Source: Candidatus Omnitrophota bacterium
GTDB lineage: Bacteria > Omnitrophota > Gorgyraeia > Zapsychrales > Zapsychraceae
Assembly: GCA_015233115.1 (NCBI GenBank)
Contig: JADFYJ010000013.1
Coordinates: 9,670-73,669, forward strand
Length of the DNA: 64,000 bases
Reading direction: 5' to 3'
Within the stretch, counting starts at the first letter, position 1, and the number at the start of each line of letters is the position of its first letter. Position numbers and translations under genes: made by a program. Positions 1 to 64,000 of the stretch are shown one piece after another. The notes beneath the pieces are model-generated. The model was given only the letters and a program-made list of their open reading frames with translations, was not told the origin of the DNA and searched no databases.

Positions 1-1249
1 CAGGCTGAGGCATAGGATCATGATCCGGAATCCCCGCTTTCTCAAGTTTGGGATCAATCATATAAAAAATTTTTTCCCGTGAACAACTCGCGTGCTGCAT
101 ATCTAACAGCATCGAAGATTGGCATCCTCCTTTAATTCCTGAATAAACGGCACGGGCAAAAATAAATAAATCTAAAAAACTCAAAACACATCTAGGAGAA
201 TAACGTTCCGCAAACCTGCGGTGCGCCAAAGAAATCAATTCTTCCCGGGGAATGGTCCAGTCTAAAAAACCTTCCCTCAAATATTTTTTAAATAACGGAT
301 AAAAATCCAACCCATCCACTTTAAACACCCTGTGGAATTCTTTTAATTTTTCATATCCCGCAAAAACCTGTCCATATTTAAAATTACAAAACATGTGGAT
401 GATATCCCAGGGTGTTAAGAATATTTGCGCAATGCAAAACCGGGCATCGCCCTGTAATGTGCCCACAGAATCGGCAATAGTCCGGCGTGATTTTAATACC
501 CCCGCGGCTTGTTCAAACCACACTAACCAAAACGGGCTCAATGACCGCTTCATTAATTCGTCAGGGAGTGACTTGTAATACCGGTCCGACACTTGACCAT
601 TTTTGTCTTTACTAACACTGACCTCCCATAAACCAGATAAAACAACATTCCCGATTTTTTGCGGCGGCTTCAACAACTGCTTTAAATATAATGTTTCCAG
701 AATCATCGCTAATGCAAATTTGGCACGCTTAAGCAATACTATCAGACAAGATGGCCCCGAGGCTTTAACTTGCAGACAGCTTTCCTCAATAAAAAATTTT
801 TCTTTTAAAACTAATTCTATGGCCCCCGGACATCCAAACAATGATAACCGGGATGCTTCATCTTGAGACGCTAATTCCGCAATTGCTAAAACTTGAATGA
901 TCTGGTCAAAAACCGGCTGAGTTTCACAATCTTTTTCAGAAACTTTATGAAACCACCACACGCTCTCCCCGTATTTATTTTTTAAAGCTTCCCGGAAAGT
1001 TTTACCCGAAAGATTTTTTACGACACCGATTTGAGCGGTAATCTGTATATAAATTTGACGGGCGCGTTCTTTAAAATTCCGGCAAAATATCCGGCCGCGG
1101 ATTATTTCACATTGTGGATTCGCCTGAATAAAATCTTCTTCATCCTTGGGCCATAAAAAACTTAATACTTTGACCCCAGCCTCAGGAGGATGTTCAGGAA
1201 CATCCCAACATATCCAAATTTTAGAAGTATTTTCTAAAGACTGTCTCAC
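1..1249 (-). CDS. Hypothetical polysaccharide-locus protein, 3' end beyond window; probable GTG start overlapping the upstream stop (GTGA)
   Basis: Manual translation of the minus strand gives an uninterrupted frame of over 410 codons from about 1249 to position 1 (..VRQSLENTSKIWICWDVPEHPPEAG..MLLDMQHASCSREKIFYMIDPKLEKAG..). It is absent from the ORF track, presumably because it has no stop inside the window. It is in the same orientation as the operon with a 4-nt overlap to the upstream gene. No confident family match by eye. Confidence 0.45.
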   Translation of the reverse strand, partial: MRQSLENTSKIWICWDVPEHPPEAGVKVLSFLWPKDEEDFIQANPQCEIIRGRIFCRNFKERARQIYIQITAQIGVVKNLSGKTFREALKNKYGESVWWFHKVSEKDCETQPVFDQIIQVLAIAELASQDEASRLSLFGCPGAIELVLKEKFFIEESCLQVKASGPSCLIVLLKRAKFALAMILETLYLKQLLKPPQKIGNVVLSGLWEVSVSKDKNGQVSDRYYKSLPDELMKRSLSPFWLVWFEQAAGVLKSRRTIADSVGTLQGDARFCIAQIFLTPWDIIHMFCNFKYGQVFAGYEKLKEFHRVFKVDGLDFYPLFKKYLREGFLDWTIPREELISLAHRRFAERYSPRCVLSFLDLFIFARAVYSGIKGGCQSSMLLDMQHASCSREKIFYMIDPKLEKAGIPDHDPMPQP

Positions 1250-2124
1250 TTTTTCAAACTTTCTGAAATTTGTTGAAAACAACCTAATAATCCCTGCCCA
1301 ATATCCGTGTAGCAATTCGACGTAATTTTCTGACCAATTTTAGGAATATACGAATATGGCGTCATAGTGTAATGATCTGGATTGGTTCCTGGATGACAAT
1401 CAATGGTAATCTTCTGCCCCATCATTTCTTCAATGGTCGCGATCAGTTGTTTTAACTTAATAGGATGATGGCCAGTAATGATAAGATGTTTATTTTGGTA
1501 TTGTTGAGCCAAAATATCCACGCTCAATTGAGCCGCGTCTTTCACATGAACATATTCTCTGATCTCTTCTCCATCGCCAGCAATAGTCACTCTCTTTTTC
1601 TCTAGAGCCTGCTTAACATAACGATAAACACTGTTTGTTTCACTCGCCCGCGGACCATATAATGTTCCGTAACGCAAAATCGTGAAATCTATGCCATATT
1701 TCCGTTGAAATTCTTCAATGTATGTTTCAGCCGCTTGTTTGCTGCAGCGATAGAATCCGCCTTTTTCGCTGTAAACATAAATGGAGCTGGCAAAAATAAA
1801 CCGTTTCACCTTTTCTAAACGGCAGGCTTCCAAAATATTCAAAGTCCCTTCTACGTTCAAACGCAGTGTATCTATGGGACGCGTAAGCGAAGAGTCTAAA
1901 TCCGCCAACCCGGAAAAATTGTAAACCACATCCTTCCCTTTAATCGCGGTTAACACTTTTTCTGTGTCCAAGATATCAGCGACCTGCATTTTTTGTCCTG
2001 CATTGAGATAAGGCGAATGATGAACATCATAAATAGTCACCTCATGCCCCTGCTCCGTAAGACTATCCGCGACATGACTCCCCAAAAATCCTGAACCACC
2101 GAATACAATCACTTTTAACGGCAT
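1246..2124 (-). CDS. NAD-dependent epimerase/dehydratase (extended SDR)
   Basis: N-terminal Rossmann motif VIVFGGSGFLGSHV and YxxxK motif (YRCSK). The internal ATG at 2124 is preceded by GAGGAG; the track start at 2190 is a TTG inside a repeat array. Confidence 0.75.
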   Translation of the reverse strand: MPLKVIVFGGSGFLGSHVADSLTEQGHEVTIYDVHHSPYLNAGQKMQVADILDTEKVLTAIKGKDVVYNFSGLADLDSSLTRPIDTLRLNVEGTLNILEACRLEKVKRFIFASSIYVYSEKGGFYRCSKQAAETYIEEFQRKYGIDFTILRYGTLYGPRASETNSVYRYVKQALEKKRVTIAGDGEEIREYVHVKDAAQLSVDILAQQYQNKHLIITGHHPIKLKQLIATIEEMMGQKITIDCHPGTNPDHYTMTPYSYIPKIGQKITSNCYTDIGQGLLGCFQQISESLKK

Positions 2125-2142
2125 ATGTACTCCTCTTTTGAA

Positions 2143-2293
2143 AGTAACCGAGTAACCGAGTAACCGATTAACAAAGTAAAAACTAACCAAACCGCGTGCC
2201 CCATGCTAACTTCAAATATTTCTCGTAATCATTAAGTAACAAAGTAACCGAGTAACAGAGTAACAAAGTAAAAACTACGCAAACCGCGTGCCC
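2143..2293. repeat. Two roughly 60-bp direct-repeat blocks (2143-2202 and 2235-2293), each made of five 8-bp-phased GTAAC-containing units and ending in AAACCGCGTGCCC
   Basis: Direct reading: agtaaccg agtaaccg agtaaccg attaacaa agtaaaaa ctaaccaaaccgcgtgcccc, and 92 bp later aagtaacaaagtaaccgagtaacagagtaacaaagtaaaaactacgcaaaccgcgtgccc. Two short hairpins follow (2294-2312 aaacacaa/ttgtgttt; 2335-2353 cagctcc/ggagctg). Confidence 0.6.
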
Positions 2294-2406
2294 AAACACA
2301 AGGTTTGTGTTTAAACCGAATCACCGAGCGAGTTCAGCTCCGCTTAGGAGCTGCTGTTTGAGCGAATGATTTGGTTTAAATGCAAACCGCCCAACCGCGC
2401 GCTTTA

Positions 2407-3048
2407 CTATAACAACCGCAATTTACTTTCTAATGCTTCTAAATCGTTTATCATGTCGGATACCAGGGGTATGACATGCTGATTTTCCTTAGTTACCCGG
2501 AAAATAAATTTTACGCCTGTGGCTTGTGCCGCTTTTAAATCAGACTCCCCATCGCCAATAAAAACCACTTCATTCAAGCCATAATGAAAATCCGCCATGA
2601 TAGACCGGATGATTTTATCTTTAGTCGCCGGAGCGCCATGTATTCTTTCGAAATAATTGCTCAACCCTTTTTGCCGGACAATCAATTGCAATTCCGAATC
2701 CGGTGTTCCGGACGCGATAAAAAACTTATATTGGCTTTTATGTTGTTTTAAAAATTCTTCCGCGCCCTTGACGAGAGGAGCAGACACAACCTGCTCAAAC
2801 ACGATCTGCTCAAATTTTGACGAAAGTTCTTTTTCAATATCTGCCGTATAAGTTTCTTTCAAAATATGCTCATAAAAATAACGGAATTTCACAAAACGCG
2901 TGATGCCGGTGTTCTTCAGATGATGCGCGACACCTTGTTCAGCTAATTGAGACGGCCAAGCTGAAAATAACTGCCGAAATGCCGCAGTTTTAATATGCGC
3001 GGATTCGACAATGACGCCGTCAAAATCAAAAATCACTGCTTTGATCAT
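2407..3048 (-). CDS. HAD-superfamily hydrolase (beta-phosphoglucomutase-like sugar-phosphate phosphatase)
   Basis: HAD motif I AVIFDFDGVIVES, plus the IGDG..D motif near the C-terminus. Confidence 0.75.
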   Translation of the reverse strand: MIKAVIFDFDGVIVESAHIKTAAFRQLFSAWPSQLAEQGVAHHLKNTGITRFVKFRYFYEHILKETYTADIEKELSSKFEQIVFEQVVSAPLVKGAEEFLKQHKSQYKFFIASGTPDSELQLIVRQKGLSNYFERIHGAPATKDKIIRSIMADFHYGLNEVVFIGDGESDLKAAQATGVKFIFRVTKENQHVIPLVSDMINDLEALESKLRLL

Positions 3049-3962
3049 TTTTTACTTTCTAAAACATCTAATAAATTTTGAACAGATTCTATTTCCATAC
3101 GGATCCGGGCTTCCTGGGCATAGGATCCGATATGCGCAGTCAACACCACATTATTGAATTGGCACAATGGACCGGTATAAGGCTCTTGCTCAAACACATC
3201 CAGAGCCGCGCCTTTGATCTTTCCATCCTTCAAATATTCTATGAGCGCGTTTTCATCAACCACTCCGCCGCGGGACGTATTAACCAGCCAGCCTTTCGGT
3301 CCCAAAAGCTCCAGTTCATTTTTCGATATCAAGTGATCAGCTGAGTTGATATGTACCGTAATAATATCCGCCCAGCGCAACAGCTCTGGCATTTCCATTC
3401 TGGGGATATTTAGAAAATCACTTTGATGATACGTATCAAAATACGCCAGCTCACAGCCGAAAGCCTTTAATAATTCCGCCACTTTTTTTCCGATTCGGCC
3501 ATAACCAATGATCCCGACTTTTTTCTCAAATAACAAATGCCCCATTCGCTTATGCCATTGTCCGCCGCGCAGTTCCCTATCCATCATGCTGATCTTACGC
3601 ATCAAATCCAAAATTAAACCGACTGTCAATTCAGCCACAGCTAAGGTCGGCGCGTTAGGAGTGCTTTTTAATATCATGCCTTTTTGATTCATCGCGGGCT
3701 GATCCACATTATCAATTCCGGCGCCGCAGCGTGATATCACTTTTAAACCAGTTAATTGATGGATAACATCAGCAGTCAATTTTTCTGTCCCTGCCACCAA
3801 CCCAATAGAACCTGATACGAGCTTAATAATTTCATCAGCTTTCATGGTGCGGCCATGCGGATTCAACTGGTATTCATAACCAGCCTCTCTGAGTAATTTT
3901 AAAGGCTGATCACTGTATTCAGCGAATGAACTGGTAGAAATAAAAATTTTACCCTTAGCCAT
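3045..3962 (-). CDS. D-isomer-specific 2-hydroxyacid dehydrogenase (phosphoglycerate/glycerate dehydrogenase-like)
   Basis: NAD-binding motif GIIGYGRIGKKVAELL, the catalytic-domain arrangement typical of the SerA/GyaR family, and a 4-nt overlap with neighbouring genes. Confidence 0.75.
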   Translation of the reverse strand: MAKGKIFISTSSFAEYSDQPLKLLREAGYEYQLNPHGRTMKADEIIKLVSGSIGLVAGTEKLTADVIHQLTGLKVISRCGAGIDNVDQPAMNQKGMILKSTPNAPTLAVAELTVGLILDLMRKISMMDRELRGGQWHKRMGHLLFEKKVGIIGYGRIGKKVAELLKAFGCELAYFDTYHQSDFLNIPRMEMPELLRWADIITVHINSADHLISKNELELLGPKGWLVNTSRGGVVDENALIEYLKDGKIKGAALDVFEQEPYTGPLCQFNNVVLTAHIGSYAQEARIRMEIESVQNLLDVLESKK

Positions 3963-3964
3963 AT

Positions 3965-4738
3965 TTATCCCTTCACATATTGTTTTGCTAATTTATCAGA
4001 ACGCATCAAGTCTTCCACCAAACGAAAATCTTCCGGTGTATCGACACTGTACGTTTCGTGCTGGGTCATCACCATTTTTACTTTATAACCGTGTTCTAAA
4101 ACGCGCAGCATATCCACGGATTCAACCTTTTCTAATTCGGTTGGTTCTAATTCATTAAACTTCAACAAAAAATCCCGCTGAAAAGGAATAATACAAATTT
4201 GTTTTAACATGCGGAAATTTTTTCCGCCTTTTTTCCAGGACGGAATCGCTTCACGGGAAAAGTACAAGGCAAAATCATTCCGGTCTACTACGACCTTAAC
4301 TTCATTGGGGTCTTCCTGTTCTTCACGCGAATCCATAAGCGACATCAAATTGGAAACTAAAATATTTTTATCATCAATTAAAGGTTTGACAGCTTCATCT
4401 ATCATGTTGGGGAACAACATCGGCTCATCGCCCTGCACCATGACAATCAAATCCGCTTTTCGGCCCCGCTCTTTTTCAATTTTTAATAGCGCTTCCGCGA
4501 CACGGTCTGAACATCTTTCATGGGTATCTTTGGTCATAACCGCTTTTCCGCCGATAGACTCAATATAATCTTTGATCACTTGATCACAGGTCGCGACATA
4601 AACCTCGCTTACTAACGTCGACATTTTGGTCCGGAAATACACATGGCCAATCATCGGCGTACCATTAATTTTAACCATAGGTTTGCCCGGAAAACGCGTA
4701 GATGCCATGCGTCCGGGAATAATTGCGATAATATCCAT
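3965..4738 (-). CDS. KdsB-family CMP-ulosonic acid cytidylyltransferase (CMP-Kdo synthetase-like)
   Basis: IIPGRMASTRFPGKPM, VQGDEPM, ALYFSREAIP and VDTPEDF match the conserved KdsB blocks almost residue for residue; length 257 aa. Confidence 0.8.
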   Translation of the reverse strand: MDIIAIIPGRMASTRFPGKPMVKINGTPMIGHVYFRTKMSTLVSEVYVATCDQVIKDYIESIGGKAVMTKDTHERCSDRVAEALLKIEKERGRKADLIVMVQGDEPMLFPNMIDEAVKPLIDDKNILVSNLMSLMDSREEQEDPNEVKVVVDRNDFALYFSREAIPSWKKGGKNFRMLKQICIIPFQRDFLLKFNELEPTELEKVESVDMLRVLEHGYKVKMVMTQHETYSVDTPEDFRLVEDLMRSDKLAKQYVKG

Positions 4739-4749
4739 AAAAACTCCTC

Positions 4750-5574
4750 CTAAATTTTTCGTCTGAACAAATAATTAAAAACCTGTTTGTCCTGTCCCTG
4801 TCTAATCTTTTCGCCGTCTTGCTTATGAATCAACATTAATCCGCTGTCTTCAATTTTTTTAATTAATGCCTGATGCCCGGCTAAACTTTCATTGATTTCT
4901 ACTAAAAGAGATTTTAGCCTGGTATTTTTTAGTACTTGAGCCGCGCCTTGAATAATATCTTCCTCGATTCCATCCACATCAATTTTTATGTGGTCAGGTG
5001 TTAGCTGGTACCGGTTTACAAAATTATCTAAAGTCATAGAAATCATGCCTTGCTTATAAACCGGGCTAAACGTTTTCCCCTGCTCGTCTATTTGTTGATT
5101 AAATTGATTCAAAGCCGCGCCCGCTTCAAATGACGGCATATATAAATAGCCCAAGGTTTCTTCCCTGGCCAGCGCTATGTTTAAAGCGGTCACTGAATCT
5201 GCGCATTGATTAAGAAAAATATTCTTATTCAATAACGCGTAATTTTGCGATTCAGGCTCAAAAGCAATGACTTTTACACCCTGTTTAGCGGCGTAAATCG
5301 AATATAATCCTATATTGGCGCCGATATTAAAAAAAACTTCTCCGGGTTTCATTGAATCCAGCCATTCAATTGTCGCTGGTTCTTTGCTGAAATAAGTATC
5401 CATCCTCCACCTGGTTGTGCTATTCGGGCAGGAAAAAACAAACGTTTGCTGATTACGCGTAATTTTATATATCGGCTGTATTTCTTCCGCCACACTGCAG
5501 GATGTTACGCTGGCTTTGTCCAATCCCATAATATGGATCAGTGATTTAAGTATTGTTCTTTTCCAATGTTTCAT
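4750..5574 (-). CDS. FkbM-family SAM-dependent methyltransferase
   Basis: FkbM (Methyltransf_21) signature FNIGANIGLYS..IAFEP. Confidence 0.7.
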   Translation of the reverse strand: MKHWKRTILKSLIHIMGLDKASVTSCSVAEEIQPIYKITRNQQTFVFSCPNSTTRWRMDTYFSKEPATIEWLDSMKPGEVFFNIGANIGLYSIYAAKQGVKVIAFEPESQNYALLNKNIFLNQCADSVTALNIALAREETLGYLYMPSFEAGAALNQFNQQIDEQGKTFSPVYKQGMISMTLDNFVNRYQLTPDHIKIDVDGIEEDIIQGAAQVLKNTRLKSLLVEINESLAGHQALIKKIEDSGLMLIHKQDGEKIRQGQDKQVFNYLFRRKI

Positions 5575-5588
5575 AAACGTTTTCCTTA

Positions 5589-6353
5589 TTATTTTTTAAT
5601 CTGTTTCAATTGATCCGCAACCATAGTTGCCAAGAAATAAGAATCCAGACTAAAGCCCAGGAAAGTAAATCCCTGCTGTTGTTTTTGTTTTAACAAATTG
5701 ACATCTGGAGGAACTGAATGCGCCCCTGCGGTTTTATTTAATTTGCGGCACACTTCTAAATATCGTGCTTCTGCCTGCTTAACTTCGTCTCTATGAAATT
5801 CTCCGGGGAAGCCCATGGATGCGGAAAGATCATATGGACCAATAATACTGCCATCCACTCCCTCGACTGACAATATTTCTTCTAAATGCTTAACAGCATC
5901 CACATGCTCAATCTGCACAATGACCACAGCGTTATCTTTCAACCATTGTTTATAAGCCTCAAAATCCATGCCGAATTTCTGTGCACGCGCCAGCCCGACT
6001 CCACGTTTTCCCTTCATAGGATAATAAACTGATTCGACCGCCCGAATCGCGTCTGCTTTAGAATTCACCATAGGTACAATAACTCCATACGCACCAGCAT
6101 CCATAACCCGTTTGATAATCAAAGGGTCATTCGCGCCTACACGCACTAAAGGAATCGTACCGCAAAGCTCCGCGATGCGGATGAGTTCCTGAGCCTGGCC
6201 AAACGTAATCGCCGAATGTTCCATATCAACCGCCAGCCAGTCAAATCCGGATGAGGCCATGATTTCCATGGTATTTCCGTCAGATAAAGTAATCCAAGAA
6301 CCAATCGTCAATTGATTTTGCTTCAACTGCTCTTTTAATAAATTTTTTTTCAT
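5589..6353 (-). CDS. HpcH/HpaI-family class II pyruvate aldolase
   Basis: GFDWLAVDMEHSA matches the HpaI block GFDWLLIDGEHAP. The size of 254 aa and TIM-barrel aldolase composition fit. Confidence 0.7.
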   Translation of the reverse strand: MKKNLLKEQLKQNQLTIGSWITLSDGNTMEIMASSGFDWLAVDMEHSAITFGQAQELIRIAELCGTIPLVRVGANDPLIIKRVMDAGAYGVIVPMVNSKADAIRAVESVYYPMKGKRGVGLARAQKFGMDFEAYKQWLKDNAVVIVQIEHVDAVKHLEEILSVEGVDGSIIGPYDLSASMGFPGEFHRDEVKQAEARYLEVCRKLNKTAGAHSVPPDVNLLKQKQQQGFTFLGFSLDSYFLATMVADQLKQIKK

Positions 6354-6356
6354 AGG

Positions 6357-7883
6357 TTATCCTTTTGAAATCAATAAATTTTTCATAGAATTTATTTTGT
6401 CATAAACCAATAAAACAATTTCCTGAAAACGCTGGTTAAATTTAAAACTTAATATCACCAAGATCAGTCCATAAATAAAAACAATCCCCAATTTTATGAC
6501 GAGCCATATCATGGACACGGTTGAATATTGATTTAAAAATAAAAATAACGCCGCGATTAAAATAAAAACCGAAAAATTCCTGATTAAATAATACCTGCTC
6601 CGGTGCAAATGTTGAGACAAATAATACGTGACTAAAAAAGTCAAAAAATTAGAAAGCATGGACGCGAAGGACGCGCCGATAAAATCAAAACGGGACACAA
6701 AGATGTAATTTAAAACAATACTGCAAAAAATACCGAAAAAAGTCACAAAAGAATAAAAAATAGTCCGGTTTTTGAATATAAATTTCAAATTAAGGATTCC
6801 GCTGAGCTCTTGGAATAAATATGTCGACATCATCATCGGAATAATAATAAAAACATTACCGTACTGGGCACTCGCGAACACCTTAACGAGTTCACGGGCA
6901 AACAACGAGACTGTAAAAACAACAAACACGGAAAACTGGAAAAACAAGGCGAAAATTTCCGTAAGATCTTTTTGAATATTTGCGTCTTTACCGTCAAGCC
7001 TTTTGGATATCTCCGGTTTGACTGTGGTGACCACTGGGCGGGAAAACATGGAAAATACATTGCTGAATTTATCACCCAAATCAAACAAACCCACGGATTT
7101 CGCGGATTGCATCCGTGATAAAAATATTTTTTCAAGATAGCCCTGCACCCAAGAGACAAAATTTAAGGGCAATAGCGGCAAAGAATATTTCATAGCCATG
7201 GAGAAAATTTTCATCCGCCGCCATGAAAATCCGATATTTTTTCTCAACAAAAATAAACCAAAACCCGCGCCCAATATCCGGGCCGCTAATTGCAAAACCA
7301 CCACATCCACCCAGGTAAATTTCCAAAAAACTAAACCAATTATTTGGAGCGGGACAATCAACAAAAATTCAAAGATCTCAGAGAATATAAGATATTTATT
7401 ATTTTGCAAAGATATAAACGCTTCCATAAAAAAAGCGAAAAAATTAGAAAAAAACGCGTAAATAACCGGCACCAGGTATAACCAAGGTTGCTGCGCTGAC
7501 GCGTCTTTAATAAAAAACAAAAAAAGCATTTTCGAAAAAGGAATACATACAGCCAAAACACTTAAGGACACTAGCAATTTTATGACAATGATAACTCCCA
7601 AATATTGACGGCACAACCGCGGGCACCGCCGATCATATTTCAAAATTAATCTGGATCCAAAATTACTTAATCCCAGATCAAAGAAACCCTGCAGCATAGC
7701 GGCTTGCACTAAAAATAAAGCAATGATGCCGTAGGCTTCCGGCTTAAGATATGCCGTCGTGACAGGCAATATCAATAAAGAAACCATCCGGACTGTCATC
7801 CGTCCAATAAAAAGCCATGAGACATTCTTAAAAAGAAATTTATGGCGTTGTCCCTGAGCAATACGATGTCTTGACATTCTCAT
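6357..7883 (-). CDS. Polysaccharide/O-antigen flippase, Wzx-like (MOP superfamily)
   Basis: About 12 predicted TM helices, 500 aa, composition typical of Wzx, embedded in the glycan locus. Confidence 0.65.
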   Translation of the reverse strand: MRMSRHRIAQGQRHKFLFKNVSWLFIGRMTVRMVSLLILPVTTAYLKPEAYGIIALFLVQAAMLQGFFDLGLSNFGSRLILKYDRRCPRLCRQYLGVIIVIKLLVSLSVLAVCIPFSKMLFLFFIKDASAQQPWLYLVPVIYAFFSNFFAFFMEAFISLQNNKYLIFSEIFEFLLIVPLQIIGLVFWKFTWVDVVVLQLAARILGAGFGLFLLRKNIGFSWRRMKIFSMAMKYSLPLLPLNFVSWVQGYLEKIFLSRMQSAKSVGLFDLGDKFSNVFSMFSRPVVTTVKPEISKRLDGKDANIQKDLTEIFALFFQFSVFVVFTVSLFARELVKVFASAQYGNVFIIIPMMMSTYLFQELSGILNLKFIFKNRTIFYSFVTFFGIFCSIVLNYIFVSRFDFIGASFASMLSNFLTFLVTYYLSQHLHRSRYYLIRNFSVFILIAALFLFLNQYSTVSMIWLVIKLGIVFIYGLILVILSFKFNQRFQEIVLLVYDKINSMKNLLISKG

Positions 7884-7918
7884 CTATTCCGTAGGTTTTA
7901 AAAAGCGTTGTCCGATTC

Positions 7919-8707
7919 TTACCAACAAGACAATCCGCCATCTACCATCAACACTTGCCCGGTCATATACGAAGACAATTCCGAGCTTAAAAAATACACC
8001 GCGTTCGCAACTTCATCCGCCCGCGCCATTCTTTTCATGGGAATGCATTTTTTATATCTTTCAATAAATTGTTCCGGTTGATGATCAAAAACTCCGGCTG
8101 GGCATACCACATTGGCTCGAACATTGTAATCCGCCAAATACGTGGCTAAATACCGGGTCAAATTCACAATTCCGCCTTTAATCATGGAATACGCGGCCGG
8201 CATAGTCATTTCTGTGCCTTCGTAAACAGAAAAATTTGGGGCTAAGACTCCATACTGCGAACCCAAATTAACAATCACTCCCGCTTTTTGCTTCTTAAAA
8301 ACTTCCGCGATGGCCTGGCAACAAAAGAAATATCCATTCAAATGCTTTTCCATATTCCATTTCAATGAATCAGGTTGAATATCTTCAAACTTATTGCCCC
8401 AATCCTTTGACCGGGGATAAGCATTGTTCACCCAAATATCAATTTTCCCTTCTTGAGAACAAATTTGCTTGATGGCAGCATTAATCGACATTGGATCGGA
8501 AATATCAATGAGCTGAAAACTGACGGCAAGACCTTCCCCTTTGAGTTCCTTCAAAACACTTTCAGTCTTTTTTTCATCTATGTCCGCGATCACGACACGC
8601 GCGCCGCCTTGTGCTAAAACACGGACGATGGCTTGACCAATTAAACCAGAACCTCCGGTGACAACCGCAATCTTTCCATTTAACAAAAACGCGTTAGATA
8701 GGGCCAT
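7919..8707 (-). CDS. Short-chain dehydrogenase/reductase, PtmA-like
   Basis: TGGSGLIGQAI glycine-rich motif and the classical SDR YxxxK region. Last gene of a ptmE-F-B-A-like quartet. Confidence 0.7.
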   Translation of the reverse strand: MALSNAFLLNGKIAVVTGGSGLIGQAIVRVLAQGGARVVIADIDEKKTESVLKELKGEGLAVSFQLIDISDPMSINAAIKQICSQEGKIDIWVNNAYPRSKDWGNKFEDIQPDSLKWNMEKHLNGYFFCCQAIAEVFKKQKAGVIVNLGSQYGVLAPNFSVYEGTEMTMPAAYSMIKGGIVNLTRYLATYLADYNVRANVVCPAGVFDHQPEQFIERYKKCIPMKRMARADEVANAVYFLSSELSSYMTGQVLMVDGGLSCW

Positions 8708-9401
8708 GGGACACTTTTTCCTTTAATAAAAGTTCGACAATTTTAAAATCCACTAAGGAATCAATATCAATACTCCGGTCCTGAGGCATTTCATATAATT
8801 TGACTTTTCCGGAGATAATCGACTTTTGGTTCAGCAAAACCTCGGTTTTCCAAACATAAATCGACGCGTTCATGGCGTAAACAATAGGCGCGCTTTGCCG
8901 TCCTAAAATCACGGATCCGGCGTTTTTACTGACCTCGGCAAACCCTGCCTCATTAATTTCCACCATATTAAAATAAGGATTTTTATTGGAACGATAACCG
9001 GTTATAACGGAATCGCAATTTCCTTTTTGGATTAAAGCGATACACCCGGCAATGTCTTCCAGCAGTCTCAATGGAGAAGTAGGGTCTAGATCAACCACAT
9101 ATTCCGGATTTAATTTCATTTCCTTGATAGCATATTGCACGGCGTGTTGAAGCGCTGGAAGCTTCCCTGCCGCGTCAGTGGCTAATTCCGCAGGCCGTAA
9201 AAACGGGACTTTGGCGCCAAAGGATTTTGCGGTCTCCGCAATTTCAACTGAATCTGTGGTCACGATCACCTCATTAATCAACGGGCATTGCAAGGCTTGT
9301 TCAATTGTATAACCGATCAATGGTTTGCCCATTAATGGTCGGATATTTTTTTGCGGGACACCTTTAGATCCGCCTCTAGCCGCGATGGTCGCGAGAATCA
9401 T
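8694..9401 (-). CDS. Acylneuraminate cytidylyltransferase family (CMP-NulO synthetase, LegF/PtmB/NeuA-like)
   Basis: N-terminus ILATIAARGGSKGVPQKNIRPLMGKPLIGYTI is the NeuA/CMP-sialate synthetase signature. Confidence 0.8.
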   Translation of the reverse strand: MILATIAARGGSKGVPQKNIRPLMGKPLIGYTIEQALQCPLINEVIVTTDSVEIAETAKSFGAKVPFLRPAELATDAAGKLPALQHAVQYAIKEMKLNPEYVVDLDPTSPLRLLEDIAGCIALIQKGNCDSVITGYRSNKNPYFNMVEINEAGFAEVSKNAGSVILGRQSAPIVYAMNASIYVWKTEVLLNQKSIISGKVKLYEMPQDRSIDIDSLVDFKIVELLLKEKVSHGPI

Positions 9402-10336
9402 AAACTTTGTCCCTCTTTAAAATGAATGAGTTGACGGAATAATTGTGCCGCTTCTGAAATATTATTCATCATGGTTTTCCGCTCTGTCACATGCGACAAA
9501 AAATATTTTAACTGTTCCACAAACATATCGTCCCGCTCAAACGGAAACACGCGGGATTCTTTATGGCCGCGTTGAAAAAAATCAATCCGCGCCGCCATTA
9601 AATCCGCCACCAAAGACTGATCCGGTAAATCAATCCGTATTTTCCTTTCCGGCGAAAAACTCATAAAATCCAAATGCACATTCACTCGAGTTTTTTCTGT
9701 AACCACCACAGCATCACAACAGTCTTCCGCGTCAACCGTTACTTCTGATAGGCGCTTGAGAGAACCATGTATCTGCGCGATTTTTCCAAATAGATATTCA
9801 ATATAATCAAATTCATGCGACAATTCCAAAACCACGCCGCCGCCTTTATCTTTAAACGCTGAATAAGACTGCAAATGATCCTGATTGGGCCGCCAATCTG
9901 GCAGATACGAACTCGCGTTCACGCTGACTTGCAAAATTTTTTTATCTTTCAGATATTCTTTCAAAAATACGATTGCCGGATGAAACCGGAGCACATAGCC
10001 GACATACGATAGAACTTTTTTTGTTTGAATGGTTTGTTCCAACACATCCAAGCCATCCAGCGAAGAACCCAAAGGCTTTTCTAAAAAAACCGGAACACCC
10101 ACATTCACGCACTCTTGAGCGGTTGAAACATGCAAAAACGTTGGGTTCGCAATCAAAGCCGCCTCTGGCAAATTTTGCCGAAACTCATCCCAAGACTGGA
10201 ACATGGGACCAGACCAATCCGTCGGTTCCTGGCCTTTAAAACTGCGAAAAGCCCAGAGTTCATGCCCACCTAACTGACGCAATAAACGCGTATGACGCTG
10301 TCCGATTGAACCTAAACCAAACACACATATCTTCAT
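9398..10336 (-). CDS. Gfo/Idh/MocA-family oxidoreductase, PtmF-like
   Basis: N-terminal MKICVFGLGSIGQRH Rossmann and EKP motif typical of Gfo/Idh/MocA. Confidence 0.7.
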   Translation of the reverse strand: MKICVFGLGSIGQRHTRLLRQLGGHELWAFRSFKGQEPTDWSGPMFQSWDEFRQNLPEAALIANPTFLHVSTAQECVNVGVPVFLEKPLGSSLDGLDVLEQTIQTKKVLSYVGYVLRFHPAIVFLKEYLKDKKILQVSVNASSYLPDWRPNQDHLQSYSAFKDKGGGVVLELSHEFDYIEYLFGKIAQIHGSLKRLSEVTVDAEDCCDAVVVTEKTRVNVHLDFMSFSPERKIRIDLPDQSLVADLMAARIDFFQRGHKESRVFPFERDDMFVEQLKYFLSHVTERKTMMNNISEAAQLFRQLIHFKEGQSL

Positions 10337-11394
10337 AACTTATATTCCAGCCGATCAATGGTTTTATGGTATTCTTCCCATTGCCCCACATCCATATACG
10401 ACTTCTCCGAAACAGGATAGACACTAATGTTCTCTCCTTTTTTCAACAATACCGCGATCAAATCCGGCATATCAAACGGTTTGCCTTTAGGGATATATTT
10501 CAAAGCTTTCTTGGATAAAATGTAAACACCTGTATTGACGGTAAAATCAATCTCAGGTTTTTCTTCGATATTTTGAATTTTTCCGTGTTCCTTAAAATGG
10601 ATCACTCCGTAGGGAATTTTATGATGCTGAATAGTTCCGACTACCGTTAATAAATTCTGGTATTTACGGTGAAAACTCAACAAATCCGCGTAATCCGCGT
10701 TGACGATCACATCGCAGTTAGACACAATAAAATTCTCCGCAATATCCGCTGGCAGCATTTTCAAACTTCCGGCTGTTCCTAAAAATTCTTTTTCCCACAA
10801 ATAATGAATTTTATATTTATGGTCGATATAGTCAAAATACACTTTGATCATTTCGCCTTTATAATTCATGGTTAAGAAAAATTCCGGCGCCCCTATAGCC
10901 GTAAACCGGTCAATGATCACTTCAATAATGGGTTTATCATTGACGGGGATCAACGCTTTAGGCAGGATCCGCGTAAACGGCCCCAAACGCTGGCCTTTTC
11001 CTCCGGCCATAATCACGACGGGAACATCAATTTTATTACGGGGAAACGTTGATTCAGACACCAAATCCATCCAGAAAAACACATTCACAATTTTTTTAAA
11101 TTCATCCACCACCGGCAAAGCTTCAATTTTTTCCCGCACCATTAATTCTTTGATAATATCCTGATCCGTACCCTTTAAAACACTCCGGGGTTTAGCATTA
11201 TAAACTTTCTCAATGGTGCCGTGCAAATTCCCCTGTCCCAACAAATAACGGCGGATATCACCGTCAGTCAGAACACCGCATAAAGCGTCATGCTTATCAA
11301 CGACAAATAAAATTTTTTCGCCGCCCTCGTCCATACGCCTTAAAGCTTCACGAACCGTTATTTTTTTGGTAATGATCAGTTGCTGGATATCCAT
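10333..11394 (-). CDS. Tandem-CBS-domain sugar-phosphate nucleotidyltransferase, PtmE-like
   Basis: N-terminal CBS pair (..GVLTDGDIRRYLL..) followed by the NTP-transferase motif VVIMAGGKGQRLGPFTRILPKALIPV. Confidence 0.75.
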   Translation of the reverse strand: MDIQQLIITKKITVREALRRMDEGGEKILFVVDKHDALCGVLTDGDIRRYLLGQGNLHGTIEKVYNAKPRSVLKGTDQDIIKELMVREKIEALPVVDEFKKIVNVFFWMDLVSESTFPRNKIDVPVVIMAGGKGQRLGPFTRILPKALIPVNDKPIIEVIIDRFTAIGAPEFFLTMNYKGEMIKVYFDYIDHKYKIHYLWEKEFLGTAGSLKMLPADIAENFIVSNCDVIVNADYADLLSFHRKYQNLLTVVGTIQHHKIPYGVIHFKEHGKIQNIEEKPEIDFTVNTGVYILSKKALKYIPKGKPFDMPDLIAVLLKKGENISVYPVSEKSYMDVGQWEEYHKTIDRLEYKL

Positions 11395-12606
11395 TTAGCT
11401 CACCTGTTGACGTAATTGCCATTTTTGATTAACTTGTTTCCACAAATGCGGCGGACGGGCCCGGTCTATTATTTCATAAAATTTCTGCTCTGTGACCCCC
11501 ATGTATTCCAAATTATCCCGGAAATATTGTTTGGGGAATTCACCGTCAAAACGCTTGACCAGCCTGACCCCTTCATCGCGGGTAATATGCCCGTTACGGA
11601 CTTCCTGCGCCGCATCGTAAGTCGCGCGGCCAATGCCGAATTTAATAAAATAAGTATAAAAGTGAAACCAGTCAATTTTGTCGTCAAGACTATTGTATTT
11701 GCTATAACTGCCTTCCGTTCTTTGGTCATTGGGATAAAAATCCGTATTTTCCACTGAATAATAATAGGCCCATTGCGGATCCCATCGTAAATAATAACCT
11801 AAATAATGGACTTCCATTTTTAAACTTTCCGCGGCTTCCGGCGCAATCGGCATATAAGGCTCAATATCCGCACGGGTGAGGCCGTAATCTGTAATAAGCT
11901 TTTTCGCGTTCACACCGCCTAAATAAATTTCTTCCAATCGCTGTTCATAGGTAAAAAATTTCGTACTGCGCGTAGCTTTGTCATTATCTTTAATCGGATT
12001 GCCGTATTCCGCCTCGTTTTCTCCATAAACCACTAAAGGAATTTTATAAAGCGACGCAACTTTCGGCGCCACATTTTTCTGCCCGATGATAAACGGCTGA
12101 AACGGGTGGACTAAATTTTCAAATGCCAATTTCGTGATCAAACGGTGCACTTTCTGGTTCGGCGTATACGTGATATTATCAAAGCCCGCGTTAACCCACG
12201 CCTCAAAATTTCTCCGGCCCGGAATTGTATAAAGGTGCGGCGCCCAGGTTACTAATAAAGGATTCATGTTGTATTTGTAACGCAGGACATGCGCGGCCAC
12301 AATGCTGTCTTTTCCGCCGCTCCCGGGAACTATACAATCATAATTTCCGTCCGGACTGCGGAATCGCGCCAGCATTTTATGCAATTCTTCTTCGCGTTCC
12401 TGCCAATTGATTGATTTTTTATTTTCCGCGTAACGGCAAGCCTCACACACTCCTTCATTATCAAAACCAATGGTGCGTTTTTTACTGCTTTCCGTATTCT
12501 TAAACTCAACCACTGAAGAAGGCCGTTGATTAGAAATGACACATTTTTTACAATATTTAACATCAACAGGCAATCCATACATGCCGAATTCCGCTTTTTG
12601 TTCCAT
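11395..12606 (-). CDS. N-acetyl sugar amidotransferase (PP-loop ATPase; PseA/WbuX-like)
   Basis: PP-loop VPGSGGKDSIVAAH and N-terminal Cys cluster (CKKCVISNQRP..CEAC); lies directly upstream of HisH/HisF paralogs. Confidence 0.75.
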   Translation of the reverse strand: MEQKAEFGMYGLPVDVKYCKKCVISNQRPSSVVEFKNTESSKKRTIGFDNEGVCEACRYAENKKSINWQEREEELHKMLARFRSPDGNYDCIVPGSGGKDSIVAAHVLRYKYNMNPLLVTWAPHLYTIPGRRNFEAWVNAGFDNITYTPNQKVHRLITKLAFENLVHPFQPFIIGQKNVAPKVASLYKIPLVVYGENEAEYGNPIKDNDKATRSTKFFTYEQRLEEIYLGGVNAKKLITDYGLTRADIEPYMPIAPEAAESLKMEVHYLGYYLRWDPQWAYYYSVENTDFYPNDQRTEGSYSKYNSLDDKIDWFHFYTYFIKFGIGRATYDAAQEVRNGHITRDEGVRLVKRFDGEFPKQYFRDNLEYMGVTEQKFYEIIDRARPPHLWKQVNQKWQLRQQVS

Positions 12607-12616
12607 AACTGTCCCT

Positions 12617-13222
12617 TTATATGCTTAAAAAATTATCAATAATTTTTAATCCATGCGTCCGGCTTTTTTCCGGGTGAAACTGCACGCCAAAAACCTGATC
12701 CCGCTCAACCACAGATACAAAACTATGATCTATGTAATTTGATAACCCTGCCACATCTTTATAATTAATAAACTCATAAGAATGCATAAAATAAAAAACA
12801 TCTTCAGCGGTCACTCCTTTTAAAATTTTAGATGGACGGATCACCTCCACATTCGCCCAGCCAATATGCGGGACCGGATGCTTGACCGGCATAAGCCTGA
12901 CTGCGCCTTCAAAATATTTCAATCCCGGGGTTTCGCCAAATTCATAACCAATCTCGGATAGAATCTGCATTCCCAAACAAATGCCTAACGTAGGTACTTT
13001 TAAAATTTTATCACGCAATTCCTGGTAAAACGGGGCAATGGATTCCATGGCGCCTTTGTATGTTCCTACGCCGGGAATAACAATTTTATCAACAGATTTC
13101 AAATCCTGACCGGATTTGACTACCACGATTTTGACCTCTTTTTTCGCCAGCTCAAACACTTTGCGGATATTAAAGATGTTTCCGGCTTGTCCGTAATCTA
13201 TCACTCCAATCACTTGGCTCAT
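12617..13222 (-). CDS. Glutamine amidotransferase, HisH paralog (WbuY-like)
   Basis: Class I GATase nucleophile motif GICLGMQ and FHPEKS. Confidence 0.8.
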   Translation of the reverse strand: MSQVIGVIDYGQAGNIFNIRKVFELAKKEVKIVVVKSGQDLKSVDKIVIPGVGTYKGAMESIAPFYQELRDKILKVPTLGICLGMQILSEIGYEFGETPGLKYFEGAVRLMPVKHPVPHIGWANVEVIRPSKILKGVTAEDVFYFMHSYEFINYKDVAGLSNYIDHSFVSVVERDQVFGVQFHPEKSRTHGLKIIDNFLSI

Positions 13223-13974
13223 AACGTCACCTCGATTTCCTGACTTAACAAATACTCTTTGATTTCGCGAATCGTGATGCGGTCATAGTGCAGCATGGAC
13301 GCGATACAAACCGCATTGACATTGCCATCTTTAATAACATCCCGGATGTGTTCCAATTGGCCGGCTCCGCCTGCGGCCACCACAGGCACTGACGCGATAG
13401 TAGAAATACCCGCCATGAGTTCCACATCAAAACCTTTTTGTCGTCCTTCAGTATCCACAGACGTTACTAATAATTCTCCAGCGCCTAAATCCTGGACTTC
13501 TTTCACCCAATCCATAACATCTTTCCCTGAAGGGATGCGGCCATAATCCGTGTAACATTCCCAACCGTCGCCTTTACGTTTGGCTTCAATAGAAACGGTC
13601 ACGCATTGGCTTCCAAAAATATGCGCGCAATCCCGGATCAACTGCGGGTTAGCAATAGCCGCGGTATTTATAACCACTTTATCTGCCCCGCAATGCAGTA
13701 ACCGAGCCACATCATCCGTCGTGCGAATTCCTCCGCCCACGCAAAAAGGCGCGACAATGCTTTTGGCCGTCTGCTCAATATACTCAAACAAAATCTCTCT
13801 TTGGTATAAACTGGCTACCGCGTCAATATAAAAAATTTCATCCGCGCCCTGCCAATAATACTTCTCAGCCAGAGCTTCAGGCTGACCCATTTTCCGCAGT
13901 CCTTCGAAATGAACTCCTTTGATCACATAGGGAGGTTTCACATCCAGGCGAGCGATCACACGTATTTTAGACAT
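13219..13974 (-). CDS. Imidazole glycerol phosphate synthase cyclase-subunit paralog, HisF-like (WbuZ-like)
   Basis: (beta/alpha)8 HisF signature regions RVIARLDVK..GADEIF..VGGGIR..AAGGAG. Confidence 0.8.
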   Translation of the reverse strand: MSKIRVIARLDVKPPYVIKGVHFEGLRKMGQPEALAEKYYWQGADEIFYIDAVASLYQREILFEYIEQTAKSIVAPFCVGGGIRTTDDVARLLHCGADKVVINTAAIANPQLIRDCAHIFGSQCVTVSIEAKRKGDGWECYTDYGRIPSGKDVMDWVKEVQDLGAGELLVTSVDTEGRQKGFDVELMAGISTIASVPVVAAGGAGQLEHIRDVIKDGNVNAVCIASMLHYDRITIREIKEYLLSQEIEVTL

Positions 13975-15148
13975 TCACTAACTCCTTGTTCAAATCATAG
14001 AATTCTTTTTTTAAAATTCCTTCTAAAGAAATTTTTTTTAATATTTTAACAATTTTAACAGCAGTCCCGCCTTTGCCATAAATATTCTTCACCAATTTTA
14101 ACTGACTCTGAAATGACGGAGAATACAAACGCTGTAAAGCCTTTTGGATCGATACGGTTTGCGGGCCGCAATCAATGATACTAGATGAACGCAGACGTCC
14201 AGCCTGACGGTCACCGATATTGACTGTCCCAATCTTGAAACTCGGCGCTTCCACAATTCCGCTCGAAGAATTTCCCACCACCCCATCCACATATTGCATC
14301 ATGGACAAATAATTCAACTGACCCAATGAAGTAAAAACTCTGGTATGACCTGGATGCCCCTCAACATACTTTTCAATGAGTTGGTTAATAACTTGACCAT
14401 CTGTATCCGCGTTAGCTTTGGTAAAAAACACCATGGTCTCTTTTAGTCCATTCAAAGCCTGCAAAAGGTTCTGGCATTGTTCAGGGGCCGTATTATTTTC
14501 CAGAGTCACCGGATGAAACGTCACCAGCAAATTATGTGGTGCAAATTTTAATTTCAAATTTCTCTCTAATTCATCCTTGGACAACAATTTCAATAATTTC
14601 AAATTATCTAAACCCAAAGCCCCCACATTAAAAACACGTTGAGGATTTTCTCCTAATTGAATAATTCTCCGCCGATAAACATCCGTGGCCGCGAAATGCA
14701 CGCTCGCCATCTTGGTGATGGAATGACGGATTGGTTCATCAATCAGTCCAAACGTTGATTCTCCGCCGGAAATATGCGCGATAGGGATCCGGCTGACCAT
14801 CGCGGCTGTAGCCGCTGCCAAAGCTTCAAATCTGTCGCCTAAAATAACCAACATATCCGGATTCAATTTTTTCAAAGCTTGCGCGTATCCTTCCACCCCT
14901 CTGGCCATTGAGCGGCAAATGCCCACCGGAGAATCATCTCCCAAATGGAGGTCAACTTTCGCGTCAATCGAAAATCCATCTTGAACAATCTGCTGATACG
15001 TCATTCCAAATTTCTTGGATAAATGCGTGCCTGAGACCAATAACTGTAAATCAAAAGCAGAATCTTTGCTTAATTCCTTAAGAAGAGGGAATAGCAAACC
15101 ATATTCCGCCCGCGTCGCGGTAAACACGCAGATTGTCCGCTTTCTCAT
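13967..15148 (-). CDS. Hydrolysing NDP-N-acetylglucosamine 2-epimerase (NeuC/LegG family)
   Basis: N-terminus ICVFTATRAEYGLL and overall NeuC-like length of 393 aa. Confidence 0.8.
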   Translation of the reverse strand: MRKRTICVFTATRAEYGLLFPLLKELSKDSAFDLQLLVSGTHLSKKFGMTYQQIVQDGFSIDAKVDLHLGDDSPVGICRSMARGVEGYAQALKKLNPDMLVILGDRFEALAAATAAMVSRIPIAHISGGESTFGLIDEPIRHSITKMASVHFAATDVYRRRIIQLGENPQRVFNVGALGLDNLKLLKLLSKDELERNLKLKFAPHNLLVTFHPVTLENNTAPEQCQNLLQALNGLKETMVFFTKANADTDGQVINQLIEKYVEGHPGHTRVFTSLGQLNYLSMMQYVDGVVGNSSSGIVEAPSFKIGTVNIGDRQAGRLRSSSIIDCGPQTVSIQKALQRLYSPSFQSQLKLVKNIYGKGGTAVKIVKILKKISLEGILKKEFYDLNKELVNV

Positions 15149-15864
15149 AATTTATCCTTTTTGCGGATTTCCAAAATAGTGGCGTCATAAATTAACCCCA
15201 TCCCATTGATAAATTTACGGCCTTCCGGAGTTATCATAGTCCAGCTGCGGATCGGATCTTCCTGCGGAACCAGATCAAAAGGCAAATGGAATTTATCGAT
15301 GTGAGAAATTTTCATATTCATCTCATCCAATACTTTTTTAACCGTCTCCAATGAATGATTATTATACCCATATTCAAAATTTTGATTATATTTATTGTTG
15401 CGGTATATGGTCCGCACATCCACATCAAACGTGTTAAATAATCCTAAAATAAAAATGACACCGTTATTTTCTAAATGATTCCGTAAATTTAAAAGCGGCT
15501 GATGGATATCATCAAAAAAAGATAAAACACCGGACATGGTGATCACATCAAATTTCTGGTTGAGCTGAAAATTCTCCGCTTTCCCGCATTGAAAGGCCAC
15601 CCCTTTTAATCCGGCGAATCGTTGCGCTGAATCAATCAATCCCTGACTATAATCAACTCCGGCTATATGTTTTATCTTTAATCCGGATAAATGTTTCAAA
15701 TAATATAAAAACTCCCCCCGGGCACAACCCACATCCAAGACTGAAAATTCATGGTTTGGGTATACCCCGCGGATTTTTTCACCCATGCATTTAAACATTT
15801 CTTTAGGTTTTGAATAATAATCTTCATTCAAATAGATGTATTGACTTTGATAATTGTCCGCCAT
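15145..15864 (-). CDS. Class I SAM-dependent methyltransferase
   Basis: Motif I VLDVGCARGEF. Confidence 0.6.
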   Translation of the reverse strand: MADNYQSQYIYLNEDYYSKPKEMFKCMGEKIRGVYPNHEFSVLDVGCARGEFLYYLKHLSGLKIKHIAGVDYSQGLIDSAQRFAGLKGVAFQCGKAENFQLNQKFDVITMSGVLSFFDDIHQPLLNLRNHLENNGVIFILGLFNTFDVDVRTIYRNNKYNQNFEYGYNNHSLETVKKVLDEMNMKISHIDKFHLPFDLVPQEDPIRSWTMITPEGRKFINGMGLIYDATILEIRKKDKL

Positions 15865-15866
15865 GT

Positions 15867-16541
15867 CTACCGCCAGATTTGTTTAATCATCATAAAAGAT
15901 TCTGCTGCCTTGCATCCTGCTGTCGCTCCTCTGAACGTGGCGAGCGCGCGAATATTTTCTTCACTGCGGGGAAATGGACTCTCTCCGATTTCTCCTGAAT
16001 ATATCTTCATAATTCTGACCTTATCCTCAATAAAACCATCCATATTGACAAAATAATTCGGCACAAAAGTCTTTCCTTCATGCGCCGGAGCAAACTCTGT
16101 TTCGCTGAGAGTTTCCATCATATACAGCGTCTTTATAAACGGATAGCGAAATATTTTAGTACAACTATAGATCTGGTCAAACGCCATGCGATGATCGCTA
16201 TGCACATCATACATAAAAGGCAAATAAATAATTTCCGGTTTAATCTGCTGAAAAACTTCTTGCACCTTTTCAATGAACAGATGCGGCGAAACAGTATCTA
16301 ACTTACGGGTAGGAAAATTCAGTTGAAAGGTTTGAGACATGCCAAACTCTGAGGCAACCTGTTCAATTTCTTTGTTCCGCGCCGCGATTTGCTCGGCCTT
16401 ATACCCTTCCTCTTGGCGCATAGCCGTCACAATCAGCCAATACACCTGATCGCCAGCTTGGCGGTGTTTTAATATGGTTCCTCCGCACCCTAAGGTTTCA
16501 TCATCCGGATGAACCGCGACGACTAAAACATTCTGACTCAT
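15867..16541 (-). CDS. PIG-L/LmbE-family de-N-acetylase
   Basis: VVAVHPDDETLGCGGT zinc-binding signature. Confidence 0.75.
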   Translation of the reverse strand: MSQNVLVVAVHPDDETLGCGGTILKHRQAGDQVYWLIVTAMRQEEGYKAEQIAARNKEIEQVASEFGMSQTFQLNFPTRKLDTVSPHLFIEKVQEVFQQIKPEIIYLPFMYDVHSDHRMAFDQIYSCTKIFRYPFIKTLYMMETLSETEFAPAHEGKTFVPNYFVNMDGFIEDKVRIMKIYSGEIGESPFPRSEENIRALATFRGATAGCKAAESFMMIKQIWR

Positions 16542-17419
16542 AAATAATCCCCTTTTTTTGGAAGGATTTTAAATTCATGCTCAACCAAACATATAGCGCC
16601 TTCACAACAACGCACGGTGATCTGCCCATTATCGACATTCAATATTTTCCCGAATTCATCATTTCCTGAACCCATTTCAATTTCCCGGACCCGCCAAATT
16701 TTAATTTCTTGCCCCTGATATAACAAATGCGCTCCCACGTAAGGCTTGGTTAAGGCTCGGACTAAATTATAAATCGCTCGGCTGTTCATGCAGAAATGAA
16801 TCTGTCCATCCCAGGCTGCGCGCTTACGCCAAACATTGGTTTGGTCCCGGTCTTGTTTTATTCGAGGACAGTTCCCCTGCTTTATAAGTGGAATAAACTG
16901 TTCCATCTGGCTGATCGCGGTTTGAGTGACCTTATCATACAAGGTCCTCGCGTCATCTTCATAACAAATCGGAATCTTAACTTGATTAATGATATCTCCG
17001 GTATCCGCGCCCTCATCCATAAAAAAGAACGTCGAGCCAGTTTCTTTCAAACCCAAGGCCAAAGCCCATATCAGGGGATGACGTCCCCGGTTTTGCGGAA
17101 GCAAAGCCGGATGAAATCCTATAACACCCTGCGGAGCTATTGACAAAAATGTTTTTTTTAACATCTGCGAATTCCCCAAACTCATCACGATATCTGGACT
17201 CAAGGATCTCATCCAATCCAACGCGGCCGCATCATTAAAATTCTCAGTTACCAAACAAGGGATATTCTGTTCCCGGCAAAATACCGTTAAATCACAAAAA
17301 TCCGCGTTAAAAGCAGACGATGGGCAAGTGACCACGCCCACCACCTCGGCTTTTAAAGCTACCAATTTGGCCAAAGCCTTTAAACTAAACTCCACATATC
17401 CGGCAAAAATAATCCTCAC
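16538..17419 (-). CDS. Formyltransferase (Fmt/ArnA-like sugar N-formyltransferase candidate)
   Basis: N-terminal Rossmann MRIIFAG, catalytic HPALLPQNRG motif, and a C-terminal Fmt-like domain. Confidence 0.75.
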   Translation of the reverse strand: MRIIFAGYVEFSLKALAKLVALKAEVVGVVTCPSSAFNADFCDLTVFCREQNIPCLVTENFNDAAALDWMRSLSPDIVMSLGNSQMLKKTFLSIAPQGVIGFHPALLPQNRGRHPLIWALALGLKETGSTFFFMDEGADTGDIINQVKIPICYEDDARTLYDKVTQTAISQMEQFIPLIKQGNCPRIKQDRDQTNVWRKRAAWDGQIHFCMNSRAIYNLVRALTKPYVGAHLLYQGQEIKIWRVREIEMGSGNDEFGKILNVDNGQITVRCCEGAICLVEHEFKILPKKGDYL

Positions 17420-18447
17420 GATTTGATCACCTCATCCGCTTTAAAATCCTGCTGTGCTTTCCGTCCCATAATACGATCCCATAACATCGGATTTAATCCT
17501 GTACCAGGGCGTTTAACAGTTAAATTCTCCGGAGAAAAAATTTCACCTTTACGGATATTCACCCGGGCCACAATACTTTTCCGGATAATTAATTTATTCT
17601 TTTCTTCCGTTAAAGAGGGCTTTTTAACTCCATTCCCCATCGCTTCTTCCACATGCCGGATCGCCTTCACTAATTGTTGTAATTCCTGCGGATTCAAAGA
17701 CGCTTGATGATCCGGGCCATCCATAGTTTTGTCCAGGGTAAAATGTTTTTCGATCACTTGTGCCCCTAAAGCCACAGCCGCTAAAGCCACTTCGATACCT
17801 TCCGTATGATCTGAATATCCAACTTTCACGCCTAAGGATTGACCGATCGTAACCATAGCGCGTAAATTCACATCTTTAAATACAGCCGGGTATTCCGTAC
17901 AACAATGCAGTACGGTAATATTTTTCTTCACTGTTCCGGCTTGGACTAAAATTTCAACAGCCGTTTTGATTTCTTTTAAAACTGCCATACCTGTCGATAT
18001 AATAATCTTTTTCTTTAGCTTTCCCATTTTCCGCAAATACGGCAGATTGGTAATTTCTCCTGACGGAATTTTAAGAATTTTTAATTTCAAACGATTTAAT
18101 AAATCAATACTGGGCAAATCAAAAGGCGATGAAATAAACTCAACTCCTTTGTTCTGTGCATAACGCAAAAGGTCCTCATGCTGTTGTTCATTCAATTGAA
18201 ACCTACGCACCATATCCAAAAAACTTTCTTGCTGATCCGTATGACGCAATTGGTAGGACGCTTTAGGAGTGGACTGACACATCACTTCTTCCGGCCTAAA
18301 GGTCTGAAATTTCACAGCATCAACACCGGCGATAGCCGCCTGATCAATCAGGTTTTTCGCCAATTCGATCTGACCATTATGATTAACACCGATCTCAGCG
18401 ATAATAAACACCCGTTTATCATTCAATTTATGCTTTAGCATTTTCAA
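17416..18447 (-). CDS. NeuB-family nonulosonic acid synthase (copy 1, LegI-like by context)
   Basis: FIIAEIGVNHNG, the TIM-barrel block and a C-terminal antifreeze-like domain. Confidence 0.8.
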   Translation of the reverse strand: MKMLKHKLNDKRVFIIAEIGVNHNGQIELAKNLIDQAAIAGVDAVKFQTFRPEEVMCQSTPKASYQLRHTDQQESFLDMVRRFQLNEQQHEDLLRYAQNKGVEFISSPFDLPSIDLLNRLKLKILKIPSGEITNLPYLRKMGKLKKKIIISTGMAVLKEIKTAVEILVQAGTVKKNITVLHCCTEYPAVFKDVNLRAMVTIGQSLGVKVGYSDHTEGIEVALAAVALGAQVIEKHFTLDKTMDGPDHQASLNPQELQQLVKAIRHVEEAMGNGVKKPSLTEEKNKLIIRKSIVARVNIRKGEIFSPENLTVKRPGTGLNPMLWDRIMGRKAQQDFKADEVIKS

Positions 18448-19318
18448 TCACTTTCAATTTGTCTAATTTAAACGGAATATTCTTGATATTCCATTCTTTC
18501 TTCAATTTCGCGGAAACGATTTTTTGCTGACAACGCAGTCCGTCTTTGCGTAAAACCAATTTCGTAGCCTTATTCCCGTACTGCTTAACCATGTAACCCG
18601 CTATTTCCCCCAAAGTATACTGTTCATCGCTTCCCAAATTAAAAATACCTGAAACCGGCTGTTTTAAAATTTTCTTCAACACGGCGACGACTTCATCCGT
18701 AAAGATAAAATTAATCACTCTGTGTCCGTTACCGAATACCGTAATCTGATTGCCGTCACGCAATTCTTTGAAAAAAACCGGCAAAATGCGGTCAGGCCGC
18801 ATGCCCTTGCCAATAATTTGCGCGAGCCTAAGTTGAGTCACAGTCATTTTGTCACTCAGCATACGTTCAAATAAAACTTCCGCGTTAAATTTTGCTAACC
18901 CATAAAACACGTCATTGTTCTCAACCATATCAACCGCACTCGACTCAGTATAAAAACCATCTTTATTCGGATAAACCGCGACACTGGAAAAATTAATAAA
19001 AAATTGAGGTTTGATCAATTCTGCCAGACGTGCCGTATTCACCGCGACTTGTAAATTATTTTTTAAAAGGTTACTATCTTTTTTTGCCATAGGATCGGCC
19101 ATAGCCGCCGCTAAATGAATGATCCCGTCAATTTTCCCCGCCTTATATTTCCGGCCAAATGCTTCGATTTGTTTATCATCCAGCAAATTCAAATACAAAA
19201 TTTCCGCGGAAACCAACGTTTTGTCATCTGTCAAACCCAAAATGTGATGATGTTCTTTAAGGCTGGCTTGAAGATGCTGTCCAATAAATCCAGTGGCTCC
19301 GGTTATAATTACATTCAT
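18428..19318 (-). CDS. NAD-dependent epimerase/dehydratase
   Basis: VIITGATGFIGQHL; the ATG at 19318 is preceded by AGGA. The 52-codon upstream extension in the track is encoded by the inverted-repeat element and is rejected. Confidence 0.7.
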   Translation of the reverse strand: MNVIITGATGFIGQHLQASLKEHHHILGLTDDKTLVSAEILYLNLLDDKQIEAFGRKYKAGKIDGIIHLAAAMADPMAKKDSNLLKNNLQVAVNTARLAELIKPQFFINFSSVAVYPNKDGFYTESSAVDMVENNDVFYGLAKFNAEVLFERMLSDKMTVTQLRLAQIIGKGMRPDRILPVFFKELRDGNQITVFGNGHRVINFIFTDEVVAVLKKILKQPVSGIFNLGSDEQYTLGEIAGYMVKQYGNKATKLVLRKDGLRCQQKIVSAKLKKEWNIKNIPFKLDKLKVIENAKA

Positions 19319-19352
19319 ATTTCTTATCCTAATATATTTTACATTTTTTGTA

Positions 19353-19467
19353 GTAGGGGCGATCTCCCGATCGCCCGTATCCATTCGCTTTTCAATTAAC
19401 AATATGCTTTTAAGAATCATTAAAAAAACGATAATTTTGTAACGGGCGATCAGGAGATCGCCCCTAC
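19353..19467. repeat. 26-bp GC-rich inverted repeats (one mismatch) flanking a 63-bp AT-rich spacer; each arm is itself a hairpin (GGGCGATC..GATCGCCC)
   Basis: Left arm 19353-19378 gtaggggcgatctcccgatcgcccgt; right arm 19442-19467 is its reverse complement with C/T at one position. Intergenic between two operon genes. Confidence 0.7.
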
Positions 19468-19475
19468 AACACATA

Positions 19476-20477
19476 CTAACTTAATTCAGAATTAGAGCGA
19501 TAGCAATCTAAAGGAACAAATAACTCATCAAAAAAACGCAATACAGCGCCAAGCTGCGGAACAGGCATCGGTCGTCTTTTTCCCTCTAACACACTCTCTA
19601 ATAATATCACAACTTCATTCACACCCAGCAAGGTTCTCATATAAGTCGTTCCGGAGAAACGCGGGTTAATTTCAAATATAAACGGCCCTTGTTCGGTCAA
19701 ACGCAGTTGATAATTCGCCGGACCAAATAAATTCAGGACTTTGGCTGCTTGAACAATATAGCGGTTTACGTCTTCGCATGTGTCATCACAAATCGCGCGG
19801 AAAGTGTTTCCATCTTTTAAATCCCTGCGCAAGCTAATGACACTTTTCACCTCGCCGTCCAATATCAATGACCCGCAGGTATATTCTTTTTCTATGGTGC
19901 CCATTTCTTTTTGGATCACCGGATTGGGGCATACCAAAAGGGCGTGATCTAACTCGGTTTCATTCTTCACGAAAAACACATTCCGAGACCTAAAACCTCT
20001 CCGCGGTTTGACAACGTAAGGAAAAGCATTTTGACTGATAAAAGGCTTAATGCTTTCCGGCAAACACGACGGAGCGTAATTCAGTCCCCGTTCCCTCAAA
20101 CATTCCGCAGTCAGCCATTTGTCCTGGCAAATACGAATGCTGGCTTCATCCCCTACAATAATTTTCGCTTTGGTTTCTTGCTCTAACCGTTGTTTATATC
20201 GCGAAAAAATATCCAGTTCGAAATCCAAACCAATCAAAACCACATCAATGTTTTCGTGAATCAAAATTTTCTTAACCGCGCTGATCCATTCTTCTTCCGT
20301 GACTTCCTTTTTAAGAATATCCGGCAAAAGATACTGACTATCCGCCCAATACAAACCCACGGCGTGAGAAAAATAATCTGCGGCTATAATCCGGCATTTC
20401 AAAGAACTTTTGCGGATTGATTTAATGAGCGCCTGTCCAATAACTGAGCCAGCGCCAGTCACTAACACATTACTCAT
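19476..20477 (-). CDS. ATP-grasp family ligase (N-terminal Rossmann-like plus ATP-grasp fold)
   Basis: LVTGAGSVIGQ N-terminus and an ATP-grasp core (..YVVKPRRGFRSRNVFFV..E.NPRFSG). The ATG at 20477 makes an ATGA overlap with the upstream stop. Confidence 0.6.
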   Translation of the reverse strand: MSNVLVTGAGSVIGQALIKSIRKSSLKCRIIAADYFSHAVGLYWADSQYLLPDILKKEVTEEEWISAVKKILIHENIDVVLIGLDFELDIFSRYKQRLEQETKAKIIVGDEASIRICQDKWLTAECLRERGLNYAPSCLPESIKPFISQNAFPYVVKPRRGFRSRNVFFVKNETELDHALLVCPNPVIQKEMGTIEKEYTCGSLILDGEVKSVISLRRDLKDGNTFRAICDDTCEDVNRYIVQAAKVLNLFGPANYQLRLTEQGPFIFEINPRFSGTTYMRTLLGVNEVVILLESVLEGKRRPMPVPQLGAVLRFFDELFVPLDCYRSNSELS

Positions 20478-21178
20478 AAGATGCCTTTCATCAGCTCGAA
20501 ACATCGGCCTAATTCTTCTACGCGGTGAACATCAGATCCGCACGAAACATAAGGATTATATTTTTTACATAACCGCGTCATAAGTGGAATGATGCTGGGC
20601 AGTAAATATTTTGAATTCCATTCTAACGCCATGGGTGTTTTCGCAATTTCCCTCACAATGCTCTCCATATATTCTTCCGGAAACTCGCCATGTGTGGCCA
20701 GTGACATCCCTGCCGGATGAGCCAGTACCTGAATCTTCTGACCTTTAATCATAGCAAAAGTTAAATCCCTTTCACGGCAAAACAAATCTTTCTTTTCCAT
20801 AATAACTATGGAAACAAATGAATCTTCCCTGGGAATACTATGCACACTGCCTAATACCAATTCCGCTTTATTCTTCACTTCATCACTCATATCCACATCA
20901 CCGTCTAAATTTAAAACTTTTGTTTCAACTCCGATTATAATTTCAATAGCCGGATATTTGGTCCGCAATTGAACAATCTCCTCGTAAAAATGGGGATAAT
21001 AATCACTATCCCGACGCACATGTTCCGTAAACGCGATCTGTTTTAAACCTTTTTTAACCGCCATTTGAATAATCGCTTCCGCCCCGCACGCACCATCCGT
21101 CCATGAGGTATGGATATGGCAGTCCACTTTAATTCGTTCCGCGTTTAATTCATTAAAGCGATAAAATTTCATGTCCAT
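20474..21178 (-). CDS. PHP-domain metal-dependent phosphoesterase
   Basis: DCHIHTSWTDG and later His/Asp ladder typical of PHP (histidinol-phosphatase/CpsB-like) enzymes. Confidence 0.65.
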   Translation of the reverse strand: MDMKFYRFNELNAERIKVDCHIHTSWTDGACGAEAIIQMAVKKGLKQIAFTEHVRRDSDYYPHFYEEIVQLRTKYPAIEIIIGVETKVLNLDGDVDMSDEVKNKAELVLGSVHSIPREDSFVSIVIMEKKDLFCRERDLTFAMIKGQKIQVLAHPAGMSLATHGEFPEEYMESIVREIAKTPMALEWNSKYLLPSIIPLMTRLCKKYNPYVSCGSDVHRVEELGRCFELMKGIL

Positions 21179-22296
21179 TATCTAACTCCAACAATATTTC
21201 CTTTAAAACCTCTCGATAGATAATCTTCGCGGATAACTGGATAAAACGTTTCCGGGACGATAAAGATTTGTTCAAAGTTGCCGGAAAACACATTTTCAGA
21301 TTTTAAGACTTTTTTACCGAAATAAATTTGCCCCTGCTTGCTGGTGTCATTATCAACCAGCATAAAATCAAAATTTATATCACACCATTCCAAAATATTC
21401 TTGAGCGTATTGCTCGCTCCGTGGACAGCGCCATGTTTTATTTTCAATAAAGCGCTGATACGTTCCAGCGTCAGGCTTAATTTGTTTTCATAATTGCTAT
21501 AATCTCTTTTGGACGCGACATTAACAGACTGCCCCTGAAACTCAGCCAAAGCGTGATATTCATCCTGATATTTCACTAAATTTTTCAAAACAAAACCATT
21601 CCGCTCAAAAAATAATTTTAAGGACGCATCCGTAAAATATTGAATATGCTGGTGCATAAACAGCGCCGGAGATCCCGTCTCTAAATAATAATCCGCGTTA
21701 TTCACGGAAATAAAGACTTGGCCTTGCGGCGCTAAATGACGACGAATAAAATCCATAAATCCTTCCAGGTCTTCCACATGATCCAACACATCAAACGCGT
21801 AAATAAAATCAAATTTCCGGGACAGATTCAAGTTCCGATCCGCAAAAGCTTTGACAAAATTTATGCCATCGGCAATGCCCGCTGTTTTCAAAGACGGTTC
21901 AATTCCGGTCACATCCTGAATTCCCTGCGACTTTAAGAACCGCAATATATAACCCTTATCACAGCCGATTTCTAAAGCAGACTGAAATGCCGTAATATCC
22001 ACCAGCCGGTTAAAATGCTTAAGGATTTTTTCGCCCCGTTCTTTGCCCCAATTCCCTTCTCCCATGGATACAGACAACTGCGCGGCACAAGACGTATAAA
22101 TATCCGCGAGCGCTGAACGCAATTCTGGAGTCACCTTCTCATAGACGTGGCCGCAGGCTAAACATTGAAATAATTGACACGGAAATTTACCAGCAGATGA
22201 GTTATGGTCATCCGGCGTATTCGTCGCAATCGAAGCCGCAGGCTGGTCTAATATCATTTGAGCTTCCCGGTTTCCACACGCATAACAACGCATCAA
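21178..22296 (-). CDS. SAM-dependent methyltransferase with N-terminal Zn-ribbon (NDP-sugar C-methyltransferase-like architecture)
   Basis: N-terminal CxxC..CxxC pairs, a class I MT core (LEIGCDKGYIL) and a C-terminal extra domain, as in TylC3/NovU-type C-methyltransferases. Confidence 0.55.
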   Translation of the reverse strand: MMRCYACGNREAQMILDQPAASIATNTPDDHNSSAGKFPCQLFQCLACGHVYEKVTPELRSALADIYTSCAAQLSVSMGEGNWGKERGEKILKHFNRLVDITAFQSALEIGCDKGYILRFLKSQGIQDVTGIEPSLKTAGIADGINFVKAFADRNLNLSRKFDFIYAFDVLDHVEDLEGFMDFIRRHLAPQGQVFISVNNADYYLETGSPALFMHQHIQYFTDASLKLFFERNGFVLKNLVKYQDEYHALAEFQGQSVNVASKRDYSNYENKLSLTLERISALLKIKHGAVHGASNTLKNILEWCDINFDFMLVDNDTSKQGQIYFGKKVLKSENVFSGNFEQIFIVPETFYPVIREDYLSRGFKGNIVGVR

Positions 22297-23399
22297 TTTC
22301 TCCGGTCTAAAATTTTAATCAATTGACGGGCAATGTTCACAACATCTTCTTCCTGATTCAAAGTTGAAGACGGCAAGCATAACCCTTTTTCAAATACCTG
22401 ATACGTGTTGGGAAAGCCCGACCGGCCGTTTTCTGAAAACATCGGAAATTCCGTGACTGGCATAAAGAATCTTCGGGTAGGAATCCCCTGTTCTTTTAAC
22501 TGATTTTGAACACTGGCCAAATCTTTATGATCAGGAATGAGCACACTATTGAGCCACCAGGTACTTTGCGCTTTTGGTACTTCTCTTTGAAAAATAATAT
22601 TTTTAAAACCACTCAGCTCATCCTGATAAATCTCATGATATCTTTTTTTCTTTTGTAAAAATTCCTTTAAACGGTCCATTTGCGCGAGGCCTAATGCCGC
22701 TTCCAGATTTGTCATCCGATAATTAAACCCCATTTCCGGGTGAAAATAACCGCGGCTTTCATCCCGGCCTTGGTTCACTAAAAACCGGATATGGCTGATG
22801 CTGTCTTTATCTTTTCCTAAAATCATCCCGCCACCGCCTGTGGTCATGATTTTATTACCATTAAAACTAAAACAACCCAAATCACCCAATGTCCCAGTCA
22901 TGCGGCCGTCAAAACTTGCCCCTAAACTTTCCGTCGCGTCTTCAATAACAAACAGCTTGTGACGTTGTGCTATTTCCAGAATCTCCTTCATGGCGCAGGG
23001 ATTACCAAATAAATGCACAGGAATGACAGCTTTAGTTTTAGGCGTAATGACTTGTTCCATTTTTTTAGGGTCAATATTCCACGTCATTAAATCAATATCT
23101 GCCAACACTGGCGTCGCCCCCACATAAAGAATTGGATTTATTGACGCCACAAACGTCAAGGCCGGAACAATCACTTCATCCCCAGGCCCAATCCCGAGTT
23201 GATAGAGCGCCATATGCAGTGAAGCGGTTCCGCTTTGCGTCGCGACCGCCCACGGAGAGCCCATCCATTCCGCGAAACGTTGTTCAAATTGCGGGATAAA
23301 CGGACCGACTGTTGAAACATAGCCAGAATCAATGGCTTCGCACAAATAGCGTTTTTCCAGGTCACCTAAATTGGGGGCATCTAAAAATATTTCAGACAT
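22293..23399 (-). CDS. DegT/DnrJ/EryC1-family PLP-dependent sugar aminotransferase (LegC/PseC-like)
   Basis: Fold-type I aminotransferase blocks and PLP lysine motif SFNGNK. Confidence 0.8.
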   Translation of the reverse strand: MSEIFLDAPNLGDLEKRYLCEAIDSGYVSTVGPFIPQFEQRFAEWMGSPWAVATQSGTASLHMALYQLGIGPGDEVIVPALTFVASINPILYVGATPVLADIDLMTWNIDPKKMEQVITPKTKAVIPVHLFGNPCAMKEILEIAQRHKLFVIEDATESLGASFDGRMTGTLGDLGCFSFNGNKIMTTGGGGMILGKDKDSISHIRFLVNQGRDESRGYFHPEMGFNYRMTNLEAALGLAQMDRLKEFLQKKKRYHEIYQDELSGFKNIIFQREVPKAQSTWWLNSVLIPDHKDLASVQNQLKEQGIPTRRFFMPVTEFPMFSENGRSGFPNTYQVFEKGLCLPSSTLNQEEDVVNIARQLIKILDRRN

Positions 23400-24390
23400 T
23401 GTAAATTCCTGATTTGTATCCCTGGATGTTTTTCGACTGACGAAACCATGCTATGGTTTCATTGAGACCGTCTTGTAAAGCGCAAGCAGGACTCCATCCG
23501 GTTATTTGTTTTAATTTAGCATGGCTGCCATATAAGCGTTCAACTTCGCTTAATTTAGGACGAAGCCGGTCTTGGTCTTCTTCAATCCGGGCTGATGATC
23601 CCATTAATGTAATAATATTCTGCGCCAAATCTCTAATCGAAATTTCCGATTGAGTGGCAATATTTATATCCTGGCCTATGGCCTGATCTGCTTTGGCGAT
23701 TTCTATGAAACCTTGAACAGTATCTTTCACATAAACAAAATCTCTGGTCGGATGAACTGCTCCTAATTTAATCTGTTTAACTCCCGAAAGCAATTGACAA
23801 ATGACCGTAGGTATAACCGCGCGCGCAGACTGTCGTGGCCCATAAGTATTAAAAGGGCGCACCATGGTCACTGGCAAATCAAAGCTGCGGAAAAATGACT
23901 CAGCTAAACAATCCGCGGCAATCTTGGTCGCGGAATAAGGCGACTGCGGCTGACGTTTATGATTTTCATCAATCGGAACATATTGCGCGGTACCGTACAC
24001 TTCCGACGTTGAAGTCACTAAAACCCGCTTCACTTTAAGATCTTTAGCCGTCTGGAGAATGTTTAACGTGCCTTTAACATTGGTATCAATATAACTATCC
24101 GGAGAATGATAACTAAAAGGAATACCGATCAAGGCAGCCAAATGAAACACGATATCCACGCCTTGCATGGCTTGACGCACGCCATTCGGGTCGCGGATAT
24201 CGCCCGCGAAAATCTCAATCTCCTTGAGCTGTTCCGGAGCTAAAGTATCGAGCCATCCCCAGCTATTAAAGGAATTATAATAAACAAACGCCCGGACCTG
24301 ACAGCCTTGTTTTAAAAGCGCTTCAGTCAAATGAGACCCAATAAAGCCATCCGCTCCGGTCACTAAAACTTTTTTATGCGCAAGATCCAT
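23392..24390 (-). CDS. NAD-dependent NDP-sugar 4,6-dehydratase (LegB-like extended SDR)
   Basis: VLVTGADGFIGSHL, YSATK catalytic motif, directly upstream of the aminotransferase. Confidence 0.75.
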   Translation of the reverse strand: MDLAHKKVLVTGADGFIGSHLTEALLKQGCQVRAFVYYNSFNSWGWLDTLAPEQLKEIEIFAGDIRDPNGVRQAMQGVDIVFHLAALIGIPFSYHSPDSYIDTNVKGTLNILQTAKDLKVKRVLVTSTSEVYGTAQYVPIDENHKRQPQSPYSATKIAADCLAESFFRSFDLPVTMVRPFNTYGPRQSARAVIPTVICQLLSGVKQIKLGAVHPTRDFVYVKDTVQGFIEIAKADQAIGQDINIATQSEISIRDLAQNIITLMGSSARIEEDQDRLRPKLSEVERLYGSHAKLKQITGWSPACALQDGLNETIAWFRQSKNIQGYKSGIYNV

Positions 24391-24399
24391 AATGTCCTT

Positions 24400-26250
24400 T
24401 CAATTTATCCCCGCTAATTGATATATATAATCCTTCATACGGTCAATGGCTTTGTCATCATCATACGCGTCAAAACTGCGAATATCTTGTTTAGAAATAA
24501 TATCCTTACAACGAACTTTACCTGCTAAAACCGCGTCGATCTGAGCAAATAGTTTATCTTTATCATCAAACACAATTTGATTGAAATATTTGTTAGCTAA
24601 CAAATGTTGACAGTTGCCAGTCTGGTCATAATAAAATGCGTCATATCCACAAATTAACGCGATGGTTGCCGGAGTATTGATCGACATGTTGATAGACACA
24701 TCTGACAGACCTAAAATATTCTCAAAAGGATAAAGGGTGTCAACGACTACAAAATTTTTTAAAAGTTTTAATGCATCGGTAATTTTATTTAACCGCGGCA
24801 TATCCGCAGATAAAACCATATCCCATGGCTTGCAACTTTTAGGTTTTAAAACAATAACATCCTCTGGGTGTTTTTGGGCGTATTCCAGTATCACGCTGAG
24901 ATAATTGATATAAATCTCTTCAGGAATATTGGAATCATTACTAAAAGACGTGTCAAAAAAAGTGATGATTTTCCCTTGAAATGAATGACCTGTGATGTTT
25001 CCGCGCAATTGCTGCCTTTCTTCAGGAGAAAACCGGCAACCTGCCTTATAAACACACCCAATCTTCACTTTTTCATCCACGTAAAAAGTGTGTCCGTAAA
25101 CATTAAAAGTGTTATCCCCCCAGGACATATAAACATTATGCGCAGCGAATGATAAAACCGGATCTTGATAAGCCGTCAAATCACTCCAATTCACAATAAC
25201 ATTTTTTGTGCCATATTTATTCAAAACTATCGTCAAAATCACATCGTCATGATCGGAATGCGAAAGATGAACCTTTCCATCAAAATGGTTCATAAAATTC
25301 TCAAAATAAAACGCCCGATTATGAAATAACAAGGTGTCACTCAACATAAAAGTTTTATTTTTTAACGCATAACCTAAAAAAGTCACGGCCGGAGTCAAAA
25401 AATAACGCGAAACAATCTTTAAAAAATTTTGATTAATATTAATTTTTAACATTCTCAACCGCGCGGTTTGATAACCTTTTTCCTGAGCGTTTCGTAAAGC
25501 CAAATTACGTCCTTCGCTCTGATCTTCGAGCGCGTAAAACAAAACATCTTCTTTTTTAATCTTAGAGCTTTCCACAAAAAAATCATCATTCAAATATTTT
25601 CGTTCAAACCCAGTAACGCTTTCTTTGATAAACAAGAATTTTTTCCGTTGCTGGTTTAAAACAAAACCCCTGCGGACAAAATTCAGGATCATCTTGCCAT
25701 AGTACATTCCTAGCAATAAAAATGAGGCATGGGAATTTATAAACTCAATTCTCACCTTTAAACCATAATGCTCCATGAAATATTGGGTTACAAAATCATT
25801 GAGCGGCGTCCGCACCATAACCAAGGTTGGTTCTTCTAAAAAATCCCTTTTCAATAAGTGCAAATGTTTTAATACCGCAAAAATTTGGCGAGACATCTGT
25901 TTTTTGACAAACGCCTCTACTTTGTTCGTCTGATAAATACGGTTATACCGTGTAATAAAATAATCATAATCCGGGCTGTGCTGCTTATAATATAAATCCA
26001 AAACACGCATAGTTTCTTCAGACAAATCATACCACAACCCTATGGTCTTAGCCCCCACCGATGGCAAGATCGAAACAGATTGCTCAAAATATTTTTTACC
26101 CCCAGGCAATTTCCGGAAAAATGATCCAAGCTTAGACGGGATCCCGGGATAAAAAACCGAAACTTTGTATCCTTTTCTCCACGCCCGAAACATGACTTGG
26201 GCATTTTCAACCAAATCGTTTCCTAAAATTAATATGTAATTGTTTGGCAT
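24400..26250 (-). CDS. Large uncharacterised protein, putative ulosonic-acid/capsule transferase (possible KpsC/KpsS-like fold)
   Basis: 616 aa with no recognisable GT-A/GT-B motifs; C-terminal region resembles capsule-synthesis (KpsS/KpsC) proteins only weakly. Confidence 0.35.
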   Translation of the reverse strand: MPNNYILILGNDLVENAQVMFRAWRKGYKVSVFYPGIPSKLGSFFRKLPGGKKYFEQSVSILPSVGAKTIGLWYDLSEETMRVLDLYYKQHSPDYDYFITRYNRIYQTNKVEAFVKKQMSRQIFAVLKHLHLLKRDFLEEPTLVMVRTPLNDFVTQYFMEHYGLKVRIEFINSHASFLLLGMYYGKMILNFVRRGFVLNQQRKKFLFIKESVTGFERKYLNDDFFVESSKIKKEDVLFYALEDQSEGRNLALRNAQEKGYQTARLRMLKININQNFLKIVSRYFLTPAVTFLGYALKNKTFMLSDTLLFHNRAFYFENFMNHFDGKVHLSHSDHDDVILTIVLNKYGTKNVIVNWSDLTAYQDPVLSFAAHNVYMSWGDNTFNVYGHTFYVDEKVKIGCVYKAGCRFSPEERQQLRGNITGHSFQGKIITFFDTSFSNDSNIPEEIYINYLSVILEYAQKHPEDVIVLKPKSCKPWDMVLSADMPRLNKITDALKLLKNFVVVDTLYPFENILGLSDVSINMSINTPATIALICGYDAFYYDQTGNCQHLLANKYFNQIVFDDKDKLFAQIDAVLAGKVRCKDIISKQDIRSFDAYDDDKAIDRMKDYIYQLAGIN

Positions 26251-26255
26251 AATAT

Positions 26256-27296
26256 TTACCTAAAAATCGTATTGAGATACGGCTTAAAAATTTTCTCTGT
26301 CACTTCGCCTTTGGCGTGCATCCCATCAAAAAAATCTTTTTCTTTTAAAGCAAACTTTGCCGGGTCATACGATCCGATGACAGGTATCCCGTTCCTCAAA
26401 GCGTTATCACGCAACATCTCTTCCATAGTTACAATATTCTTTTCCCAATTCGTCTCTTTATATGTCACATAAGCAAAGGGGTCATAGGGCGGCAAAAAAA
26501 ACACAATCTTAACTTTATCGTGCTGCATCATCGCAATGAAATGGTTCCAACGATCAAAAATTTTTGGATCAACCGTAAAATTATTCATAGACGTTTTCGC
26601 GTAAATAACCTGTTTCCTGGACCGGTCAACACAGGTCTTAGCGATATTTTCTCTATAATTGATGGACCCATCACTCAAAATCCGGTGCCAAGGCAAATGC
26701 TGATCCTCTCCTCTATAAAATTTTTCAAAAACATACCGATAAACTGCTTTTTGAAATTTGTTAAAAGAAAAAAGAGCAAAAAACGCGTTCTCTTTTTTCC
26801 CCTGAGGCTGATCGTTGGTCCACGGCATATTGATAAATTTTGATACTTCCTCTTATTCTTGAGCCAGATCTTTATACCGGTTTTGTTCATTTTTCGCGTT
26901 AAAAATCCAAGGATCAATGCCTAATATCACCACGGAAGGGATCAAACCTTTTTTTCGATACATCCAATAATAGATCAAATAATCTTCCAGGCTCGCGCCA
27001 GCCACACCGCAATTAAAAAAAGTATGCTCAGGAAAAAAGGATCCCCTCACTTCCATAGCGCGGCTGGACCCAAGGACAATAATGTCATCTTTATACGTCA
27101 ATCCCTCGATATAATATTTTTTAACAAACCGGTCGCGGACAGACAATAAATCTCCGTCTAATACGGCACTTTTCCCCTCCAACAGGGTTTGCGCGATTTT
27201 TTGTTCTTGGTCTCCGGAATTCATTAACCGGTTAAAGAAACCCACGGCTAATAAAATGGGAAATAAAAATAATAATTTAATAAAAAATTTTTTCAT
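26256..27296 (-). pseudogene. DltD-like SGNH acyl-transfer protein interrupted by an in-frame TAA (track ORFs 26853-27296 and 26256-26828)
   Basis: The N-terminal ORF has a signal/TM segment plus VLGSSR (Ser block). The C-terminal ORF has FFDGMHA (Asp-x-x-His block). Both ORFs are in the same frame (27296-26828=468), separated by TAA at 26853-26855 and 8 codons. Confidence 0.6.
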
Positions 27297-27299
27297 TGC

Positions 27300-27356
27300 C
27301 TATTCCGGGGACAAGTACTTAATTGTTAAAATTTATCGCAATTAAGAACATGTCCC
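27300..27356. other. Imperfect 19-bp-stem hairpin (ggggacaagtacttaattg / caattaagaacatgtcccc) between the MBOAT and DltD-like genes
   Basis: Direct reading; 17 of 19 positions pair, with a 13-nt loop. Confidence 0.5.
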
Positions 27357-27360
27357 CGCA

Positions 27361-28803
27361 TTAAAATTGAAAATATAAAAATTTAATCTTTTCAAACACC
27401 CCAAACAACAAAATCCAGGAAACACAACCGTAATACACAGACCATCTGATTTTTAATGACTGGCGTGAAATAAAATCAATAATATCTTCTTTGCGCTCAA
27501 TCACATGCGTGACTCCTAAACAAAAAATCGCCAGAAACAATAATAAACCCGATGAAAGCTGGTGAAGATTGATTTCCTCATAAACCCTTTGAAACCCATG
27601 AGGGCTGAAAATTTTATCTAACCCGACGAATAAATGGGTCACGATATAGTATGCATCGTGCCGCGACTGAGCCCGGAAAAATATCCAGGCAAAACAAACC
27701 AAGCCAAAAGTCATAAAAATCCGCAGCCCCTTATGCAGGTAAACCATTCTGTCTAAACCAATCAACTGAACAAATTTCGCGCGTATATTTTTGGTAAAAG
27801 ATCCAAAAAGCAGATAAAAGCCATGTAACACGCCCCAAATCATAAACGTAACCCCATGTCCGCCTCCCACTGAACTGCCGTGCCATATCCCGCTCAATAA
27901 AAAGGTCACCATCACGCTCATCACAAAGACCCATTTCGTTCCCCTGCTCCCACCTAACGGGATATACACATAGTCCCTGAACCAGGTTGATAATGAAATA
28001 TGCCAGCGCCTCCAAAATTCCCGAATAGAGTCTGCCACATACGGACGGTCAAAGTTCTTCATTAATTTAAATCCCATCACCCTCGCAGCTCCGATGGCAA
28101 TATCTGAATATCCGGAAAAATCACAGTAAATTTGAAACGCGAATAACACAGTCGCGATGATCAAAGACCAGCCCGTATAATCATGCGGGCTATAATAAAT
28201 CGGATTAACAATATAAGCGGCCCGGTCAGCAATCACTACTTTCTTAAACATCCCCCAGGTCATTAATTTCAGTCCATAGGTCACATCTTGATAGTTAAAT
28301 TTATGTTTTTCATGAAATTGATGCAGTAAATTGTACGGCCGTTCAATAGGCCCAGCCACTAATTGCGGATAAAACATGACGTATAGCGCGTAAATAAAAA
28401 AGTTTTTCTCCGCTTTTTGTCTGCCGCGGTAAACTTCGATCGTGTAGCTCATGGATTGAAACGTATGAAACGACAGCCCTATCGGCAATATGATCTGCGG
28501 AAAAATTCCTTTAACCATGCCGGTAAAATATTTAAAAAATACTAAAATTCCCACATTCGCAATGAGACTTAAAATCAAAAAAGTTTTACGTTTTGACCCC
28601 TGCGCGTTTTCAATATAAATCCCGGCGAAATAATCAATAACAATTAAAGCGAAAAGGATCAAAATATATTTAGGAATGAAGAACATGTAAAAATAACAGC
28701 TCGCGGCCAGCAGAAATAAAATCCGTCCCCTATGAGGAAAAAGAAAATATAAAAGGGTAACCATAGGGAAAAATATTAAAAATTCGACAGAATTAAAAAT
28801 CAT
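27361..28803 (-). CDS. MBOAT-family membrane O-acyltransferase (AlgI/DltB-like)
   Basis: Multi-TM protein with conserved MBOAT His region (..WRRWHISLSTWFRDYVYIPLGGSR..). Confidence 0.8.
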   Translation of the reverse strand: MIFNSVEFLIFFPMVTLLYFLFPHRGRILFLLAASCYFYMFFIPKYILILFALIVIDYFAGIYIENAQGSKRKTFLILSLIANVGILVFFKYFTGMVKGIFPQIILPIGLSFHTFQSMSYTIEVYRGRQKAEKNFFIYALYVMFYPQLVAGPIERPYNLLHQFHEKHKFNYQDVTYGLKLMTWGMFKKVVIADRAAYIVNPIYYSPHDYTGWSLIIATVLFAFQIYCDFSGYSDIAIGAARVMGFKLMKNFDRPYVADSIREFWRRWHISLSTWFRDYVYIPLGGSRGTKWVFVMSVMVTFLLSGIWHGSSVGGGHGVTFMIWGVLHGFYLLFGSFTKNIRAKFVQLIGLDRMVYLHKGLRIFMTFGLVCFAWIFFRAQSRHDAYYIVTHLFVGLDKIFSPHGFQRVYEEINLHQLSSGLLLFLAIFCLGVTHVIERKEDIIDFISRQSLKIRWSVYYGCVSWILLFGVFEKIKFLYFQF

Positions 28804-28826
28804 TGCTCAATCCTAATGTTACTCGA

Positions 28827-30311
28827 TTATTGCCCCGGTCTATTTTTAAACGACTGAATCATGTCTCCAAAACTGGCGAATTGCCCTAAAGAACCATAAT
28901 AAGCGAGATATAAAAATAATATACTTCTCAGTTTTCCCCATATGGCCCCATAGCGTTTGCTCCGTAAAAGTTTTTTGATTTCCAACCCATGTAATCCGCG
29001 GTAAACAAAATTTCTTAAATACGCGGCAGACCTGAACTCCGAAAGATTTACCAGATACTTATCCTGGCTGGTGACTTTAAGCAGATAATCCCGTTCATCT
29101 TTAATCAAACCTTCGGCAATCGCTTGATCATACATCGGCGATCCTGGATAAGCTGTCGCAAACCACACCTGAAATTGATCCTCGGTCATGCCATACTGTT
29201 CCTGCAAATCATAAAGATATTCCAGGAATTTAAATGTTTCTCTTACCGTAGCCTTATTCTCGCCAAAATGGCCAAAAAGAATATTCGTCCGGCTAATCAT
29301 CCCATGTTTAAGCGTAAGCTCTAAAGCGCGCTTATTATCTTCTAAAGTCACTTCTTTTTTCATCAGTTTCAACATCTTAGGGCTTCCAGATTCCGTCCCA
29401 TATCCGATACGTTTAAAATCCGCTTTTTTCATAGCTATAATCACATCTTCCGTTACCAAACTTGGTTTGCCGCCGCCGCAAGAAAAAGTTAAGCCCAACC
29501 CGGAAGTGCTGAGCGCTTCACACAGAGCAATAAACCATGTTCTATCAACAAAAACCAGTTCATCGTACAAGGACACACCCGTAATATGAAACTGCTCTTT
29601 CAAATATTTTAAATGCCGTAAAATATATTCAATGGAATGATGCCGCCATTTCCGGATCAGCCGAAAACAAAACGTGCAGGAAAAAGGGCAGCCCCGGGTA
29701 AAAATCATAGTGATGATGCGGGGAGACACTTTCCCATCAGCCATCTCTTGCCTGAAAATTTTTGTGGCGTATTGAATATAAAATTCCATGTCTACCAAGT
29801 CATAGGCTGGAAATGAAATCGTGTCGATATTTTCGATATACGCGGACTGTTGTTGAGACGCCTTAAAAACTTTTCCCTGCCGATAGTAAATATTAGGAAC
29901 CAGTTCCCAATTTTTATTCCCGCGCATTTCTTTGAGGAGCTTAATAACTGTTTCTTCCCCTTCTCCCGCGCAAATAAAATCAATCGGCGTATAAGCTTGA
30001 ATAATTTTTAACGCGGAAACCCCTACGGAGCCGCCTAATAACAAGGGAATTTCCGGAAAATTATTTTTAAGAATTTTACTCAAGCGTTCCACTTGATAAT
30101 ACGCGGTGATGATCCCGCTAAAGGTGATTAAATCCGGCTGAAAATTTTTGATTATTTCTAAAAGATTGATTTCACTTTCTGAATAGCGAACTAAATCAAT
30201 CAATTTAATTTCATGCCCGGCATCCCTGAGTGCGGCAGCAATGTACAAAACTCCCAAATTTAAAAAAGCATGGTCATTTTTCGTTTTTAAATTAATCAAA
30301 ATAATTTTCAT
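28827..30311 (-). CDS. Cobalamin-binding radical SAM enzyme (class B rSAM methyltransferase-like)
   Basis: N-terminal B12-binding-like domain followed by the radical SAM cluster motif FTRGCPFSCTFC. Confidence 0.7.
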   Translation of the reverse strand: MKIILINLKTKNDHAFLNLGVLYIAAALRDAGHEIKLIDLVRYSESEINLLEIIKNFQPDLITFSGIITAYYQVERLSKILKNNFPEIPLLLGGSVGVSALKIIQAYTPIDFICAGEGEETVIKLLKEMRGNKNWELVPNIYYRQGKVFKASQQQSAYIENIDTISFPAYDLVDMEFYIQYATKIFRQEMADGKVSPRIITMIFTRGCPFSCTFCFRLIRKWRHHSIEYILRHLKYLKEQFHITGVSLYDELVFVDRTWFIALCEALSTSGLGLTFSCGGGKPSLVTEDVIIAMKKADFKRIGYGTESGSPKMLKLMKKEVTLEDNKRALELTLKHGMISRTNILFGHFGENKATVRETFKFLEYLYDLQEQYGMTEDQFQVWFATAYPGSPMYDQAIAEGLIKDERDYLLKVTSQDKYLVNLSEFRSAAYLRNFVYRGLHGLEIKKLLRSKRYGAIWGKLRSILFLYLAYYGSLGQFASFGDMIQSFKNRPGQ

Positions 30312-30372
30312 TTTTCATCCTTTTTACTGGTCGGAATTCCACCGAGAGTGATCACTTCATACCTGACCCCTT

Positions 30373-32124
30373 TTATCGACATAACGCTTTGACAGTATTT
30401 TTCCAATCTATGAGCCAGTCATTTTTTACTAAAGCAAAACGATCACAAAATTCTTTCCTGGCCATTTGCACTTTTTCTGTGAGCCACCATTGTTTAGGAT
30501 CATGAAAAACTTCCTGAATTTTAAGCGCTGCTGACAAGGGATCTTTGAACAATATACCGGCTGTTCTTAATTTTTCATAATAGGGTTCGGACTCGGGTCT
30601 CATGAGAAACACATTATGATCCCAAAACAAAATACACGGCACATTCATGACCAATGCTTCCAAATATGACGTCGACGGATGATCAATAAATACCATTTTG
30701 CATTTTGATAGTCTATCCGTCAATAAGCCCTCGCGAATAAATTTGATTGGCGGGCACATGTCTTTGATTTTTTCCTCTTCACCCCAGCCCCAGTCAACAC
30801 TGTAACATCTATAGGATAAATTATTTTTAATTTCATCAGGGAGATGGCTGATAAATTGTTGCTTATTGATAAAATATTCTGGCACATCATCCGCGGATAA
30901 CTCAGCATCAAAGCGAAGATAATAACGGGCAGCACCCGTTCCTACCATGATACATTCATCGGATTGCTGTTTATGGATGTCTTTCAGACGGCATAAATAA
31001 GGATTTGTTAAAGATTTAGTATTCGATTGTTTTTTATCCCATCCCCAAGTAAAAAAAATATCTTTTTGTAAAGCAAATTGTTCAAAAAAACAACTATGGG
31101 ACCCGCCAAATCCCCCCCCATGCTGGAATTCCATTAATTGAGCGCCGTTTCGCATTGCTTCAGCCGCAAAAAATTTAAACGGCTCATTATATCCCCACCC
31201 AAACGCTGAACCGACAGCTTTGATATGAGAACCGTTCCTATTTTTTAAAACACATTCCCTATTTGAGCTATAACCCTCTAAATAAACTTTAGGTAAGGCT
31301 TTAGGTATTAATCCAGTAAAATATTGTTCAAAACCACTTGGACGGACAAAATTGATCGAAAAATCTCTCAAGGCCTTATTATAAAGAGATGGGGAAAATG
31401 CTTTTGGGAATATGTTCCTAAAACTTAAAGCCGTTAAACCGGTTTGAATTTTTAACCTTAATTTATCTTTAAAACTCAAATGTTGGGTTTGATTCAACAC
31501 AATTTTTCCCGGAAAAACCTGATCAATACCTCTTAAAATAAAATTACTTAAGTTTAATTTCGAAGACTTTTGCTCTAAATTTTTTTTTGTATTCCATGGC
31601 ACGTCTAAAAGTTTTTTTAATTTATGGGGGAAAAAATGCTGACAAATATCAGTATACAAATTCGCGTTGAAACAATCATCATTATTTAAAAAATAAACAA
31701 AATGAATCGTATCATTTATTTGTAAAAAATCATCTGAAACAGCAACCCCATTAATGAAACCGTCCGGATATTGCGCAAAAGCATTATCCAGTCTTTTATA
31801 TCGATCATAAACAACATGAATAAAAGATAATAACCATGGCCCCAATAAAATCTGCCAATAACGATCAGAAAAATTTACCTGATGAATCTGGTTGAGTTCT
31901 CCCGCTAAAAGCGGCAGAATTTGTTGATAGACCTCATAACAATAATCGGCCGCCTCTTTGATTCTGGTTGTGGGCCTCCAGGGTGTGGGAATAATTTGAC
32001 CATGATGTTCTTCATAATATTTTTTACACGCCGGATCCGTTAAACACCACAAACCTAAAACCAATAGTTTTTGTTGTTTTTCCCACGTAGACAAATGCGG
32101 CGTTATGGCTATAAACGATGACAT
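30373..32124 (-). CDS. Large uncharacterised putative transferase (resembles the LIC12162-type family found beside NulO genes)
   Basis: 583 aa with no GT-A/GT-B motifs. Family resemblance is from memory of that family's typical context and not verifiable here. Confidence 0.35.
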   Translation of the reverse strand: MSSFIAITPHLSTWEKQQKLLVLGLWCLTDPACKKYYEEHHGQIIPTPWRPTTRIKEAADYCYEVYQQILPLLAGELNQIHQVNFSDRYWQILLGPWLLSFIHVVYDRYKRLDNAFAQYPDGFINGVAVSDDFLQINDTIHFVYFLNNDDCFNANLYTDICQHFFPHKLKKLLDVPWNTKKNLEQKSSKLNLSNFILRGIDQVFPGKIVLNQTQHLSFKDKLRLKIQTGLTALSFRNIFPKAFSPSLYNKALRDFSINFVRPSGFEQYFTGLIPKALPKVYLEGYSSNRECVLKNRNGSHIKAVGSAFGWGYNEPFKFFAAEAMRNGAQLMEFQHGGGFGGSHSCFFEQFALQKDIFFTWGWDKKQSNTKSLTNPYLCRLKDIHKQQSDECIMVGTGAARYYLRFDAELSADDVPEYFINKQQFISHLPDEIKNNLSYRCYSVDWGWGEEEKIKDMCPPIKFIREGLLTDRLSKCKMVFIDHPSTSYLEALVMNVPCILFWDHNVFLMRPESEPYYEKLRTAGILFKDPLSAALKIQEVFHDPKQWWLTEKVQMARKEFCDRFALVKNDWLIDWKNTVKALCR

Positions 32125-32136
32125 AATAATCCTTAT

Positions 32137-33075
32137 CTATTTCTGGCTTTTGGCCTGAAAATATATTTCGTTCTGAATATAATAAACCACTTGCTCAACC
32201 TCCGCGGGTGACATTCTGTTCATGCCACGAAAAATCTCCAGGTACTGTTGAAGCTGTTCAATTCGGGAAGCCGCTGGAATCACACTATTAATGGCCGGAT
32301 TCGATAATATGAAATTTAAAGAGAACGGCAATACCTCTTGGGCGGTTAAACCAAAATGCGTCTTAATTTTCTCTAAGTTCTCCAATCGTTCGCGAAATAG
32401 CTCACCTTTAAAAAATTGACTCCGCGCATCCATGGGTTGAAATTTTGTTTCTAAAGTATACCGGCCGGATAATATACCGCTGTTAAGCGGAGACCGGATA
32501 ATGACCATTTTTCCCTGTTCCCGGCTTTTTTTCAAAAATTCATGACACCCCACAAAAAGTAAATTATAAAAAATTTGTAGCGACGTGATGTGTTGATCTT
32601 CCAGGTAATAGCTGTCTTCATCAATAATAGAAATACCAAAATGACGAATTTTCCCTTCCTTCTTCATTTGTTCAGCAAAACTCAAAATTGAGTCATTCAC
32701 GTCTTCCACTTGAGGCTTGGCCAATTGAAAAATATCAATATAATCTGTTCTCATGCGTTTAAGTGATTTTTCCAAACAACCTCGCACATAAGAAATAGAA
32801 AAATCCCGTTTCCCCAAATCAGTGATACCGCATTTAGTGGCCAGGCATATTTTATGCCTGTCCGTCGCAAACGCCACGCCGATAAAATCTTCCGCTAACC
32901 CATATTTATCCGATGTATCAAAAAAGTTAACCCCCTGATCAAACGCGTAACGCAATATACGCACCGCGTCATCTTGCGCCACAGGTTTAGCGCCAGTCCA
33001 TTGCCCATCAATTAAAGTAGGGCCTCCGATCTGTGACGTACCAAAACCTAATTTGTTTATCTGGGCGATTTCCAT
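32137..33075 (-). CDS. Aldo/keto reductase
   Basis: AKR (alpha/beta)8 blocks (..FDTSDKYG.., ..IRHFGIS..). Confidence 0.7.
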   Translation of the reverse strand: MEIAQINKLGFGTSQIGGPTLIDGQWTGAKPVAQDDAVRILRYAFDQGVNFFDTSDKYGLAEDFIGVAFATDRHKICLATKCGITDLGKRDFSISYVRGCLEKSLKRMRTDYIDIFQLAKPQVEDVNDSILSFAEQMKKEGKIRHFGISIIDEDSYYLEDQHITSLQIFYNLLFVGCHEFLKKSREQGKMVIIRSPLNSGILSGRYTLETKFQPMDARSQFFKGELFRERLENLEKIKTHFGLTAQEVLPFSLNFILSNPAINSVIPAASRIEQLQQYLEIFRGMNRMSPAEVEQVVYYIQNEIYFQAKSQK

Positions 33076-33077
33076 GA

Positions 33078-34094
33078 TTACTTAGCGCTATTTTTGTACC
33101 CTAAATTGCAATCCCGGCAAAAAGGGATTTTGTCATGCTGCTTTTGCAGATGGCATTCACGGATATGTTTTGATATTTTTGAATTCCAGCACTCCTCAAT
33201 CGTCGTGTTTTTTAAATTCCCCAAATCGTATTCCTCTTTTTTGTAATGGCGAAAAGTCATACCGCAAGGTATCACATCCCCGTTATAGCGGACGATTAAT
33301 AATTGGAATGCTCTAAAGCAAATAAATTTTTTTAAATCATCTGCGCTTAATTCTTCCTGACTGTTGACGAAATGTTTAAAATCAACCATAGACTGGATAG
33401 AAATCAAATTCACCTTATCCTTCCATAAATTAATAAACGCCTCCCGTTCATGTCCATTGTCCTTTTGAAGAACAAAGCTCACCCGGGTACGAATATAATC
33501 TTTTTTCATTTTCTTTTTTAACTCTAAAAATTTCATCACATTTTTCACCACGAGAGGATAATTGCCCCCTATGCGAATTTTGTCATAAGTTTGTTCGGTG
33601 GCCGCGTCAATAGAAAAATTCATCTTGGTAATGCCATTTTTAATAAGAGCCTCAGAAAGCTCTTCGGTGAGTAAATTGGCATTCGTATGCAGCCAAATAT
33701 CAAACAATCCAGCATCCTGCGCTTCCTTCACCATGTCCGCAATGCGCGGATTGGTCAAAGGTTCACCTTCATGATCCATCATAATGGCCGACATTTGGTG
33801 TTGGCTGGCCTCTTTTAGCAATTTTGTATATATTTCTGGCTCTAAAAAACCTTTTTCATCAAACGTGCCAATCACTTCGCGGGCACACATAGGACATCGT
33901 AAGTTGCAATAATATGAGGATTCCACTTCCACGCAAAGGGGAAAAGGAAAAATATGTCCTTCAGAGGCCATTTTCCAATTTCTCCGGTATTCTTCGTATC
34001 GGGGAAACTGTCGATTCATGATTTTTTCCCAAGAAGGATCAACCGGATATTCACATATTTTATATGATTCATCAAATTGACTGTCTATGCCCAA
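33078..34094 (-). CDS. Radical SAM protein with C-terminal Cys-rich SPASM/twitch-like domain
   Basis: CNLRCPMC cluster motif; the C-terminus has CWNS..C..C..CRDC cysteines. Confidence 0.7.
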   Translation of the reverse strand: MGIDSQFDESYKICEYPVDPSWEKIMNRQFPRYEEYRRNWKMASEGHIFPFPLCVEVESSYYCNLRCPMCAREVIGTFDEKGFLEPEIYTKLLKEASQHQMSAIMMDHEGEPLTNPRIADMVKEAQDAGLFDIWLHTNANLLTEELSEALIKNGITKMNFSIDAATEQTYDKIRIGGNYPLVVKNVMKFLELKKKMKKDYIRTRVSFVLQKDNGHEREAFINLWKDKVNLISIQSMVDFKHFVNSQEELSADDLKKFICFRAFQLLIVRYNGDVIPCGMTFRHYKKEEYDLGNLKNTTIEECWNSKISKHIRECHLQKQHDKIPFCRDCNLGYKNSAK

Positions 34095-34135
34095 GGTGAC
34101 CCCTTTCTGTATATCGTTCCCATTAAATACCCTAA

Positions 34136-35083
34136 TTATAATTTCACGATTTCAAAAGCACTATAACAGGATTTACGTTCCAAACCGATGATGCGATTAG
34201 AAAATAATATATAAAAAATAAATATGACCGGATACCAACACACCATCCAAAAAAACTTCAAAATAGTTCTAACCCCCCTGGGCCATAAATTAAAAAACCG
34301 GATGAGACCCTTTAATAAAGGACGGGTTTGTATATCGTAAATGTTCCACGCTAAAGGGCTTAATCCCCGCTCTTCGCGCAATATCCGCAGTCCCATCCCG
34401 GCAAATAATGCTATCCATTCTTTTTCAGAACGCGCCATTGAACTAATCTCATCATGGCGTCCATTATCCAATTTTTTAAAATATTCAGCCCAAAATCTTG
34501 ATTTCATTTTCCGGCTTAAAACATAACACACAAAAGCCGTTTTCACATACTCACTATAACGGAGTATGAGCATCCGCCCTCCGGGCTTAAGAATCCGGCT
34601 AGCCTCTCTTAACGCGGCATCATGATCTTGCAGCCCATGCGGAGTGTAATAAAAAATTTTTTCCACAGAATGATCGGCTATGGGCAATTGCTCATAAGCT
34701 GCAACCTGCGCCTCTTCCGCAAAACCGATTTCTTTGATCTTCTGAACATGGGACTCTTTGGCATCCACCGCAAGACGGATACGAGGATAATTTAATTTCC
34801 GCTCCGGCCGCACCACATCCGCTTTATGCGTATCAAAAATATCTTTATTTCCCATATCAACCATTAAATACCGGTCAAACCATAAAGGAAAACTTCCCCC
34901 ATGCATAATGTATGTAAACTCGCCATCTCCTGAGCCTAACTCAACAACATCGCCATCCCAATTAAAACTCGTCAACAGACTCGCCGTGAGCGTATCATTG
35001 ACCGCATCAAAAGGTTTTAGATAATAAAGATTCAAATACTGCCACAATCTTTTCATCACAAAAGAATAATTCACTGCACCCAT
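34136..35083 (-). CDS. Class I SAM-dependent methyltransferase with C-terminal hydrophobic segment
   Basis: VVELGSGDGEF motif I and LKPGGRMLI motif. Confidence 0.6.
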   Translation of the reverse strand: MGAVNYSFVMKRLWQYLNLYYLKPFDAVNDTLTASLLTSFNWDGDVVELGSGDGEFTYIMHGGSFPLWFDRYLMVDMGNKDIFDTHKADVVRPERKLNYPRIRLAVDAKESHVQKIKEIGFAEEAQVAAYEQLPIADHSVEKIFYYTPHGLQDHDAALREASRILKPGGRMLILRYSEYVKTAFVCYVLSRKMKSRFWAEYFKKLDNGRHDEISSMARSEKEWIALFAGMGLRILREERGLSPLAWNIYDIQTRPLLKGLIRFFNLWPRGVRTILKFFWMVCWYPVIFIFYILFSNRIIGLERKSCYSAFEIVKL

Positions 35084-35126
35084 ACAAAAATCCTATCGAT
35101 TTCTTATGAAACAAAAATTTAACCAC

Positions 35127-36926
35127 CTATACCTTTTTTAAAATCAAAAAATGATTAAGCCATAACCCTTCCAATCCGCTATTTTCCAAAACATAAATAG
35201 CGTCTTCAGGTGTATTCACGATAGGAAACCCGTGTAAATTAAAACTCGTATTCAATAACGCTCCCCGGCCCGTAATCTTTTCAAACGCTTCCAAAAGAGC
35301 ATACACATCAGGGTTGACTTCCCGGTTTAATATTTGCGGGCGGGCAGACCTATCTGCCGGATGACAAGCAGCCGGCATAGCCGCATGCCCCTCATCAGTC
35401 GTCGCAAAACCAATGGTCATATGCGGACATTTCAATTTTTTGGGATTGAGCAAATAACGATCCGCGCATTTGTCCATAACCACGGGGGCGAAAGGCATCC
35501 AAAAATCACGGCTTTTGATCGCGGCATTTATTTTTTCTTTAGCCTCTAAACGGCTAGGATCAGCAAAAATGGAGCGATTGCCTAACGCCCTCTGCCCAAA
35601 CTCCATACGTCCGGCAGAACGCGCAATAATTTTTCCATCCGCCAATAACTGGGCGATACTTTCCACATCAACACCTTTGCGAACTTCAAAATGGCGTTGA
35701 TCTAGTTTTTTAACGGCCTGCTCTTCGCTTGCAAAATCCGCGTCCGGCCCCAAATAAAGATGCGGCAAATCAGCAACTTGTTTCGCGTCCCATTTTTGGC
35801 CTTTTTCTTGGGCTAGGTCTTCCGCTAAACAAATACCGCTGCTAATGGCCATGGATTCATCGCTTCCTGAGCCGCCAATAAACATTTTTTTGACTTCAGG
35901 TAATTCGGCAATTTTTCCCATTGCTTTAATATTCATCGCGACACCACCAGAGAGCACCACGGTCGAAATACCAAAATCTTTTACCGCATTTTGCACCCAA
36001 GCGGTCAGAAGTTCTTCGACCCAAATTTGCAAGGCCCACGCGATATTGTCAAACCGGACTCCTTCTAATCTGTCTCTAAACCAAAAATAACTATCTGTTG
36101 GTTTGATCTTCCATTTAAATTCATGGCCTTCGACATAAAGCGTTTCACGAAAACAATCTAAAGCCCTTTTAGCATATTTTTCTTTTCCATAAGGCGCCAA
36201 GCCCATTACTTTAAATTCATGCTCATTGGGTTTCATACCTAGTACGAGGGTAATATACCGATAAATGCGTCCTATATTACATTCCGCCGTTTCATAAACC
36301 CGCCGATAGGTTGCTTTATTATCAAAAATTCCAATCGTCGCGTTTAATCCATCACCCATTCCATCAATCGTGAATGCCAAAACCTCCTTATCGCGAAACG
36401 GTGACGAATAATAAGCATAAGCCGCATGGCACCGGTGATGTTCAATTAAATGTACTTTTTCCTCGGGAATAGCCAAATAATCCGCCACAAGTTTAGTGCG
36501 ATCACGGTAAAATTGTTCCATCCGATCTGGTTTTTCAAAATTGGCTTTAAAATATTCACTCGGAAACTGGTCAAAATCGATTTTTTCCGGAAACGTTTCT
36601 ATCAAAGACTTTAATTTTTTTTCTCCCTGGATCAAATAAGGTTTCCATCGGAAACGTTGTTCGTGTAAATAATCTTCGGTAGACCAGGTACTGCGCTTGA
36701 CCAGAATATCATCCAGAGGACTTACATAACTGGCCAGGGCAACACCATCCAAATCCTGGGCGCCGTTTTTCAAATCTTTCAGACAATACTGAATAGCCTT
36801 CTCCGGAAAAGCATCTTCATTTTTCTTACGGGTAAAACGCTCTTCATGAACGGCCTTAGCGACCACCCCGTCAACGAGCAAAGACGCGCTGGAACACAAC
36901 CCCCAATACAAAGACAATATTTTCAT
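35127..36926 (-). CDS. NodU/CmcH-family carbamoyltransferase
   Basis: EHHRCHAAYAYY and GQRALGNRSIFADPS conserved blocks, about 600 aa. Confidence 0.75.
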   Translation of the reverse strand: MKILSLYWGLCSSASLLVDGVVAKAVHEERFTRKKNEDAFPEKAIQYCLKDLKNGAQDLDGVALASYVSPLDDILVKRSTWSTEDYLHEQRFRWKPYLIQGEKKLKSLIETFPEKIDFDQFPSEYFKANFEKPDRMEQFYRDRTKLVADYLAIPEEKVHLIEHHRCHAAYAYYSSPFRDKEVLAFTIDGMGDGLNATIGIFDNKATYRRVYETAECNIGRIYRYITLVLGMKPNEHEFKVMGLAPYGKEKYAKRALDCFRETLYVEGHEFKWKIKPTDSYFWFRDRLEGVRFDNIAWALQIWVEELLTAWVQNAVKDFGISTVVLSGGVAMNIKAMGKIAELPEVKKMFIGGSGSDESMAISSGICLAEDLAQEKGQKWDAKQVADLPHLYLGPDADFASEEQAVKKLDQRHFEVRKGVDVESIAQLLADGKIIARSAGRMEFGQRALGNRSIFADPSRLEAKEKINAAIKSRDFWMPFAPVVMDKCADRYLLNPKKLKCPHMTIGFATTDEGHAAMPAACHPADRSARPQILNREVNPDVYALLEAFEKITGRGALLNTSFNLHGFPIVNTPEDAIYVLENSGLEGLWLNHFLILKKV

Positions 36927-36928
36927 AT

Positions 36929-38008
36929 TTACTCGCCTATTTTCTGTTTCCGATTAATATAATTTTGAATCTGAACCGTGCGGCCATTAACCTCCGCGGT
37001 TTCGTTAATTTCCATTTTTCGCGGATAAAAACATTTTCGGCACGGATCGACGCGCATGAAACCATCTTTTTGAAAATGCATCTGCCTGGTTTCATTGAGT
37101 TTTTCGCCATGCCATATGTCATATATCGATTGAATTTTGGCATCCCCAACAGGCCATTCCACAAAATCATCACTACTACACATACTGGCCCGCCCATCCG
37201 ACGCGACCACGACACGTTGATATAATTGTGGACAATAAAAATTTTCTTCATAAACCACGTCATGATCCTTATGCAAATAATCAATCAAAGGATTAAACGC
37301 TATAAAATCAACATAAGGCGCCAAAGTATTATAAAATTCCGACGGATTAGGCCGGATGGCAGGCCAAACCCCCTGAATTTTTATAACTGGCTTCGTCAAA
37401 CCATTTTCATCCTTATATTGTTTTATTTGTTTCAAGTGCTCCAAGGTGTCAGCAAATTTTAAAGGCTTTCTCACGGCCTCATATTCTGCTCCTACACCAT
37501 CAACCGAAAGCGTCATCCAGTCTAATCCCGCTTCTGTTAACTTTTTAAAATATGCCAGATCAAGGCGAGAACCATTGGTTAAAAAACAAACCTCTTGAAT
37601 ACCTTTAGATTTAGCATAGCGAATAATATCTAACAAATCCGGGTGCAAGGTTGATTCCCCTATCCAGCTGAGCCGCAGTGAAAAAATATGACCTGAAACC
37701 TCGTCGATAATCTTTTTAGCCAAGGAAGTTTCCATAAACTTTTTATTACGTTTCTTCTGAAAATCTTCCGTGCGGGTCGGACACATGGGACACAACAAAT
37801 TACATATGCTGGATAATTCCAAATCCACCAAAAGCGGCCAGTCCCTTACCTCTCCCTTTTGCGGTAACTCATCCCATAAACGCCGATATTCGTGATAATC
37901 AACTTCCCAACCCTTGGACATTTTCACGCGAAACGATTCAATCCTTTCCGTCGTCTCCAGCTCAAAATGTCCTTTGTTTACCGGAACATTTTTTTCTTTC
38001 GTACTCAT
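36929..38008 (-). CDS. Radical SAM protein with C-terminal SPASM-like domain (second copy)
   Basis: CNLLCPMC cluster motif and C-terminal Cys-rich region (..CSSDD..C..C..). Confidence 0.7.
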   Translation of the reverse strand: MSTKEKNVPVNKGHFELETTERIESFRVKMSKGWEVDYHEYRRLWDELPQKGEVRDWPLLVDLELSSICNLLCPMCPTRTEDFQKKRNKKFMETSLAKKIIDEVSGHIFSLRLSWIGESTLHPDLLDIIRYAKSKGIQEVCFLTNGSRLDLAYFKKLTEAGLDWMTLSVDGVGAEYEAVRKPLKFADTLEHLKQIKQYKDENGLTKPVIKIQGVWPAIRPNPSEFYNTLAPYVDFIAFNPLIDYLHKDHDVVYEENFYCPQLYQRVVVASDGRASMCSSDDFVEWPVGDAKIQSIYDIWHGEKLNETRQMHFQKDGFMRVDPCRKCFYPRKMEINETAEVNGRTVQIQNYINRKQKIGE

Positions 38009-38046
38009 TCTGCCTCCCCCAATATCTTAAAAAATTTCATGGTTGG

Positions 38047-39060
38047 TTAGCCTATTGATTGATTAAGCTGCATCTTTTTTACAATTTCAAAATAAGGACG
38101 AAGATCTCCGCCAAAGCTCAACTTAAACCACCCCCGCTGAGGACTATTCACGCCTTCTAAATCAACTTCATGGATCCCCTGTTGACTCATGACAGAAAAA
38201 GCATCCCAAAGAACGGCAGTCCCCGTATGCTCATCGCGTAAAGCCGGATCATTGGCACCAAAAATATAATACGCTCGTTTCGGGTCTATCCCGAAATACG
38301 CCATACTCCCTGGTTCGCCATCTTGTGTATAAGAAATAAACATTTTTCCTAAATCTGCGGCATAGGTGTTTACTAACAAATCCTTCATCTCAGTTAAAAC
38401 ATCATCAGCAACTTTAATATCCTGACGATTCATGGTGCGGGCGTAGAAATCCACAAACCGAGCGGCATCGAATTCTTCGACGGTTTTTACTTTCTTTTGA
38501 ATGGCGTAGCGTATTTCTTGACGTCTGGACTTTGAGGCTTTTAAATAAATGCTGATATCTTCCAATTTTTGAGCTTGCGCAAAATCATGGATATCCACAT
38601 AACTGGTATACCGGACATTTACAGAAAATTTAGGTAATTCTGTACCAAAGTTCACCCATAAAAAAGGACGCACATCAATGATAGTGGGATGTAAAGACAA
38701 CTCAATTTTGTTATAGCGCTTCATGAGTTCATCCGCGGCATAAGTGGCGATCAAAAAACGTTCCGATAATATCTGATCGTGATTCTGCCGATGCATAGGA
38801 GCGCCAAATAAAATTCCGGTATAGATCACATAATCATGCGAACAAAACTCCTGGCCATCCGGTGTCGTCACACACAAAAGCGCGGCCCTAAGTTCGGCCC
38901 GATGATAAATATAATAAGGCTTAAAATTCCCACGCAAAGAACGCAAAAAATCAGAGTATAAAAACATTGTCCCGTTTTCTGAAGCAGCGACAAATATATC
39001 CCACTCTCGATCTAATTGAGTTTCAACCAAACGATATTCGTTAACTTGTTCTCTTTGCAT
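38047..39060 (-). CDS. FemAB-like/GNAT-fold acyl- or aminoacyl-transferase (Acetyltransf_6-like)
   Basis: Size and composition resemble FemAB-family transferases; weak motif support only. Confidence 0.4.
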   Translation of the reverse strand: MQREQVNEYRLVETQLDREWDIFVAASENGTMFLYSDFLRSLRGNFKPYYIYHRAELRAALLCVTTPDGQEFCSHDYVIYTGILFGAPMHRQNHDQILSERFLIATYAADELMKRYNKIELSLHPTIIDVRPFLWVNFGTELPKFSVNVRYTSYVDIHDFAQAQKLEDISIYLKASKSRRQEIRYAIQKKVKTVEEFDAARFVDFYARTMNRQDIKVADDVLTEMKDLLVNTYAADLGKMFISYTQDGEPGSMAYFGIDPKRAYYIFGANDPALRDEHTGTAVLWDAFSVMSQQGIHEVDLEGVNSPQRGWFKLSFGGDLRPYFEIVKKMQLNQSIG

Positions 39061-40132
39061 TTAACATCCCGATAATTTCTCCGGAAATGCGATGAATATA
39101 AGCATCATCAATCTCCTGGTTAACCCATAAATTTAAAATATTAGCGCCGATCCACTCACTCACTATCTGCGGCCCGGAAATTTTTCCGCTCATAAAAAAA
39201 CTAGCTGATGGCTGCCAACTGCTAATTTTAAAATTTTGTTTAAGCAAATGGCGGAATACCCGATTACGCTCATCTGAAATAAAAAAGTTAAACCGCCAGT
39301 CTACAGATCCCTCCGGAGGATTAAAAAACTCAACGCCCGACAGCTGGGCTCGATCAAAAATCTGCGTAAATTTCTCCCTATTGGAACGGCGGGCAGCAAT
39401 ATTCGCCTCAATGTTTTCCAATTCTGCGGTTAATTTATCCGCATAATCCAATGAAAATTTGTGCATAAAATTATTTTTAACTAAATGCATTTCATCCTCA
39501 AAACAGAGACATTCGTCCACTCGCCCTTCCAAAAAATATTGATTATAGATCTGCGTATGCCGACGGCTTAATTGATTAATTTTATCTTCAGCCTCTGAGG
39601 AAAATTTCCTAAATCCATTTTGAATAAAAACCATTTCCTCATAAAGTTTCTTATCATTAGTCAAGACCGCACCGCCATGTCCGATATCAATAATTTTTCC
39701 AGCGCCAAAACTCACGACCGAAATATCCCCAAAACTTCCCGCGGGCCGGTGATGAATAGTAGCCCCTTCTGCAAGAGCAAAATCTTCAATCAACGGGATA
39801 TTATTTTCTAAACAAACCTTGGAAATCTCTTCAATATCACAAACCGCTCCATACGCATGAACAGCTATCACCGCGTCAATGTCCCTCACGTTTCTCTTAA
39901 TCTCATCCAGCGAAATTCCCAAATTTCTTTTCGTGACATCCAAATACACCGGCAAATTATTAGAAAGCCTCACCCCAATCGGAACGTTCACACACACATT
40001 ATTCGGGATGGCAATCCGCTTACTCTTTAACCCCAATGCCGTTAAAGCTAGCATAATTCCAGCCGTAGCATTCCCGGTCAAAAGCACATATTCCCGTTGA
40101 TGTAATTTTGACAAAAGCTGTTCAGACTTCAT
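39041..40132 (-). CDS. DegT/DnrJ/EryC1-family aminotransferase (second copy)
   Basis: PLP lysine motif SFGAGKII and fold-type I blocks. Confidence 0.7.
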   Translation of the reverse strand: MKSEQLLSKLHQREYVLLTGNATAGIMLALTALGLKSKRIAIPNNVCVNVPIGVRLSNNLPVYLDVTKRNLGISLDEIKRNVRDIDAVIAVHAYGAVCDIEEISKVCLENNIPLIEDFALAEGATIHHRPAGSFGDISVVSFGAGKIIDIGHGGAVLTNDKKLYEEMVFIQNGFRKFSSEAEDKINQLSRRHTQIYNQYFLEGRVDECLCFEDEMHLVKNNFMHKFSLDYADKLTAELENIEANIAARRSNREKFTQIFDRAQLSGVEFFNPPEGSVDWRFNFFISDERNRVFRHLLKQNFKISSWQPSASFFMSGKISGPQIVSEWIGANILNLWVNQEIDDAYIHRISGEIIGMLNAKRTS

Positions 40133-41427
40133 GTTTTCTCAATCACTCCACATTTTTCTAATTTATGAATCACGGACGACACCAGCTTTTCTTCTATCCC
40201 TAAGCGATAGACCATGTCCGTGACACTCATAGAGCCGTCCATCACAAATAAAACCTTCAAAATCACATCCAATTCCGTCATTCGCATGTTACCAGGAATC
40301 TGTGCTCCGCCGCTTTCCGGATAAAGACCATGCCGGCTTAGCATCACTTCTCCGTGCGGTTCAACCCGGCGGTAAACTTCCCGATTTTCGATTTTATCAA
40401 TAACCTTTAAATAAATCTTTAACGTTTGCTCAATATTCTCCGCAGATACAAAATTTAAATCATCTTGTGAGGTATGATATTGCGGATAATCATAATATTT
40501 ATCTTTGGTCACACTCACAGTATTGATCCGAAAGCCAGGTGAAGAATACTGACGTTCATCACTCCCATGACCGTCAAAAGGGTAAATTTTATATTGTCCT
40601 GCTCCGTATTCGTCGGACAACACCTCAGCAACAATTTGGTTCAAATAATGATCAGCATCCCAACTTTGTTTATATCCCATCATTCCCGGACCGCCGGCCG
40701 TCGTGACAACAAAACCAGCCGCGATTTTTTTCATGATAGTTTCATTATGCGCCAAATACGCAACCGCGCCAATCGTTTCCGGAATCCAAATAAACCGGTA
40801 GCTGTAATTACATTTTTTTTTCGACAATTCGTCCGCTAAAAAGGCGGTTAAAACCAGACCGCTCAGATTATCATTCGCTAATGATGGATGGCAGATATAA
40901 GTTGAGATTAAAATTTCTTGCGGCTTTTTCCCCTTAATAAGCCATTCCCCATAGGTCAAACCGCCGTTTTTAAATTCAGCCTCGATACAAACCTCATACT
41001 CTTCATCCGCATCAATAAATTTTTTATAATCCGCGAAACTTAAACAAAAACCCCAATCTTTTTTGTAATAACTTGTCCGGTAAGGAATCGCTTGCGGATA
41101 ATTTTCTAAATAATGTAAGTGCTTTGCCAGTTCTACGCCTTTTATTTTTTTACATACCGGTTCACTGTAACTAACCACATGCAAATTTGTTTTCTTAAAA
41201 TCAATAATTTTTTCGCCTTGCGCGTTCTTGATCCAAGCATCCTGAATATTCCATTCTTGCGGAACTATCCAATCAAAAACTTTCTGACCCGACGGATATT
41301 CTCCGATTTTGAGCGGGATTAATTCTGATAAAATCCGCAATGTTTCCCTATTCCCTTCGCCCGTAATACTGCGGCAAATCGGAAAAAGCTGTTGCAAATA
41401 GTTTTCTATGTTTTGAACGCGATCCAT
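40129..41427 (-). CDS. Aminopeptidase-like-domain protein with C-terminal winged helix (COG4310-like), polysaccharide-locus associated
   Basis: 432 aa with an M28-like metal-ligand pattern (H..D..E..H); architecture recalled from glycan loci. Confidence 0.4.
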   Translation of the reverse strand: MDRVQNIENYLQQLFPICRSITGEGNRETLRILSELIPLKIGEYPSGQKVFDWIVPQEWNIQDAWIKNAQGEKIIDFKKTNLHVVSYSEPVCKKIKGVELAKHLHYLENYPQAIPYRTSYYKKDWGFCLSFADYKKFIDADEEYEVCIEAEFKNGGLTYGEWLIKGKKPQEILISTYICHPSLANDNLSGLVLTAFLADELSKKKCNYSYRFIWIPETIGAVAYLAHNETIMKKIAAGFVVTTAGGPGMMGYKQSWDADHYLNQIVAEVLSDEYGAGQYKIYPFDGHGSDERQYSSPGFRINTVSVTKDKYYDYPQYHTSQDDLNFVSAENIEQTLKIYLKVIDKIENREVYRRVEPHGEVMLSRHGLYPESGGAQIPGNMRMTELDVILKVLFVMDGSMSVTDMVYRLGIEEKLVSSVIHKLEKCGVIEKT

Positions 41428-42488
41428 TACTCTAACATTTCTTTCAATAATGCTGAATCCTCAGCAATCACCACTTTGGTTCTCCGGCCAATCACCTCAT
41501 CAATCTCCCGGGGAGAAATACCGCACGCCGGACGTTTCCAAGTGAGATCTTCTTTTTCGATCACTTTTCCTTGAGGAATAGTCCTCGCTGCTACTAAACT
41601 CCGCCGCGCATTTTGCCGCGCCGGCTGTTCCGTGGGCCACGATACCACTTCAAAACTCCCGACTAATTCCAAAACCCGCGCCATATTTCTGCGGAACAAT
41701 TTTAAATCATGTTTATCCATCGCGTGATAATGGTCATTTCCCGGGAGAGACTTGTCATGGGTAAAATGTTTTTCCAAAATCCTCGAGCCCAGCACCACCG
41801 CCGTTTCCATAGCCCGCATATCCCACGGCAGGGTGTGATCTGAATAACCAATGATCCTGTCCGGAAACGCCTGCTTCAAACCCAGGATCATGCCCAAATT
41901 GGCATTCCGGTTTTCGGTCGGATAATTAAGGATACAATGCAACAGCGCCAGGGGATTACCAAATGGTTCCACCCACCCCACCGCTTCTTTAACTTCCTCC
42001 AAATTCGACGCCCCAGTTGAAAGGATAATCGGTTTACCAAAGTTACACATCAATTGGATAAAAGGTTTATTAGTCAAATCAGATGATGATATTTTGTAAA
42101 CGCGCATCAAGTTATTCAAAAACGTGGCAGACTCGACATCAAACGGCGTGCTCATGAATTCGATCCCTGCTTGATCACAATACTTTTTTAGTTCTTCAAA
42201 TTCATTTTTCCAAAATTTATCGTGTTTTTTAAAAAGCTCATATTGGCTCCGCGTCGGCTCTTTCGTGGTATCCCAATAAGACGGAGAATTTTTCATGGCT
42301 AGGGTCTGGGCCTTGTAGGACTGAAATTTAACCGCGTCGGCTCCGCCCTCTTTGGCCTCATTGATTAAAAGCTTTGCCAAATCCATGGATCCTTCATGAT
42401 TCACTCCAATTTCCGCGATCACATAAGGATCAGTCACCGGTCTTTCCTGAATCCATTGTTTATTTTTGAATATTTCCAAAATATCCAT
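41427..42488 (-). CDS. NeuB-family nonulosonic acid synthase (copy 2, PseI-like by context)
   Basis: YVIAEIGVNHEGSMDLAK and a C-terminal SAF/antifreeze-like domain. Confidence 0.8.
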   Translation of the reverse strand: MDILEIFKNKQWIQERPVTDPYVIAEIGVNHEGSMDLAKLLINEAKEGGADAVKFQSYKAQTLAMKNSPSYWDTTKEPTRSQYELFKKHDKFWKNEFEELKKYCDQAGIEFMSTPFDVESATFLNNLMRVYKISSSDLTNKPFIQLMCNFGKPIILSTGASNLEEVKEAVGWVEPFGNPLALLHCILNYPTENRNANLGMILGLKQAFPDRIIGYSDHTLPWDMRAMETAVVLGSRILEKHFTHDKSLPGNDHYHAMDKHDLKLFRRNMARVLELVGSFEVVSWPTEQPARQNARRSLVAARTIPQGKVIEKEDLTWKRPACGISPREIDEVIGRRTKVVIAEDSALLKEMLE

Positions 42489-42493
42489 AGCGG

Positions 42494-43198
42494 TTATTTT
42501 CCTTTTAAGATATTTTTAATGATCTGCTCCGCGTCCATATCCGGCGAGACATTCAACTTAGCTAATTTTCCCAGATCTTCGGCCGTGTCAATATCCAATT
42601 TAAGCTCCGGGTGCCACAAAAATTTATTCAAAGGATCAAAAGTTTTAATAGAAAACTTATCCGGATTATCCCAAATGTAATTAAAAACATGTTCCCGCTG
42701 AGCCGGCATTTTAGCTTCACTGTTGATGCGTTCCAAAACGGAACGTGCGACCATCTCCGCGCCTAAACCGTCTGGAAATTTATTATTTCTGGGAATATGG
42801 TTATAAACATAATCACACGGGTTATACATATAAAAATCAATGAGATCATCAATGCATTCCCACGCTATGAACGGATTATCCGCGCAAACCCGGACAATAT
42901 GTGTCGCGTTGACTTTCTGTGCCGCTTGAGCAAACCGGTCAACCACATCATTTTCACTTCCTAAAAAGACCGTACCCCCCTGTTTTCGCACATGATCCGC
43001 TAATACCTGATTGTCGGCTGTATCAGGAATAGCAACGACCACTTGATCAATTTTTGCGGCTTGACTTACCCGGCCTATCACCCAATCGATAAGCGGAGTG
43101 CCCCGCAGCGAAAGCAACATTTTATTGGGCAGTCTGGAAGCGCCCATTCTTGCCTGAATGATGGCTATGACATTATTCGCCATATAAACACCTTTCAA
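42494..43198 (-). CDS. PseF-like CMP-NulO cytidylyltransferase
   Basis: IAIIQARMGASRLPNK signature. The start may be the internal ATG at 43183. Confidence 0.75.
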   Translation of the reverse strand: MKGVYMANNVIAIIQARMGASRLPNKMLLSLRGTPLIDWVIGRVSQAAKIDQVVVAIPDTADNQVLADHVRKQGGTVFLGSENDVVDRFAQAAQKVNATHIVRVCADNPFIAWECIDDLIDFYMYNPCDYVYNHIPRNNKFPDGLGAEMVARSVLERINSEAKMPAQREHVFNYIWDNPDKFSIKTFDPLNKFLWHPELKLDIDTAEDLGKLAKLNVSPDMDAEQIIKNILKGK

Positions 43199-44795
43199 TT
43201 TCCCGCCAAACTTTGAGTTTATTAGTTAAAAAATGAAATGGGCGCATCCGTTCCCACAACTGTTTTCTTAAATGCCCATCAGCACAGAGCGAATGCAAAG
43301 ATTTTATAATTTTCTTTTCCGTCTTCCCTTTACTATAAAGGCCTAAAGCGATATAGCCGTTATCCTGGCAGGCAAATTTATGGGTTTGTTCCCTGTCGTG
43401 ATGGGCAATGATAATCGAAGGAATATTCATATGCGCCAATTCATAAACTGTCCGGCCGTTTGAAGAAATTGCCAGATCCACCCGTTCCATCACTTTCGAC
43501 ATTACTCCGGTTTGATTAGTAAATGATATCCCGGAAAAACTGTTTTGTTCTATAAAATTTCTGAGGACGTCCACATACTCATAACCCGGGCCCGCTACCA
43601 CATGCACCCGGATTTTTTGCTTTTGGCAAAAGGCATAAACCGTATTCAAAACAGTGAAAGTTAAATTACCGGGATCAGTCCCTCCAAAAGTTATTAAAAT
43701 ATCTTGCACCTTTTTCCTAAAAATATATTTTTTAGCTCCAATGAATTCATCCCGCAAAAAATAATATGAGTGGCCCCAGCGATATTGGGCGCCCGGCTTC
43801 AATGGCTCATCAAAGAGCTCATTAAAAACGAGATGGGCACTCTCGCCTCCCGGCCCTAAATCTTCAAAATTAACAACTTTGATCCCTGCTTTTGTCAAAC
43901 TCTTAATGTATTTCGCTTCCGTATTAAGAATGTCATTGATTACGAGATCGGGCTTAAGAGCAATAATACGTTTAATGATCTGCCCTTTGGCACACACCTC
44001 GATAGGATAGTCATGCCCCGCGATCTTCTGAACCGCGTCTGTGCTATCCTTCTCACAAACAAAGATAATTTCATCTTTGGAATTCTCATGCGCCAAGGTC
44101 AAAGCCCGGTAAACATGGCCCATCCCCATAGCATTATTTCCAATCACGCGAAAAATAATCCGTTTTCGTTGTAGCAGACGTTCACAGACCCACCAATCCT
44201 GATAATTTTTTATCTCTAACCAGTTTTCTTCCAATAAATACGGAAACCACTGCATGGGTTGTTTTTGAGCAACCCGGGCCGCTTTAAAAAGCATAAAAGC
44301 CTTAATCTCAACGAAAAAATTCTGGTCATCTTTTTCAGTTTTCAATCCACCTTTATCATTAAGGACAAACTCATGCCTCGTTCCCTTAACTGAAACGACT
44401 CCATCACAATCTTGATTTTTAAAAAAATCATAAGCGCGTCTGAATTCATTTACCGGCACTAAAGGCGCGTACGGCCAAAAAACTAAAACATTTTCCTTGG
44501 ACGCGTATTCCGCAAAAAATTTAGGCAGTTTCCCAATAAAATCATGATCATCGATTTTTAAAATTTTATCATAATAAAAAGCAATTTGGTTACGTTCGCA
44601 AATCAAAGAAATTTCCTCTGAATCCGTGATGACCAATATCTGCGCTAACGGAACCAGCTCTTTCGCCTTATCCATAATCCGCTGAATCAGCATGACCCCG
44701 TCTAATTTTTTAATCAGGTCATCCGCGAAAGCCACATTTTTTTTGACCGCCGGAATAATAATCTGGCAGTCTAAAATTTTATTTTCGTAACTCAT
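43173..44795 (-). CDS. Fusion protein: N-terminal cytidylyltransferase-like domain plus C-terminal PseG-like UDP-sugar hydrolase (GT-B)
   Basis: C-terminal half has the PseG motif GNNAMGMGHVYRALTLA; the N-terminal 200 aa resemble CMP-sugar synthetase folds (IIIPAVKKN..). Confidence 0.65.
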   Translation of the reverse strand: MSYENKILDCQIIIPAVKKNVAFADDLIKKLDGVMLIQRIMDKAKELVPLAQILVITDSEEISLICERNQIAFYYDKILKIDDHDFIGKLPKFFAEYASKENVLVFWPYAPLVPVNEFRRAYDFFKNQDCDGVVSVKGTRHEFVLNDKGGLKTEKDDQNFFVEIKAFMLFKAARVAQKQPMQWFPYLLEENWLEIKNYQDWWVCERLLQRKRIIFRVIGNNAMGMGHVYRALTLAHENSKDEIIFVCEKDSTDAVQKIAGHDYPIEVCAKGQIIKRIIALKPDLVINDILNTEAKYIKSLTKAGIKVVNFEDLGPGGESAHLVFNELFDEPLKPGAQYRWGHSYYFLRDEFIGAKKYIFRKKVQDILITFGGTDPGNLTFTVLNTVYAFCQKQKIRVHVVAGPGYEYVDVLRNFIEQNSFSGISFTNQTGVMSKVMERVDLAISSNGRTVYELAHMNIPSIIIAHHDREQTHKFACQDNGYIALGLYSKGKTEKKIIKSLHSLCADGHLRKQLWERMRPFHFLTNKLKVWREIERCLYGE

Positions 44796-45957
44796 TCAGC
44801 ACGTCCTTGATCGCCTCTTGCAAATATAAAAATTCCTGATCGGTTAACCGATGCTGAAACGGAAAAGAAACCATGTTATCAAAAAATAAATCCGTATTCG
44901 GACAATTTGCCTTATCCAGCTTCAATTTTTTATAAAAATCATATCGGTATAATGGATAATACTGAACCACGCATTGAACACTTTTTTCTGTCGCCATCTT
45001 GCGAATAAAATCATCCCGCTTGCCATGAGTGATCCGTCCGGCCAGTAAATGATAATTATGCCGCACACTATCTTCTCTATGGAATTCCAGTTCAGAGTAA
45101 GATTTTAACGCGTCGATTAAAGAAATAGCCCGTCTGCGCTTTTGGGCATTGATTGGGTCCAGCCGTTGTAATAATTTTGTTCCTAACGCGCATTCCACTT
45201 CACCTAAACAATAATTGTTCGGCCAAACCGGTTCCCCATTCAATTGCGGCATATCCACATTACCCATGGCCGGAATCCAGTAATCTTGGCGTTCAAATGA
45301 AAACGCGCAATGCCCGTTATGTCGAAGTTGGGGAATAATATTGACGAACTTTTCATTATTGACTGCTAATACGCCACCTTCGCCTAAGGTGGTGATATTT
45401 TTATGAGAATGCAAAGAAAATACCGCCAAGTCAGCAAAAGTTCCGGATTGCTTTCCGTTAATACTCCCGCCAATCGACTGCGCGGCGTCTTCAATCACCA
45501 GTAAATTATGTTTTTTAGCCAAAGCCATAATTGAAGGCATATCCGCCACATAGCCGTACAAATGCACCACAATAATCGCTTTGGTTTTAGGAGACAGACA
45601 CCGTTCGATCGTTTCTGCCGTCACTACTCGGGTTTTCAGATCAATGTCTGCCCATACCGGGGTGACGCCTTTTTTCACAAAAGGATACACCGACGAAGTA
45701 AAAGTATGAGCCGGAACGACCACTTCATCTCCGGGTTTAAACTGACCTAATTGAGCGCAGATTTCTAACGCAGCCGTCGCGTTGCACATAGCAAAACATT
45801 TAGGCGAACCAATATATTCAGCAAATTTCTGTTCAAATTCTTTTAGGTATTTACCCTGCGTCAATGGATCCGCTGTTTTCATGGCTGTCACCACAGTCTG
45901 GATCTCGTCTTCGGTATAATCAATCGCGCGCCCGCTAAAAGGAATTTTGTAGGTCAT
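44779..45957 (-). CDS. DegT/DnrJ/EryC1-family aminotransferase (third copy; PseC-like or KdnA-like)
   Basis: PLP lysine motif FSLHSHKNIT. Confidence 0.7.
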   Translation of the reverse strand: MTYKIPFSGRAIDYTEDEIQTVVTAMKTADPLTQGKYLKEFEQKFAEYIGSPKCFAMCNATAALEICAQLGQFKPGDEVVVPAHTFTSSVYPFVKKGVTPVWADIDLKTRVVTAETIERCLSPKTKAIIVVHLYGYVADMPSIMALAKKHNLLVIEDAAQSIGGSINGKQSGTFADLAVFSLHSHKNITTLGEGGVLAVNNEKFVNIIPQLRHNGHCAFSFERQDYWIPAMGNVDMPQLNGEPVWPNNYCLGEVECALGTKLLQRLDPINAQKRRRAISLIDALKSYSELEFHREDSVRHNYHLLAGRITHGKRDDFIRKMATEKSVQCVVQYYPLYRYDFYKKLKLDKANCPNTDLFFDNMVSFPFQHRLTDQEFLYLQEAIKDVLNELRK

Positions 45958-45959
45958 TG

Positions 45960-47030
45960 TTACATCCTTTTAAATAGTGAAATCATTTTTTCATCAGTCA
46001 GGATTTTTCGAAAGTCTTTACCTAACGCATTGGTCAAAGGTTTCTCGTGAATGACTGAAGAATTCAACAATTGCTGATATTTTTCATTGGATAAATTCGC
46101 GCCAATCCCTTTTGGTAATTTAACTTTTTGCTTAGTCATCATGGTCTGATATTCCGCGTATTCCGCCGGATAAAACTCTTCCAAAACATTCATCGCGTAA
46201 CAATTGGCAATACCATGATGCATTTTAAGCGCAATACTTAAACCAGCAGAAACCGGATGGATTACGCCTACATTTCCAGCCGCGCAACCGCCCAGATAAG
46301 AGGCGATCATCATTTTTTCCCGGTTTTCATCACTCATCATATCGGCTGACAAAAAAATCTGCCGGCACATCTCAACCGCTTTTTCCGACAATGCGTCGAC
46401 CACCACATTCCGGTAACTTCCCCGTAACGATTCCACACAATGAAAATATGTATCCATGCCTGTATAAAAATATTGATCCCTGGACACTGTCACCGAAAGA
46501 TCCGGATCCATGATCAGCTGATCAAACATGGTAAAATCACTATTCATACCCAATTTAATTCCCCGGGCTTCATCTGTTAAAACACAAGTCCTCGACGACT
46601 CTGAACCTGTTCCCGACAATGTTGGAATACCAATTTTATAAATTCCCTGACCTTTCACTAAATCCCAACCCTGATACTGCGCGGCTTGTCCGCCATTAGT
46701 CAAAAGGTTGGATAAAGCCTTGGCCACATCCATGGTAATTCCGCCGCCAATACCCACTACGCAATACGGCAATTCACTGCCCACTTGATCTCTCAAATAA
46801 TCAATATCGGTATTTTTAGGTTCGTCTTTAGTATCAATGTAAAAAATTATATCTTTTTTGCCCGTCGGTATTAAATTGATCAAATCCCTGCCTTTAAAAA
46901 AAGCATCAATACAAAATACGACCCGACCGTTTTCAGAATGAGGAACATTCTTCAACAAATCGCCTAAAGCCCGGATAGCTCCTTTACCAAATACATAATA
47001 AGGCACATTTTTAATATTGCGAAAATTCAT
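45960..47030 (-). CDS. Iron-containing (type III) alcohol dehydrogenase family oxidoreductase
   Basis: VVGIGGGITMDVAK glycine motif and metal-binding His residues in the C-terminal half. Confidence 0.7.
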   Translation of the reverse strand: MNFRNIKNVPYYVFGKGAIRALGDLLKNVPHSENGRVVFCIDAFFKGRDLINLIPTGKKDIIFYIDTKDEPKNTDIDYLRDQVGSELPYCVVGIGGGITMDVAKALSNLLTNGGQAAQYQGWDLVKGQGIYKIGIPTLSGTGSESSRTCVLTDEARGIKLGMNSDFTMFDQLIMDPDLSVTVSRDQYFYTGMDTYFHCVESLRGSYRNVVVDALSEKAVEMCRQIFLSADMMSDENREKMMIASYLGGCAAGNVGVIHPVSAGLSIALKMHHGIANCYAMNVLEEFYPAEYAEYQTMMTKQKVKLPKGIGANLSNEKYQQLLNSSVIHEKPLTNALGKDFRKILTDEKMISLFKRM

Positions 47031-47590
47031 GATATAATCTCCTCTCCGGCGATCTCCTTGATAACATAAACAATTTTATCTGCGGGAAGGGCTTCTAAAA
47101 CAACAGCTCTGATCTCTTTACAAATCAACAAATGGCTTCCATCCCCGTGTTCAGGTAAATCCTCCACCTTAGTCAGATGATACGGCCCTTTAAAATGCTG
47201 ACGAAAAGCTAATTCTAATAAATCTGCCAGATCATTAACTCCCACTACGACGAAGTTACTCTCGCCTTGAGTGTTAATTTGTTCAACCAGTTTTTTTAAT
47301 TTTTCGCGGATGGTGCCGATAGAATTGATGGTCTTCATGGTGTAATGAATAGACTTGTTCATTTTTTCAGAAAAGCCTTTAGGGGTCAAAAGATATTGAA
47401 CCTTTTGTTTGTTCAATTGCTGAACACGAACCATTCCTTTAGTTACTAATCTCCGGACAAGTAGATTAATCATGCCCAAAGAAATCCCCATACGTTCAGC
47501 CAAAACGCGTTGATTTACGCCTTCCCCACTGCCGACGATATTCACTAATTCAAATTCACGTTCATCTAGCATAACTTGCCCTCTGTTCAT
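47027..47590 (-). CDS. Winged-helix (MarR-like) transcriptional regulator with C-terminal uncharacterised domain; first gene of the operon
   Basis: wHTH segment VNQRVLAERMGISLGMINLLVRRLVTKGMVRV; RBS GAGGG before the ATG. Confidence 0.6.
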   Translation of the reverse strand: MNRGQVMLDEREFELVNIVGSGEGVNQRVLAERMGISLGMINLLVRRLVTKGMVRVQQLNKQKVQYLLTPKGFSEKMNKSIHYTMKTINSIGTIREKLKKLVEQINTQGESNFVVVGVNDLADLLELAFRQHFKGPYHLTKVEDLPEHGDGSHLLICKEIRAVVLEALPADKIVYVIKEIAGEEIIS

Positions 47591-47598
47591 TAATTGAA

Positions 47599-47626
47599 CA
47601 ACGACACTATTATATTAATTTAATAA
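47599..47626 (-). promoter_or_regulatory. Near-consensus sigma70 promoter: -35 TTGACA, 16-nt spacer, -10 TATAAT
   Basis: The reverse complement of 47599-47626 reads TTGACAtaagttattaaattaaTATAAT, about 30 nt upstream of the regulator start codon. Confidence 0.65.
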
Positions 47627-47660
47627 CTTATGTCAAACAAAAAAGAGACATAAAATAAAT

Positions 47661-47724
47661 AGAAATAAATAGGGACAGAAATAAATAGGGACAGAAATAA
47701 ATAGGGACAGAAATAAATAGGGAC
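47661..47724. repeat. Four perfect tandem copies of the 16-mer AGAAATAAATAGGGAC
   Basis: Direct reading; the array lies immediately upstream of the -35 element of the operon promoter. Confidence 0.9.
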
Positions 47725-47762
47725 AGACGCTATTTTTTTGATTAAAAAATAGCGTCTGTCCC
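47720..47762. terminator. Perfect 19-bp stem / 5-nt loop hairpin flanked by T-rich tracts (bidirectional intrinsic-terminator candidate downstream of the TonB-receptor gene)
   Basis: gggacagacgctatttttt tgatt aaaaaatagcgtctgtccc, followed by ctatttattttttattttatt. Confidence 0.65.
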
Positions 47763-47780
47763 TATTTATTTTTTATTTTA

Positions 47781-49769
47781 TTAAAATTTTAATTCTATAC
47801 CTGCCAACACGTTAAATCTCTCCGCCGGAAAATAATCACGAGTATTAGCAGTCTTTTTCACTTCATACGATGAGTATAATTTATCCAGCATATTGTTCAA
47901 AGACAAATATACCTCAAAGTTCTTAGTTGGCTTATAAGAAATTTTACTTCCCAAGACAAAATATGGCTTAGCTTTAGGCATGGTATTGCCTACATCATTG
48001 ATAATATATCGCTGGCCAACGTAATGACCGAGTAATGAAAAATCAATCTTATCAAAGATCTGCCCATTAAATCCCAGGGCCGCTTGACTCCGGGGAACCA
48101 TCGGGATATCTTTACCGTCAAATACCCCATTTATAAATTCCGGAATTTCATAAGTATAATTCATGAAATACTTCAATTTGCTTAACCACGAATAATTAAC
48201 AAATCTCATAAGATCAAATGTGACACCATTTTCCGCCCCAATTCTACGGGTACGGTCATAATTCTTATCCTGGAACGTATTAGGATCGAAAAATATTTCA
48301 TTTCGATTCTCAATCCAATACGGGGTGCAATCAAATTCGATCCAATCGTGATAATTATGTTTGACCCCTGCTTCAAATTGAATACCTTTCTGCTGATTTA
48401 AAGTTGTATCCAATCCACTCCAAGAACTGTACCATTCATCTGTCGCCAAAAAACGGAAAGTCTGCTGGACATTAAAATGCACATTCGATCCTGCCGCGTA
48501 TTCATACCTGGTTCCTCCCATCGACACCCAGGCATTGGCATCCCGTTTAGTATCCGCGGATCCATTACGCTGATTAAAAGTATAATTGGCCTTCTGATAA
48601 CGGGTACCGGCATTCGCGAATAAATGTTCCAATACCTCAAGTTCGCCGGAACCGTAATAGCCAATTTCATCTTTGGAGATAACTAAATTATCCGTATTAA
48701 ACCGACTGCCGACAATGATGCTTTGATTAGTATAAGTATCAATTCCGGTCACCCAATTGACCTGACGCCCAAAAACCTGGGAATCAAACATGTATTTTCC
48801 TAAAATACCATCCGTCGTCATATAACGATCCGTATTCCACGTCCCGCTGAAAAAAGAATCAAAAACCTCCCGATTCCGATGAGTGTAATCCAAAGCAATT
48901 TTGCCGCCCTTAATCTCCTCGGGCCAAGGATTAATACTCACTGTTGCCTTGTAAAACTCATCATGGGTATTAGAGTGATCTCCAATATCAGCAGAGCCTC
49001 GTCGTCCCAAAGAGACTAATTCATTTTCATCCAGTCCTCCCGGCAACTGGTAATTATCTTTATGAAGACCATATTCAAAATCCAAACCTAAATGATTTCC
49101 CAAATCATATCCCAAACGGGTATTAAAATCTCCACTCACCACGTCGCTATTGGTTCGATACCCACGGTCATCCGCATACTTCGAATGGAAATAATAAGAT
49201 AAACCTTTTTCCGATCCTGAGAGCTGTACATTTCCGCCCTTTTTGTCATAACTGCCATAATAGGATTCAACTTGGCCAGATAACTTTCCTTTGCCTTTTT
49301 TTGTAATAATATTGATCACCCCTCCGACGGCGTTATCCCCGTAAAGCACACTGCCTGCTCCGCGGATGATCTCAATCCGTTCCACGTCTTCCAACGGAAT
49401 CTGTAAAAGATCAGCACCAGAGATGTCAATGGAGTTTGTTTTACGGTCATTCACTAAAACCAACACATTGCTTTTGGCGGTATCACCAAACCCGCGCATA
49501 TCAATGGTCGTGGTCTTAACTGAACCCCGGTCATAAACATAAATCCCCTGAACCTGTTCCAAAATCTGCGGGACAGTTTTCGCCGTGGAATGCTCAATAT
49601 CAAACAGATCAATAACTGTCACATTGCTGGACAATTTATAATCACTCTGACCGATCCGTGAAGCTGTGACCACAATCGGCGCCAAATGATTTTCTTCTGC
49701 GCTAACCCATTCTGCATTCACCAATACTGCTAATAAACATACCAACACCAACAAAAATTTATTTTTCAT
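47781..49769 (-). CDS. TonB-dependent outer-membrane receptor (BtuB-like by context)
   Basis: Signal peptide MKNKFLLVLVCLLAVLVNA, a plug and beta-barrel, and a C-terminal ..ELKF. The ATG at 49769 is preceded by AGGAA; the 15-codon extension in the track overlaps the riboswitch terminator and is rejected. Confidence 0.8.
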   Translation of the reverse strand: MKNKFLLVLVCLLAVLVNAEWVSAEENHLAPIVVTASRIGQSDYKLSSNVTVIDLFDIEHSTAKTVPQILEQVQGIYVYDRGSVKTTTIDMRGFGDTAKSNVLVLVNDRKTNSIDISGADLLQIPLEDVERIEIIRGAGSVLYGDNAVGGVINIITKKGKGKLSGQVESYYGSYDKKGGNVQLSGSEKGLSYYFHSKYADDRGYRTNSDVVSGDFNTRLGYDLGNHLGLDFEYGLHKDNYQLPGGLDENELVSLGRRGSADIGDHSNTHDEFYKATVSINPWPEEIKGGKIALDYTHRNREVFDSFFSGTWNTDRYMTTDGILGKYMFDSQVFGRQVNWVTGIDTYTNQSIIVGSRFNTDNLVISKDEIGYYGSGELEVLEHLFANAGTRYQKANYTFNQRNGSADTKRDANAWVSMGGTRYEYAAGSNVHFNVQQTFRFLATDEWYSSWSGLDTTLNQQKGIQFEAGVKHNYHDWIEFDCTPYWIENRNEIFFDPNTFQDKNYDRTRRIGAENGVTFDLMRFVNYSWLSKLKYFMNYTYEIPEFINGVFDGKDIPMVPRSQAALGFNGQIFDKIDFSLLGHYVGQRYIINDVGNTMPKAKPYFVLGSKISYKPTKNFEVYLSLNNMLDKLYSSYEVKKTANTRDYFPAERFNVLAGIELKF

Positions 49770-49780
49770 GTTTTCCTTTT

Positions 49781-50015
49781 TTTTACAATAAAAAATCCTC
49801 ATCGAGATATTCAATGAGGATCAGTTAACCTTATCTATTTTTCCGGTGGATATGTCTCGCGCACTCCAAAGGATAAATACTTCGGTTGGTACTCTGACTC
49901 GTAATCGGGAGACACGAAACTTAATTTTAAAACCAAATTAAGTATCATGTCCCCCCCTACTTACAGTAGCGGGACTGTTCGTGATTTGCACACGATTCCC
50001 CAAACCGAAATAATT
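49781..50015 (-). ncRNA. Cobalamin riboswitch-like leader with terminator-type expression platform
   Basis: The minus-strand reading contains GGGGAAUCGUGUGCAAAUCACGAACAGUCCCGCUACUGUAAG, matching the conserved GGGAA..GGUG.AAAUCC..GUCCCGC.ACUGUAA B12-box region. At the 3' end is the hairpin AUCCUCAU-11nt-AUGAGGAU plus a U-tract (49781-49821) just before the RBS. Confidence 0.6.
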
Positions 50016-50162
50016 AAAATATGGACGTAATATTTATATATCAGTTTTTAGTTGTTGGTTATTGGCTGTTGGTTAAAAAAAATCGCTTTTAACAAAAACC
50101 AAAAACTATCAACCATCAACATTAAAACCAAATTAAATATTATGTCCCTCTTTAAAGAACAA

Positions 50163-50651
50163 TTAAATTTTTACTGTCTGTACTTTCACTAAACTCATTT
50201 GCACAACTTTATGTAAAACCAACGCGTACACGACAGTGCTGACTAAAGACCATCGGAAGAATGGCACGGCCATGGCGTAACAATCTACCAAACCTCTCGC
50301 ATCCATAGGATACATCCCAGAGGTCAACCAAACGCCTAAATTTGTAAACACATAAAACAAGGTTGCTGACAATAAACTGCTCATCACAACATTCCCTGTG
50401 GTTTTGCGATCGCGCAGATAAAAATTAAACCAGGCGATTAAACCGATACTGCCCCAGGTATACAGCACAGTCGCATGCCATCCCAAAATCATATCTGTTA
50501 CTGCCATAAGAACAACCGGAAGCCATACCGCGTATTTTTTATCAACATACATCCCGCTAAACAGCGCAATTGCTATAACCGGCGAAAAATTCGGGACGTG
50601 AACAAACAAGCGTGAAGCAATACCTAAAATTAATAATCCGTAAACCAACAT
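50163..50651 (-). CDS. Small polytopic membrane protein of unknown function
   Basis: Five or six hydrophobic helices; the ATG at 50651 is preceded by GAGGAG. The extension to 50711 in the track is encoded by AGTAAAA tandem repeats and is rejected. Confidence 0.5.
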   Translation of the reverse strand: MLVYGLLILGIASRLFVHVPNFSPVIAIALFSGMYVDKKYAVWLPVVLMAVTDMILGWHATVLYTWGSIGLIAWFNFYLRDRKTTGNVVMSSLLSATLFYVFTNLGVWLTSGMYPMDARGLVDCYAMAVPFFRWSLVSTVVYALVLHKVVQMSLVKVQTVKI

Positions 50652-50838
50652 ACATTTCTCCTCTTTAAAGTAAAAAGTTAGAAGTAAAAAGTAAAAGTAA
50701 AAACGAAACAAAAAGCTAAAATATAATCAAAAACAAGTAAATCCTTTTTACCACAACTATCTCGCATATACAATTAGATTTTTTGGAAATAATAATAAAT
50801 TATTTGCGAAATAAAAATTTCCGTATAATATACTTTCA

Positions 50839-51717
50839 ATGAAAAAAATACCTGACATTTTTAAAGAAAAAGCCCAGACCCTTTCTTTTGAATTTTTTCC
50901 TCCTAAGACGGAGCAAGGTTTTACAAATCTCAAAGAAACCGTCAAAGAATTAGCAGAGCTCAAACCGGATTTTATTTCCTGCACTTACGGCGCGGGCGGA
51001 GGCAATCGAGATAAGACCTTAGATATCGCGCAAATGATTCAAGATCAACACCATATCCCTGCTCTCGCGCATTTGACCTGCGTCTTAAATACCCGAGAGC
51101 AAATCCGTCAAATTGTGGAAGATATTAAAAAACGCGGCATTTGCAACATATTAGCCTTACGCGGAGATCCGCCTCAAGATCAGCCCAATTGGGAACCTGG
51201 GCCGGAAAATTTTTATTTCGCCAAAGATCTGTGCTATTTTATCCGGGATAACTGGGATGAATATTTTGGCATCGGCGTAGCGGGATTTCCTGAAGGACAT
51301 CCGCGATGTCCTGATCTTGACCTTGATGCCAGTTATTTGAAACGAAAAATTTTGGCAGGCGCAGATTTTGTTATTACCCAGCTTTTTTTAGATAATCAGG
51401 ATTATTTCGCTTATTTAAAACGACTAAAATCTGTTCGCACCACGGCACGCGTGTTGCCAGGAATCCTGCCCATCACCAATTACGAGAGCTTAATTAAATT
51501 TTGTGCGAAAGATAAGATCCGAGTTCCTGAAAAAGTAAAAAATATTTTTGAACCGATCAAAAATAATGCGGAAGCAACGCTTAAAGCAGGCATCCAATTC
51601 GCTGTTGAACAATGCCAGGAACTCCTAAATCAAGGCGCTCCAGGCATTCACCTCTACACCCTCAATAAAGTTCATCCCGCCAAAGAAATTGTAGAGCAGT
51701 TAAAATTTACTTCTTAA
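50839..51717 (+). CDS. metF: 5,10-methylenetetrahydrofolate reductase
   Basis: SFEFFPPKT N-terminus and MetF TIM-barrel blocks; the only plus-strand gene in the window. Confidence 0.85.
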   Translation: MKKIPDIFKEKAQTLSFEFFPPKTEQGFTNLKETVKELAELKPDFISCTYGAGGGNRDKTLDIAQMIQDQHHIPALAHLTCVLNTREQIRQIVEDIKKRGICNILALRGDPPQDQPNWEPGPENFYFAKDLCYFIRDNWDEYFGIGVAGFPEGHPRCPDLDLDASYLKRKILAGADFVITQLFLDNQDYFAYLKRLKSVRTTARVLPGILPITNYESLIKFCAKDKIRVPEKVKNIFEPIKNNAEATLKAGIQFAVEQCQELLNQGAPGIHLYTLNKVHPAKEIVEQLKFTS

Positions 51718-52213
51718 AAATTTCATCCAGATTATCCGGCAATTCATGGCCGGCTTCTTTGACCACGCCATTTTCATCAATAAAAACAAAAGTGGGAATG
51801 CCGACCACCTCATAAGCATCCGCGACTTTGTTATCCTGGTCTAAAGCTGAATCCGCGTTAAGATGGACTTTGGTTAAATATTCCTTAACCATATCCCCTT
51901 TTTCTCCCAAATCGACCAAAACCAATTGGATATTATTTTTTTCTAATTCCCCTAACCGGCCTTGTAAATTTTTAAGAGCGTCCTGGCAATGCGGACACCA
52001 GGTGGTCCAAAAGAATACAACAGTTTTTTTCCCTTTGCGGAAAGATTCATTAAAATTCAGAGTCGAGCCTTTATACGTAGGAAGAGAAAAATCTTTCGCC
52101 TTCTCACCGGCCATAGTCGGCGCTTCAAAAGGAGAAAATTGGGCAGAGACAATTTTAATGCCAGCGAAAAAAAACATTAAACTAACAAACATAATAACGC
52201 GTATTTTATTCAT
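51707..52213 (-). CDS. Secreted thioredoxin-fold thiol-disulfide oxidoreductase (TlpA/ResA-like)
   Basis: Signal peptide plus WCPHC active site. Confidence 0.7.
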   Translation of the reverse strand: MNKIRVIMFVSLMFFFAGIKIVSAQFSPFEAPTMAGEKAKDFSLPTYKGSTLNFNESFRKGKKTVVFFWTTWCPHCQDALKNLQGRLGELEKNNIQLVLVDLGEKGDMVKEYLTKVHLNADSALDQDNKVADAYEVVGIPTFVFIDENGVVKEAGHELPDNLDEIFKK

Positions 52214-52399
52214 TTTAAATTTCCTTTATTATGAGTGCCTGACTTATGGAGCGATTTATCGCGAACATCAAGTCAGCCGCACGAATTTATCCCGCGAAGC
52301 TGAACAACGTGAAGCTTGCCGGTCAGGCAAGGCCGCGACCTAGCGGCCGTAGCGGGATTCAATATCTTTATTATAAAACATATTTCATAGAAAACAAGA

Positions 52400-53413
52400 T
52401 TATTGGCGATCAGCGTTTAATAAAACCCCGAAATCTTTAGGAGCAGCAGGATCAGGAACGGAAAAGACCTTTTTTAAAATCATATCCCCTACTTTTGGCA
52501 AAAAATGCGAAGTATCATAATATAACCAATCATTAGTGGTGATCGCGTTCAATCCGGAAAAATCCCAAACCTGGCCGCAAATATTCACGACGGATTTTAA
52601 CCAATAGCTATATTCTTCTTTCGTAAATGATTTAAACGCGTATTGAGAGTAAGGATTAATAATCACAATGCGGGGAATTTTTTCCTGGTCGATAAAATTC
52701 ATCAAACGTTTTAACCGTTCCAAATTAACCGCGACCCGGTCCAATTTACCTCTCACATACGGAATTTCCATTTTAAACCGTTCTTTGAAATATTTGGCAT
52801 GATCCTTAACGATCGCCTGATCACGGTCAACATAATACCAATGCCCCGTAGTTTGATCAAATTGATAAGACGCGGGTTTATGACGGAGAATAACGTCACG
52901 AAAGGCTTTACGCCAATTATTAAAATCAAAATTTAAGGCAAACGGCGGATAAAAACTAAACCAGCTCTCTCCGCTCACCAAGGGATGTTCTTTAGCCTCG
53001 ATAGCATTTTTAGGAAAATCATCCACCAAAAACATAAAATCATAATCCAGGCCTAAAATCACTTGTTTTATTTTTATGTTGCGTTTTTTTAACCAAACTA
53101 ATTCATTCAAAATCAGATCCAATTTTTCCGCAGCCGCGGAAAAACTGTAATAATGAAGACCGGATAATTGAGAAGCGAGTTTCGCGGCATAAAAATTTGT
53201 CCGGGAAGATCCCACGATAAAAGCATCATAGTCATCCGGATGGGCATTTAAAAATTTCACTTTCAAATAGCGAAAATTCGCGCTGACATTTGTATTATTA
53301 AAATGAGAAATACCAAAAATACGATATATATCCCACAGCACGTTCATGGAAATCACGAAACTGATCGCGAGCGTTACAATGGTAATAAAAATTAGATTAT
53401 ATTTTTTTTCCAT
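52400..53413 (-). CDS. DltD-like SGNH-fold membrane-anchored protein (second copy)
   Basis: N-terminal TM, IVGSSR Ser block, and later D-x-x-H (DTSHF). The ATG at 53413 is used; the GTG extension in the track lies in the palindrome. Confidence 0.5.
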   Translation of the reverse strand: MEKKYNLIFITIVTLAISFVISMNVLWDIYRIFGISHFNNTNVSANFRYLKVKFLNAHPDDYDAFIVGSSRTNFYAAKLASQLSGLHYYSFSAAAEKLDLILNELVWLKKRNIKIKQVILGLDYDFMFLVDDFPKNAIEAKEHPLVSGESWFSFYPPFALNFDFNNWRKAFRDVILRHKPASYQFDQTTGHWYYVDRDQAIVKDHAKYFKERFKMEIPYVRGKLDRVAVNLERLKRLMNFIDQEKIPRIVIINPYSQYAFKSFTKEEYSYWLKSVVNICGQVWDFSGLNAITTNDWLYYDTSHFLPKVGDMILKKVFSVPDPAAPKDFGVLLNADRQ

Positions 53414-53420
53414 AGACCAT

Positions 53421-53465
53421 GGGACCACCGCGTAGGTGGACCATTGGTCCACCTACGCGGTGGTC
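53421..53465. repeat. 45-bp perfect GC-rich palindrome (22-bp arms)
   Basis: ggaccaccgcgtaggtggacca t tggtccacctacgcggtggtcc, intergenic between the CcdA-like and DltD-like genes. Confidence 0.85.
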
Positions 53466-53471
53466 CAGCGG

Positions 53472-54143
53472 TTAAATTGTTCGTATAAATTTAATAATAA
53501 AAAATACTGCGGCTAACAGGATAACCCCGGCGCAAACATGTTTAACAGTATGCATCCATTTTCCTGATTTTGGTAAATGTTCCAAAAGTCCGCTAAAAGT
53601 GCCGGCTAGAATCAGGGAAAACCCCACTCCATATGAAAAAACAAATAATAAACTCACAGCGTGCAGGATATTGTGCTTAGAGCCGGCATAAACCAAAAGC
53701 GTTCCTAATACCGGCGATGTGCACGGCCCTACCATTAAACCAGCCACAATCCCGAATACCACGACTGACCAGACATGTTTTTTATTAATATGATGATGAA
53801 AGGTAATTTGCAAAAATGGAATACGCACCCACTCCATCATGACTGAACCAAAAAAGGCTAATAATATTCCGATTGCCAAATACACCGCAGGCTGATTTTG
53901 CCACTGTCCAAAAATCTTCCCAGTTAAAACCGCGATCACAGCCAACGAGCAATAAGTTACAGCAATGCCTAACACATACAACAGGGACAAAAAGAAGCCC
54001 GTCATTTTATCGCCTTCATCATTAATCCCGGAAATATAACTGACAGTGACAGGCAAAATCGGATAAATGCAAGGCGTAAAACTGACAAACACTCCCGCGG
54101 AAAAAACCACCAAATAATCTGACCAACCGCCGGTTAGGTGCAT
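53472..54143 (-). CDS. Cytochrome c-type biogenesis / thiol-disulfide transfer membrane protein, CcdA/DsbD-core-like
   Basis: Six TM helices with the two conserved Cys (TPCIYP and GPCTSP). Confidence 0.7.
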   Translation of the reverse strand: MHLTGGWSDYLVVFSAGVFVSFTPCIYPILPVTVSYISGINDEGDKMTGFFLSLLYVLGIAVTYCSLAVIAVLTGKIFGQWQNQPAVYLAIGILLAFFGSVMMEWVRIPFLQITFHHHINKKHVWSVVVFGIVAGLMVGPCTSPVLGTLLVYAGSKHNILHAVSLLFVFSYGVGFSLILAGTFSGLLEHLPKSGKWMHTVKHVCAGVILLAAVFFIIKFIRTI

Positions 54144-54168
54144 AAAAAAACTCCATGAAAATTACAAA

Positions 54169-57100
54169 TTATCGGGAGGGTCTTAGACCCTCCCCTACAG
54201 AAAAATATTTACTTTCCGGATGACTGAAATAAAAACCGCATACGGATGCTTCGGGGACCATCATGGCTGAATCTGTCAATTTGACGCCGATATTTTTTGG
54301 TCCATCCAGTAAATTAAAAATGATCCGTTTATCTTCGTGATCAGGGCAGGCAGGATATCCCGGCGCAGGGCGTATGCCGCGGTACTTTCCGGAAAATAGG
54401 TCAGCTTTAGTTAAATTTTCATACGGAGCATAAGCCCACCATTTTTTTCGCACATCTTCATGCATTTTTTCAGTCAAAGCTTCGGCTAAACGATTCGCTA
54501 AAATTTTGACCATGATCGCGCCATAATCATCGCCGGATTTTTTATATTTTTCCACTAATTTATCCGCTCCAAGCCCGGCTGTGGCCGCAAAACAGCCGAT
54601 ATAATCCGTCATTCCCTTATCCTTCGGAGCCACAAAATCCGCCAAGGCATAGGTTTCTTTCTGACCCTGAGGAATGCTTTGCTGACGCAGAGTTGGAATC
54701 TCAGCCAAGACCTGAACTCCATGCTCATCTGTATAAACTTCTATCAACTCGCCGACTGAATTAGCTGGATAAAGTCCAAATACGCCATTAGCTATAAACG
54801 ACTTATCCTGAATAATCTGATCCAGCATCACCTGCGCATCAGCGTACAATTTTTTCGCCTCTTCGCCTTTTTCAGGATCATTCAAAATTTCCGGATATTT
54901 CCTTTTCATGCCCCATTCAATAAAAAAGAACGTCCAATCTATGTAATCCCGCAAAATGTTTAAATCATAATCCGCGTAAATTTTCACGCCCAGCATTTGC
55001 GGTTTAACGATTGATTTTGAAAAATCCAATTTGATGGCTTTGCCGCGGGCTTCGTCGATAGAAATGGATTCCGTGGAGTGTTGCGAAGAATTAAAATTTT
55101 CTTTCGCCCTCGCGTATTCATCGTTAAGATTCTTTATGAATCCTTCTTTAGTCTTCGGATTCATCAATTGCTGACACACAGTGACCCCGCGGGACGCGTC
55201 TTTACAATGCACGACCACGCCCTTATATTCAGGAGCAATCTTGACCGCCGTATGAATGATTGACGTTGTGGCTCCGCCTAAAACAATGGGGATATTCAAT
55301 CCCCTGCGCTGCATTTCTTTCGCCACATGCACCATTTCTTCCAAGGACGGTGTGATCAAACCGCTTAAACCGATAATATCCGCTTTTTCTTTTACTGCCG
55401 CGTCTATAATCTGTTCTGCCGGCACCATAACTCCTAAATCAATGACTTCAAAATTATTGCATGCCAAAACCACGCCCACAATATTTTTGCCAATATCATG
55501 CACATCGCCTTTAACTGTCGCCATTAAAATTTTTCCCGCCTTTTTCGCCCCTTCGCCCTGGCTCTCTTCTTCAATAAACGGCTGTAAATATTCCACAGCC
55601 TTTTTCATGACCCGAGCGCTTTTAACCACCTGAGGCAAAAACATTTTTCCAGCCCCGAACATGACGCCCACAGCATCCATACCGCCCATGAGCGGTCCTT
55701 CAATAATATCTAAAGACCAGATATTTCTTTGACGGATTTCATCTAAATCTGCCTCAATAAAATCCGTCACCCCTTTAATCATCGCATGCTTTAACCGCTC
55801 CTCAACAGGCGCGTGGCGCCATTCCTGCAGAGTCTCAGCTTTCTTTTCTGTTCCCTGAACGCTTTGCGCGAAACTGATCAAACGTTCTGTCGCATCCATC
55901 CTGCGGTTTAGCAAAACATCTTCCACTCTATCGAGCAAATCCGCAGGGATATCATCATAGACGGCAATCATCCCCGCGTTCACAATCCCCATATCCATGC
56001 CCGCTTTAATAGCATGATACAAAAACGCGGAATGCATGGCTTCCCTGACTGGATCATTACCGCGAAAAGAAAATGAAACGTTACTCACCCCGCCGCTGAT
56101 CAAGCAATGGGGCAAAGTGTCTTTAATCGTTTGCGTGGCTTTTATAAAATCCAAAGCATAATTATTATGCTCATCCATGCCTGTCGCAACAGCAAAAATA
56201 TTGGGATCAAAAATAATATCTTCCGGCGGCAGGCCGACTTGATCGACTAAAAGACGATACGCGCGCGTACAAATATTTACTTTGCGGTCATATGAATCTG
56301 CCTGGCCTTTTTCATCAAACGCCATAACGACTGCTGCAGCGCCGTATTTTTTAACCAAAGCCGCGTGCTGGATAAATTTATCTTCACCCTCTTTTAAGCT
56401 GATCGAGTTGACTATAGATTTTCCCTGCACACACTTTAATCCGGCTTCTATTACTTCCCAATTGGAAGAATCAATCATCACCGGCACCCTGCTGATATCC
56501 GGTTCTGAGGCGAGCAGGTTCAAAAATTTAACCATCTCTGCCTTGGCATCCAGCATCCCTTCGTCCATATTCACGTCAATGATCTGCGCGCCGGCTTCTA
56601 CCTGCTGGCGGGCAATAGATAAGGCTTCCTCATATTTTTTCTCATTAATCAGTTTCAAAAATTTCTTTGACCCTGCCACATTAGTGCGTTCACCCACATT
56701 TATAAAATTGGTTTCTTTAGTGACGACCAAAGGTTCCAGCCCGCTGAACATACTGTGCACAGGAAGCGCGGGAATAACCCGGGGCAAAATTCCTCTCACC
56801 GCATTGGCAAAAGCCCGGATATGATCCGGTGACGTTCCACAGCATCCGCCGACAATATTGACTAAACCGCTTTGCGCGAAATCTTTAATGTGTTCCGCCA
56901 TCATGTCCGGAGTTTCATCATAACCGCCAAACGCGTTAGGCAATCCGGCATTCGGATACGCGCTCACAAAACAGGATGCCATATTGGATAAGGTCTCAAT
57001 ATGCGGACGCATATCTTTCGCGCCCAAAGCACAATTGAAACCCGCGCTTAACAGATTGGCATGTTTGATGGAAATATAAAACGCTTCAGCTGTTTGCCCG

Positions 57101-57774
57101 GATAAAGTGCGGCCGCTCGCGTCGGTGATTGTACCTGAAACCATGAGAGGAACAGCACGCCCTATTTTTTCACAATACGTTTGTGCCGCGAATAATGCCG
57201 CTTTGCAGTTTAACGTATCAAAGACTGTCTCAATTAACAAAAGATCAGCTCCGCCGTCAATCAAACCGCGCATCTGTTCCGTATAGGCGTCAACCAATTG
57301 ATCAAAATTAACCGCCCGATAACCAGGGTCTTTGACGTCAGGCGATATGGACGCGGTGCGGTTAGTCGGTCCAATAGATCCGGCCACAAATCGAGGTTTA
57401 TCAGGATTTAATTTGGTAAATTTATCCGCGGCTTTCCTGGCAATAGACGCAGACGCGACATTTAGACGGTAGACCAGCCCCTGCATATCATAATCCGCCA
57501 GGCTGATGGCATTCGCGTTAAACGTATTGGTCTCAATAATATCCGCGCCAGCTTCCAGATATTCAGAATGTATTTCTTCAATAATATCCGGACGGGTTAA
57601 AGATAAAAGATCATTATTGCCTTTAAGATTAATCACATGGCTGGTAAATTCTTTGCCGCGATAATCTTCTTCCCGCAAACCATACCGCTGGACCATCGTC
57701 CCCATAGCCCCGTCTAATACGAGGATACGGTCTTTGAGTAAACAGTAAATGGGATGTATATTTTTCATTTTCAT
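54169..57774 (-). CDS. metH: Cobalamin-dependent methionine synthase
   Basis: 1201 aa with Hcy-binding, pterin-binding, B12-binding ([11 protein letters not shown]) and AdoMet-reactivation domains. Confidence 0.9.
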
Positions 57775-57777
57775 TTT

Positions 57778-58233
57778 TTACTCCAAAAACGGCTCGACCC
57801 ATTTCCTAAAAAGCTTAAGGCCATCAGCAGGCACCACGATTGGAAAATCAACTAGTGATGAAATATGCGGCCCCATGAAATCACGTGTATTCCAGGTGAC
57901 AAACGCGGAAACTTTTGCCAGATGAGCGGAACACAAAATATTTGCGTCAGCCTTGGGTAATTTATCTAAAAATGGCTTAACTTGATTGTTCGTTGGATCC
58001 GGAGCAATTTCAGGAGCCAAATATTTCCAAAGCCTGCGGTTTTCCTGAATGAGTTCTGGAAATTTCACGGCCAAAACCCTATCGGCTTCAATAATAACTT
58101 CTTGAGAAACAACCATCCGAAGTATCCCGCCTTCAACCAAGCGAATCAATTCTCCAGCGGCTCCTTTGGGAGAAATCAAAGCCGCGATGTATGCGCTCGT
58201 ATCAAAAAAAATTCTGTATTGGGGGATAACCAT
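57778..58233 (-). CDS. PIN-domain ribonuclease (VapC-like toxin)
   Basis: FFDTSAYIA N-terminal acidic motif and PIN size. Confidence 0.65.
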   Translation of the reverse strand: MVIPQYRIFFDTSAYIAALISPKGAAGELIRLVEGGILRMVVSQEVIIEADRVLAVKFPELIQENRRLWKYLAPEIAPDPTNNQVKPFLDKLPKADANILCSAHLAKVSAFVTWNTRDFMGPHISSLVDFPIVVPADGLKLFRKWVEPFLE

Positions 58234-58475
58234 TAAGACTCTTGATGACGATTTTTTTTCAAATCTTTTAAAAGATTATCTAATGTTATTTCTTTAATTT
58301 TAGCCGCTTTAGAAAACTTTTCTGAAACAGATTCAAAAACCGAAGGCCTGGGGGTTAAAAGAATCCCGTCGCCTATCCTGGCTACTGACAATACCGAATT
58401 TCTGGATAAATGCAATGATTCCCGAATGTTAGCCGGAATCGTTATTTGTCCCTTTTCTCTCATTTTGGTAACCAT
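58233..58475 (-). CDS. AbrB/MazE/SpoVT-fold antitoxin (VapB-like)
   Basis: KGQITIPANIR swapped-hairpin motif; 1-nt overlap with the PIN gene. Confidence 0.65.
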   Translation of the reverse strand: MVTKMREKGQITIPANIRESLHLSRNSVLSVARIGDGILLTPRPSVFESVSEKFSKAAKIKEITLDNLLKDLKKNRHQES

Positions 58476-58556
58476 TAAATCCTCCCTCTAACAAATTTTC
58501 TTACCATTTCCTACTTTCTAACTAAGGATAACATAACCAGTAAGGATTGGCAATAA

Positions 58557-60434
58557 TTATTCAATCCTTTCTATTGTCTTAAATTGAGCCACCAAATTGC
58601 GAAAAGCCAAAGCTTGAGCAGCCATTTCTTCCGCGGATGCAGCCAGCTGTTTTGAAGACGATGAATTCGATTCTGTAATCGCCATATTTTGTTCCATAGC
58701 CGCTGACTGTTCTTGAGTCATTTCCGATATCGACTGCAGTTGATGCGCTATGGTCGTGATATTTTCAATAATCAACTTGGTGCTTTCTCCCGCGCGTTTG
58801 GAAATATCAACGCCATTGGCCACTTGAGTTAAATTATCTTTAATCAAAATTTGAATTTCTTTTGCGGAGACAGCGCTGCGTGCGGCTAATTTACGGACTT
58901 CATCAGCGACGACAGCGAAACCTTTTCCATGTTCTCCCGCGCGCGCCGCTTCAATCGCCGCGTTTAACGCCAATAAATTGGTCTGGTCCGCGATATCTGT
59001 GATCAAGGTAACAGCCTCAGCCATTTGCCGCGAACCTTTTTCAATGTCCGCCATCGCCTCCACAGTGCTATCCATGGCCAAACCAGTTTTTTTAGCTTCT
59101 TCCGCTACATTTTGGGCAATATGACTCGCTGACCTGACATTTTCCGAGTTGGTTTGTACTGAACTGGATAATTCTTCAAATGACGCGGACTGCTGCTGCG
59201 CTCCATCAGAAATTTGATGAGATCCTGAGGAAACTTCTTCTGTGGCCACAGATAATTGATCTGCTGCCGCGCGAATCCGGATAATAATATTGGATAATTT
59301 ATCAGAAAACCCATCCATGACCCTCGTCATAATCCCTATCTCATCACCACGAGACATCTTAAGACGGCTCGTCAAATCATAATCAGCCATTTTATTTAGC
59401 GCATTCATCGCCTGATCCAAAGGACGGGTCATCGAAATTGCGATCGGAAAAACCAGAAAAATTCCAATTAAAACAAAAACGATCACACAAATTATAATCA
59501 TCATGCGGATTCTGATAACCGGTTCCAAAAATTCTGATAAATAGCTCCCTACCACTAAATACCAATCAAGGGTCTCATTATAAGAATAAGCCGCAATTTT
59601 TTTCCGCCCCTCCCAAGAATAACTAAAAGTTCCATTTTTTTCAGCAAGAATATGTTTAACAAAATCATATTGGCCTACATTTGTCCCCTCCAGCTTCGGA
59701 TGCAGGAGCAAATCCCCTTTGCTATTAATGATATAAACATACCCCGTTGCCCCTATCTTAAGCGCTTTCCAAGCCGCATGATGACTTTCAAAAATGTCCA
59801 TCACTTTAACGCCTGTAAACAATATGGCTGTGACCTGACCATCCCGATTTTTCATGGGACGGTATCTTACAAAATAGTCTTCACCCAGAATCGGTGCACG
59901 CCCAATATAATCACCATGAGAAGACATCACCTTGGCAAAAACTACTGGATCCAACTTAGTCCCTACGGCTCGTTTACCTTCCTTATTTTTAACTGTGGTC
60001 AATAAACGAATCGCCTCTCCATTTTCAACTTTAAAAATAGTCATCACATAACCATGTCCCGCTGCCGCAGCGACATAATCAATAAAACCTTGATTTTCCA
60101 TGTTGAATATACGTTTCTGCCCATCAGCGGAAACGCAGGTTAGACCCTGACCATCATTCTCGATAAATCGTTGCCCAATAGCGTAACCACTAAATGCCTT
60201 AGCTTCAATCAAGTGCAAAGCTGTTTCTAAATTTCTATCAAGGCCTTTAAGCGTATGGCTAACTTCCTGACTAAATCCCATGACCTGACCTTGTAATTTG
60301 TCTTTGATCTGCTCGACTAAAGCGCTATTCACTAAATTGTAGGTTACAATCCCCATAGAGAAAAGCGGCACCACAATAAAAGCGGATAATATAACGTTCA
60401 ACTTAAGCTTCATTTTCCAGTTATCTAAAAACAT
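58557..60434 (-). CDS. Methyl-accepting chemotaxis protein with periplasmic dCache-like sensor
   Basis: N-terminal TM, about 270 aa periplasmic region, second TM, HAMP, and an MCP signalling domain with methylation heptads. Confidence 0.8.
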
Positions 60435-60482
60435 AACACCACGCTCCTTATGCCTGTGTCCTGTTGTGACTACATTACCAAA

Positions 60483-61226
60483 TCACGCTCCAAAGTCAAC
60501 TTCAATATCACTAAATATACGTCTTAACTTTGAAATCGCCAATTCTTGGTCTATAAAGTACGGGCTGGTGGCTATGGTGATAAAATCGCTGTTTTCAATG
60601 TATTGCTGAATAACATCGACCTTTAGATTTTCAGGAATATAATTCATTTCAGGCGCGAAAATATCCATATCCAAGTCTACGATATATTTACCCGGCCAAA
60701 CCGGCTTTTCAAAGGATTCTTTACTGTTAATCATGGCCAAATCGCTGAACAAACCCATATCCAATGCCGGCTTGATAAAATTTCCGACATTTAAAACTTT
60801 ATGACTGTAATCGAACGCGGCAGGAAGATCAATCTGGTCACAATTTCCGTCGAAAAACGATTGGGGATCGCGCAGATCTGTATGCTGATCTATATGGACT
60901 AAAAGATCAATGAGATCAATTTTCCGCTGGGCCAAACCCCATAACCAAATAAAAAAAGCGTGATTATGATTATCAAATATAAAAATATCCTTATGCCCCA
61001 GCCGCCAATGCACAAAATGCCTCAGTCCGCGGCAATTTTTCTCCAACCCATCGACCACCTCGCTGAAAACAACTTCCTCACCCGGCTTCACATCTTTCAA
61101 GCTTCCCTGAATAAATCCGGGCACAAAAATTTTCTTATTCACGCGCAGATCATAAGAAAACGCATTATTCCCTTCCGGCGTTTCAATATATAACCCTTTG
61201 TAAAAATCGCTTAATAAACTTTTCAT
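60483..61226 (-). CDS. Hypothetical protein (conserved DNHNH motif; possibly UPF0489-like)
   Basis: No confident family assignment by eye. Confidence 0.3.
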   Translation of the reverse strand: MKSLLSDFYKGLYIETPEGNNAFSYDLRVNKKIFVPGFIQGSLKDVKPGEEVVFSEVVDGLEKNCRGLRHFVHWRLGHKDIFIFDNHNHAFFIWLWGLAQRKIDLIDLLVHIDQHTDLRDPQSFFDGNCDQIDLPAAFDYSHKVLNVGNFIKPALDMGLFSDLAMINSKESFEKPVWPGKYIVDLDMDIFAPEMNYIPENLKVDVIQQYIENSDFITIATSPYFIDQELAISKLRRIFSDIEVDFGA

Positions 61227-61229
61227 TTC

Positions 61230-61907
61230 TTAAATTTCATATTTTTTCTTAATACTTTCAAACCATTTCACAACGTCCGGCGTTGGTGCGTGTTCTCTCA
61301 ACCTGCTATCCAATATGTTTTTATCATCAACGTTAAACAATTGCAATTTATAACGTTTCGCGCCTCTAATCATCTGCTTAATCGACACAATATCATTTTC
61401 ATTCATCATCGAAGGGATATAAGTAGTGCGGAATTCATAATCAACGTTGGACTTCTTTATAATCTCAATACTTTGCTTAACCTGATCCGTAAAACCATCA
61501 ACACCGCTTACGACCGGATATTGATCAAACGAAGCTTTCACGTCCATAGCCACGTAATCCACCAGGTTCTGTTCGATCATGCCGCGCAACACGTCCGGCC
61601 GGCCGCCATTGGTATCCAGCTTCAGAGCATAACCCATGGCCTTCAATTTCATAGAAAACGGGAGGAGATCCGGCTGTAACGTCGGTTCCCCTCCCGTGAT
61701 AACAACTCCCCCAAGCTGGCCTCGCCGCTTGCTGAGAAAATCTAAAACTTCTTGTTCATGAAGCACGGCTGAATAACTGGCAAGATTGACCAATTCCGGA
61801 TTATGACAAAATGGACATCTAAAATTGCAACCCTGCACAAAAATCACTGCCGCGACCCGGCCCGGAAAATCGATCAAAGAAAACTTGATGAGACCGCCGA
61901 TTTTCAT
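61230..61907 (-). CDS. nrdG: Anaerobic ribonucleoside-triphosphate reductase activating protein (radical SAM)
   Basis: CNFRCPFC cluster motif, small size, immediately downstream of nrdD. Confidence 0.8.
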   Translation of the reverse strand: MKIGGLIKFSLIDFPGRVAAVIFVQGCNFRCPFCHNPELVNLASYSAVLHEQEVLDFLSKRRGQLGGVVITGGEPTLQPDLLPFSMKLKAMGYALKLDTNGGRPDVLRGMIEQNLVDYVAMDVKASFDQYPVVSGVDGFTDQVKQSIEIIKKSNVDYEFRTTYIPSMMNENDIVSIKQMIRGAKRYKLQLFNVDDKNILDSRLREHAPTPDVVKWFESIKKKYEI

Positions 61908-61910
61908 GAT

Positions 61911-64000
61911 TTAGATCTTTGTCGTCGACGCCTCTGACTGTTCACCCGTCTTGACCGACTGCGCGTCAGGTGCAGCGACCTTGTTCAAAACATATGTCTT
62001 CCTACGGCTAAACTCTTCCTGTTTTCCCTTATTCCATTGATCCACCGGGCGCAAATATCCAACGACCCTGGAATACACTTCACAATGGCTCTCGCATTTA
62101 TTGCAAAATTTATGTTCTCCGGCAATATATCCGCAAGTCGGACAAACGCTAAACGTCGGCGTAACGGTAAAATAAGGCAAACGGTATTTGTAACAAATCG
62201 TTTTGATCAATTCACGTAACGCGCTGGGATCATTAATCTTTTCGCCGACGAAACCATGCAGAACTGTCCCGCCGGTATATTTGGTCTGTAAAGAATCCTG
62301 GTGATCCAATACTTCAAAAATATCATCAGAATGATCAACCGGCAAATGCGTCGAATTGGTATAGAATGGATTATCGGAATAATTATTTTTAAAACACGGC
62401 ATATCCGCGAAATTATCCTTATCCATCTGCGCCAGGCGGTAACACACCCCTTCAGCCGGAGTGGCTTCCAGATTGTAAATGCTGTCTGTCTCGTCCTGGA
62501 TTTTCATCATCTTATCGCGCATGAATATCAAAACCTTTTCGGAAAAGGCTTTGCCTTCCGGAGTCGCGATTCCCTTGTCCATCATATTGACGCACGCTTC
62601 ATTCATGCCGATCAGGCCGATGGTCGAGAAATGGTTCTTCCAATATTCATTGGTGCGTTTTTTGATATTACGCAGATAAAATTTCATGTATGGATAAAGA
62701 TTTCCGTCGGTAAACTGTTCAAGTATCTTCCGTTTAATTTCCAGACTTTCCTTGGCTAATTCCATCTTTTCTTCAATCAGTTTGAAGAAAGTAGCTTCGT
62801 CTTTTCCGGACAGATACGCCAAACGCGGCATATTAATCGTAACCACGCCGATAGAACCGGTTAACGGAGACGCTCCGAATAACCCGCCGCCTCTGCTTCT
62901 TAACTCGCGATTATCCAGACGCAAACGGCAGCACATACTGCGCGCGTCTTCAGGATCCATATCTGAGTTCACGAAATTTGAGAAATACGGAATGCCATAA
63001 CGCGCCGTCACTTCCCACAACGTATTCATATTCGGATTATCCCAATCAAAATCCTTGGTAATATTATAAGTCGGAATCGGGAAAGTGAATACCCGGCCCT
63101 TCGCGTCGCCTTCCATCATCACTTCCAGAAACGCGCGGTTGAGCATATCCATTTCAGTTTGAAATTCCCGATACGTCTTTTCTTTAATTTCTCCGCCGAT
63201 TACGACACCTTGTTCCGCGAAATGCTTGGGACAATGCAGATCCATCGTAATATTTGTAAACGGAGTTTGAAAACCAACGCGGGTCGGCACATTAATATTA
63301 AAAACAAATTCCTGTAAAGCCTGTTTAACTTCTTTATAACTCAAATTATCATAATGGATAAACGGAGCTAATAATGTATCAAAATTTGAAAACGCCTGAG
63401 CTCCGGCAGCCTCGCCTTGCAAAGTATAAAAGAAATTCACGATCTGCCCTAAAGCACTGCGGAAATGTTTAGCCGAAGCGGATTCCATTTTTCCCGGCGC
63501 GCCTTTAAAGCCGTTGGACAACAAATCATATAAATCCCATCCGACGCAATAAACACTGATCAAACCTAAATCATGGATATGAAAATCTCCATTATGATGC
63601 GCCACCTTCACCCGGGGAGGATAAATTTTATTCAGCCAATAAACCTTGCTTAATTCCGACGACAAATATTGATTCAAGCCCTGAAGGGAGAACGCCATGT
63701 TGCTATTTTCATTAACTTGCCAATCACTCTTGGACAAATATTGATCAACGAGATCCACATTGCTGCGGGAGGTGATTTCGCGGATCTGGGCGTGCTGATC
63801 GCGGTAAATGATATAACCTTTGGCGGTTTTGCGGTAGGGAGAGGTCAACAATACTTCTTCGACGATATCCTGAATCTCCTCAACCGTCGGAACTCTTTCG
63901 CCAAACATTTGCTGAGCAATATTTAATACGCGGAAGGTTAATTTTTGCGCTACATCTTCACCAAATTCTCCGCTGGCCTTTCCGGCTTTAACCAGCGCGT
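61911..64000 (-). CDS. nrdD: Anaerobic ribonucleoside-triphosphate reductase, 5' end beyond window
   Basis: C-terminal glycyl-radical motif RVVGYLRP and Zn-ribbon CPTCG..C..C. The frame stays open upstream of the track start at 63908 through position 64000 (..ALVKAGKASGEFGEDVAQKLTFRVLNIAQQMFGER..), which is consistent with an N-terminal ATP-cone. Confidence 0.85.
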   Translation of the reverse strand, partial: ALVKAGKASGEFGEDVAQKLTFRVLNIAQQMFGERVPTVEEIQDIVEEVLLTSPYRKTAKGYIIYRDQHAQIREITSRSNVDLVDQYLSKSDWQVNENSNMAFSLQGLNQYLSSELSKVYWLNKIYPPRVKVAHHNGDFHIHDLGLISVYCVGWDLYDLLSNGFKGAPGKMESASAKHFRSALGQIVNFFYTLQGEAAGAQAFSNFDTLLAPFIHYDNLSYKEVKQALQEFVFNINVPTRVGFQTPFTNITMDLHCPKHFAEQGVVIGGEIKEKTYREFQTEMDMLNRAFLEVMMEGDAKGRVFTFPIPTYNITKDFDWDNPNMNTLWEVTARYGIPYFSNFVNSDMDPEDARSMCCRLRLDNRELRSRGGGLFGASPLTGSIGVVTINMPRLAYLSGKDEATFFKLIEEKMELAKESLEIKRKILEQFTDGNLYPYMKFYLRNIKKRTNEYWKNHFSTIGLIGMNEACVNMMDKGIATPEGKAFSEKVLIFMRDKMMKIQDETDSIYNLEATPAEGVCYRLAQMDKDNFADMPCFKNNYSDNPFYTNSTHLPVDHSDDIFEVLDHQDSLQTKYTGGTVLHGFVGEKINDPSALRELIKTICYKYRLPYFTVTPTFSVCPTCGYIAGEHKFCNKCESHCEVYSRVVGYLRPVDQWNKGKQEEFSRRKTYVLNKVAAPDAQSVKTGEQSEASTTKI

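Follow-up and report, generated by a model that had tools for sequence, protein, structure and literature searches.

The gene order neuB ... neuC ... ptmE-ptmF-ptmB-ptmA, matched in the locus described here, is that of the ptm cluster of Campylobacter jejuni, and the LIC12162 family, also represented, was defined from proteins of O-antigen regions (TIGR04331 family description). LPS has been proposed as the target of LIC12162-family proteins, and in an LPS island of Herbaspirillum they and 'surface carbohydrate' proteins adjoin neu genes (PMC6679464). Cj1295 is required for a Pse derivative of flagellin (PMC3068675). We have analysed a 64-kb stretch of DNA (64,000 nucleotides; the window) from an uncultured Omnitrophica bacterium, and think it probable that it carries a surface-glycan locus making and installing several CMP-activated ulosonic acids (sialic-acid-like sugars, nonulosonic acids among them), with the scheme of transcription and assembly set out below.

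Layout and transcription of the locus

From 47590 to position 1 all substantial ORFs lie on the minus strand; every plus-strand ORF of at least 80 aa is nested in a longer minus-strand gene, and nearly all of these enclosing genes have family matches. There are 45 complete ORFs and one cut by the window edge (2-1243), making 46 and not the 47 of an earlier sequence-only reading; 26853-27296 and 26256-26828 are two halves of a single gene, split by an in-frame TAA. That reading had called a very long, co-directional glycan locus that opens with a regulator gene behind a single strong promoter, and we agree. At its 3' end the locus runs past the window edge. The features at its 5' end are:

47718-47764, no strand: bidirectional terminator hairpin with a 20-bp stem (20 pairs, 8 GC, T-run)
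47661-47727, minus: perfect tandem array of a 16-nt unit, CTGTCCCTATTTATTT, in 4.2 copies
47609-47636, minus: sigma-70-type promoter, TTGACA-16-TATAAT, 12/12 match
47585-47599, no strand: operator-like palindrome (T)GTTCA-N5-TGAAC(A), immediately after the -10 hexamer
47027-47590, minus: winged-helix (HTH_24/MarR-like) regulator

The hairpin terminates the upstream btuB-like unit and marks the 5' boundary. The tandem array stops 25 nt short of the -35 hexamer, on its upstream side, and an inverted fifth copy of the array unit (47756-47771) forms the other terminator arm; five copies occur in the window against 0.02 expected. The array is a candidate UP-like or other upstream regulatory element. 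The promoter has no second exact match in the window, where 0.08 are expected; it had been placed at 47599-47626, about 10 nt off, a span that has the -10 and misses the -35. The palindrome has two sites in the window against 0.04 expected and, among 50 fetched loci, recurs only in L002 (twice) and L013, always between promoter and regulator start. In both of these Omnitrophota loci an equivalent 11/12 promoter at the same relative position precedes TGTTCA-N5-TGAACA and an orthologous regulator (54% identity in L002, 47% in L013), so that three Omnitrophota genomes share this promoter and operator ahead of the HTH regulator, and the arrangement is absent from the remaining 47 fetched loci. It is this recurrence that makes the promoter call convincing. 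The regulator likely starts at its second ATG (47572), which has an AGAGGG Shine-Dalgarno sequence; both orthologues start at the equivalent position.

Transcription would begin at 47609-47636, just past the terminator of the btuB unit, and the first gene product, the regulator, would most likely repress or autoregulate the promoter through the TGTTCA-N5-TGAACA site overlapping the transcription start. Transcription would then probably continue across translationally coupled genes for about 45 kb. Twenty of the 45 junctions overlap, and the 4-nt overlaps, which had been described as pervasive, account for 10 (8 ATGA, 1 GTGA and 1 TTGA); the others have gaps of 0-15 nt (16 junctions), 16-64 nt (8) or, once, a long gap.

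The array as first described, on a single strand over 47 kb, is indeed compact and minus-strand throughout. However, 57 of the 58 genes across the entire window, unrelated upstream housekeeping genes included, are on that strand, so co-orientation alone is no sign of one operon; GC skew is negative throughout. It could be argued that genome-wide strand bias only mimics an operon here, and that many independent units share the leading strand, with non-consensus promoters housed in the eight 16-64 nt gaps and a sigma-54-type core in the longest one (see below). We regard this as quite unlikely. Gaps are no longer than 15 nt at 36 of the 45 junctions, counting the 20 that overlap, which leaves no space for promoters or terminators outside coding sequence, whereas flanking genes are separated by visibly longer gaps of 81-348 nt. 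Moreover, a scan of the internal junctions found no strong terminator, or intrinsic terminator of any kind, while the unrelated upstream unit closes with the 20-bp hairpin. Promoter-like and terminator-like counts within the locus equal the shuffle expectation, for scans that presuppose E. coli-like signals and may not suit Omnitrophota.

The claim of a single operon needs one amendment, which concerns at least the last two genes:

2125-2406, minus: longest internal intergenic region, 282 nt
1246-2124, minus: SDR epimerase/dehydratase
2-1243, minus: TIGR04326-like surface carbohydrate protein, cut by the window edge

The junction is this long because the epimerase gene most likely begins at the ATG at 2124. 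It holds a 32-nt element twice (2261-2292 and 2169-2200), with 8-nt tandem repeats after each copy, and within the first of them lies an exact sigma-54-type core, GGCACG-N4-TTGC (2279-2292). This motif is matched exactly at two sites of the window, against 0.06 expected, for an E. coli-like consensus that may not be that of Omnitrophota. The predicted RNA fold of the 282-nt region is not significant (z = -0.67). We consider the region a candidate internal promoter or operon break; one further start or more, of sigma-54 type, would likely lie here.

Ulosonic acid modules and tailoring genes

The locus was first described as combining Leg-, Pse- and Kdo-type activation enzymes. Three CTP_transf_3 genes are present (42494-43198, 8694-9401 and 3965-4738), together with a fourth, degenerate domain, and Leg-type and KdsB-type matches exceed curated cut-offs. 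The Pse-type assignment does not stand: PseB and PseH are both missing from the locus, all scores for PseC, PseG, PseI and PseF fall under their equivalog cut-offs, and a pseudaminic acid pathway was rejected on these grounds. By homology, the genes concerned are instead a distinct, widely conserved cassette with a KdnB-like oxidase (module 1, 41427-47030, minus):

45960-47030, minus: KdnB-like Fe-ADH oxidase
44779-45957, minus: DegT aminotransferase
43173-44795, minus: degenerate cytidylyltransferase fused to a PseG-like GT-B domain
42494-43198, minus: cytidylyltransferase (CTP_transf_3)
41427-42488, minus: NeuB-family synthase

The KdnB match spans the full length (E 1.5e-92, 46% identity; next family 106 bits). 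KdnA is not the specific closest match of the neighbouring DegT protein (129 bits vs 151 for the top PDB match). The five-gene order recurs in L002, L003, L004, L008, L009, L010, L012, L025 and L050; L013 and L004 show it with an inserted gene and the cytidylyltransferase after NeuB. Fe-ADH adjoins DegT in essentially all 47 external loci with room, and in most the fusion and then the cytidylyltransferase lie downstream. NeuB comes next in Omnitrophota, Nitratidesulfovibrio and others; many Desulfovibrionaceae have the cassette without an adjacent NeuB, and in them it could act on Kdo instead of a nonulosonic acid. In module 1 the NeuB-family synthase would make a nonulosonic acid, the oxidase and adjacent aminotransferase would turn one of its side-chain hydroxyls into an amine, and the dedicated cytidylyltransferase would activate the resulting amino sugar. 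This uncharacterised cassette is the most novel lead of the locus.

An eight-gene tailoring block (32137-41427, minus) follows, then putative transferases and acylation genes:

40129-41427, minus: Cj1295-like DUF4910/DUF2172 protein
39041-40132, minus: divergent DegT-like protein
38047-39060, minus: FemAB-like Acetyltransf_6
36929-38008, minus: rSAM-SPASM
35127-36926, minus: carbamoyltransferase
34136-35083, minus: methyltransferase
33078-34094, minus: rSAM-SPASM
32137-33075, minus: aldo-keto reductase
30373-32124, minus: LIC12162-family putative glycosyltransferase, GT-B fold (TIGR04331, 398 bits vs 225 cut-off)
28827-30311, minus: B12-binding radical SAM enzyme
27361-28803, minus: MBOAT membrane O-acyltransferase
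26256-27296, minus: DUF1574-like MBOAT partner gene, in-frame TAA at 26853-26855
24400-26250, minus: PF27878 (PFTS_polysacc) protein, second GT-B-fold putative transferase

DUF4910 and Acetyltransf_6 genes lie downstream of the cassette in L002 and L008 too; the Cj1295-like, FemAB-like, carbamoyl, methyl and radical-SAM enzymes would decorate the module 1 sugar. The B12-binding enzyme is probably of C-methyltransferase type. Both large proteins, putative transferases, give high-confidence models with GT-B folds. For the LIC12162-family protein (AF2 pLDDT 92), encoded beside the cassette in L003 and L008 and here with a G8 tract at 31112-31119, Foldseek PDB matches are essentially all GT-B-fold enzymes; those of the PF27878 protein (pLDDT 94) include OtsA, TagF/TarL and a capsule polymerase. 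The PF27878 protein and the LIC12162 family align as distant relatives (hhalign probability 74%, E 2.7e-5).

Module 2 (7919-24390, minus), a legionaminic acid module with N-acyl tailoring, is followed by a flippase gene:

23392-24390, minus: LegB (504, above the curated cut-off of 475)
22293-23399, minus: LegC (411, below the equivalog cut-off of 420)
between LegC and NeuB/LegI, minus: methyltransferase, PHP, ATP-grasp (PRK12767.1-1, 299 > 218), SDR
17416-18447, minus: NeuB/LegI (NeuB_NnaB, 484 > 400 curated cut-off)
between NeuB/LegI and NeuC/LegG, minus: formyltransferase, PIG-L deacetylase, methyltransferase
13967-15148, minus: NeuC/LegG (NeuC, 474 > 236)
11395-13974, minus: HisF/WbuZ, HisH, WbuX amidotransferase (WbuX, 346 > 203)
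10333-11394, minus: PtmE-like
9398-10336, minus: PtmF-like
8694-9401, minus: LegF-like cytidylyltransferase (CTP_transf_3)
7919-8707, minus: PtmA-like (194, below the equivalog cut-off of 350)
6357-7883, minus: Wzx-like MOP flippase (Polysacc_synt), about 11 hydrophobic segments

With LegB, LegC, NeuC/LegG, NeuB/LegI and LegF-like, PtmA-, PtmE- and PtmF-like proteins, module 2 is of the Campylobacter GDP-GlcNAc type, and as predicted from homology it is complete, including an acetamidino cassette; a LegH-type N-acetyltransferase was not found at the locus. It would run the corresponding legionaminic acid pathway, with WbuX/HisH/HisF adding acetamidino, and formyl, methyl and ATP-grasp enzymes other N-acyl, tailoring.

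In module 3 (2407-6353, minus) a KdsB-like enzyme would activate a third 2-keto-3-deoxy-type acid or a glycerate-derived unit:

5589-6353, minus: HpcH/HpaI aldolase
4750-5574, minus: FkbM methyltransferase
3965-4738, minus: KdsB-subfamily cytidylyltransferase (CTP_transf_3; 312 > 255 curated cut-off)
3045-3962, minus: 2-hydroxyacid dehydrogenase
2407-3048, minus: HAD phosphatase

A similar CTP_transf_3 ... 2-Hacid_dh-HAD tail is found in L006.

Export and acceptor

Large GT-B proteins, two (of the LIC12162 and PF27878 families) or possibly three (if the TIGR04326-like protein is of this kind), would move the sugars onto a lipid-linked oligosaccharide, which the Wzx-like flippase would export and the MBOAT/DUF1574 pair would O-acylate outside the cytoplasm; LPS O-antigen, capsule or a general protein O-glycan are candidate final acceptors. 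No initiating phosphoglycosyltransferase, Wzy, Wzz, ligase or oligosaccharyltransferase lies within the window, so we infer the lipid-linked route from Wzx alone. The locus might instead be a Campylobacter-type glycosylation island for flagellin (or another protein), in which CMP-nonulosonic acids go directly onto flagellin in the cytoplasm. The ptm-like gene order and the Cj1295-like protein point that way, as do a chemoreceptor gene in the organism, the Fe-ADH cassette divergent from an adjoining flagellin gene in L007, L027 and L041, and a Maf/MptE-like gene adjoining the PF27878 homologue in L001, the sole context of a close homologue. We nevertheless find this unlikely. The scanned proteins of the window include neither a Maf/MptE-like (PF01973) protein nor a flagellin, LIC12162-family proteins are linked to O-antigen and LPS as noted above, and the locus itself has a Wzx-like flippase and an MBOAT/DUF1574 pair, which serve exported, lipid-linked or extracytoplasmic glycans. 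From the flippase and MBOAT, we favour an exported lipid-linked glycan.

Origin and comparison with other loci

Cassette genes are 55-70% identical across Omnitrophota, Desulfobacterota, Campylobacterota and Betaproteobacteria, which indicates past transfer, and GC is lower (0.36) in the genes for the putative transferase, the flippase and one methyltransferase (GC3 0.315 in the LIC12162-like gene). That the locus is a horizontal island of recent acquisition is nonetheless very unlikely. Codon usage, a check of which had been proposed for this, and GC3 give no clear sign of recent acquisition, most genes being indistinguishable from flanking housekeeping genes. Moreover, the 5' boundary showed no integrase, tRNA or transposase, and in the closest relative, L002, regulator and cassette occupy the same place on the chromosome, following DsbD, MTHFR and a TonB receptor.

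Similar loci are present in other Omnitrophota. Like the present locus, the similar long co-directional arrays of L006 (an Omnitrophota MAG) and L005 (a JGI metagenome contig) combine NeuB with two or three cytidylyltransferases, radical-SAM enzymes and an LIC12162-family protein. Since both show a like style, the sequence-only reading overstated its case in calling the combination unusual even for Campylobacter or Leptospira-type loci. The locus is a large, richly decorated case of a known locus type and not a new kind of system.

Gene layout and transcription signals

From the regulator gene at 47590 down to position 1, the locus holds 45 complete minus-strand ORFs and one that leaves the window (2-1243). 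The compact, one-strand layout described in the sequence-only reading is largely correct, although that reading counted 47 genes. Four-nucleotide overlaps occur at 10 of the 45 internal junctions (eight ATGA, one GTGA and one TTGA); counted at any length, 20 of the 45 junctions overlap, 16 have gaps of 0-15 nt, eight have gaps of 16-64 nt, and one is long. The compactness is real, but the shared orientation is a property of the region and is not confined to the locus: in an ORF listing of the whole 64 kb, large ORFs are essentially all on the minus strand, with the MTHFR gene (50839-51717) as the sole exception. Plus-strand GC skew is negative across the window (-0.08 to -0.26), with a GC content of 0.36-0.46.

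The 5' end of the locus carries the following elements:

47585-47599, palindrome TGTTCA-N5-TGAACA, right after the -10 hexamer
47636..47609, minus strand, sigma-70 promoter TTGACA-16-TATAAT
47661-47727, perfect tandem array of a 16-nt unit (CTGTCCCTATTTATTT) repeated 4.2 times, between the terminator and the -35 hexamer
47718-47764, bidirectional terminator with a 20-bp stem, about 80 nt upstream of the -35 hexamer, ending the TonB-dependent receptor gene (47781-49814)

At 12 of 12 positions the promoter matches the consensus, and the window holds no other exact match (0.08 expected); for the palindrome, two sites were counted across the window where 0.04 would be expected. Orthologous regulators were found in two of the comparison loci fetched from other genomes and metagenomes (numbered L001-L050): L002, a 122-kb JGI contig (54% identical), and L013, a marine Omnitrophota MAG (47% identical). 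In L002 (TTGACT-16-TATAAT, 11/12, at 9329-9356) and L013 (TTGACG-17-TATAAT, 11/12, at 5536-5564), the promoter leads straight into this palindrome, after which come a Shine-Dalgarno sequence and a regulator start that corresponds, in alignment, to the second in-frame ATG of the window's regulator ORF. The promoter regions of the window and L002 were compared by motif searches, global alignment being uninformative. We regard the promoter as real, because both loci repeat the order of promoter, palindrome and regulator, and because the palindrome is absent from the other 47 fetched loci. The call made from the sequence alone is therefore better supported than the sequence alone allowed, although its coordinates (47599-47626) take in only the -10 hexamer. 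The palindrome is the probable operator at which the first gene's product, a winged-helix regulator, would act. Of the two in-frame ATGs of the regulator ORF, the one at 47590 lies inside the palindrome and lacks a Shine-Dalgarno sequence, and the second (47572) is preceded by AGAGGG; because the orthologue starts and the Shine-Dalgarno sequence agree, translation probably begins at 47572, and the longest-ORF start at 47590 is probably wrong. A fifth, inverted copy of the 16-nt repeat (47756-47771) forms the other half of the terminator stem. In L002, a related palindrome (AGGGCAGAC...GTCTGCCC) lies 5' of the promoter.

Does this promoter serve a single operon? Co-directional genes with short or overlapping junctions, by which operons are recognized, are present throughout, and in consensus scans of the locus interior (the consensus may not be that of Omnitrophota) promoter-like and terminator-like matches are no commoner than in shuffled sequence. 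No terminator-like match lies in the intergenic junctions of the locus, except for a weak hairpin at 2289-2277. The short junctions and the unique promoter fit the operon proposed in the sequence-only reading, but one operon is unproven, and a gap near the 3' end carries a sigma-54-type signal. ATG 2124 is the most likely start of the epimerase: a Shine-Dalgarno sequence (AGAGGAG) precedes it, and in the ORF that opens with TTG the Pfam match does not begin before residue 27. The gap is therefore 282 nt (2125-2406). Within it a 32-nt element occurs twice, in both cases with 8-nt tandem repeats behind it; the first copy includes an exact core of the sigma-54 type, GGCACG-N4-TTGC, at 2279-2292. 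The window has two such exact cores, against 0.06 expected. Only the exact core is enriched: a loose sigma-54 16-mer with up to two mismatches gives eight matches against 7.9 expected. We take the gap as a candidate site of an internal promoter, which would serve the final two genes in view. Since internal promoters were what the sequence-only reading had itself named as evidence against one unit, the single-operon claim is weaker at that end. The RNA fold of the gap is no better than that of shuffles (z = -0.67), so nothing there favours a structured RNA. The other exact sigma-54-type core (GGCACGCGTGTTGC), at 51444-51457 on the plus strand, falls in the 3' part of the MTHFR gene, with no gene downstream on that strand. 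The sigma-28 pattern TAAAG-N15-GCCGATAA is not enriched in the window (29 matches against 27 expected). As an operon, the locus is ordinary among glycan loci.

Directly upstream of the locus, a further element precedes the BtuB-like, TonB-dependent receptor gene (47781-49814, minus strand):

49867-50024, minus strand, cobalamin riboswitch (RF00174, 49 bits)

The B12-dependent MetH is encoded further upstream, and a B12-radical SAM enzyme in the locus; the equivalent position of L002 adds BtuF/FecCD/ABC and CobA. The flanking genes (NrdD/NrdG, MetH, DsbD, a chemoreceptor and TonB receptors) suggest a diderm, anaerobic and probably motile host. Between MetH and the chemoreceptor gene, a PIN-domain toxin and a MazE/AbrB-type antitoxin are encoded on the minus strand (57778-58475).

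Codon usage had been proposed as a check for horizontal acquisition; neither by it nor by GC3 can the locus be told apart from its flanks, lower GC being found only in the transferase, the flippase and one methyltransferase gene. In L002, regulator and cassette occupy the same chromosomal position as in the window, and a recent arrival in this lineage is thereby disfavoured; the identity that cassette genes keep across phyla points to older transfers.

The promoter-proximal KdnB-like cassette

Behind the regulator gene lies a five-gene cassette on the minus strand:

45960-47030, KdnB-like iron-dependent alcohol dehydrogenase (Fe-ADH)
44779-45957, DegT aminotransferase
43173-44795, fusion protein
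42494-43198, cytidylyltransferase
41427-42488, NeuB-family synthase

The first of these structural genes encodes a full-length homologue of KdnB (5k8c), the Kdo 8-oxidase of Shewanella, with an E value of 1.5e-92 and 46% identity over 350 aligned residues, covering residues 1-355 of 356, which assigns it to the KdnB type; the next PDB family scores only 106 bits. The DegT protein scores 129 bits against KdnA (5k8b), and other sugar aminotransferases score higher, up to 151. The fusion protein (540 residues) joins an N-terminal degenerate cytidylyltransferase domain to a C-terminal PseG-like GT-B domain, and the synthase falls under the cut-offs of both equivalogs (NeuB/LegI, 318 < 400; PseI, 230 < 340). 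The sequence-only reading had listed Pse-type enzymes, but every Pse equivalog score is under its cut-off (PseC, 231 < 423.5; PseG, 143 < 153.6; PseI, 230 < 340; PseF, 30 and 133 < 206), and we dropped the label. Among the locus proteins, none reaches the PseB model TIGR03589 (the best, at 85 bits, is LegB) and no PseH-like protein was found.

The cassette is widespread. More than 6000 Fe-ADH homologues were found at E < 1e-40, with 56-66% identity, and the Fe-ADH and DegT genes are neighbours wherever the contig permits (five of five gene-context look-ups; 42 genome loci scanned), usually with the fusion protein and the cytidylyltransferase next. All or part of this four-gene core was found in at least 47 loci, which represent four or more phyla. 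NeuB is also part of the cassette in Omnitrophota (the window, L002 and L013), Nitratidesulfovibrio (L003, L009, L010, L012 and L050), an Arcobacter MAG (L004), L008 and L025. The core is common in Desulfovibrionaceae (L032, L035 and L045 among others), and many Desulfovibrio and Bilophila genomes have it with no NeuB nearby; in Desulfovibrio falkowii, the full core is set among housekeeping genes, and gut Bilophila wadsworthia ATCC 49260 and Desulfovibrio piger show the Fe-ADH-DegT pair only, on short contigs. Downstream of the cassette, a Cj1295-like gene (DUF4910/DUF2172) and an Acetyltransf_6 gene are found in the window, L002 and L008; in L003 and L008, a gene of the LIC12162 family comes a short way behind it.

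By analogy with KdnB, the most likely role of the cassette would be to put an amino group on the side chain of an ulosonic acid, presumably one of nine carbons where NeuB is included. The NeuB-less core of the Desulfovibrionaceae hints at Kdo8N-like chemistry outside Shewanella. A more far-reaching proposal, which we offer tentatively and think somewhat likelier to fail than to hold, is that this widespread pathway (the core with, in this lineage, NeuB, the Cj1295-like protein and a FemAB-like acyltransferase) leads to a new class of CMP-activated amino-ulosonic acid. Its product would be a nonulosonic acid whose side chain is aminated, at C8 or C9, through the chemistry of Kdo8N, which to date is known only from Shewanella LPS; in Omnitrophota, radical-SAM and B12-radical-SAM enzymes would modify the sugar and LIC12162-family GT-B transferases would install it.

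Legionaminic acid module, tailoring enzymes and acceptor

The genes of the legionaminic acid module (7919-24390, minus strand) were scored against curated NCBIfam cut-offs, which several of them pass or nearly reach:

23392-24390, LegB, NAD-dependent 4,6-dehydratase (TIGR04180, 504 bits against a cut-off of 475)
22293-23399, probable LegC aminotransferase (TIGR04181, 411.5 bits against a cut-off of 420; best match by far)
17416-18447, LegI, NeuB-type synthase (TIGR03569, 484 against 400)
13967-15148, NeuC/LegG, hydrolysing 2-epimerase (TIGR03568, 474 against 236)
8694-9401, LegF-like CMP-transferase (CTP_transf_3; top match PseF, 133, under the cut-off of 206)
within the module, WbuX amidotransferase, with HisH and HisF/WbuZ (346 against 203)
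within the module, PtmA-like SDR (NF050062, 194, under the cut-off of 350)

A PtmE-like CBS-nucleotidyltransferase, a PtmF-like GFO oxidoreductase, a cytidylyltransferase and the PtmA-like SDR follow one another in the ptm order of C. jejuni. No hexapeptide or GNAT protein resembling the N-acetyltransferase LegH was found among the locus ORFs; where LegH is missing, the locus has a formyltransferase, an ATP-grasp protein and Acetyltransf_6. The formyltransferase, a PIG-L deacetylase, methyltransferases, the ATP-grasp ligase and a PHP phosphatase are scattered through the module and are plausible N-acyl exchange enzymes.

Beyond the module, the locus encodes a flippase and a Kdo-type activating enzyme, also on the minus strand:

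6357-7883, Wzx-like flippase after the legionaminic acid module (Polysacc_synt, 86.6 against 28.2; about 11 hydrophobic segments)
3965-4738, KdsB-subfamily cytidylyltransferase (NF009905, 312 against 255; TIGR00466, 165 against 155)

The KdsB-like gene is accompanied by genes for an HpcH aldolase, an FkbM methyltransferase, a 2-hydroxyacid dehydrogenase and an HAD phosphatase, and no KdsA synthase, KdsC phosphatase or KdsD isomerase was found among the window proteins; L006, an Omnitrophota MAG, carries a related tail. The sequence-only claim of combined Leg-, Pse- and Kdo-type activation holds for the Kdo type, with KdsB above its cut-offs, and fails for the Pse type; for the Leg type, LegB, NeuC and NeuB pass their cut-offs and the CMP-transferase is LegF-like.

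The genes 3' of the KdnB-like cassette encode two rSAM-SPASM proteins, a carbamoyltransferase, a methyltransferase, an aldo-keto reductase, a B12-binding radical SAM enzyme and an MBOAT protein with a DUF1574-like partner. The partner's gene (26256-27296), which adjoins that of the MBOAT protein and spans about 346 codons, is split by an in-frame TAA (26853-26855); pseudogene formation, an assembly error and recoding are the candidate explanations. Two large proteins that lack a classical GT domain gave high-confidence structure models and are the leading candidates for the CMP-sugar transferases. The LIC12162-family protein (30373-32124; model pLDDT 92) matches essentially only GT-B folds in the PDB, mostly glycosyltransferases but also UDP-GlcNAc 2-epimerases and the hydrolase PseG. 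The PF27878 protein (24400-26250; model pLDDT 94) is likewise GT-B, with OtsA, the TagF/TarL polymerases and a capsule polymerase among its matches. The two families show a distant kinship in their C-terminal domains (hhalign 74%, E 2.7e-5); the partial TIGR04326-like protein at the window edge (2-1243), of which the N-terminal part lies within the window, showed no relation to either by hhalign, and no relative of it turned up in the genome and metagenome contigs scanned. The LIC12162-like gene carries a G8 tract on its coding strand (31112-31119; about 0.3 expected by chance) at the invariant QHGGG motif. It is the window's sole homopolymeric G or C tract of at least 8 nt, and is reminiscent of the phase-variable tracts that occur in Campylobacter glycan genes. 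The closest non-self homologue of the PF27878 protein in a word-index search lies in L001 (1102-4278, 33% identity), where Maf/MptE-like (PF01973), radical SAM and cytidylyltransferase genes follow; an exhaustive search gave a representative with 40% identity.

On what acceptor would the sugars be placed? Among the window proteins, no Maf (PF01973), flagellin, Wzy, Wzz, ligase, oligosaccharyltransferase or initiating phosphoglycosyltransferase was found. We favour a lipid-linked, exported glycan, as the gene content would suggest, because of the flippase, the MBOAT pair and the link reported between LIC12162-family proteins and an LPS island (PMC6679464). The sugars could instead be attached to protein, as the Campylobacter-like gene order and the Cj1295-like gene (PMC3068675) would suggest. 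Maf and flagellin genes stand near related genes only in the loci of other organisms: a Maf gene lies beside the PF27878 homologue in L001, and flagellin is the divergent neighbour of the Fe-ADH cassette in L007 (6909-7784), L027 and L041 (Betaproteobacteria and Deltaproteobacteria MAGs). These arrangements speak for protein glycosylation, whereas the flippase and MBOAT pair of the locus itself point to export of a lipid-linked glycan, which remains our preferred reading.

Significance and comparison with known systems

For the Omnitrophota, an uncultured phylum without genetics, we know of no account of surface chemistry. Literature searches found no paper in which the older phylum name Omnitrophica co-occurs with nonulosonic, and none in the searchable literature for radical SAM with nonulosonic; radical-SAM tailoring enzymes recur in these nonulosonic acid loci. 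One member of the phylum appears to commit about 45 genes to sialic-acid-like sugars under one promoter, putatively controlled by a repressor, and the locus supplies a concrete promoter and a candidate operator motif for the Omnitrophota. The parts most worth attention are the conserved KdnB-like cassette and the radical-SAM tailoring. Since the cassette is kept across phyla, including human-gut Desulfovibrionaceae, Kdo8N-type chemistry may reach far beyond Shewanella, perhaps to nine-carbon sugars.

The locus is a nonulosonic-acid glycan locus of a kind already known. It had been called unusual even beside Campylobacter and Leptospira, but within its phylum it is not exceptional: LIC12162 homologues in L006, and also in L005, a taxonomically unassigned JGI metagenome contig, lie in arrays of 21 genes on one strand that encode NeuB, several rSAM-SPASM and B12-rSAM enzymes and two or three cytidylyltransferases, with a carbamoyltransferase in L005. 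Because these loci share its architecture, the locus is one of a recurrent type.

The leg/ptm flagellar glycosylation locus of C. jejuni, which makes Leg by the GDP-GlcNAc route and its acetamidino derivatives, is likewise large, with several nonulosonic acid pathways. It shares homologues of LegB, LegC, NeuC/LegG, NeuB/LegI, a LegF-like enzyme, PtmE, PtmF and PtmA in similar order, as well as a PseA/WbuX-type amidotransferase with HisH/HisF and the Cj1295-like protein. In contrast to it, the present locus lacks Maf transferases, flagellin genes and a Pse pathway, and adds the Wzx-like flippase, MBOAT, the LIC12162 and PF27878 GT-B proteins, radical-SAM/B12 enzymes and the KdnB-like oxidase; it also has a single sigma-70 promoter and a putative repressor-type regulator.

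The O-antigen (rfb) and nonulosonic acid loci of Leptospira are also very long and co-directional, and Leptospira is the origin of the definitions of the LIC12162 (TIGR04331), LIC13510-type (TIGR04326), spiro-SPASM-like rSAM and DUF1574 families; in L. interrogans, kdnB-annotated genes occur alongside neuA genes (PMC8510873). The present locus differs in belonging to the Omnitrophota, in the content and order of its tailoring genes, and in that the window has neither rhamnose genes nor typical GT2/GT4 O-unit genes. The legionaminic acid pathway of B. subtilis sps (SpsM, C, D, G, E and F) makes a non-Pse nonulosonic acid (PMC7439481) and shares with the cassette a DegT aminotransferase, a PseG-like GT-B enzyme, a NeuB-family synthase and a cytidylyltransferase. 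The cassette, however, lacks an SpsM-type dehydratase and an SpsD acetyltransferase, has an Fe-ADH oxidase, and carries its PseG-like domain fused to a degenerate cytidylyltransferase.

Kdo8N, produced from Kdo by the 8-oxidase KdnB and the transaminase KdnA, is regarded as a hallmark of Shewanella (PMC6357163). Here, too, a KdnB homologue comes first and a member of KdnA's family, DegT, comes next. Unlike in Shewanella, the pair sits in a conserved cassette with the fusion protein, a cytidylyltransferase and, in this lineage, NeuB; the aminotransferase is not specifically KdnA-like, and the substrate is probably a nine-carbon acid and not Kdo.

Follow-up and report, generated by a model that had tools for sequence, protein, structure and literature searches.

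The best explanation of a compact gene set in the Omnitrophota window analysed here (the whole stretch of 64,000 nucleotides) is, with slightly better than even confidence, a sialic-acid-like module that uses an aldolase to make a ulosonic acid other than Kdo, which is CMP-activated and usually O-methylated. Most likely, these genes build an acidic sugar related to Kdo and sialic acid, activate it with CTP and attach it to a cell-surface glycan. Such a module would be a self-contained glycan builder that follows sialic-acid logic, with an aldolase in place of the PEP-using NeuB or KdsA. We found no literature on this cassette.

Gene content of the cassette and its surroundings

The cassette, with the genes at 2407-6353, belongs to a glycan locus of ~46 kb that also has two NeuB/NeuA-type nonulosonic-acid (NulO) modules. 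Its features are as follows.

1-1249, minus strand: GT-B-fold putative transferase, first 416 of 634 codons (P0121, HQL26_07590); the window start cuts the gene
1246-2124, minus strand: extended SDR, GalE-like, 292 aa from ATG 2124 (PF01370, E = 5.3e-45)
2407-3048, minus strand: HAD-IA phosphatase, 213 aa (PF13419, E = 2e-20)
3045-3962, minus strand: D-isomer-specific 2-hydroxyacid dehydrogenase, short PGDH-like, 305 aa (PF02826, E = 1.9e-52)
3965-4738, minus strand: KdsB-like CTP:ulosonate cytidylyltransferase, 257 aa (PF02348, E = 3.1e-44)
4750-5574, minus strand: FkbM-family SAM methyltransferase, 274 aa (PF05050, E = 1.9e-11; TIGR01444 83.8 bits, cutoff 37.7)
5589-6353, minus strand: HpcH/HpaI-family class II (metal-dependent) pyruvate aldolase, 254 aa (PF03328, E = 2.7e-33)
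6357-7883, minus strand: Wzx-type polysaccharide flippase, 508 aa (PF01943, E = 2.6e-24)
7919-24390, minus strand: legionaminic-acid-type module, context (Pfam and NCBI model scores)
8694-9401: first NeuA/PseF-type CTP_transf_3 gene, near NeuB 17416-18447
30373-32124, minus strand: LIC12162-family putative transferase (TIGR04331 397.7 bits, cutoff 225)
42494-43198: second NeuA/PseF-type CTP_transf_3 gene, near NeuB 41427-42488

The five genes that the sequence-only reading had placed at 2407-6353 were all found there, on the minus strand and with the predicted families. They are co-directional, and their spacing, which ranges between an overlap of 4 nt and a gap of 15 nt, indicates a single operon; it holds two start/stop overlaps, and the phosphatase and dehydrogenase genes overlap by 4 nt. 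The extent first proposed is too narrow, as the conserved unit adds the SDR (1246-2124), the GT-B protein (1-1249) and the Wzx flippase (6357-7883). The true start of the SDR is ATG 2124, with AAGAGGAG just before it, and the alternative start TTG 2190 is probably an over-extension.

The KdsB-like protein is indeed a third cytidylyltransferase, in addition to the two NeuA/PseF-type genes (8694-9401 and 42494-43198), both of which have a NeuB gene nearby. The early claim that KdsA and KdsD are missing is also true of the window: neither has a Pfam match among the scanned genes (1246-57774), and tblastn with E. coli KdsA, KdsD and KdsC (E <= 1e-3) returned nothing from the window or from 85 related loci. 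In these loci the cassette occurs independently of these three enzymes.

The legionaminic-acid-type module encodes PtmA, a PtmB-like CMP transferase, PtmF, PtmE, NeuC, NeuB, a LegC-like protein and LegB, together with a WbuX amidotransferase and HisH/HisF-like proteins, a formyltransferase, an ATP-grasp protein and others. Scores exceed the model cutoffs for LegB (504/475), NeuC (474/236), NeuB (484/400) and WbuX (346/203), and the LegC-like protein scores 411, under its cutoff of 420. The TIGR04331-type transferase at 30373-32124 is of a kind commonly paired with nonulosonic-acid genes. Fourteen loci encode a relative of it, in most cases 2.5-6.4 kb upstream of the cassette, and 11 of them also carry NulO genes.

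The cytidylyltransferase and the aldolase

Profile searches uphold the assignment of both the KdsB-like protein (PF02348, NF009905, TIGR00466) and the HpcH-type aldolase (PF03328). The former exceeds the NCBI cutoffs of NF009905 (312.5 bits, cutoff 255) and TIGR00466 kdsB (165.3 bits, cutoff 155.2), and is auto-annotated as an ordinary LPS enzyme (KdsB by NCBI models). Its best solved match is KpsU (1gq9, E = 1.5e-42). Identity to E. coli KdsB, KpsU and the Parabacteroides and Fusobacterium KdsB proteins is 36-40% (~37% to E. coli KdsB), and identity inside the cassette family is 60-76%. Across 50%-identity clusters, relatives of the cassette protein fall off gradually from 63% to 40% identity, without a sharp gap. 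This continuous gradient and the passing of the kdsB equivalog cutoff are counterpoints to a non-Kdo reading.

All catalytic, CTP and Mg residues checked in the KdsB-like protein are kept (R10, S13, R15, K19, Q98, D100, E101, R157, R213 and D235, E. coli numbering). Twelve other positions are invariant in the four canonical KdsB/KpsU proteins (Proteobacteria, Bacteroidota, Fusobacteriota) used for comparison, and are changed invariantly in the cassette family: Y11M, D50C, N96M, T125N, R164K, H181Q, G183C, Y185I, Y187F, E210D, Q211M and G233S (E. coli numbering). H181 and Y185 are Kdo-site residues in KdsB, where Y185 hydrogen-bonds Kdo O5 (PMC12199768). These substitutions indicate a sugar pocket that has been reshaped compared with that of true Kdo enzymes. 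The gene almost certainly does not encode an ordinary LPS enzyme, and the acid made is probably not Kdo.

The aldolase carries a GFDWLAVDMEH block (residues 36-46). Its best solved relatives are YfaU (2vws, 138 bits), HpaI (4b5s, 135 bits) and GarL (1dxe, 123 bits), and it groups with these enzymes, not with citrate lyase beta subunits; a grouping with the latter is what the sequence-only reading had named as damaging to its case. The HpaI catalytic set is intact, with H46, R71, E149 and D175 corresponding to HpaI H45, R70, E149 and D175. The protein lies under every NCBIfam equivalog cutoff (HpaI 189 vs 369, GarL 153 vs 407, RhmA 140 vs 441). It is proposed to catalyze the first committed step of the pathway, and we infer the synthetic direction of its reaction, its substrates and the chain length of the acid. 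As a counterpoint to the ulosonic-acid reading, it could work as a cleavage enzyme.

Conservation of the cassette

At least 592 genomes, counted at species level, carry the cassette family, and archaea, CPR bacteria and monoderms are represented. Among the carriers are Hadarchaeia, Thermoplasmatales, Methanoregula, Nealsonbacteria, Moraniibacteriota, Syntrophomonas wolfei and Dehalococcoidia, lineages where LPS is not expected. Desulfovibrio piger ATCC 29098, Syntrophomonas wolfei JCM 14075 and Daejeonella sp. H1SJ63 are carriers available in culture. In 60 of 73 loci the aldolase gene immediately precedes the KdsB-like gene, and it shares its strand in 56/56. The two are a conserved adjacent pair, independent of LPS, and the cassette order is maintained across domains. 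A NeuB cluster lies on the cassette strand in 16/16 members (median -7.4 kb). Nonulosonic-acid genes occur within 10 kb upstream in 27 of the 60 aldolase loci, so the product could modify those sugars instead of being an independent donor.

Other members were counted in 42 full loci, whose sequence extends 6 kb or more downstream. The SDR, present in 39, is a near-universal third core member. It has GGSGFLG and YRCSK motifs, its nearest solved relatives are UDP-hexose 4-epimerases and uncharacterised epimerase/dehydratases (<= 96 bits), and it may act on the CMP-sugar. A TIGR04326-like GT-B protein is encoded downstream in 31 of the 60 aldolase loci, 12 of which are without a nonulosonic-acid gene within 10 kb. 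The window protein at 1-1249, of the same kind and with a GT-B fold, would be the cognate transferase for the cassette product. With this transferase and a near-universal GalE-like SDR after the KdsB-like gene, CMP activation is probably not the final step; the route first envisaged retains its activation gene, but probably not the position of activation at its end. The gene before the aldolase in related loci encodes a Wzx-like protein (13 loci) or an ABC exporter (9 loci); in the window it is Wzx.

The slot occupied here by FkbM is variable. A methyltransferase is present in 30 full loci, and a methyltransferase, hexapeptide acyltransferase or B12-radical SAM enzyme in 36 of the 42 with enough flank. 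Elsewhere the slot holds a class I methyltransferase (32 loci), a second methyltransferase type (10), FkbM (7) or a hexapeptide acyltransferase (21). FkbM is proposed as the decorating enzyme for O-methylation, a step that would fall before activation. The O-methylation anticipated from the sequence has a candidate enzyme, but FkbM is one of several interchangeable decorating enzymes across loci.

The best solved relative of the dehydrogenase is P. horikoshii 'PGDH' (1wwk, 193 bits), with human PHGDH at 152 bits; it scores 220 bits against TIGR01327 PGDH, under the 454 cutoff. The catalytic motifs R231/E260/H278 are present. The Arg of the PGDH 'VRS' loop is replaced, giving 'VAG', and AG is kept across 45 family members. 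The HAD phosphatase has its motifs at residues 8-11 (DFDG) and 165-170 (GDGESD), and it matches models of beta-phosphoglucomutase and phosphoglycolate phosphatase only weakly. Phosphatase (29/42) and dehydrogenase (30/42) co-vary, and as they are missing from ~30% of loci, they look like substrate supply, not core steps. Their roles and order are tentative. That neither has a fixed step in the scheme below is a counterpoint to the ulosonic-acid reading.

Proposed pathway and alternative explanations

The HpaI residues, the conserved aldolase/cytidylyltransferase pair and the remodelled pocket make an aldolase-based, KdsA-independent CMP-ulosonic route the best reading. Gene families, pair conservation and pocket thus favor the route of the sequence-only reading, in which the parts given to dehydrogenase and phosphatase stay conjectural. 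The class II aldolase would join pyruvate and an aldehyde to form a 4-hydroxy-2-oxo (ulosonic) acid; alternatively, the HAD phosphatase and 2-hydroxyacid dehydrogenase may turn phosphoglycerate into hydroxypyruvate, which would then serve as the donor. A hydroxyl would then be capped by the methyltransferase (FkbM here) or, in other genomes, by an acetyltransferase, as NeuD does on sialic acid. The KdsB-like enzyme would use CTP to form a CMP-glycoside, drawing the unfavourable aldol equilibrium forward, and the GalE-like SDR would epimerise or oxidise the CMP-sugar. Finally, the GT-B protein would move the sugar onto the growing glycan and Wzx would flip the lipid-linked unit.

An alternative that we consider unlikely is that the cassette supplies the adjacent nonulosonic acids with an N-acyl substituent and does not make a separate sugar donor. 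Pyruvate and glyceraldehyde (or its 3-phosphate) would yield a 2-keto-3-deoxy-hexonate, the phosphatase stripping any phosphate; reduction of C2 by the dehydrogenase and methylation of the 2-OH would give 3-deoxy-2-O-methyl-hexonic acid, and the KdsB-like enzyme would have an unusual activating role, e.g. acyl-CMP formation. The Treponema denticola flagellin nonulosonic acid bears a 2-methoxy-4,5,6-trihydroxy-hexanoyl group (PMC13439194). The enzyme set fits this group stepwise, its skeleton being identical to that of 3-deoxy-2-O-methyl-hexonic acid. In many loci the cassette closes a nonulosonic-acid operon at its 3' end (NeuB strand 16/16; NulO 27/60), a dehydrogenase without the PGDH phosphate-loop Arg is compatible with a non-phosphorylated 2-keto acid, and the Leg module in the window has an ATP-grasp ligase. 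However, the closest pairing is aldolase with cytidylyltransferase, not with dehydrogenase, and the KdsB-like gene and SDR remain in the ~30% of loci where dehydrogenase and phosphatase are missing. Twelve loci that have the cassette and GT-B protein lack NulO genes over a distance of 10 kb. The residues for KdsB-type chemistry on a carboxylate-adjacent hydroxyl are all kept, whereas a 2-O-methylated acid has no such hydroxyl, and we know of no precedent for acyl-CMP formation by a KdsB-type fold. A CMP-activated or methylated glycerate-type substituent, the second option of the sequence-only reading, is a further alternative.

It is rather improbable that the product is Kdo or O-methyl-Kdo, formed without KdsA by a 'Kdo aldolase' from D-arabinose and pyruvate, with the phosphatase converting arabinose 5-phosphate to arabinose. 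A Kdo aldolase reaction has long been known (EC 4.1.2.23), the kdsB equivalog cutoff is passed, NulO transferases can accept CMP-Kdo, and some members belong to O-polysaccharide clusters of the Wzm/Wzt type, in which a terminal residue of Kdo type would fit. Yet the 12 canonical-invariant positions, including H181 and the Kdo O5-binding Y185, are uniformly changed, tblastn of the window and 85 loci found no KdsD-like isomerase, and the dehydrogenase and SDR are left without a role. It is very unlikely that the gene is an ordinary KpsU-like CMP-Kdo synthetase paralogue beside unrelated genes, with Kdo supplied by kdsD-kdsA-kdsC elsewhere in the genome. Its top solved match (KpsU 1gq9, E = 1.5e-42), the name KdsB from NCBI models and the presumed diderm nature of Omnitrophota agree with such an origin; the invariant altered pocket signature, identity to true KdsB/KpsU of just 36-40%, aldolase adjacency conserved across phyla and both domains, and the presence of the family in archaea, CPR and monoderms argue against it.

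Comparison with known systems

The preferred ulosonic-acid module shares with the Kdo pathway (KdsD-KdsA-KdsC-KdsB; KpsU) a cytidylyltransferase fold with its catalytic residues and the logic of a 2-keto-3-deoxy acid, HAD dephosphorylation and CTP activation. Instead of PEP-dependent KdsA, KdsD and a KdsC-type HAD-IIIA phosphatase, however, it has a class II pyruvate aldolase. Its Kdo-pocket residues are replaced, it has an extra SDR, dehydrogenase and methyltransferase, and it is found in lineages not expected to make LPS.

The class II aldolases HpaI, YfaU (RhmA) and GarL, which make or cleave 2-keto-3-deoxy sugar acids, have the fold and His/Arg/Glu/Asp catalytic set of the cassette aldolase (~135 bits each). 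Their characterised members are catabolic, whereas the cassette aldolase lies within glycan biosynthesis, beside a cytidylyltransferase, in a clade below all equivalog cutoffs. The T. denticola flagellin glycan offers an acyl skeleton as expected from an aldolase, then 2-keto reduction, then O-methylation, but as a model it leaves the cytidylyltransferase and dedicated GT-B protein unexplained.

In design the cassette is like the NeuC-NeuB-NeuA (plus NeuD), Leg and Pse modules, to which it is physically appended: precursor supply, condensation of a C3 unit with an aldehyde, optional O-acylation or O-methylation, CMP activation, a dedicated large transferase and a flippase. It differs from these sialic and nonulosonic-acid modules in condensing by an aldolase rather than a NeuB-type PEP synthase, in activating by a KdsB-type rather than a NeuA-type enzyme, and in having a GalE-like SDR after activation.

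Gene Organization of the Cassette and Its Locus

The window is transcribed almost wholly from the minus strand. Its low-coordinate end holds five ORFs between 2407 and 6353, overlapping by at most 4 nt and separated by at most 15 nt, and the functions assigned to them in the sequence-only reading, including the KdsB-like and HpcH assignments, are all backed by Pfam and NCBIfam profiles.

Genes of the five-ORF run, in order of transcription (each assigned by Pfam and NCBIfam)
5589-6353, minus strand, HpcH/HpaI aldolase (first)
4750-5574, minus strand, FkbM methyltransferase (second)
3965-4738, minus strand, KdsB-like cytidylyltransferase (third)
3045-3962, minus strand, D-2-hydroxyacid dehydrogenase (fourth)
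2407-3048, minus strand, HAD-IA phosphatase (fifth)

The boundaries first drawn at 2407-6353 were too narrow, as the unit also takes in a Wzx flippase gene (6357-7883, 4 nt upstream of the aldolase), a GalE-like short-chain dehydrogenase/reductase (SDR) gene and a gene for a GT-B-fold protein, which overlaps the SDR stop (GTGA) and continues past position 1, beyond the window edge. The SDR ORF as called mechanically spans 1246-2190 (TTG at 2190, 314 aa). This call is probably over-extended by 22 codons: the ATG at 2124 is preceded by a strong Shine-Dalgarno sequence, AAGAGGAG, and a start there fits the GxxGxxG N-terminus. The spacer between the phosphatase and the SDR measures 282 nt and contains two 60-nt direct repeats (2142-2201 and 2234-2293; 90% identical, 92 nt apart), each bearing tandem GTAAC(C/A)(G/A) heptamers. 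The motif has no other copy in the window, where chance alone would be expected to yield none; the repeats might act in regulation or as an internal promoter.

The surrounding glycan locus covers about 46 kb and carries two further modules. The description of the KdsB-like protein as a third cytidylyltransferase is correct because these modules hold the other two. One is of the legionaminic acid (Leg) type, with homologs of PtmA, PtmB, PtmE and PtmF; its proteins score 504 for LegB (cutoff 475), 474 for NeuC, 484 for NeuB, 411 for a LegC-like protein and 346 for a WbuX amidotransferase. The other, a second NeuB/CTP_transf_3 module, is nonulosonic acid (NulO)-like, and its Fe-dependent alcohol dehydrogenase and PseC-like pair recalls KdnB/KdnA of the Kdo8N pathway.

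Further modules of the glycan locus
7919-24390, legionaminic acid-type module
39041-47030, second NeuB/CTP_transf_3 module, comprising:
45960-47030, Fe-dependent alcohol dehydrogenase
44779-45957, PseC-like aminotransferase
43173-44795, PseG-like protein, 540 aa, with an N-terminal cytidylyltransferase-like piece
42494-43198, CTP_transf_3 protein, nearer to KdsB N-termini than to PseF
41427-42488, NeuB below the equivalog cutoff
40129-41427, DUF4910/DUF2172 protein

The cassette itself has neither a NeuB-type synthase nor a NeuA-type synthetase, the window's copies belonging to these two separate modules. As the sequence-only reading had stated, KdsA and KdsD are absent from the window: no Pfam domain of KdsA, KdsD or KdsC occurs among the genes scanned, and tblastn (E ≤ 1e-3) returned no match to any of the three in either the window or a set of 85 related loci. 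A separate stretch (27361-38008) encodes an MBOAT acyltransferase, a B12-binding radical SAM protein, an aldo-keto reductase, two SPASM radical SAM proteins, a methyltransferase and a carbamoyltransferase, flanking a LIC12162-family transferase (30373-32124). This tailoring set suggests a heavily decorated glycan.

A Cytidylyltransferase with a Remodeled Sugar Pocket

The KdsB-like protein exceeds two NCBIfam cutoffs, that of the TIGR00466 kdsB equivalog (165.3 vs 155.2 bits) and that of NF009905 (312.5 vs 255), and its best match of solved structure is the capsule paralog KpsU. It is only 36-40% identical to the KdsBs of Escherichia coli, Parabacteroides and Fusobacterium and to KpsU, while thousands of close relatives share 60-76% identity with it. 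When four canonical KdsB/KpsU enzymes were aligned with 24 family members (E. coli KdsB numbering), the catalytic, CTP and Mg residues were all retained in the window protein and the family: R10, S13, R15, K19, Q98, D100, E101, R157, R213 and D235. Twelve positions invariant in the canonical enzymes are uniformly changed in the family (Y11M, D50C, N96M, T125N, R164K, H181Q, G183C, Y185I, Y187F, E210D, Q211M, G233S). The Kdo pocket is thus not preserved, Q, I, D, M, M, K and M standing in place of H181, Y185, E210, Q211, N96, R164 and Y11, respectively. O5 of Kdo is hydrogen-bonded by Q98 and Y185 in E. coli KdsB, whose active site also includes H181 (PMC12199768). Because the catalytic set is kept while Kdo-site positions differ, the chemistry is conserved and the sugar pocket remodeled and on the whole less polar. 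Such a pocket is consistent with a different, possibly O-methylated, acid. Individual pocket substitutions run in both directions, to larger and to smaller residues.

The 12-position signature is invariant in about 70 family members, including members without an adjacent aldolase. As a caveat, the 50%-identity clusters of relatives form a gradient from 63% to 40% identity in which no clear gap separates the family. Gene fusions among the representatives involve a PRD domain or N-termini of unknown type and are uninformative for the core family; fusions to KdsC-type and CTP_transf_like domains occur in more distant clades only. Plasmid and phage collections yielded only canonical KdsB (33-40% identity) and no cassette.

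A sister clade, about 50% identical to the window protein, occurs as second copies within the same loci.

Second KdsB-like genes (coordinates within each related locus)
L005, 9712-10473
L049, 18085-18858
L068, 12999-13745
L078, 16435-17181

Its pocket signature differs (L11, P50, N96, F/W164, Q/E181, F/M185), which suggests that non-Kdo cytidylyltransferases have diversified more widely, into enzymes of distinct specificity. Elsewhere the signature of the window protein recurs without an adjacent aldolase, as in three Chloroflexota loci (L018, L022, L038) and in L036, L040, L043 and L047. In L022 sulfotransferases accompany the gene in a Wzm/Wzt (Wzt_C) ABC-transporter polysaccharide cluster, and methyltransferases are found nearby in L036 and L047. 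The few members of this kind that lie in Wzm/Wzt-type clusters, one with sulfotransferases and another with methyltransferases, suggest that these clusters employ the same acid, and the aldolase-less loci may represent its chain-terminating use. Two other aldolase-less loci, one of them from Nealsonbacteria, encode a fusion protein of about 615-630 aa that joins a GT2 glycosyltransferase and a zinc-type alcohol dehydrogenase (L039 1234-3123, L048 6571-8418). The fusion gene stands close upstream of the KdsB-like gene and adjoins a 2-hydroxyacid dehydrogenase gene, or is separated from it by a cyclase gene.

Aldolase, Dehydrogenase and SDR

The aldolase matches PF03328 (E = 2.7e-33) and belongs to the HpcH/HpaI class II aldolase branch. 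Its residues H46, R71, E149 and D175 correspond to H45, R70, E149 and D175 of HpaI and are conserved in 61 family members. A citrate-lyase-beta identity was rejected, since the nearest relatives are YfaU, HpaI and GarL and the catalytic residues are kept; the initial proposal of a pyruvate aldolase therefore holds. The protein is about equally close to each of these three enzymes and falls below all specific catabolic equivalog cutoffs (HpaI 189 vs 369, GarL 153 vs 407, RhmA 140 vs 441).

The closest relatives of the dehydrogenase are short PGDH-type enzymes, and its catalytic Arg/Glu/His triad is intact; it scores below the TIGR01327 SerA equivalog cutoff (220 vs 454 bits). It lacks the phosphate-loop Arg, 'VRS' being changed to 'VAG' with the AG conserved across the family. 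This absence weakens the case for a true 3-phosphoglycerate dehydrogenase, and because the Arg is replaced by a conserved 'AG', the enzyme may take a non-phosphorylated 2-hydroxy or 2-keto acid. The nearest solved relatives of the SDR are UDP-hexose 4-epimerases; that it acts on a CMP-sugar is plausible.

Distribution and Conservation

Searching a single genome for each species turned up at least 592 carriers, from which 80 loci were kept. These include archaea (Hadarchaeia, Thermoplasmatales, Methanoregula, Methanomicrobiales), CPR and related lineages (Nealsonbacteria, Moraniibacteriota, Saganbacteria), monoderms (Syntrophomonas wolfei, Dehalococcoidia) and many diderm phyla, among them Desulfovibrio piger ATCC 29098. 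ORF clustering over 81 non-redundant loci placed the aldolase in 60, with a median position 0.8 kb upstream of the KdsB-like gene and a shared strand in 56/56 cases; the counts out of 81 for the SDR, dehydrogenase and phosphatase were 50, 44 and 33.

Components in the 42 aldolase loci whose downstream flank reaches at least 6 kb
SDR, 39/42
Methyltransferase, 30/42
Dehydrogenase, 30/42
HAD phosphatase, 29/42
PF04199 'cyclase', 18/42
Hexapeptide acyltransferase, 12/42
Methyltransferase, acyltransferase or B12-radical SAM, 36/42

The consensus order begins with NulO genes (where present), a TIGR04331 transferase, Wzx or an ABC exporter, the aldolase and the KdsB-like gene, and continues with a methyltransferase or acetyltransferase, the dehydrogenase, the SDR, the cyclase, the HAD phosphatase and a TIGR04326-like GT-B protein. 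The cassette forms a unit that is both conserved and mobile. From the locus counts and this order, its core consists of aldolase, cytidylyltransferase and SDR; the dehydrogenase and phosphatase go with each other yet are dispensable, and FkbM is one of several interchangeable decorators.

Candidate Transferases

The full 634-aa GT-B-fold protein (P0121) is a distant relative of the TIGR04326 and TIGR04396 'surface carbohydrate biosynthesis' proteins, scoring below the TIGR04326 (LIC13510) cutoff. Its homologs weakly match the nonulosonic acid transferase domain of Tannerella BFO_1060, which supports a putative nucleotide-sugar-dependent transferase and speaks for no one donor. Compared with Kdo transferases and sialyltransferases, it shows the generic fold and no specific similarity. 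Two transferases per locus fit two CMP-sugar donors, the TIGR04331 protein going with the NulO genes and the TIGR04326-like protein with the cassette. NulO genes are absent within 10 kb in twelve loci that hold both the cassette and the GT-B protein. Genes at the 3′ end of the Leg module encode a 616-aa protein (24400-26250), with no Pfam or NCBIfam match and no detectable similarity to TIGR04331 or TIGR04326-like transferases, and a 190-aa protein (26256-26828) with no Pfam match. The 616-aa protein may be a third transferase, for the third CMP-sugar.

Proposed Pathway and Alternatives

The reading somewhat favored here is that the cassette is a sialic-acid-like module. The aldolase would make a 2-ulosonic acid, which a methyltransferase or acetyltransferase would decorate; the KdsB-like enzyme would then form the CMP-sugar, pulling the aldol equilibrium, and the SDR would tailor it before transfer by the GT-B protein and export of the unit by Wzx. 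The dehydrogenase and phosphatase probably supply substrate, for example by converting phosphoglycerate to hydroxypyruvate.

Three rival readings carry lower probability. A 3-deoxy-2-O-methyl-hexonic skeleton is that of the N-acyl group on the nonulosonic acid of Treponema denticola flagellin (PMC13439194); the enzyme set matches synthesis of this acid step by step and the cassette often stands behind NulO operons, yet such an N-acyl substituent is an unlikely product, as it leaves the cytidylyltransferase, SDR and GT-B protein unexplained and does not fit the NulO-free loci. The pocket changes of the KdsB-like enzyme make Kdo or O-methyl-Kdo, formed by a Kdo-aldolase reaction, an unlikely candidate, and conservation of the cassette across domains renders it quite improbable that the KdsB-like gene is a plain KpsU-like paralog.

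Implications

No paper describing the cassette was found in the literature searched, whose coverage is incomplete, and work on the glycosylation islands of Tannerella, Geobacillus, C. botulinum and Clostridium mentions neither an aldolase nor a KdsB-like gene. The new element, on balance slightly better than an even proposition, is a CMP-ulosonic acid biosynthesis in which an aldolase replaces the PEP synthase. If this is true, a surface-sugar pathway that is common and spans a very wide phylogenetic range, with at least 592 species-level genomes including archaea and CPR, has been overlooked because automatic annotation calls its key enzyme KdsB. Annotation implying Kdo or LPS would be corrected in organisms not expected to have either. 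The cassette gives a concrete gene set with which to trace the sugar in cultured carriers. The cassette may account for unusual acidic or O-methylated residues of flagellin, S-layer and O-antigen glycans, and is relevant to glycobiologists and genome annotators alike.

The pathway, if true, would follow a new ulosonic acid logic of aldolase plus CTP pull, as opposed to a PEP synthase. More tentatively, and with the chances somewhat against it, its products would form a prokaryote-wide new class of CMP-activated ulosonic acids, leaving thousands of 'CMP-Kdo synthetase' genes misnamed. These acids, usually O-methylated and decorating surface glycans of bacteria, CPR and archaea, would stand beside Kdo and the sialic acid/NulO family and differ in being made by an aldolase and not by a PEP synthase.

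Follow-up and report, generated by a model that had tools for sequence, protein, structure and literature searches.

What do a de-N-acetylase and a formyltransferase encoded by overlapping genes contribute to a legionaminic acid (Leg) operon? Legionaminic and pseudaminic acids are capping sugars of flagellins, S-layers, capsules, and O-antigens, and their N-substituents set charge as well as recognition by antibodies and phages. The gene pair lies within a GDP-type Leg operon of a Candidatus Omnitrophica metagenome-assembled genome (MAG), on the 64-kb stretch of DNA that was analyzed, which is called the window below. The initial annotation had proposed that an N-acetyl group is removed and replaced by formyl to yield an N-formylated sugar of the Leg type, and the comparative evidence, i.e., gene coupling, gene context, and the logic of the neighboring gene slots, supports this proposal. 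In the best explanation, to which as a whole we assign a probability of roughly 0.6, the pair forms a translationally coupled two-enzyme tailoring cassette of the GDP-dependent Leg pathway that exchanges acetyl for formyl on N5 of Leg.

The gene pair and its operon

The formyltransferase, here called FT1 (positions 16538 to 17419, minus strand), was recognized from its open reading frame and Pfam domains as an ArnA-like protein with two subdomains, comprising 293 amino acids and using a GTG start codon. The same approach identified its partner (15867 to 16541, minus strand; ATG start, 224 amino acids) as a zinc-dependent de-N-acetylase of the PIG-L/LmbE family, in the following PIG-L. Direct reading of the sequence bore out both open reading frames at these coordinates as well as the previously noted overlap of 4 nt, in which the FT1 stop codon TGA shares the sequence ATGA with the PIG-L start codon ATG (...TAT TTA TGA GTC...). 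The order given initially, PIG-L before the formyltransferase, holds for plus-strand coordinates but not for transcription, which proceeds along the minus strand with FT1 first and PIG-L second. On the 5' side of FT1, the stop codon of the NeuB/LegI gene shares 4 nt (GTGA) with the FT1 start.

All further genes of the operon described here are located on the minus strand as well. The gene overlapping FT1 encodes a NeuB-type nonulosonate synthase (LegI; 17416 to 18447; TIGR03569, 483.9 bits, cut-off 399.65). PIG-L is directly followed by a class I SAM methyltransferase of 239 amino acids (15145 to 15864), found now and then as a third gene of the cassette, of which a 51% identical copy occupies the same position in another Omnitrophota locus (L008), and then by LegG, a NeuC-type hydrolyzing NDP-sugar 2-epimerase (13967 to 15148; TIGR03568, 473.7 bits, cut-off 235.9). 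LegB, an NAD-dependent 4,6-dehydratase (23392 to 24390; TIGR04180, 504.2 bits, cut-off 475), and a LegC-family aminotransferase (22293 to 23399; TIGR04181, 411.5 bits, just under the cut-off of 420) are encoded at the other end. The slot for LegH is filled by a four-gene module (18428 to 22296) composed of a methyltransferase (21178 to 22296), a PHP phosphoesterase (20474 to 21178), an ATP-grasp ligase (19476 to 20504), and an SDR (18428 to 19474), which presumably represents an alternative route of N7 acylation. An acetamidino-forming trio (11395 to 13974) consists of the N-acetyl-sugar amidotransferase WbuX (11395 to 12606), HisH (12617 to 13222), and a HisF/WbuZ-like protein (13219 to 13974). 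Precursor supply and CMP activation are represented by a PtmE-like CBS-nucleotidyltransferase (10333 to 11394; precursor supply, assigned by similarity, with the function described in PMC5378307), a PtmF-like oxidoreductase (9398 to 10336), a LegF-like CMP-transferase (8694 to 9401), and a PtmA-like SDR (7919 to 8707). Hence, LegB, LegC, LegG, LegI, the CMP-transferase, and the PtmE-like protein, i.e., the GDP-dependent Leg set, are encoded together, the CMP-transferase and the PtmE-like protein being assigned by similarity only. A search of the 64-kb window by tblastn with two PglD/LegH-like queries (E ≤ 1e-3) revealed no N-acetyltransferase of the LegH/PglD type, which may be encoded outside the window, and no hexapeptide acetyltransferase was found anywhere in it.

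FT1 is an ArnA-like protein distinct from Fmt

FT1 matched both PF00551 (Formyl_trans_N; E = 2.1e-23, 83.5 bits versus a gathering threshold of 26.1), with the motif FHPALLPQNRG, and PF02911 (Formyl_trans_C; E = 8.8e-18, 64.8 bits versus a gathering threshold of 21.1). The formyltransferase domain of ArnA was the best match in sequence (E = 3.6e-33) and also in fold (TM 0.87 to 0.91, using a structure model with a pLDDT of 93.4). ArnA of E. coli (PDB 2bln, 5j63, and 1yrw) has the same two-subdomain fold and 27% identity to FT1, with residues 5 to 279 aligned; it shares the catalytic His and Asp and the LLPxxRG folate loop with FT1 and acts on a nucleotide-linked sugar amine. The two proteins differ in their surroundings, since ArnA is partnered with ArnB, ArnC, and ArnD in a lipid A context, whereas FT1 is partnered with PIG-L in a nonulosonate context. 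Moreover, FT1 ends at residue 293 and is devoid of a fused C-terminal decarboxylase domain; against the ArnA equivalog NF005998 it reached 175.2 bits (cut-off 777), and this match was limited to the N-terminal 277 profile positions.

FT1 might alternatively be the organism's methionyl-tRNA formyltransferase or a tRNA-acting paralogue, with PIG-L as an incidental neighbor, as could be expected from its Formyl_trans_C OB-fold domain, from the proximity of Fmt structures in fold (TM 0.85 to 0.88), and from the designation of FT1 relatives as "methionyl-tRNA formyltransferase" by several sources. This reading is already effectively refuted. The score of FT1 against the fmt profile TIGR00460 was 133.5 bits and thus below the cut-off of 201.5, and an alignment with E. 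coli Fmt, whose reference sequence was verified against PDB 1fmt, showed that FT1 has neither the loop-1 insertion (RGKK) nor the Lys-rich C-terminal segment PAGKKAMSA. A gene for Fmt is essentially universal in bacteria, whereas a set of 185,579 species genomes contained no more than 413 stretches with relatives of FT1, which in itself argues against a housekeeping role; among the best loci listed, 49 had full flanks, and of these 45 contained NeuB at a distance of at most 10 kb and all had PIG-L as the next gene. The housekeeping fmt was consequently rejected as a candidate on the basis of profile score, missing insertions, and narrow distribution. The initial annotation had named clustering with genuine Fmt proteins as the outcome that would speak against a sugar-modifying enzyme; FT1 proved to be closer to ArnA. 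Its label "Fmt-type" is appropriate for the domain architecture, which is common to ArnA, but not for any closer kinship to Fmt.

An altered active site in FT1 and conserved motifs in PIG-L

The comparison of the folate-binding residues suggested initially gave a mixed picture. In an alignment of 20 family sequences, His103 and Asp139 of FT1 were invariant, as was Asn110 in the LPxNRG segment, but the catalytic triad Asn-x-His...Asp was incomplete, because the canonical Asn (N102 in ArnA, N108 in Fmt) was replaced by Gly101 in FT1 and by Gly in 19 of 19 aligned relatives. All 120 best database matches to FT1 displayed the motif Gly-[FY]-His. The window protein, reading GVIGFHPALLPQNRGRHP, conforms to the family motif G-[VI]-[VI]-G-[FY]-H-P-x-x-LP-x-N-R-G-R-H-P. 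A precedent is offered by 10-formyl-THF dehydrogenase, which likewise lacks this Asn, reading IIYHPSLLPRHRG. Its hydrolase domain (PDB 2bw0 and 1s3i) features I-Y-H-P-S-LLP in place of the G-[FY]-H-P-A-LLP of the FT1 family, is close to FT1 in fold (TM 0.81 to 0.84), and uses N10-formyl-THF despite the missing Asn, although in this eukaryotic multidomain enzyme the formyl group is hydrolyzed or passed to a phosphopantetheine arm and not to a sugar amine. Leaning on this precedent, we assume FT1 to be catalytically active; if the assignment is right, the FT1 family would represent a natural formyl-THF enzyme that operates without the textbook catalytic asparagine.

PIG-L matched PF02585 (E = 2.3e-24, 86.8 bits versus a cut-off of 28.2) and contains the sequence VAVHPDDETLG; its HPDDE and HxDH motifs are both intact. 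The residues H11, D13, D14, H114, D116, and H117, which we take to be zinc ligands and catalytic base by reference to MshB, did not vary among the 75 partner sequences. The best solved structures were matched at 53 to 54 bits. MshB, BshB, and diacetylchitobiose deacetylase (PDB 8bgn, 1uan, and 6p2t) share the fold family and the HPDD...HxDH motif with the window protein; all characterized relatives deacetylate a GlcNAc unit at its 2-acetamido group, whereas PIG-L of the window presumably acts on a sugar linked to GDP or CMP. PIG-L scored below the cut-off of every NCBIfam equivalog, and far below those of BshB1, BshB2, and MshB, so that judging by sequence it appears to be none of these three.

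FT1 and PIG-L form a conserved cassette

A scan of 185,579 species genomes for relatives of FT1 yielded the 413 matching stretches, of which the best 80 loci were used for locus analysis; family members were 50 to 58% identical across phyla. Of these best loci, 79 had sufficient downstream sequence; PIG-L was the next gene 3' of FT1, in the same orientation, in 77 and was located elsewhere in the locus in the remaining 2. An overlap of exactly 4 nt (ATGA) was present in 65 loci, spanning more than 10 phyla. The 49 loci with full flanks all had PIG-L directly downstream. The coupling is therefore obligate within the set examined, as FT1 was never found without PIG-L among the best of the 413, and the pairing is far beyond chance. 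Such a pattern is predicted by a substrate dependency in which FT1 needs the amine that is made by PIG-L.

The cassette is embedded in nonulosonate genes: in the 49 full-flank loci, the neighbors included NeuB (45 loci), NeuC (46), LegC/DegT (46), PtmE (44), and LegF (42), and PtmE directly followed PIG-L in most of the FT1 loci examined. The window conforms to this pattern, with a Gly-x-His FT1, the 4-nt overlap with PIG-L, LegI upstream, and LegG after PIG-L and the 239-residue methyltransferase. A further Omnitrophica locus (L085) has the gene set of the window, including the ATP-grasp module, in nearly identical order with PtmE elsewhere, and lacks exactly three of the window genes, namely, FT1, PIG-L, and the 239-residue methyltransferase. 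The absence of the pair from an otherwise similar locus indicates that FT1 and PIG-L behave as an accessory unit that can be inserted. A GT2 gene directly precedes FT1 in Campylobacter concisus and in a Helicobacteraceae MAG (L070).

A predicted exchange of acetyl for formyl on N5

On which nitrogen the two enzymes act can be approached via the LegH slot. An acetyltransferase of the LegH/PglD type co-occurred with FT1 in 39 of 49 full-flank loci (best loci of 413), and FT1 is thus not a general substitute for LegH. Four loci (L010, L014, L063, and L084) carried a canonical N-x-H formyltransferase paralogue (FT2; 29 to 31% identical to FT1) in the LegH slot, and the idea that FT1 replaces LegH as a general rule was rejected on both grounds. 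Strains of C. concisus differ in this respect, with LegH in the slot in L001 and L009 and FT2 in L010, for which Leg5Fo7Ac and Leg5Fo7Fo, respectively, would be predicted. The slot is filled by a carbamoyltransferase in two further loci (L030 and L065) and by the ATP-grasp module in the window; FT1 and PIG-L remained unchanged whatever filled it. A variable slot for N7 next to a constant FT1/PIG-L pair argues for a replacement of acetyl by formyl on the second nitrogen, N5, and by the same gene-slot logic both enzymes probably act on one and the same nitrogen. The window also encodes a carbamoyltransferase (35127 to 36926), which was considered as an enzyme of the LegH slot; its identity of only 28 to 30% to the carbamoyltransferases filling the slot in L030 and L065 and its distance of 12 kb give no information on such a role.

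According to this preferred reading, PIG-L, as a zinc amidase of the MshB/BshB type, would strip the GlcNAc-derived N-acetyl group at C2 of the hexosamine, the later N5 of the nonulosonate, and FT1 would transfer a formyl group, with N10-formyl-tetrahydrofolate as the probable donor, onto the freed amine, so that a CMP-activated 5-formamido legionaminic acid would result. N7 would stem from the C4 amine installed by LegC and would presumably be dressed by the ATP-grasp/PHP/SDR/methyltransferase module instead of a local LegH. The predicted sugar is Leg5Fo7X, to which the adjacent methyltransferase may add a methyl group. The pair might act at the start of the pathway on GDP-GlcNAc/GDP-GlcN, next to PtmE, or later on an NDP- or CMP-linked intermediate; the position of PtmE beside PIG-L in most loci hints at the GDP-GlcN/GDP-GlcNAc stage, which gene order alone cannot settle.

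Several points count against the exchange, the Gly in place of the catalytic Asn of FT1 among them. PtmE makes GDP-GlcN, in which the free amine is already present (as cited in PMC5378307), so that N5 could in principle be formylated without a deacetylase. In addition, the WbuX/HisH/HisF acetamidino system of the window needs an N-acetyl group, and in the absence of a LegH from the window the sole N-acetyl group available on Leg is the proposed target of PIG-L. This would mean that the operon yields a mixture of products or that the assignment is still incomplete.

Formylated nonulosonates and alternative assignments

A comparable cluster has been described for Candidatus Kuenenia stuttgartiensis, where legB, legF, legC, a deacetylase gene, a formyltransferase gene, neuB, legF, and legG form a Leg-type cluster (SugarBase preprint, bioRxiv 10.64898/2026.04.20.719630). 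By mass spectrometry, the CMP-nonulosonates of this organism carry formyl, a methyl group (+14 Da), and a free amine, the positions of formyl and free amine being unassigned in the preprint (bioRxiv 10.64898/2026.04.20.719630). The window resembles the Kuenenia cluster, as judged by cluster description, in having FT1, PIG-L, a methyltransferase, and no LegH, and differs by the additional ATP-grasp module and amidotransferase trio. The exchange of acetyl for formyl is consistent with these formylated CMP-nonulosonates, the only experimental data available, by analogy between the two clusters. The predicted end product, Leg with a formyl group on N5, has been reported as 5-N-formyl-legionaminic acid in Halorubrum sp. 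PV6, in whose Leg operon the gene for the putative formyltransferase HrrPV6_1050 adjoins legG (PMC6137143). This likeness, too, is one of description; the organism is an archaeon, and no deacetylase is described in PMC6137143.

PseJ of Anoxybacillus (PDB 6ci2 and 6ci4) is a formyltransferase from a nonulosonate cluster that is credited with formation of Pse5Ac7Fo and presumably stands in for PseH, the acetyltransferase for N7. This short protein of a single domain has a weak and partial match to FT1 (E = 2e-12, residues 75 to 191), and its functional counterparts are the FT2 paralogues in the LegH slot, not FT1. PseJ nevertheless serves as a precedent for a formyltransferase in place of an N7 acetyltransferase, and an unlikely alternative extends it to the window: FT1 would act as a LegH/PseJ analogue that formylates the C4 amine installed by LegC, yielding N7-formyl, while PIG-L would independently free N5, which would stay a free amine or be acylated again, the products being Leg5N7Fo or Leg5X7Fo. 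The lack of a LegH in the window and near the pair in one further locus (L059) is in line with this assignment, and the ATP-grasp ligase could load the freed N5. No legH is listed for the Kuenenia cluster, and the CMP-sugar of this organism with one formyl group and one free amine fits action on two different nitrogens equally well. ArnA, the closest characterized relative of FT1, formylates the C4 amine of a nucleotide sugar. On the other hand, the LegH-type acetyltransferase present alongside FT1 in the 39 loci would compete for the same amine, the second formyltransferase in the LegH slot of at least four loci that keep FT1 and PIG-L would be redundant, and independent steps leave the constant company of the two genes and their 4-nt overlap unexplained. 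In L085, moreover, the LegH slot still holds the ATP-grasp module in the absence of FT1 and PIG-L.

The kinship with ArnA suggests yet another possibility, namely, a transient formyl group. In the Arn pathway for lipid A aminoarabinose, ArnA adds a formyl group that ArnD later removes; correspondingly, FT1 would formylate early and PIG-L would act as a deformylase, giving a zwitterionic nonulosonate with a free amine. Free-amine nonulosonates have been reported in Kuenenia (bioRxiv 10.64898/2026.04.20.719630), and the GT2 gene preceding FT1 in C. concisus and L070 recalls the ArnC-ArnA pairing, but few of the 84 loci showed such a neighbor. The formyl group is still present on the CMP-activated sugar of Kuenenia, ArnD belongs to a different family (polysaccharide deacetylases), and all characterized PIG-L relatives matched remove acetyl. 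The presence of LegH in most loci further implies that the C4 amine needs no protecting group, and we consider the transient formyl group very improbable. A related version, in which the Gly-for-Asn FT1 is specialized for an ArnA/ArnD-like "formyl on, formyl off" device, possibly as a channeled two-enzyme complex with free-amine zwitterionic Leg, a type of sugar recently reported from anammox bacteria, as output, is also doubtful.

Distribution and significance of the cassette

The literature that was searched contained no report on the combination of LmbE/PIG-L, a formyltransferase, and neuB; only the SugarBase preprint ties a deacetylase/formyltransferase pair to nonulosonates. N-formyl Leg is structurally assigned in the searchable literature only for a haloarchaeon and its virus, and for bacteria the 2026 Kuenenia preprint reports formylated CMP-nonulosonates. 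The pair of the window would therefore join these recently recognized deacetylase/formyltransferase nonulosonate clusters. The initial statement that formylated Leg/Pse variants are rare is true of the literature but not of the genomic distribution, in which the pair constitutes a sharply defined cassette present in roughly 400 stretches of the species-representative genome set. Should the assignment hold, Leg with a formyl group on N5 would be much more common than the literature suggests, and for the MAG of the window an undescribed, multiply tailored nonulosonate is predicted. Cultured carriers of the FT1/PIG-L pair exist, among them C. concisus, an organism of the human mouth and gut, Salidesulfovibrio brasiliensis JCM 12178, Flavobacterium suaedae, and Brevibacillus gelatini DSM 100115, and the carriers further include Pelagibacteraceae, SAR116, many Flavobacteriia, Leptospira, and Omnitrophota.

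An overlapping formyltransferase-deacetylase gene pair in a legionaminic acid operon

The genes for the ArnA-like formyltransferase FT1 (16538-17419, minus strand; 293 amino acids [aa], GTG start) and its partner PIG-L, a PIG-L/LmbE-type de-N-acetylase (15867-16541, minus strand; 224 aa, ATG start), are real and were found where the initial annotation had placed them, with the motifs HPALLPQNRG and HPDDE, respectively. Pfam detects Formyl_trans_N (E = 2.1e-23) and Formyl_trans_C (E = 8.8e-18) in FT1 and a PIG-L domain (E = 2.3e-24) in PIG-L. The claimed overlap can be read directly from the junction, TTATGAGT, in which the FT1 stop codon TGA and the PIG-L start codon ATG have 4 nt in common; the claimed order has to be reversed, with FT1 transcribed first and PIG-L second. 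The stop codon of the upstream NeuB gene likewise overlaps the FT1 start (GTGA), and from NeuB through FT1, PIG-L, and the methyltransferase to NeuC, neighbouring genes either overlap or are separated by 2 nt.

A 100% identical database match identifies the stretch as part of a Candidatus Omnitrophica MAG. The pair lies within a GDP-type legionaminic acid (Leg) operon on the minus strand, which comprises, in transcription order, LegB (23392-24390), LegC (22293-23399), a methyltransferase, a PHP phosphoesterase, an ATP-grasp ligase, and an SDR (22296 down to 18428), NeuB/LegI (17416-18447), FT1, PIG-L, a 239-aa methyltransferase, NeuC/LegG (13967-15148), HisF/WbuZ-like, HisH, and WbuX amidotransferase genes, followed by a PtmE-like nucleotidyltransferase, a PtmF-like oxidoreductase, a CMP-transferase, a PtmA-like SDR, and a Wzx-like flippase as the last gene listed. 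The operon is part of an approximately 46-kb single-strand glycan island (1246-47590). No LegH/PglD-type hexapeptide acetyltransferase was detectable anywhere within the 64-kb window, and none of the island's ORFs of at least 150 aa could be assigned to a classical glycosyltransferase family.

FT1 resembles ArnA and has a noncanonical active site

In the comparison with the ArnA N-domain, VioF, and WlaRD that the initial annotation had recommended, the best solved-structure match of FT1 was the ArnA formyltransferase domain (E = 3.6e-33, residues 5 to 279). Further matches were Fmt (3.9e-28), WbkC (1e-18), and 10-formyl-THF dehydrogenase (1.8e-17), with PseJ (2e-12), WlaRD (6e-7), and VioF (5e-5) being weaker. 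The AlphaFold model of FT1 (pLDDT 93.4, pTM 0.89) superimposes on ArnA with TM scores of 0.87 to 0.91, on Fmt with 0.85 to 0.88, and on the hydrolase domain of 10-formyl-THF dehydrogenase with 0.81 to 0.84. The top curated-family scores, 181 bits for the generic "formyltransferase" NF005414 and 175 bits for ArnA, are both below the respective cut-offs; FT1 is a member of neither ArnA nor Fmt by curated cut-offs, and PIG-L is a member of neither BshB nor MshB.

The initial annotation had named a true methionyl-tRNA formyltransferase as the identity that would overturn its reading. FT1 scores 133.5 bits against that model (cut-off, 201.5), the FT1 family contains neither the loop-1 insertion nor the Lys-rich C-terminal segment in the alignment with E. 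coli Fmt, and among 185,579 species, each represented by a single genome, FT1 relatives were found encoded in only 413 stretches. These findings refute a housekeeping Fmt, the probability of which we consider negligible.

FT1 was aligned with ArnA, E. coli Fmt (checked against 1fmt), and human 10-formyl-THF dehydrogenase (checked against 2bw0). Canonical formyltransferases use an Asn-His-Asp triad, from which FT1 departs: His103 and Asp139 line up with the catalytic His and Asp, but the textbook catalytic Asn (N102 in ArnA, N108 in Fmt) is Gly101. Since 10-formyl-THF dehydrogenase likewise has no Asn at this position, where it reads IIYHPSLLPRHRG, a formyl-THF enzyme without the catalytic Asn has a precedent. 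G101, H103, N110, R111, G112, R113, H114, P115, and D139 are invariant in a 20-sequence FT1 alignment, and the motif G-[VI]-[VI]-G-[FY]-H-P-x-x-LP-x-N-R-G or a near variant is present in all of the best 120 database matches.

In PIG-L, the closest solved relatives of which are diacetylchitobiose deacetylase, TT1542, and BshB, the HPDD...HxDH metal/base motif is intact. Residues H11, D13, D14, H114, D116, and H117 are kept in 75/75 PIG-L partners.

FT1 is coupled to PIG-L across distant lineages

Database relatives of FT1 (293 to 308 aa, 54 to 59% identity) were found in Omnitrophota, Planctomycetota, Campylobacter concisus, and many metagenomes. The best 80 of the 413 stretches, on which the locus comparison draws, come from Campylobacterota, Bacteroidota, Pelagibacteraceae, SAR116, Leptospira, Brevibacillus, Desulfobacterota, Aquificales, and others; 49 of these loci have full flanks and 79 have enough downstream sequence. 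In 77 of the 79, PIG-L is encoded on the same strand, with its start about 878 to 890 nt downstream of that of FT1; in the other two it lies at another place within the same locus, and it directly follows FT1 in all 49 full-flank loci. The two genes share exactly 4 nt in 65 loci, and FT1 without PIG-L was not seen among the loci examined. Such coupling is expected if FT1 uses the amine made by PIG-L; two independent steps would not predict it.

The usual cassette consists of dehydratase, aminotransferase, hexapeptide acetyltransferase, NeuB, NeuC, FT1, PIG-L, PtmE, and CMP-transferase, with the order NeuC-FT1-PIG-L in 36/49 full-flank loci; the arrangement seen in the window, NeuB-FT1-PIG-L-(x)-NeuC, was found in 8/49, mainly in Omnitrophota and Planctomycetota. 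In C. concisus (L001:9303-10004, L009) and a Helicobacteraceae MAG (L070), a GT2 glycosyltransferase gene lies directly upstream of FT1, with no NeuC gene near FT1, an arrangement resembling ArnC-ArnA.

The LegH slot varies while FT1 and PIG-L remain

A LegH-type acetyltransferase accompanies FT1/PIG-L in 39/49 full-flank loci, which rules out FT1 as a general LegH substitute. Where LegH is absent, the place between the aminotransferase and NeuB genes (the LegH slot) holds another gene, and FT1 and PIG-L remain in place. In L010 (6966-7853), L014, L063 (6957-7853), and L084 (12527-13600), the slot holds a second formyltransferase, FT2, with 29 to 31% identity to FT1 and the canonical motif I-N-C-H-A-G-x-LP-F-Y-R-G; FT2 also occurs in L031 and L071. 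In L010, L014, and L063 it sits exactly at the usual LegH position, which would predict di-N-formyl legionaminic acid, and C. concisus strains vary between LegH and FT2. PseJ, known as the N7 formyltransferase in pseudaminic acid synthesis, has its functional counterpart in FT2, not FT1. A NodU/CmcH-type carbamoyltransferase in the slot of L030 (6118-7824) and, likewise in the slot, an 808-aa fusion of such an enzyme with an N-terminal formyltransferase-like domain (NFHPGPP motif) in L065 (6573-8999) suggest N-carbamoyl or related N7 substituents.

In the window, the slot contains the methyltransferase/PHP/ATP-grasp/SDR module (18428-22296), the ATP-grasp protein of which passes NF009402 (299 bits; cut-off, 218). 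Modules of phosphoesterase (PHP or metallophosphatase), ATP-grasp, and SDR, with or without methyltransferase, recur in the LegH slot of a sibling Omnitrophica cluster (L085:7462-10865) and of the anammox genus Scalindua (L086:8369-10832), and appear to provide an uncharacterised way of installing an N7 substituent other than acetyl. In the Scalindua locus, phosphoesterase, ATP-grasp, and SDR precede NeuB and NeuC, with no LegH. The sibling cluster shares its genes and, apart from PtmE being elsewhere, almost their order with the window, and is missing exactly FT1, PIG-L, and the 239-aa methyltransferase; FT1 and PIG-L behave as a separate, insertable unit. As the slot content varies and FT1/PIG-L are constant, the N7 substituent is the variable part, set by the slot gene, and the simplest target of FT1/PIG-L is the remaining nitrogen, N5, which originates from the acetamido group of GlcNAc.

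A predicted acetyl-to-formyl exchange at N5

Pair coupling, LegH co-occurrence, and the slot comparison make the exchange proposed in the initial annotation, removal of an N-acetyl group followed by formylation, the best-supported reading; we assign the full mechanism a probability of about 0.6. PIG-L would strip the GlcNAc-derived acetyl group, and FT1 would formylate the freed amine with N10-formyl-THF as the presumed donor; in function, the pair would resemble an ArnA-type N-formyltransferase of sugar nucleotides with a deacetylase of the MshB/BshB type as its partner. The product would be CMP-Leg5Fo7X, X being here an acyl group from the ATP-grasp module, and the 239-aa methyltransferase might add a methyl group.

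The WbuX/HisH/HisF trio requires an N-acetyl group for acetamidino formation. This conflicts with the exchange, because without LegH in the window the sole Leg acetyl group is the one PIG-L would remove; possible explanations are a mixture of products, as in C. jejuni, and use of the trio on the island's second nonulosonate. As to the stage, the PtmE gene directly follows PIG-L in most loci examined, and the statement in PMC5378307 citing Schoenhofen 2009 gives GDP-GlcN as the PtmE product. The pair may therefore act at the GDP-GlcN/GDP-GlcNAc level, where PIG-L would convert acetylated molecules back to the amine; a later intermediate linked to NDP or CMP is just as possible.

The closest described system is a deacetylase/formyltransferase Leg cluster of Ca. 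Kuenenia, the CMP-nonulosonates of which display formyl, free-amine, and methyl features by MS (bioRxiv 10.64898/2026.04.20.719630, 2026 preprint). The Kuenenia sugar, with one formyl group and one free amine, would fit a model in which FT1 acts on N7, in line with the C4-amine chemistry of ArnA, and PIG-L leaves N5 free, but this clashes with the co-occurrence of LegH and FT2 and with the obligate coupling, and we regard it as rather unlikely. The retention of the formyl group on the Kuenenia CMP-sugars and the deacetylase kinship of PIG-L also make it very improbable that PIG-L removes a transient formyl group as in ArnA/ArnD. 5-N-Formyl-Leg itself has been reported for Halorubrum (PMC6137143). 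The predicted exchange by FT1/PIG-L adds to a recently recognised kind of system rather than opening a new one. For the FT1-PIG-L family, its coupling, and its altered active site, no description was found in the searchable literature; the value lies in this family-level picture of a widespread, tightly coupled putative cassette with a noncanonical active site, the predicted 5-formamido product of which could be looked for in existing cultured carriers.

Other features of the glycan island

The listed start of the SDR ORF (18428-19474) is probably too far upstream, because the Rossmann motif MNVIITGATGFIG starts at residue 53 and Pfam matches begin at 53 to 55; with a later start, the ATP-grasp gene would be followed by about 155 nt of non-coding sequence. 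No Pfam match was obtained for the two ORFs immediately upstream of LegB (24400-26828; 616 and 190 aa), nor any NCBIfam match for the 616-aa ORF.

A second nonulosonate module (38047-47590) encodes a PseC-like aminotransferase (44779-45957), a 540-aa protein with a PseG-like C-terminal half (43173-44795), a KdsB-like cytidylyltransferase (42494-43198), and a second NeuB (41427-42488; 34% identity to the first, below both the NeuB and PseI cut-offs), together with DUF4910/M28-like, FemAB-like GNAT, and MarR-like proteins, an Fe-alcohol dehydrogenase, and a DegT that looks truncated; a PseB-type dehydratase was not observed there. Unusual tailoring genes at 27361-38008 encode an MBOAT acyltransferase, a B12-binding radical SAM enzyme, an aldo-keto reductase, two radical SAM/SPASM proteins, a methyltransferase, a carbamoyltransferase, and a LIC12162-family transferase (30373-32124; TIGR04331, 398 bits). 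Radical SAM/SPASM and B12-radical SAM genes also flank the Scalindua locus and come after NeuC in L059. A third CMP-activation module (2407-6353), with an HpcH/HpaI-type aldolase, an FkbM methyltransferase, a D-2-hydroxyacid dehydrogenase, a HAD phosphatase, and a KdsB-subfamily cytidylyltransferase (3965-4738) that exceeds two subfamily cut-offs, may serve to produce an additional building block of the ulosonic or glyceric acid type.

A methylenetetrahydrofolate reductase gene lies at or near the island edge in the window (50839-51717, plus strand), C. concisus (L001:101-985), and the sibling Omnitrophica locus (L085:1-79), with MetH nearby in the window (54169-57774); this placement may reflect coincidence, an insertion hot spot, or a one-carbon supply link for the formyl- and methyltransferases.
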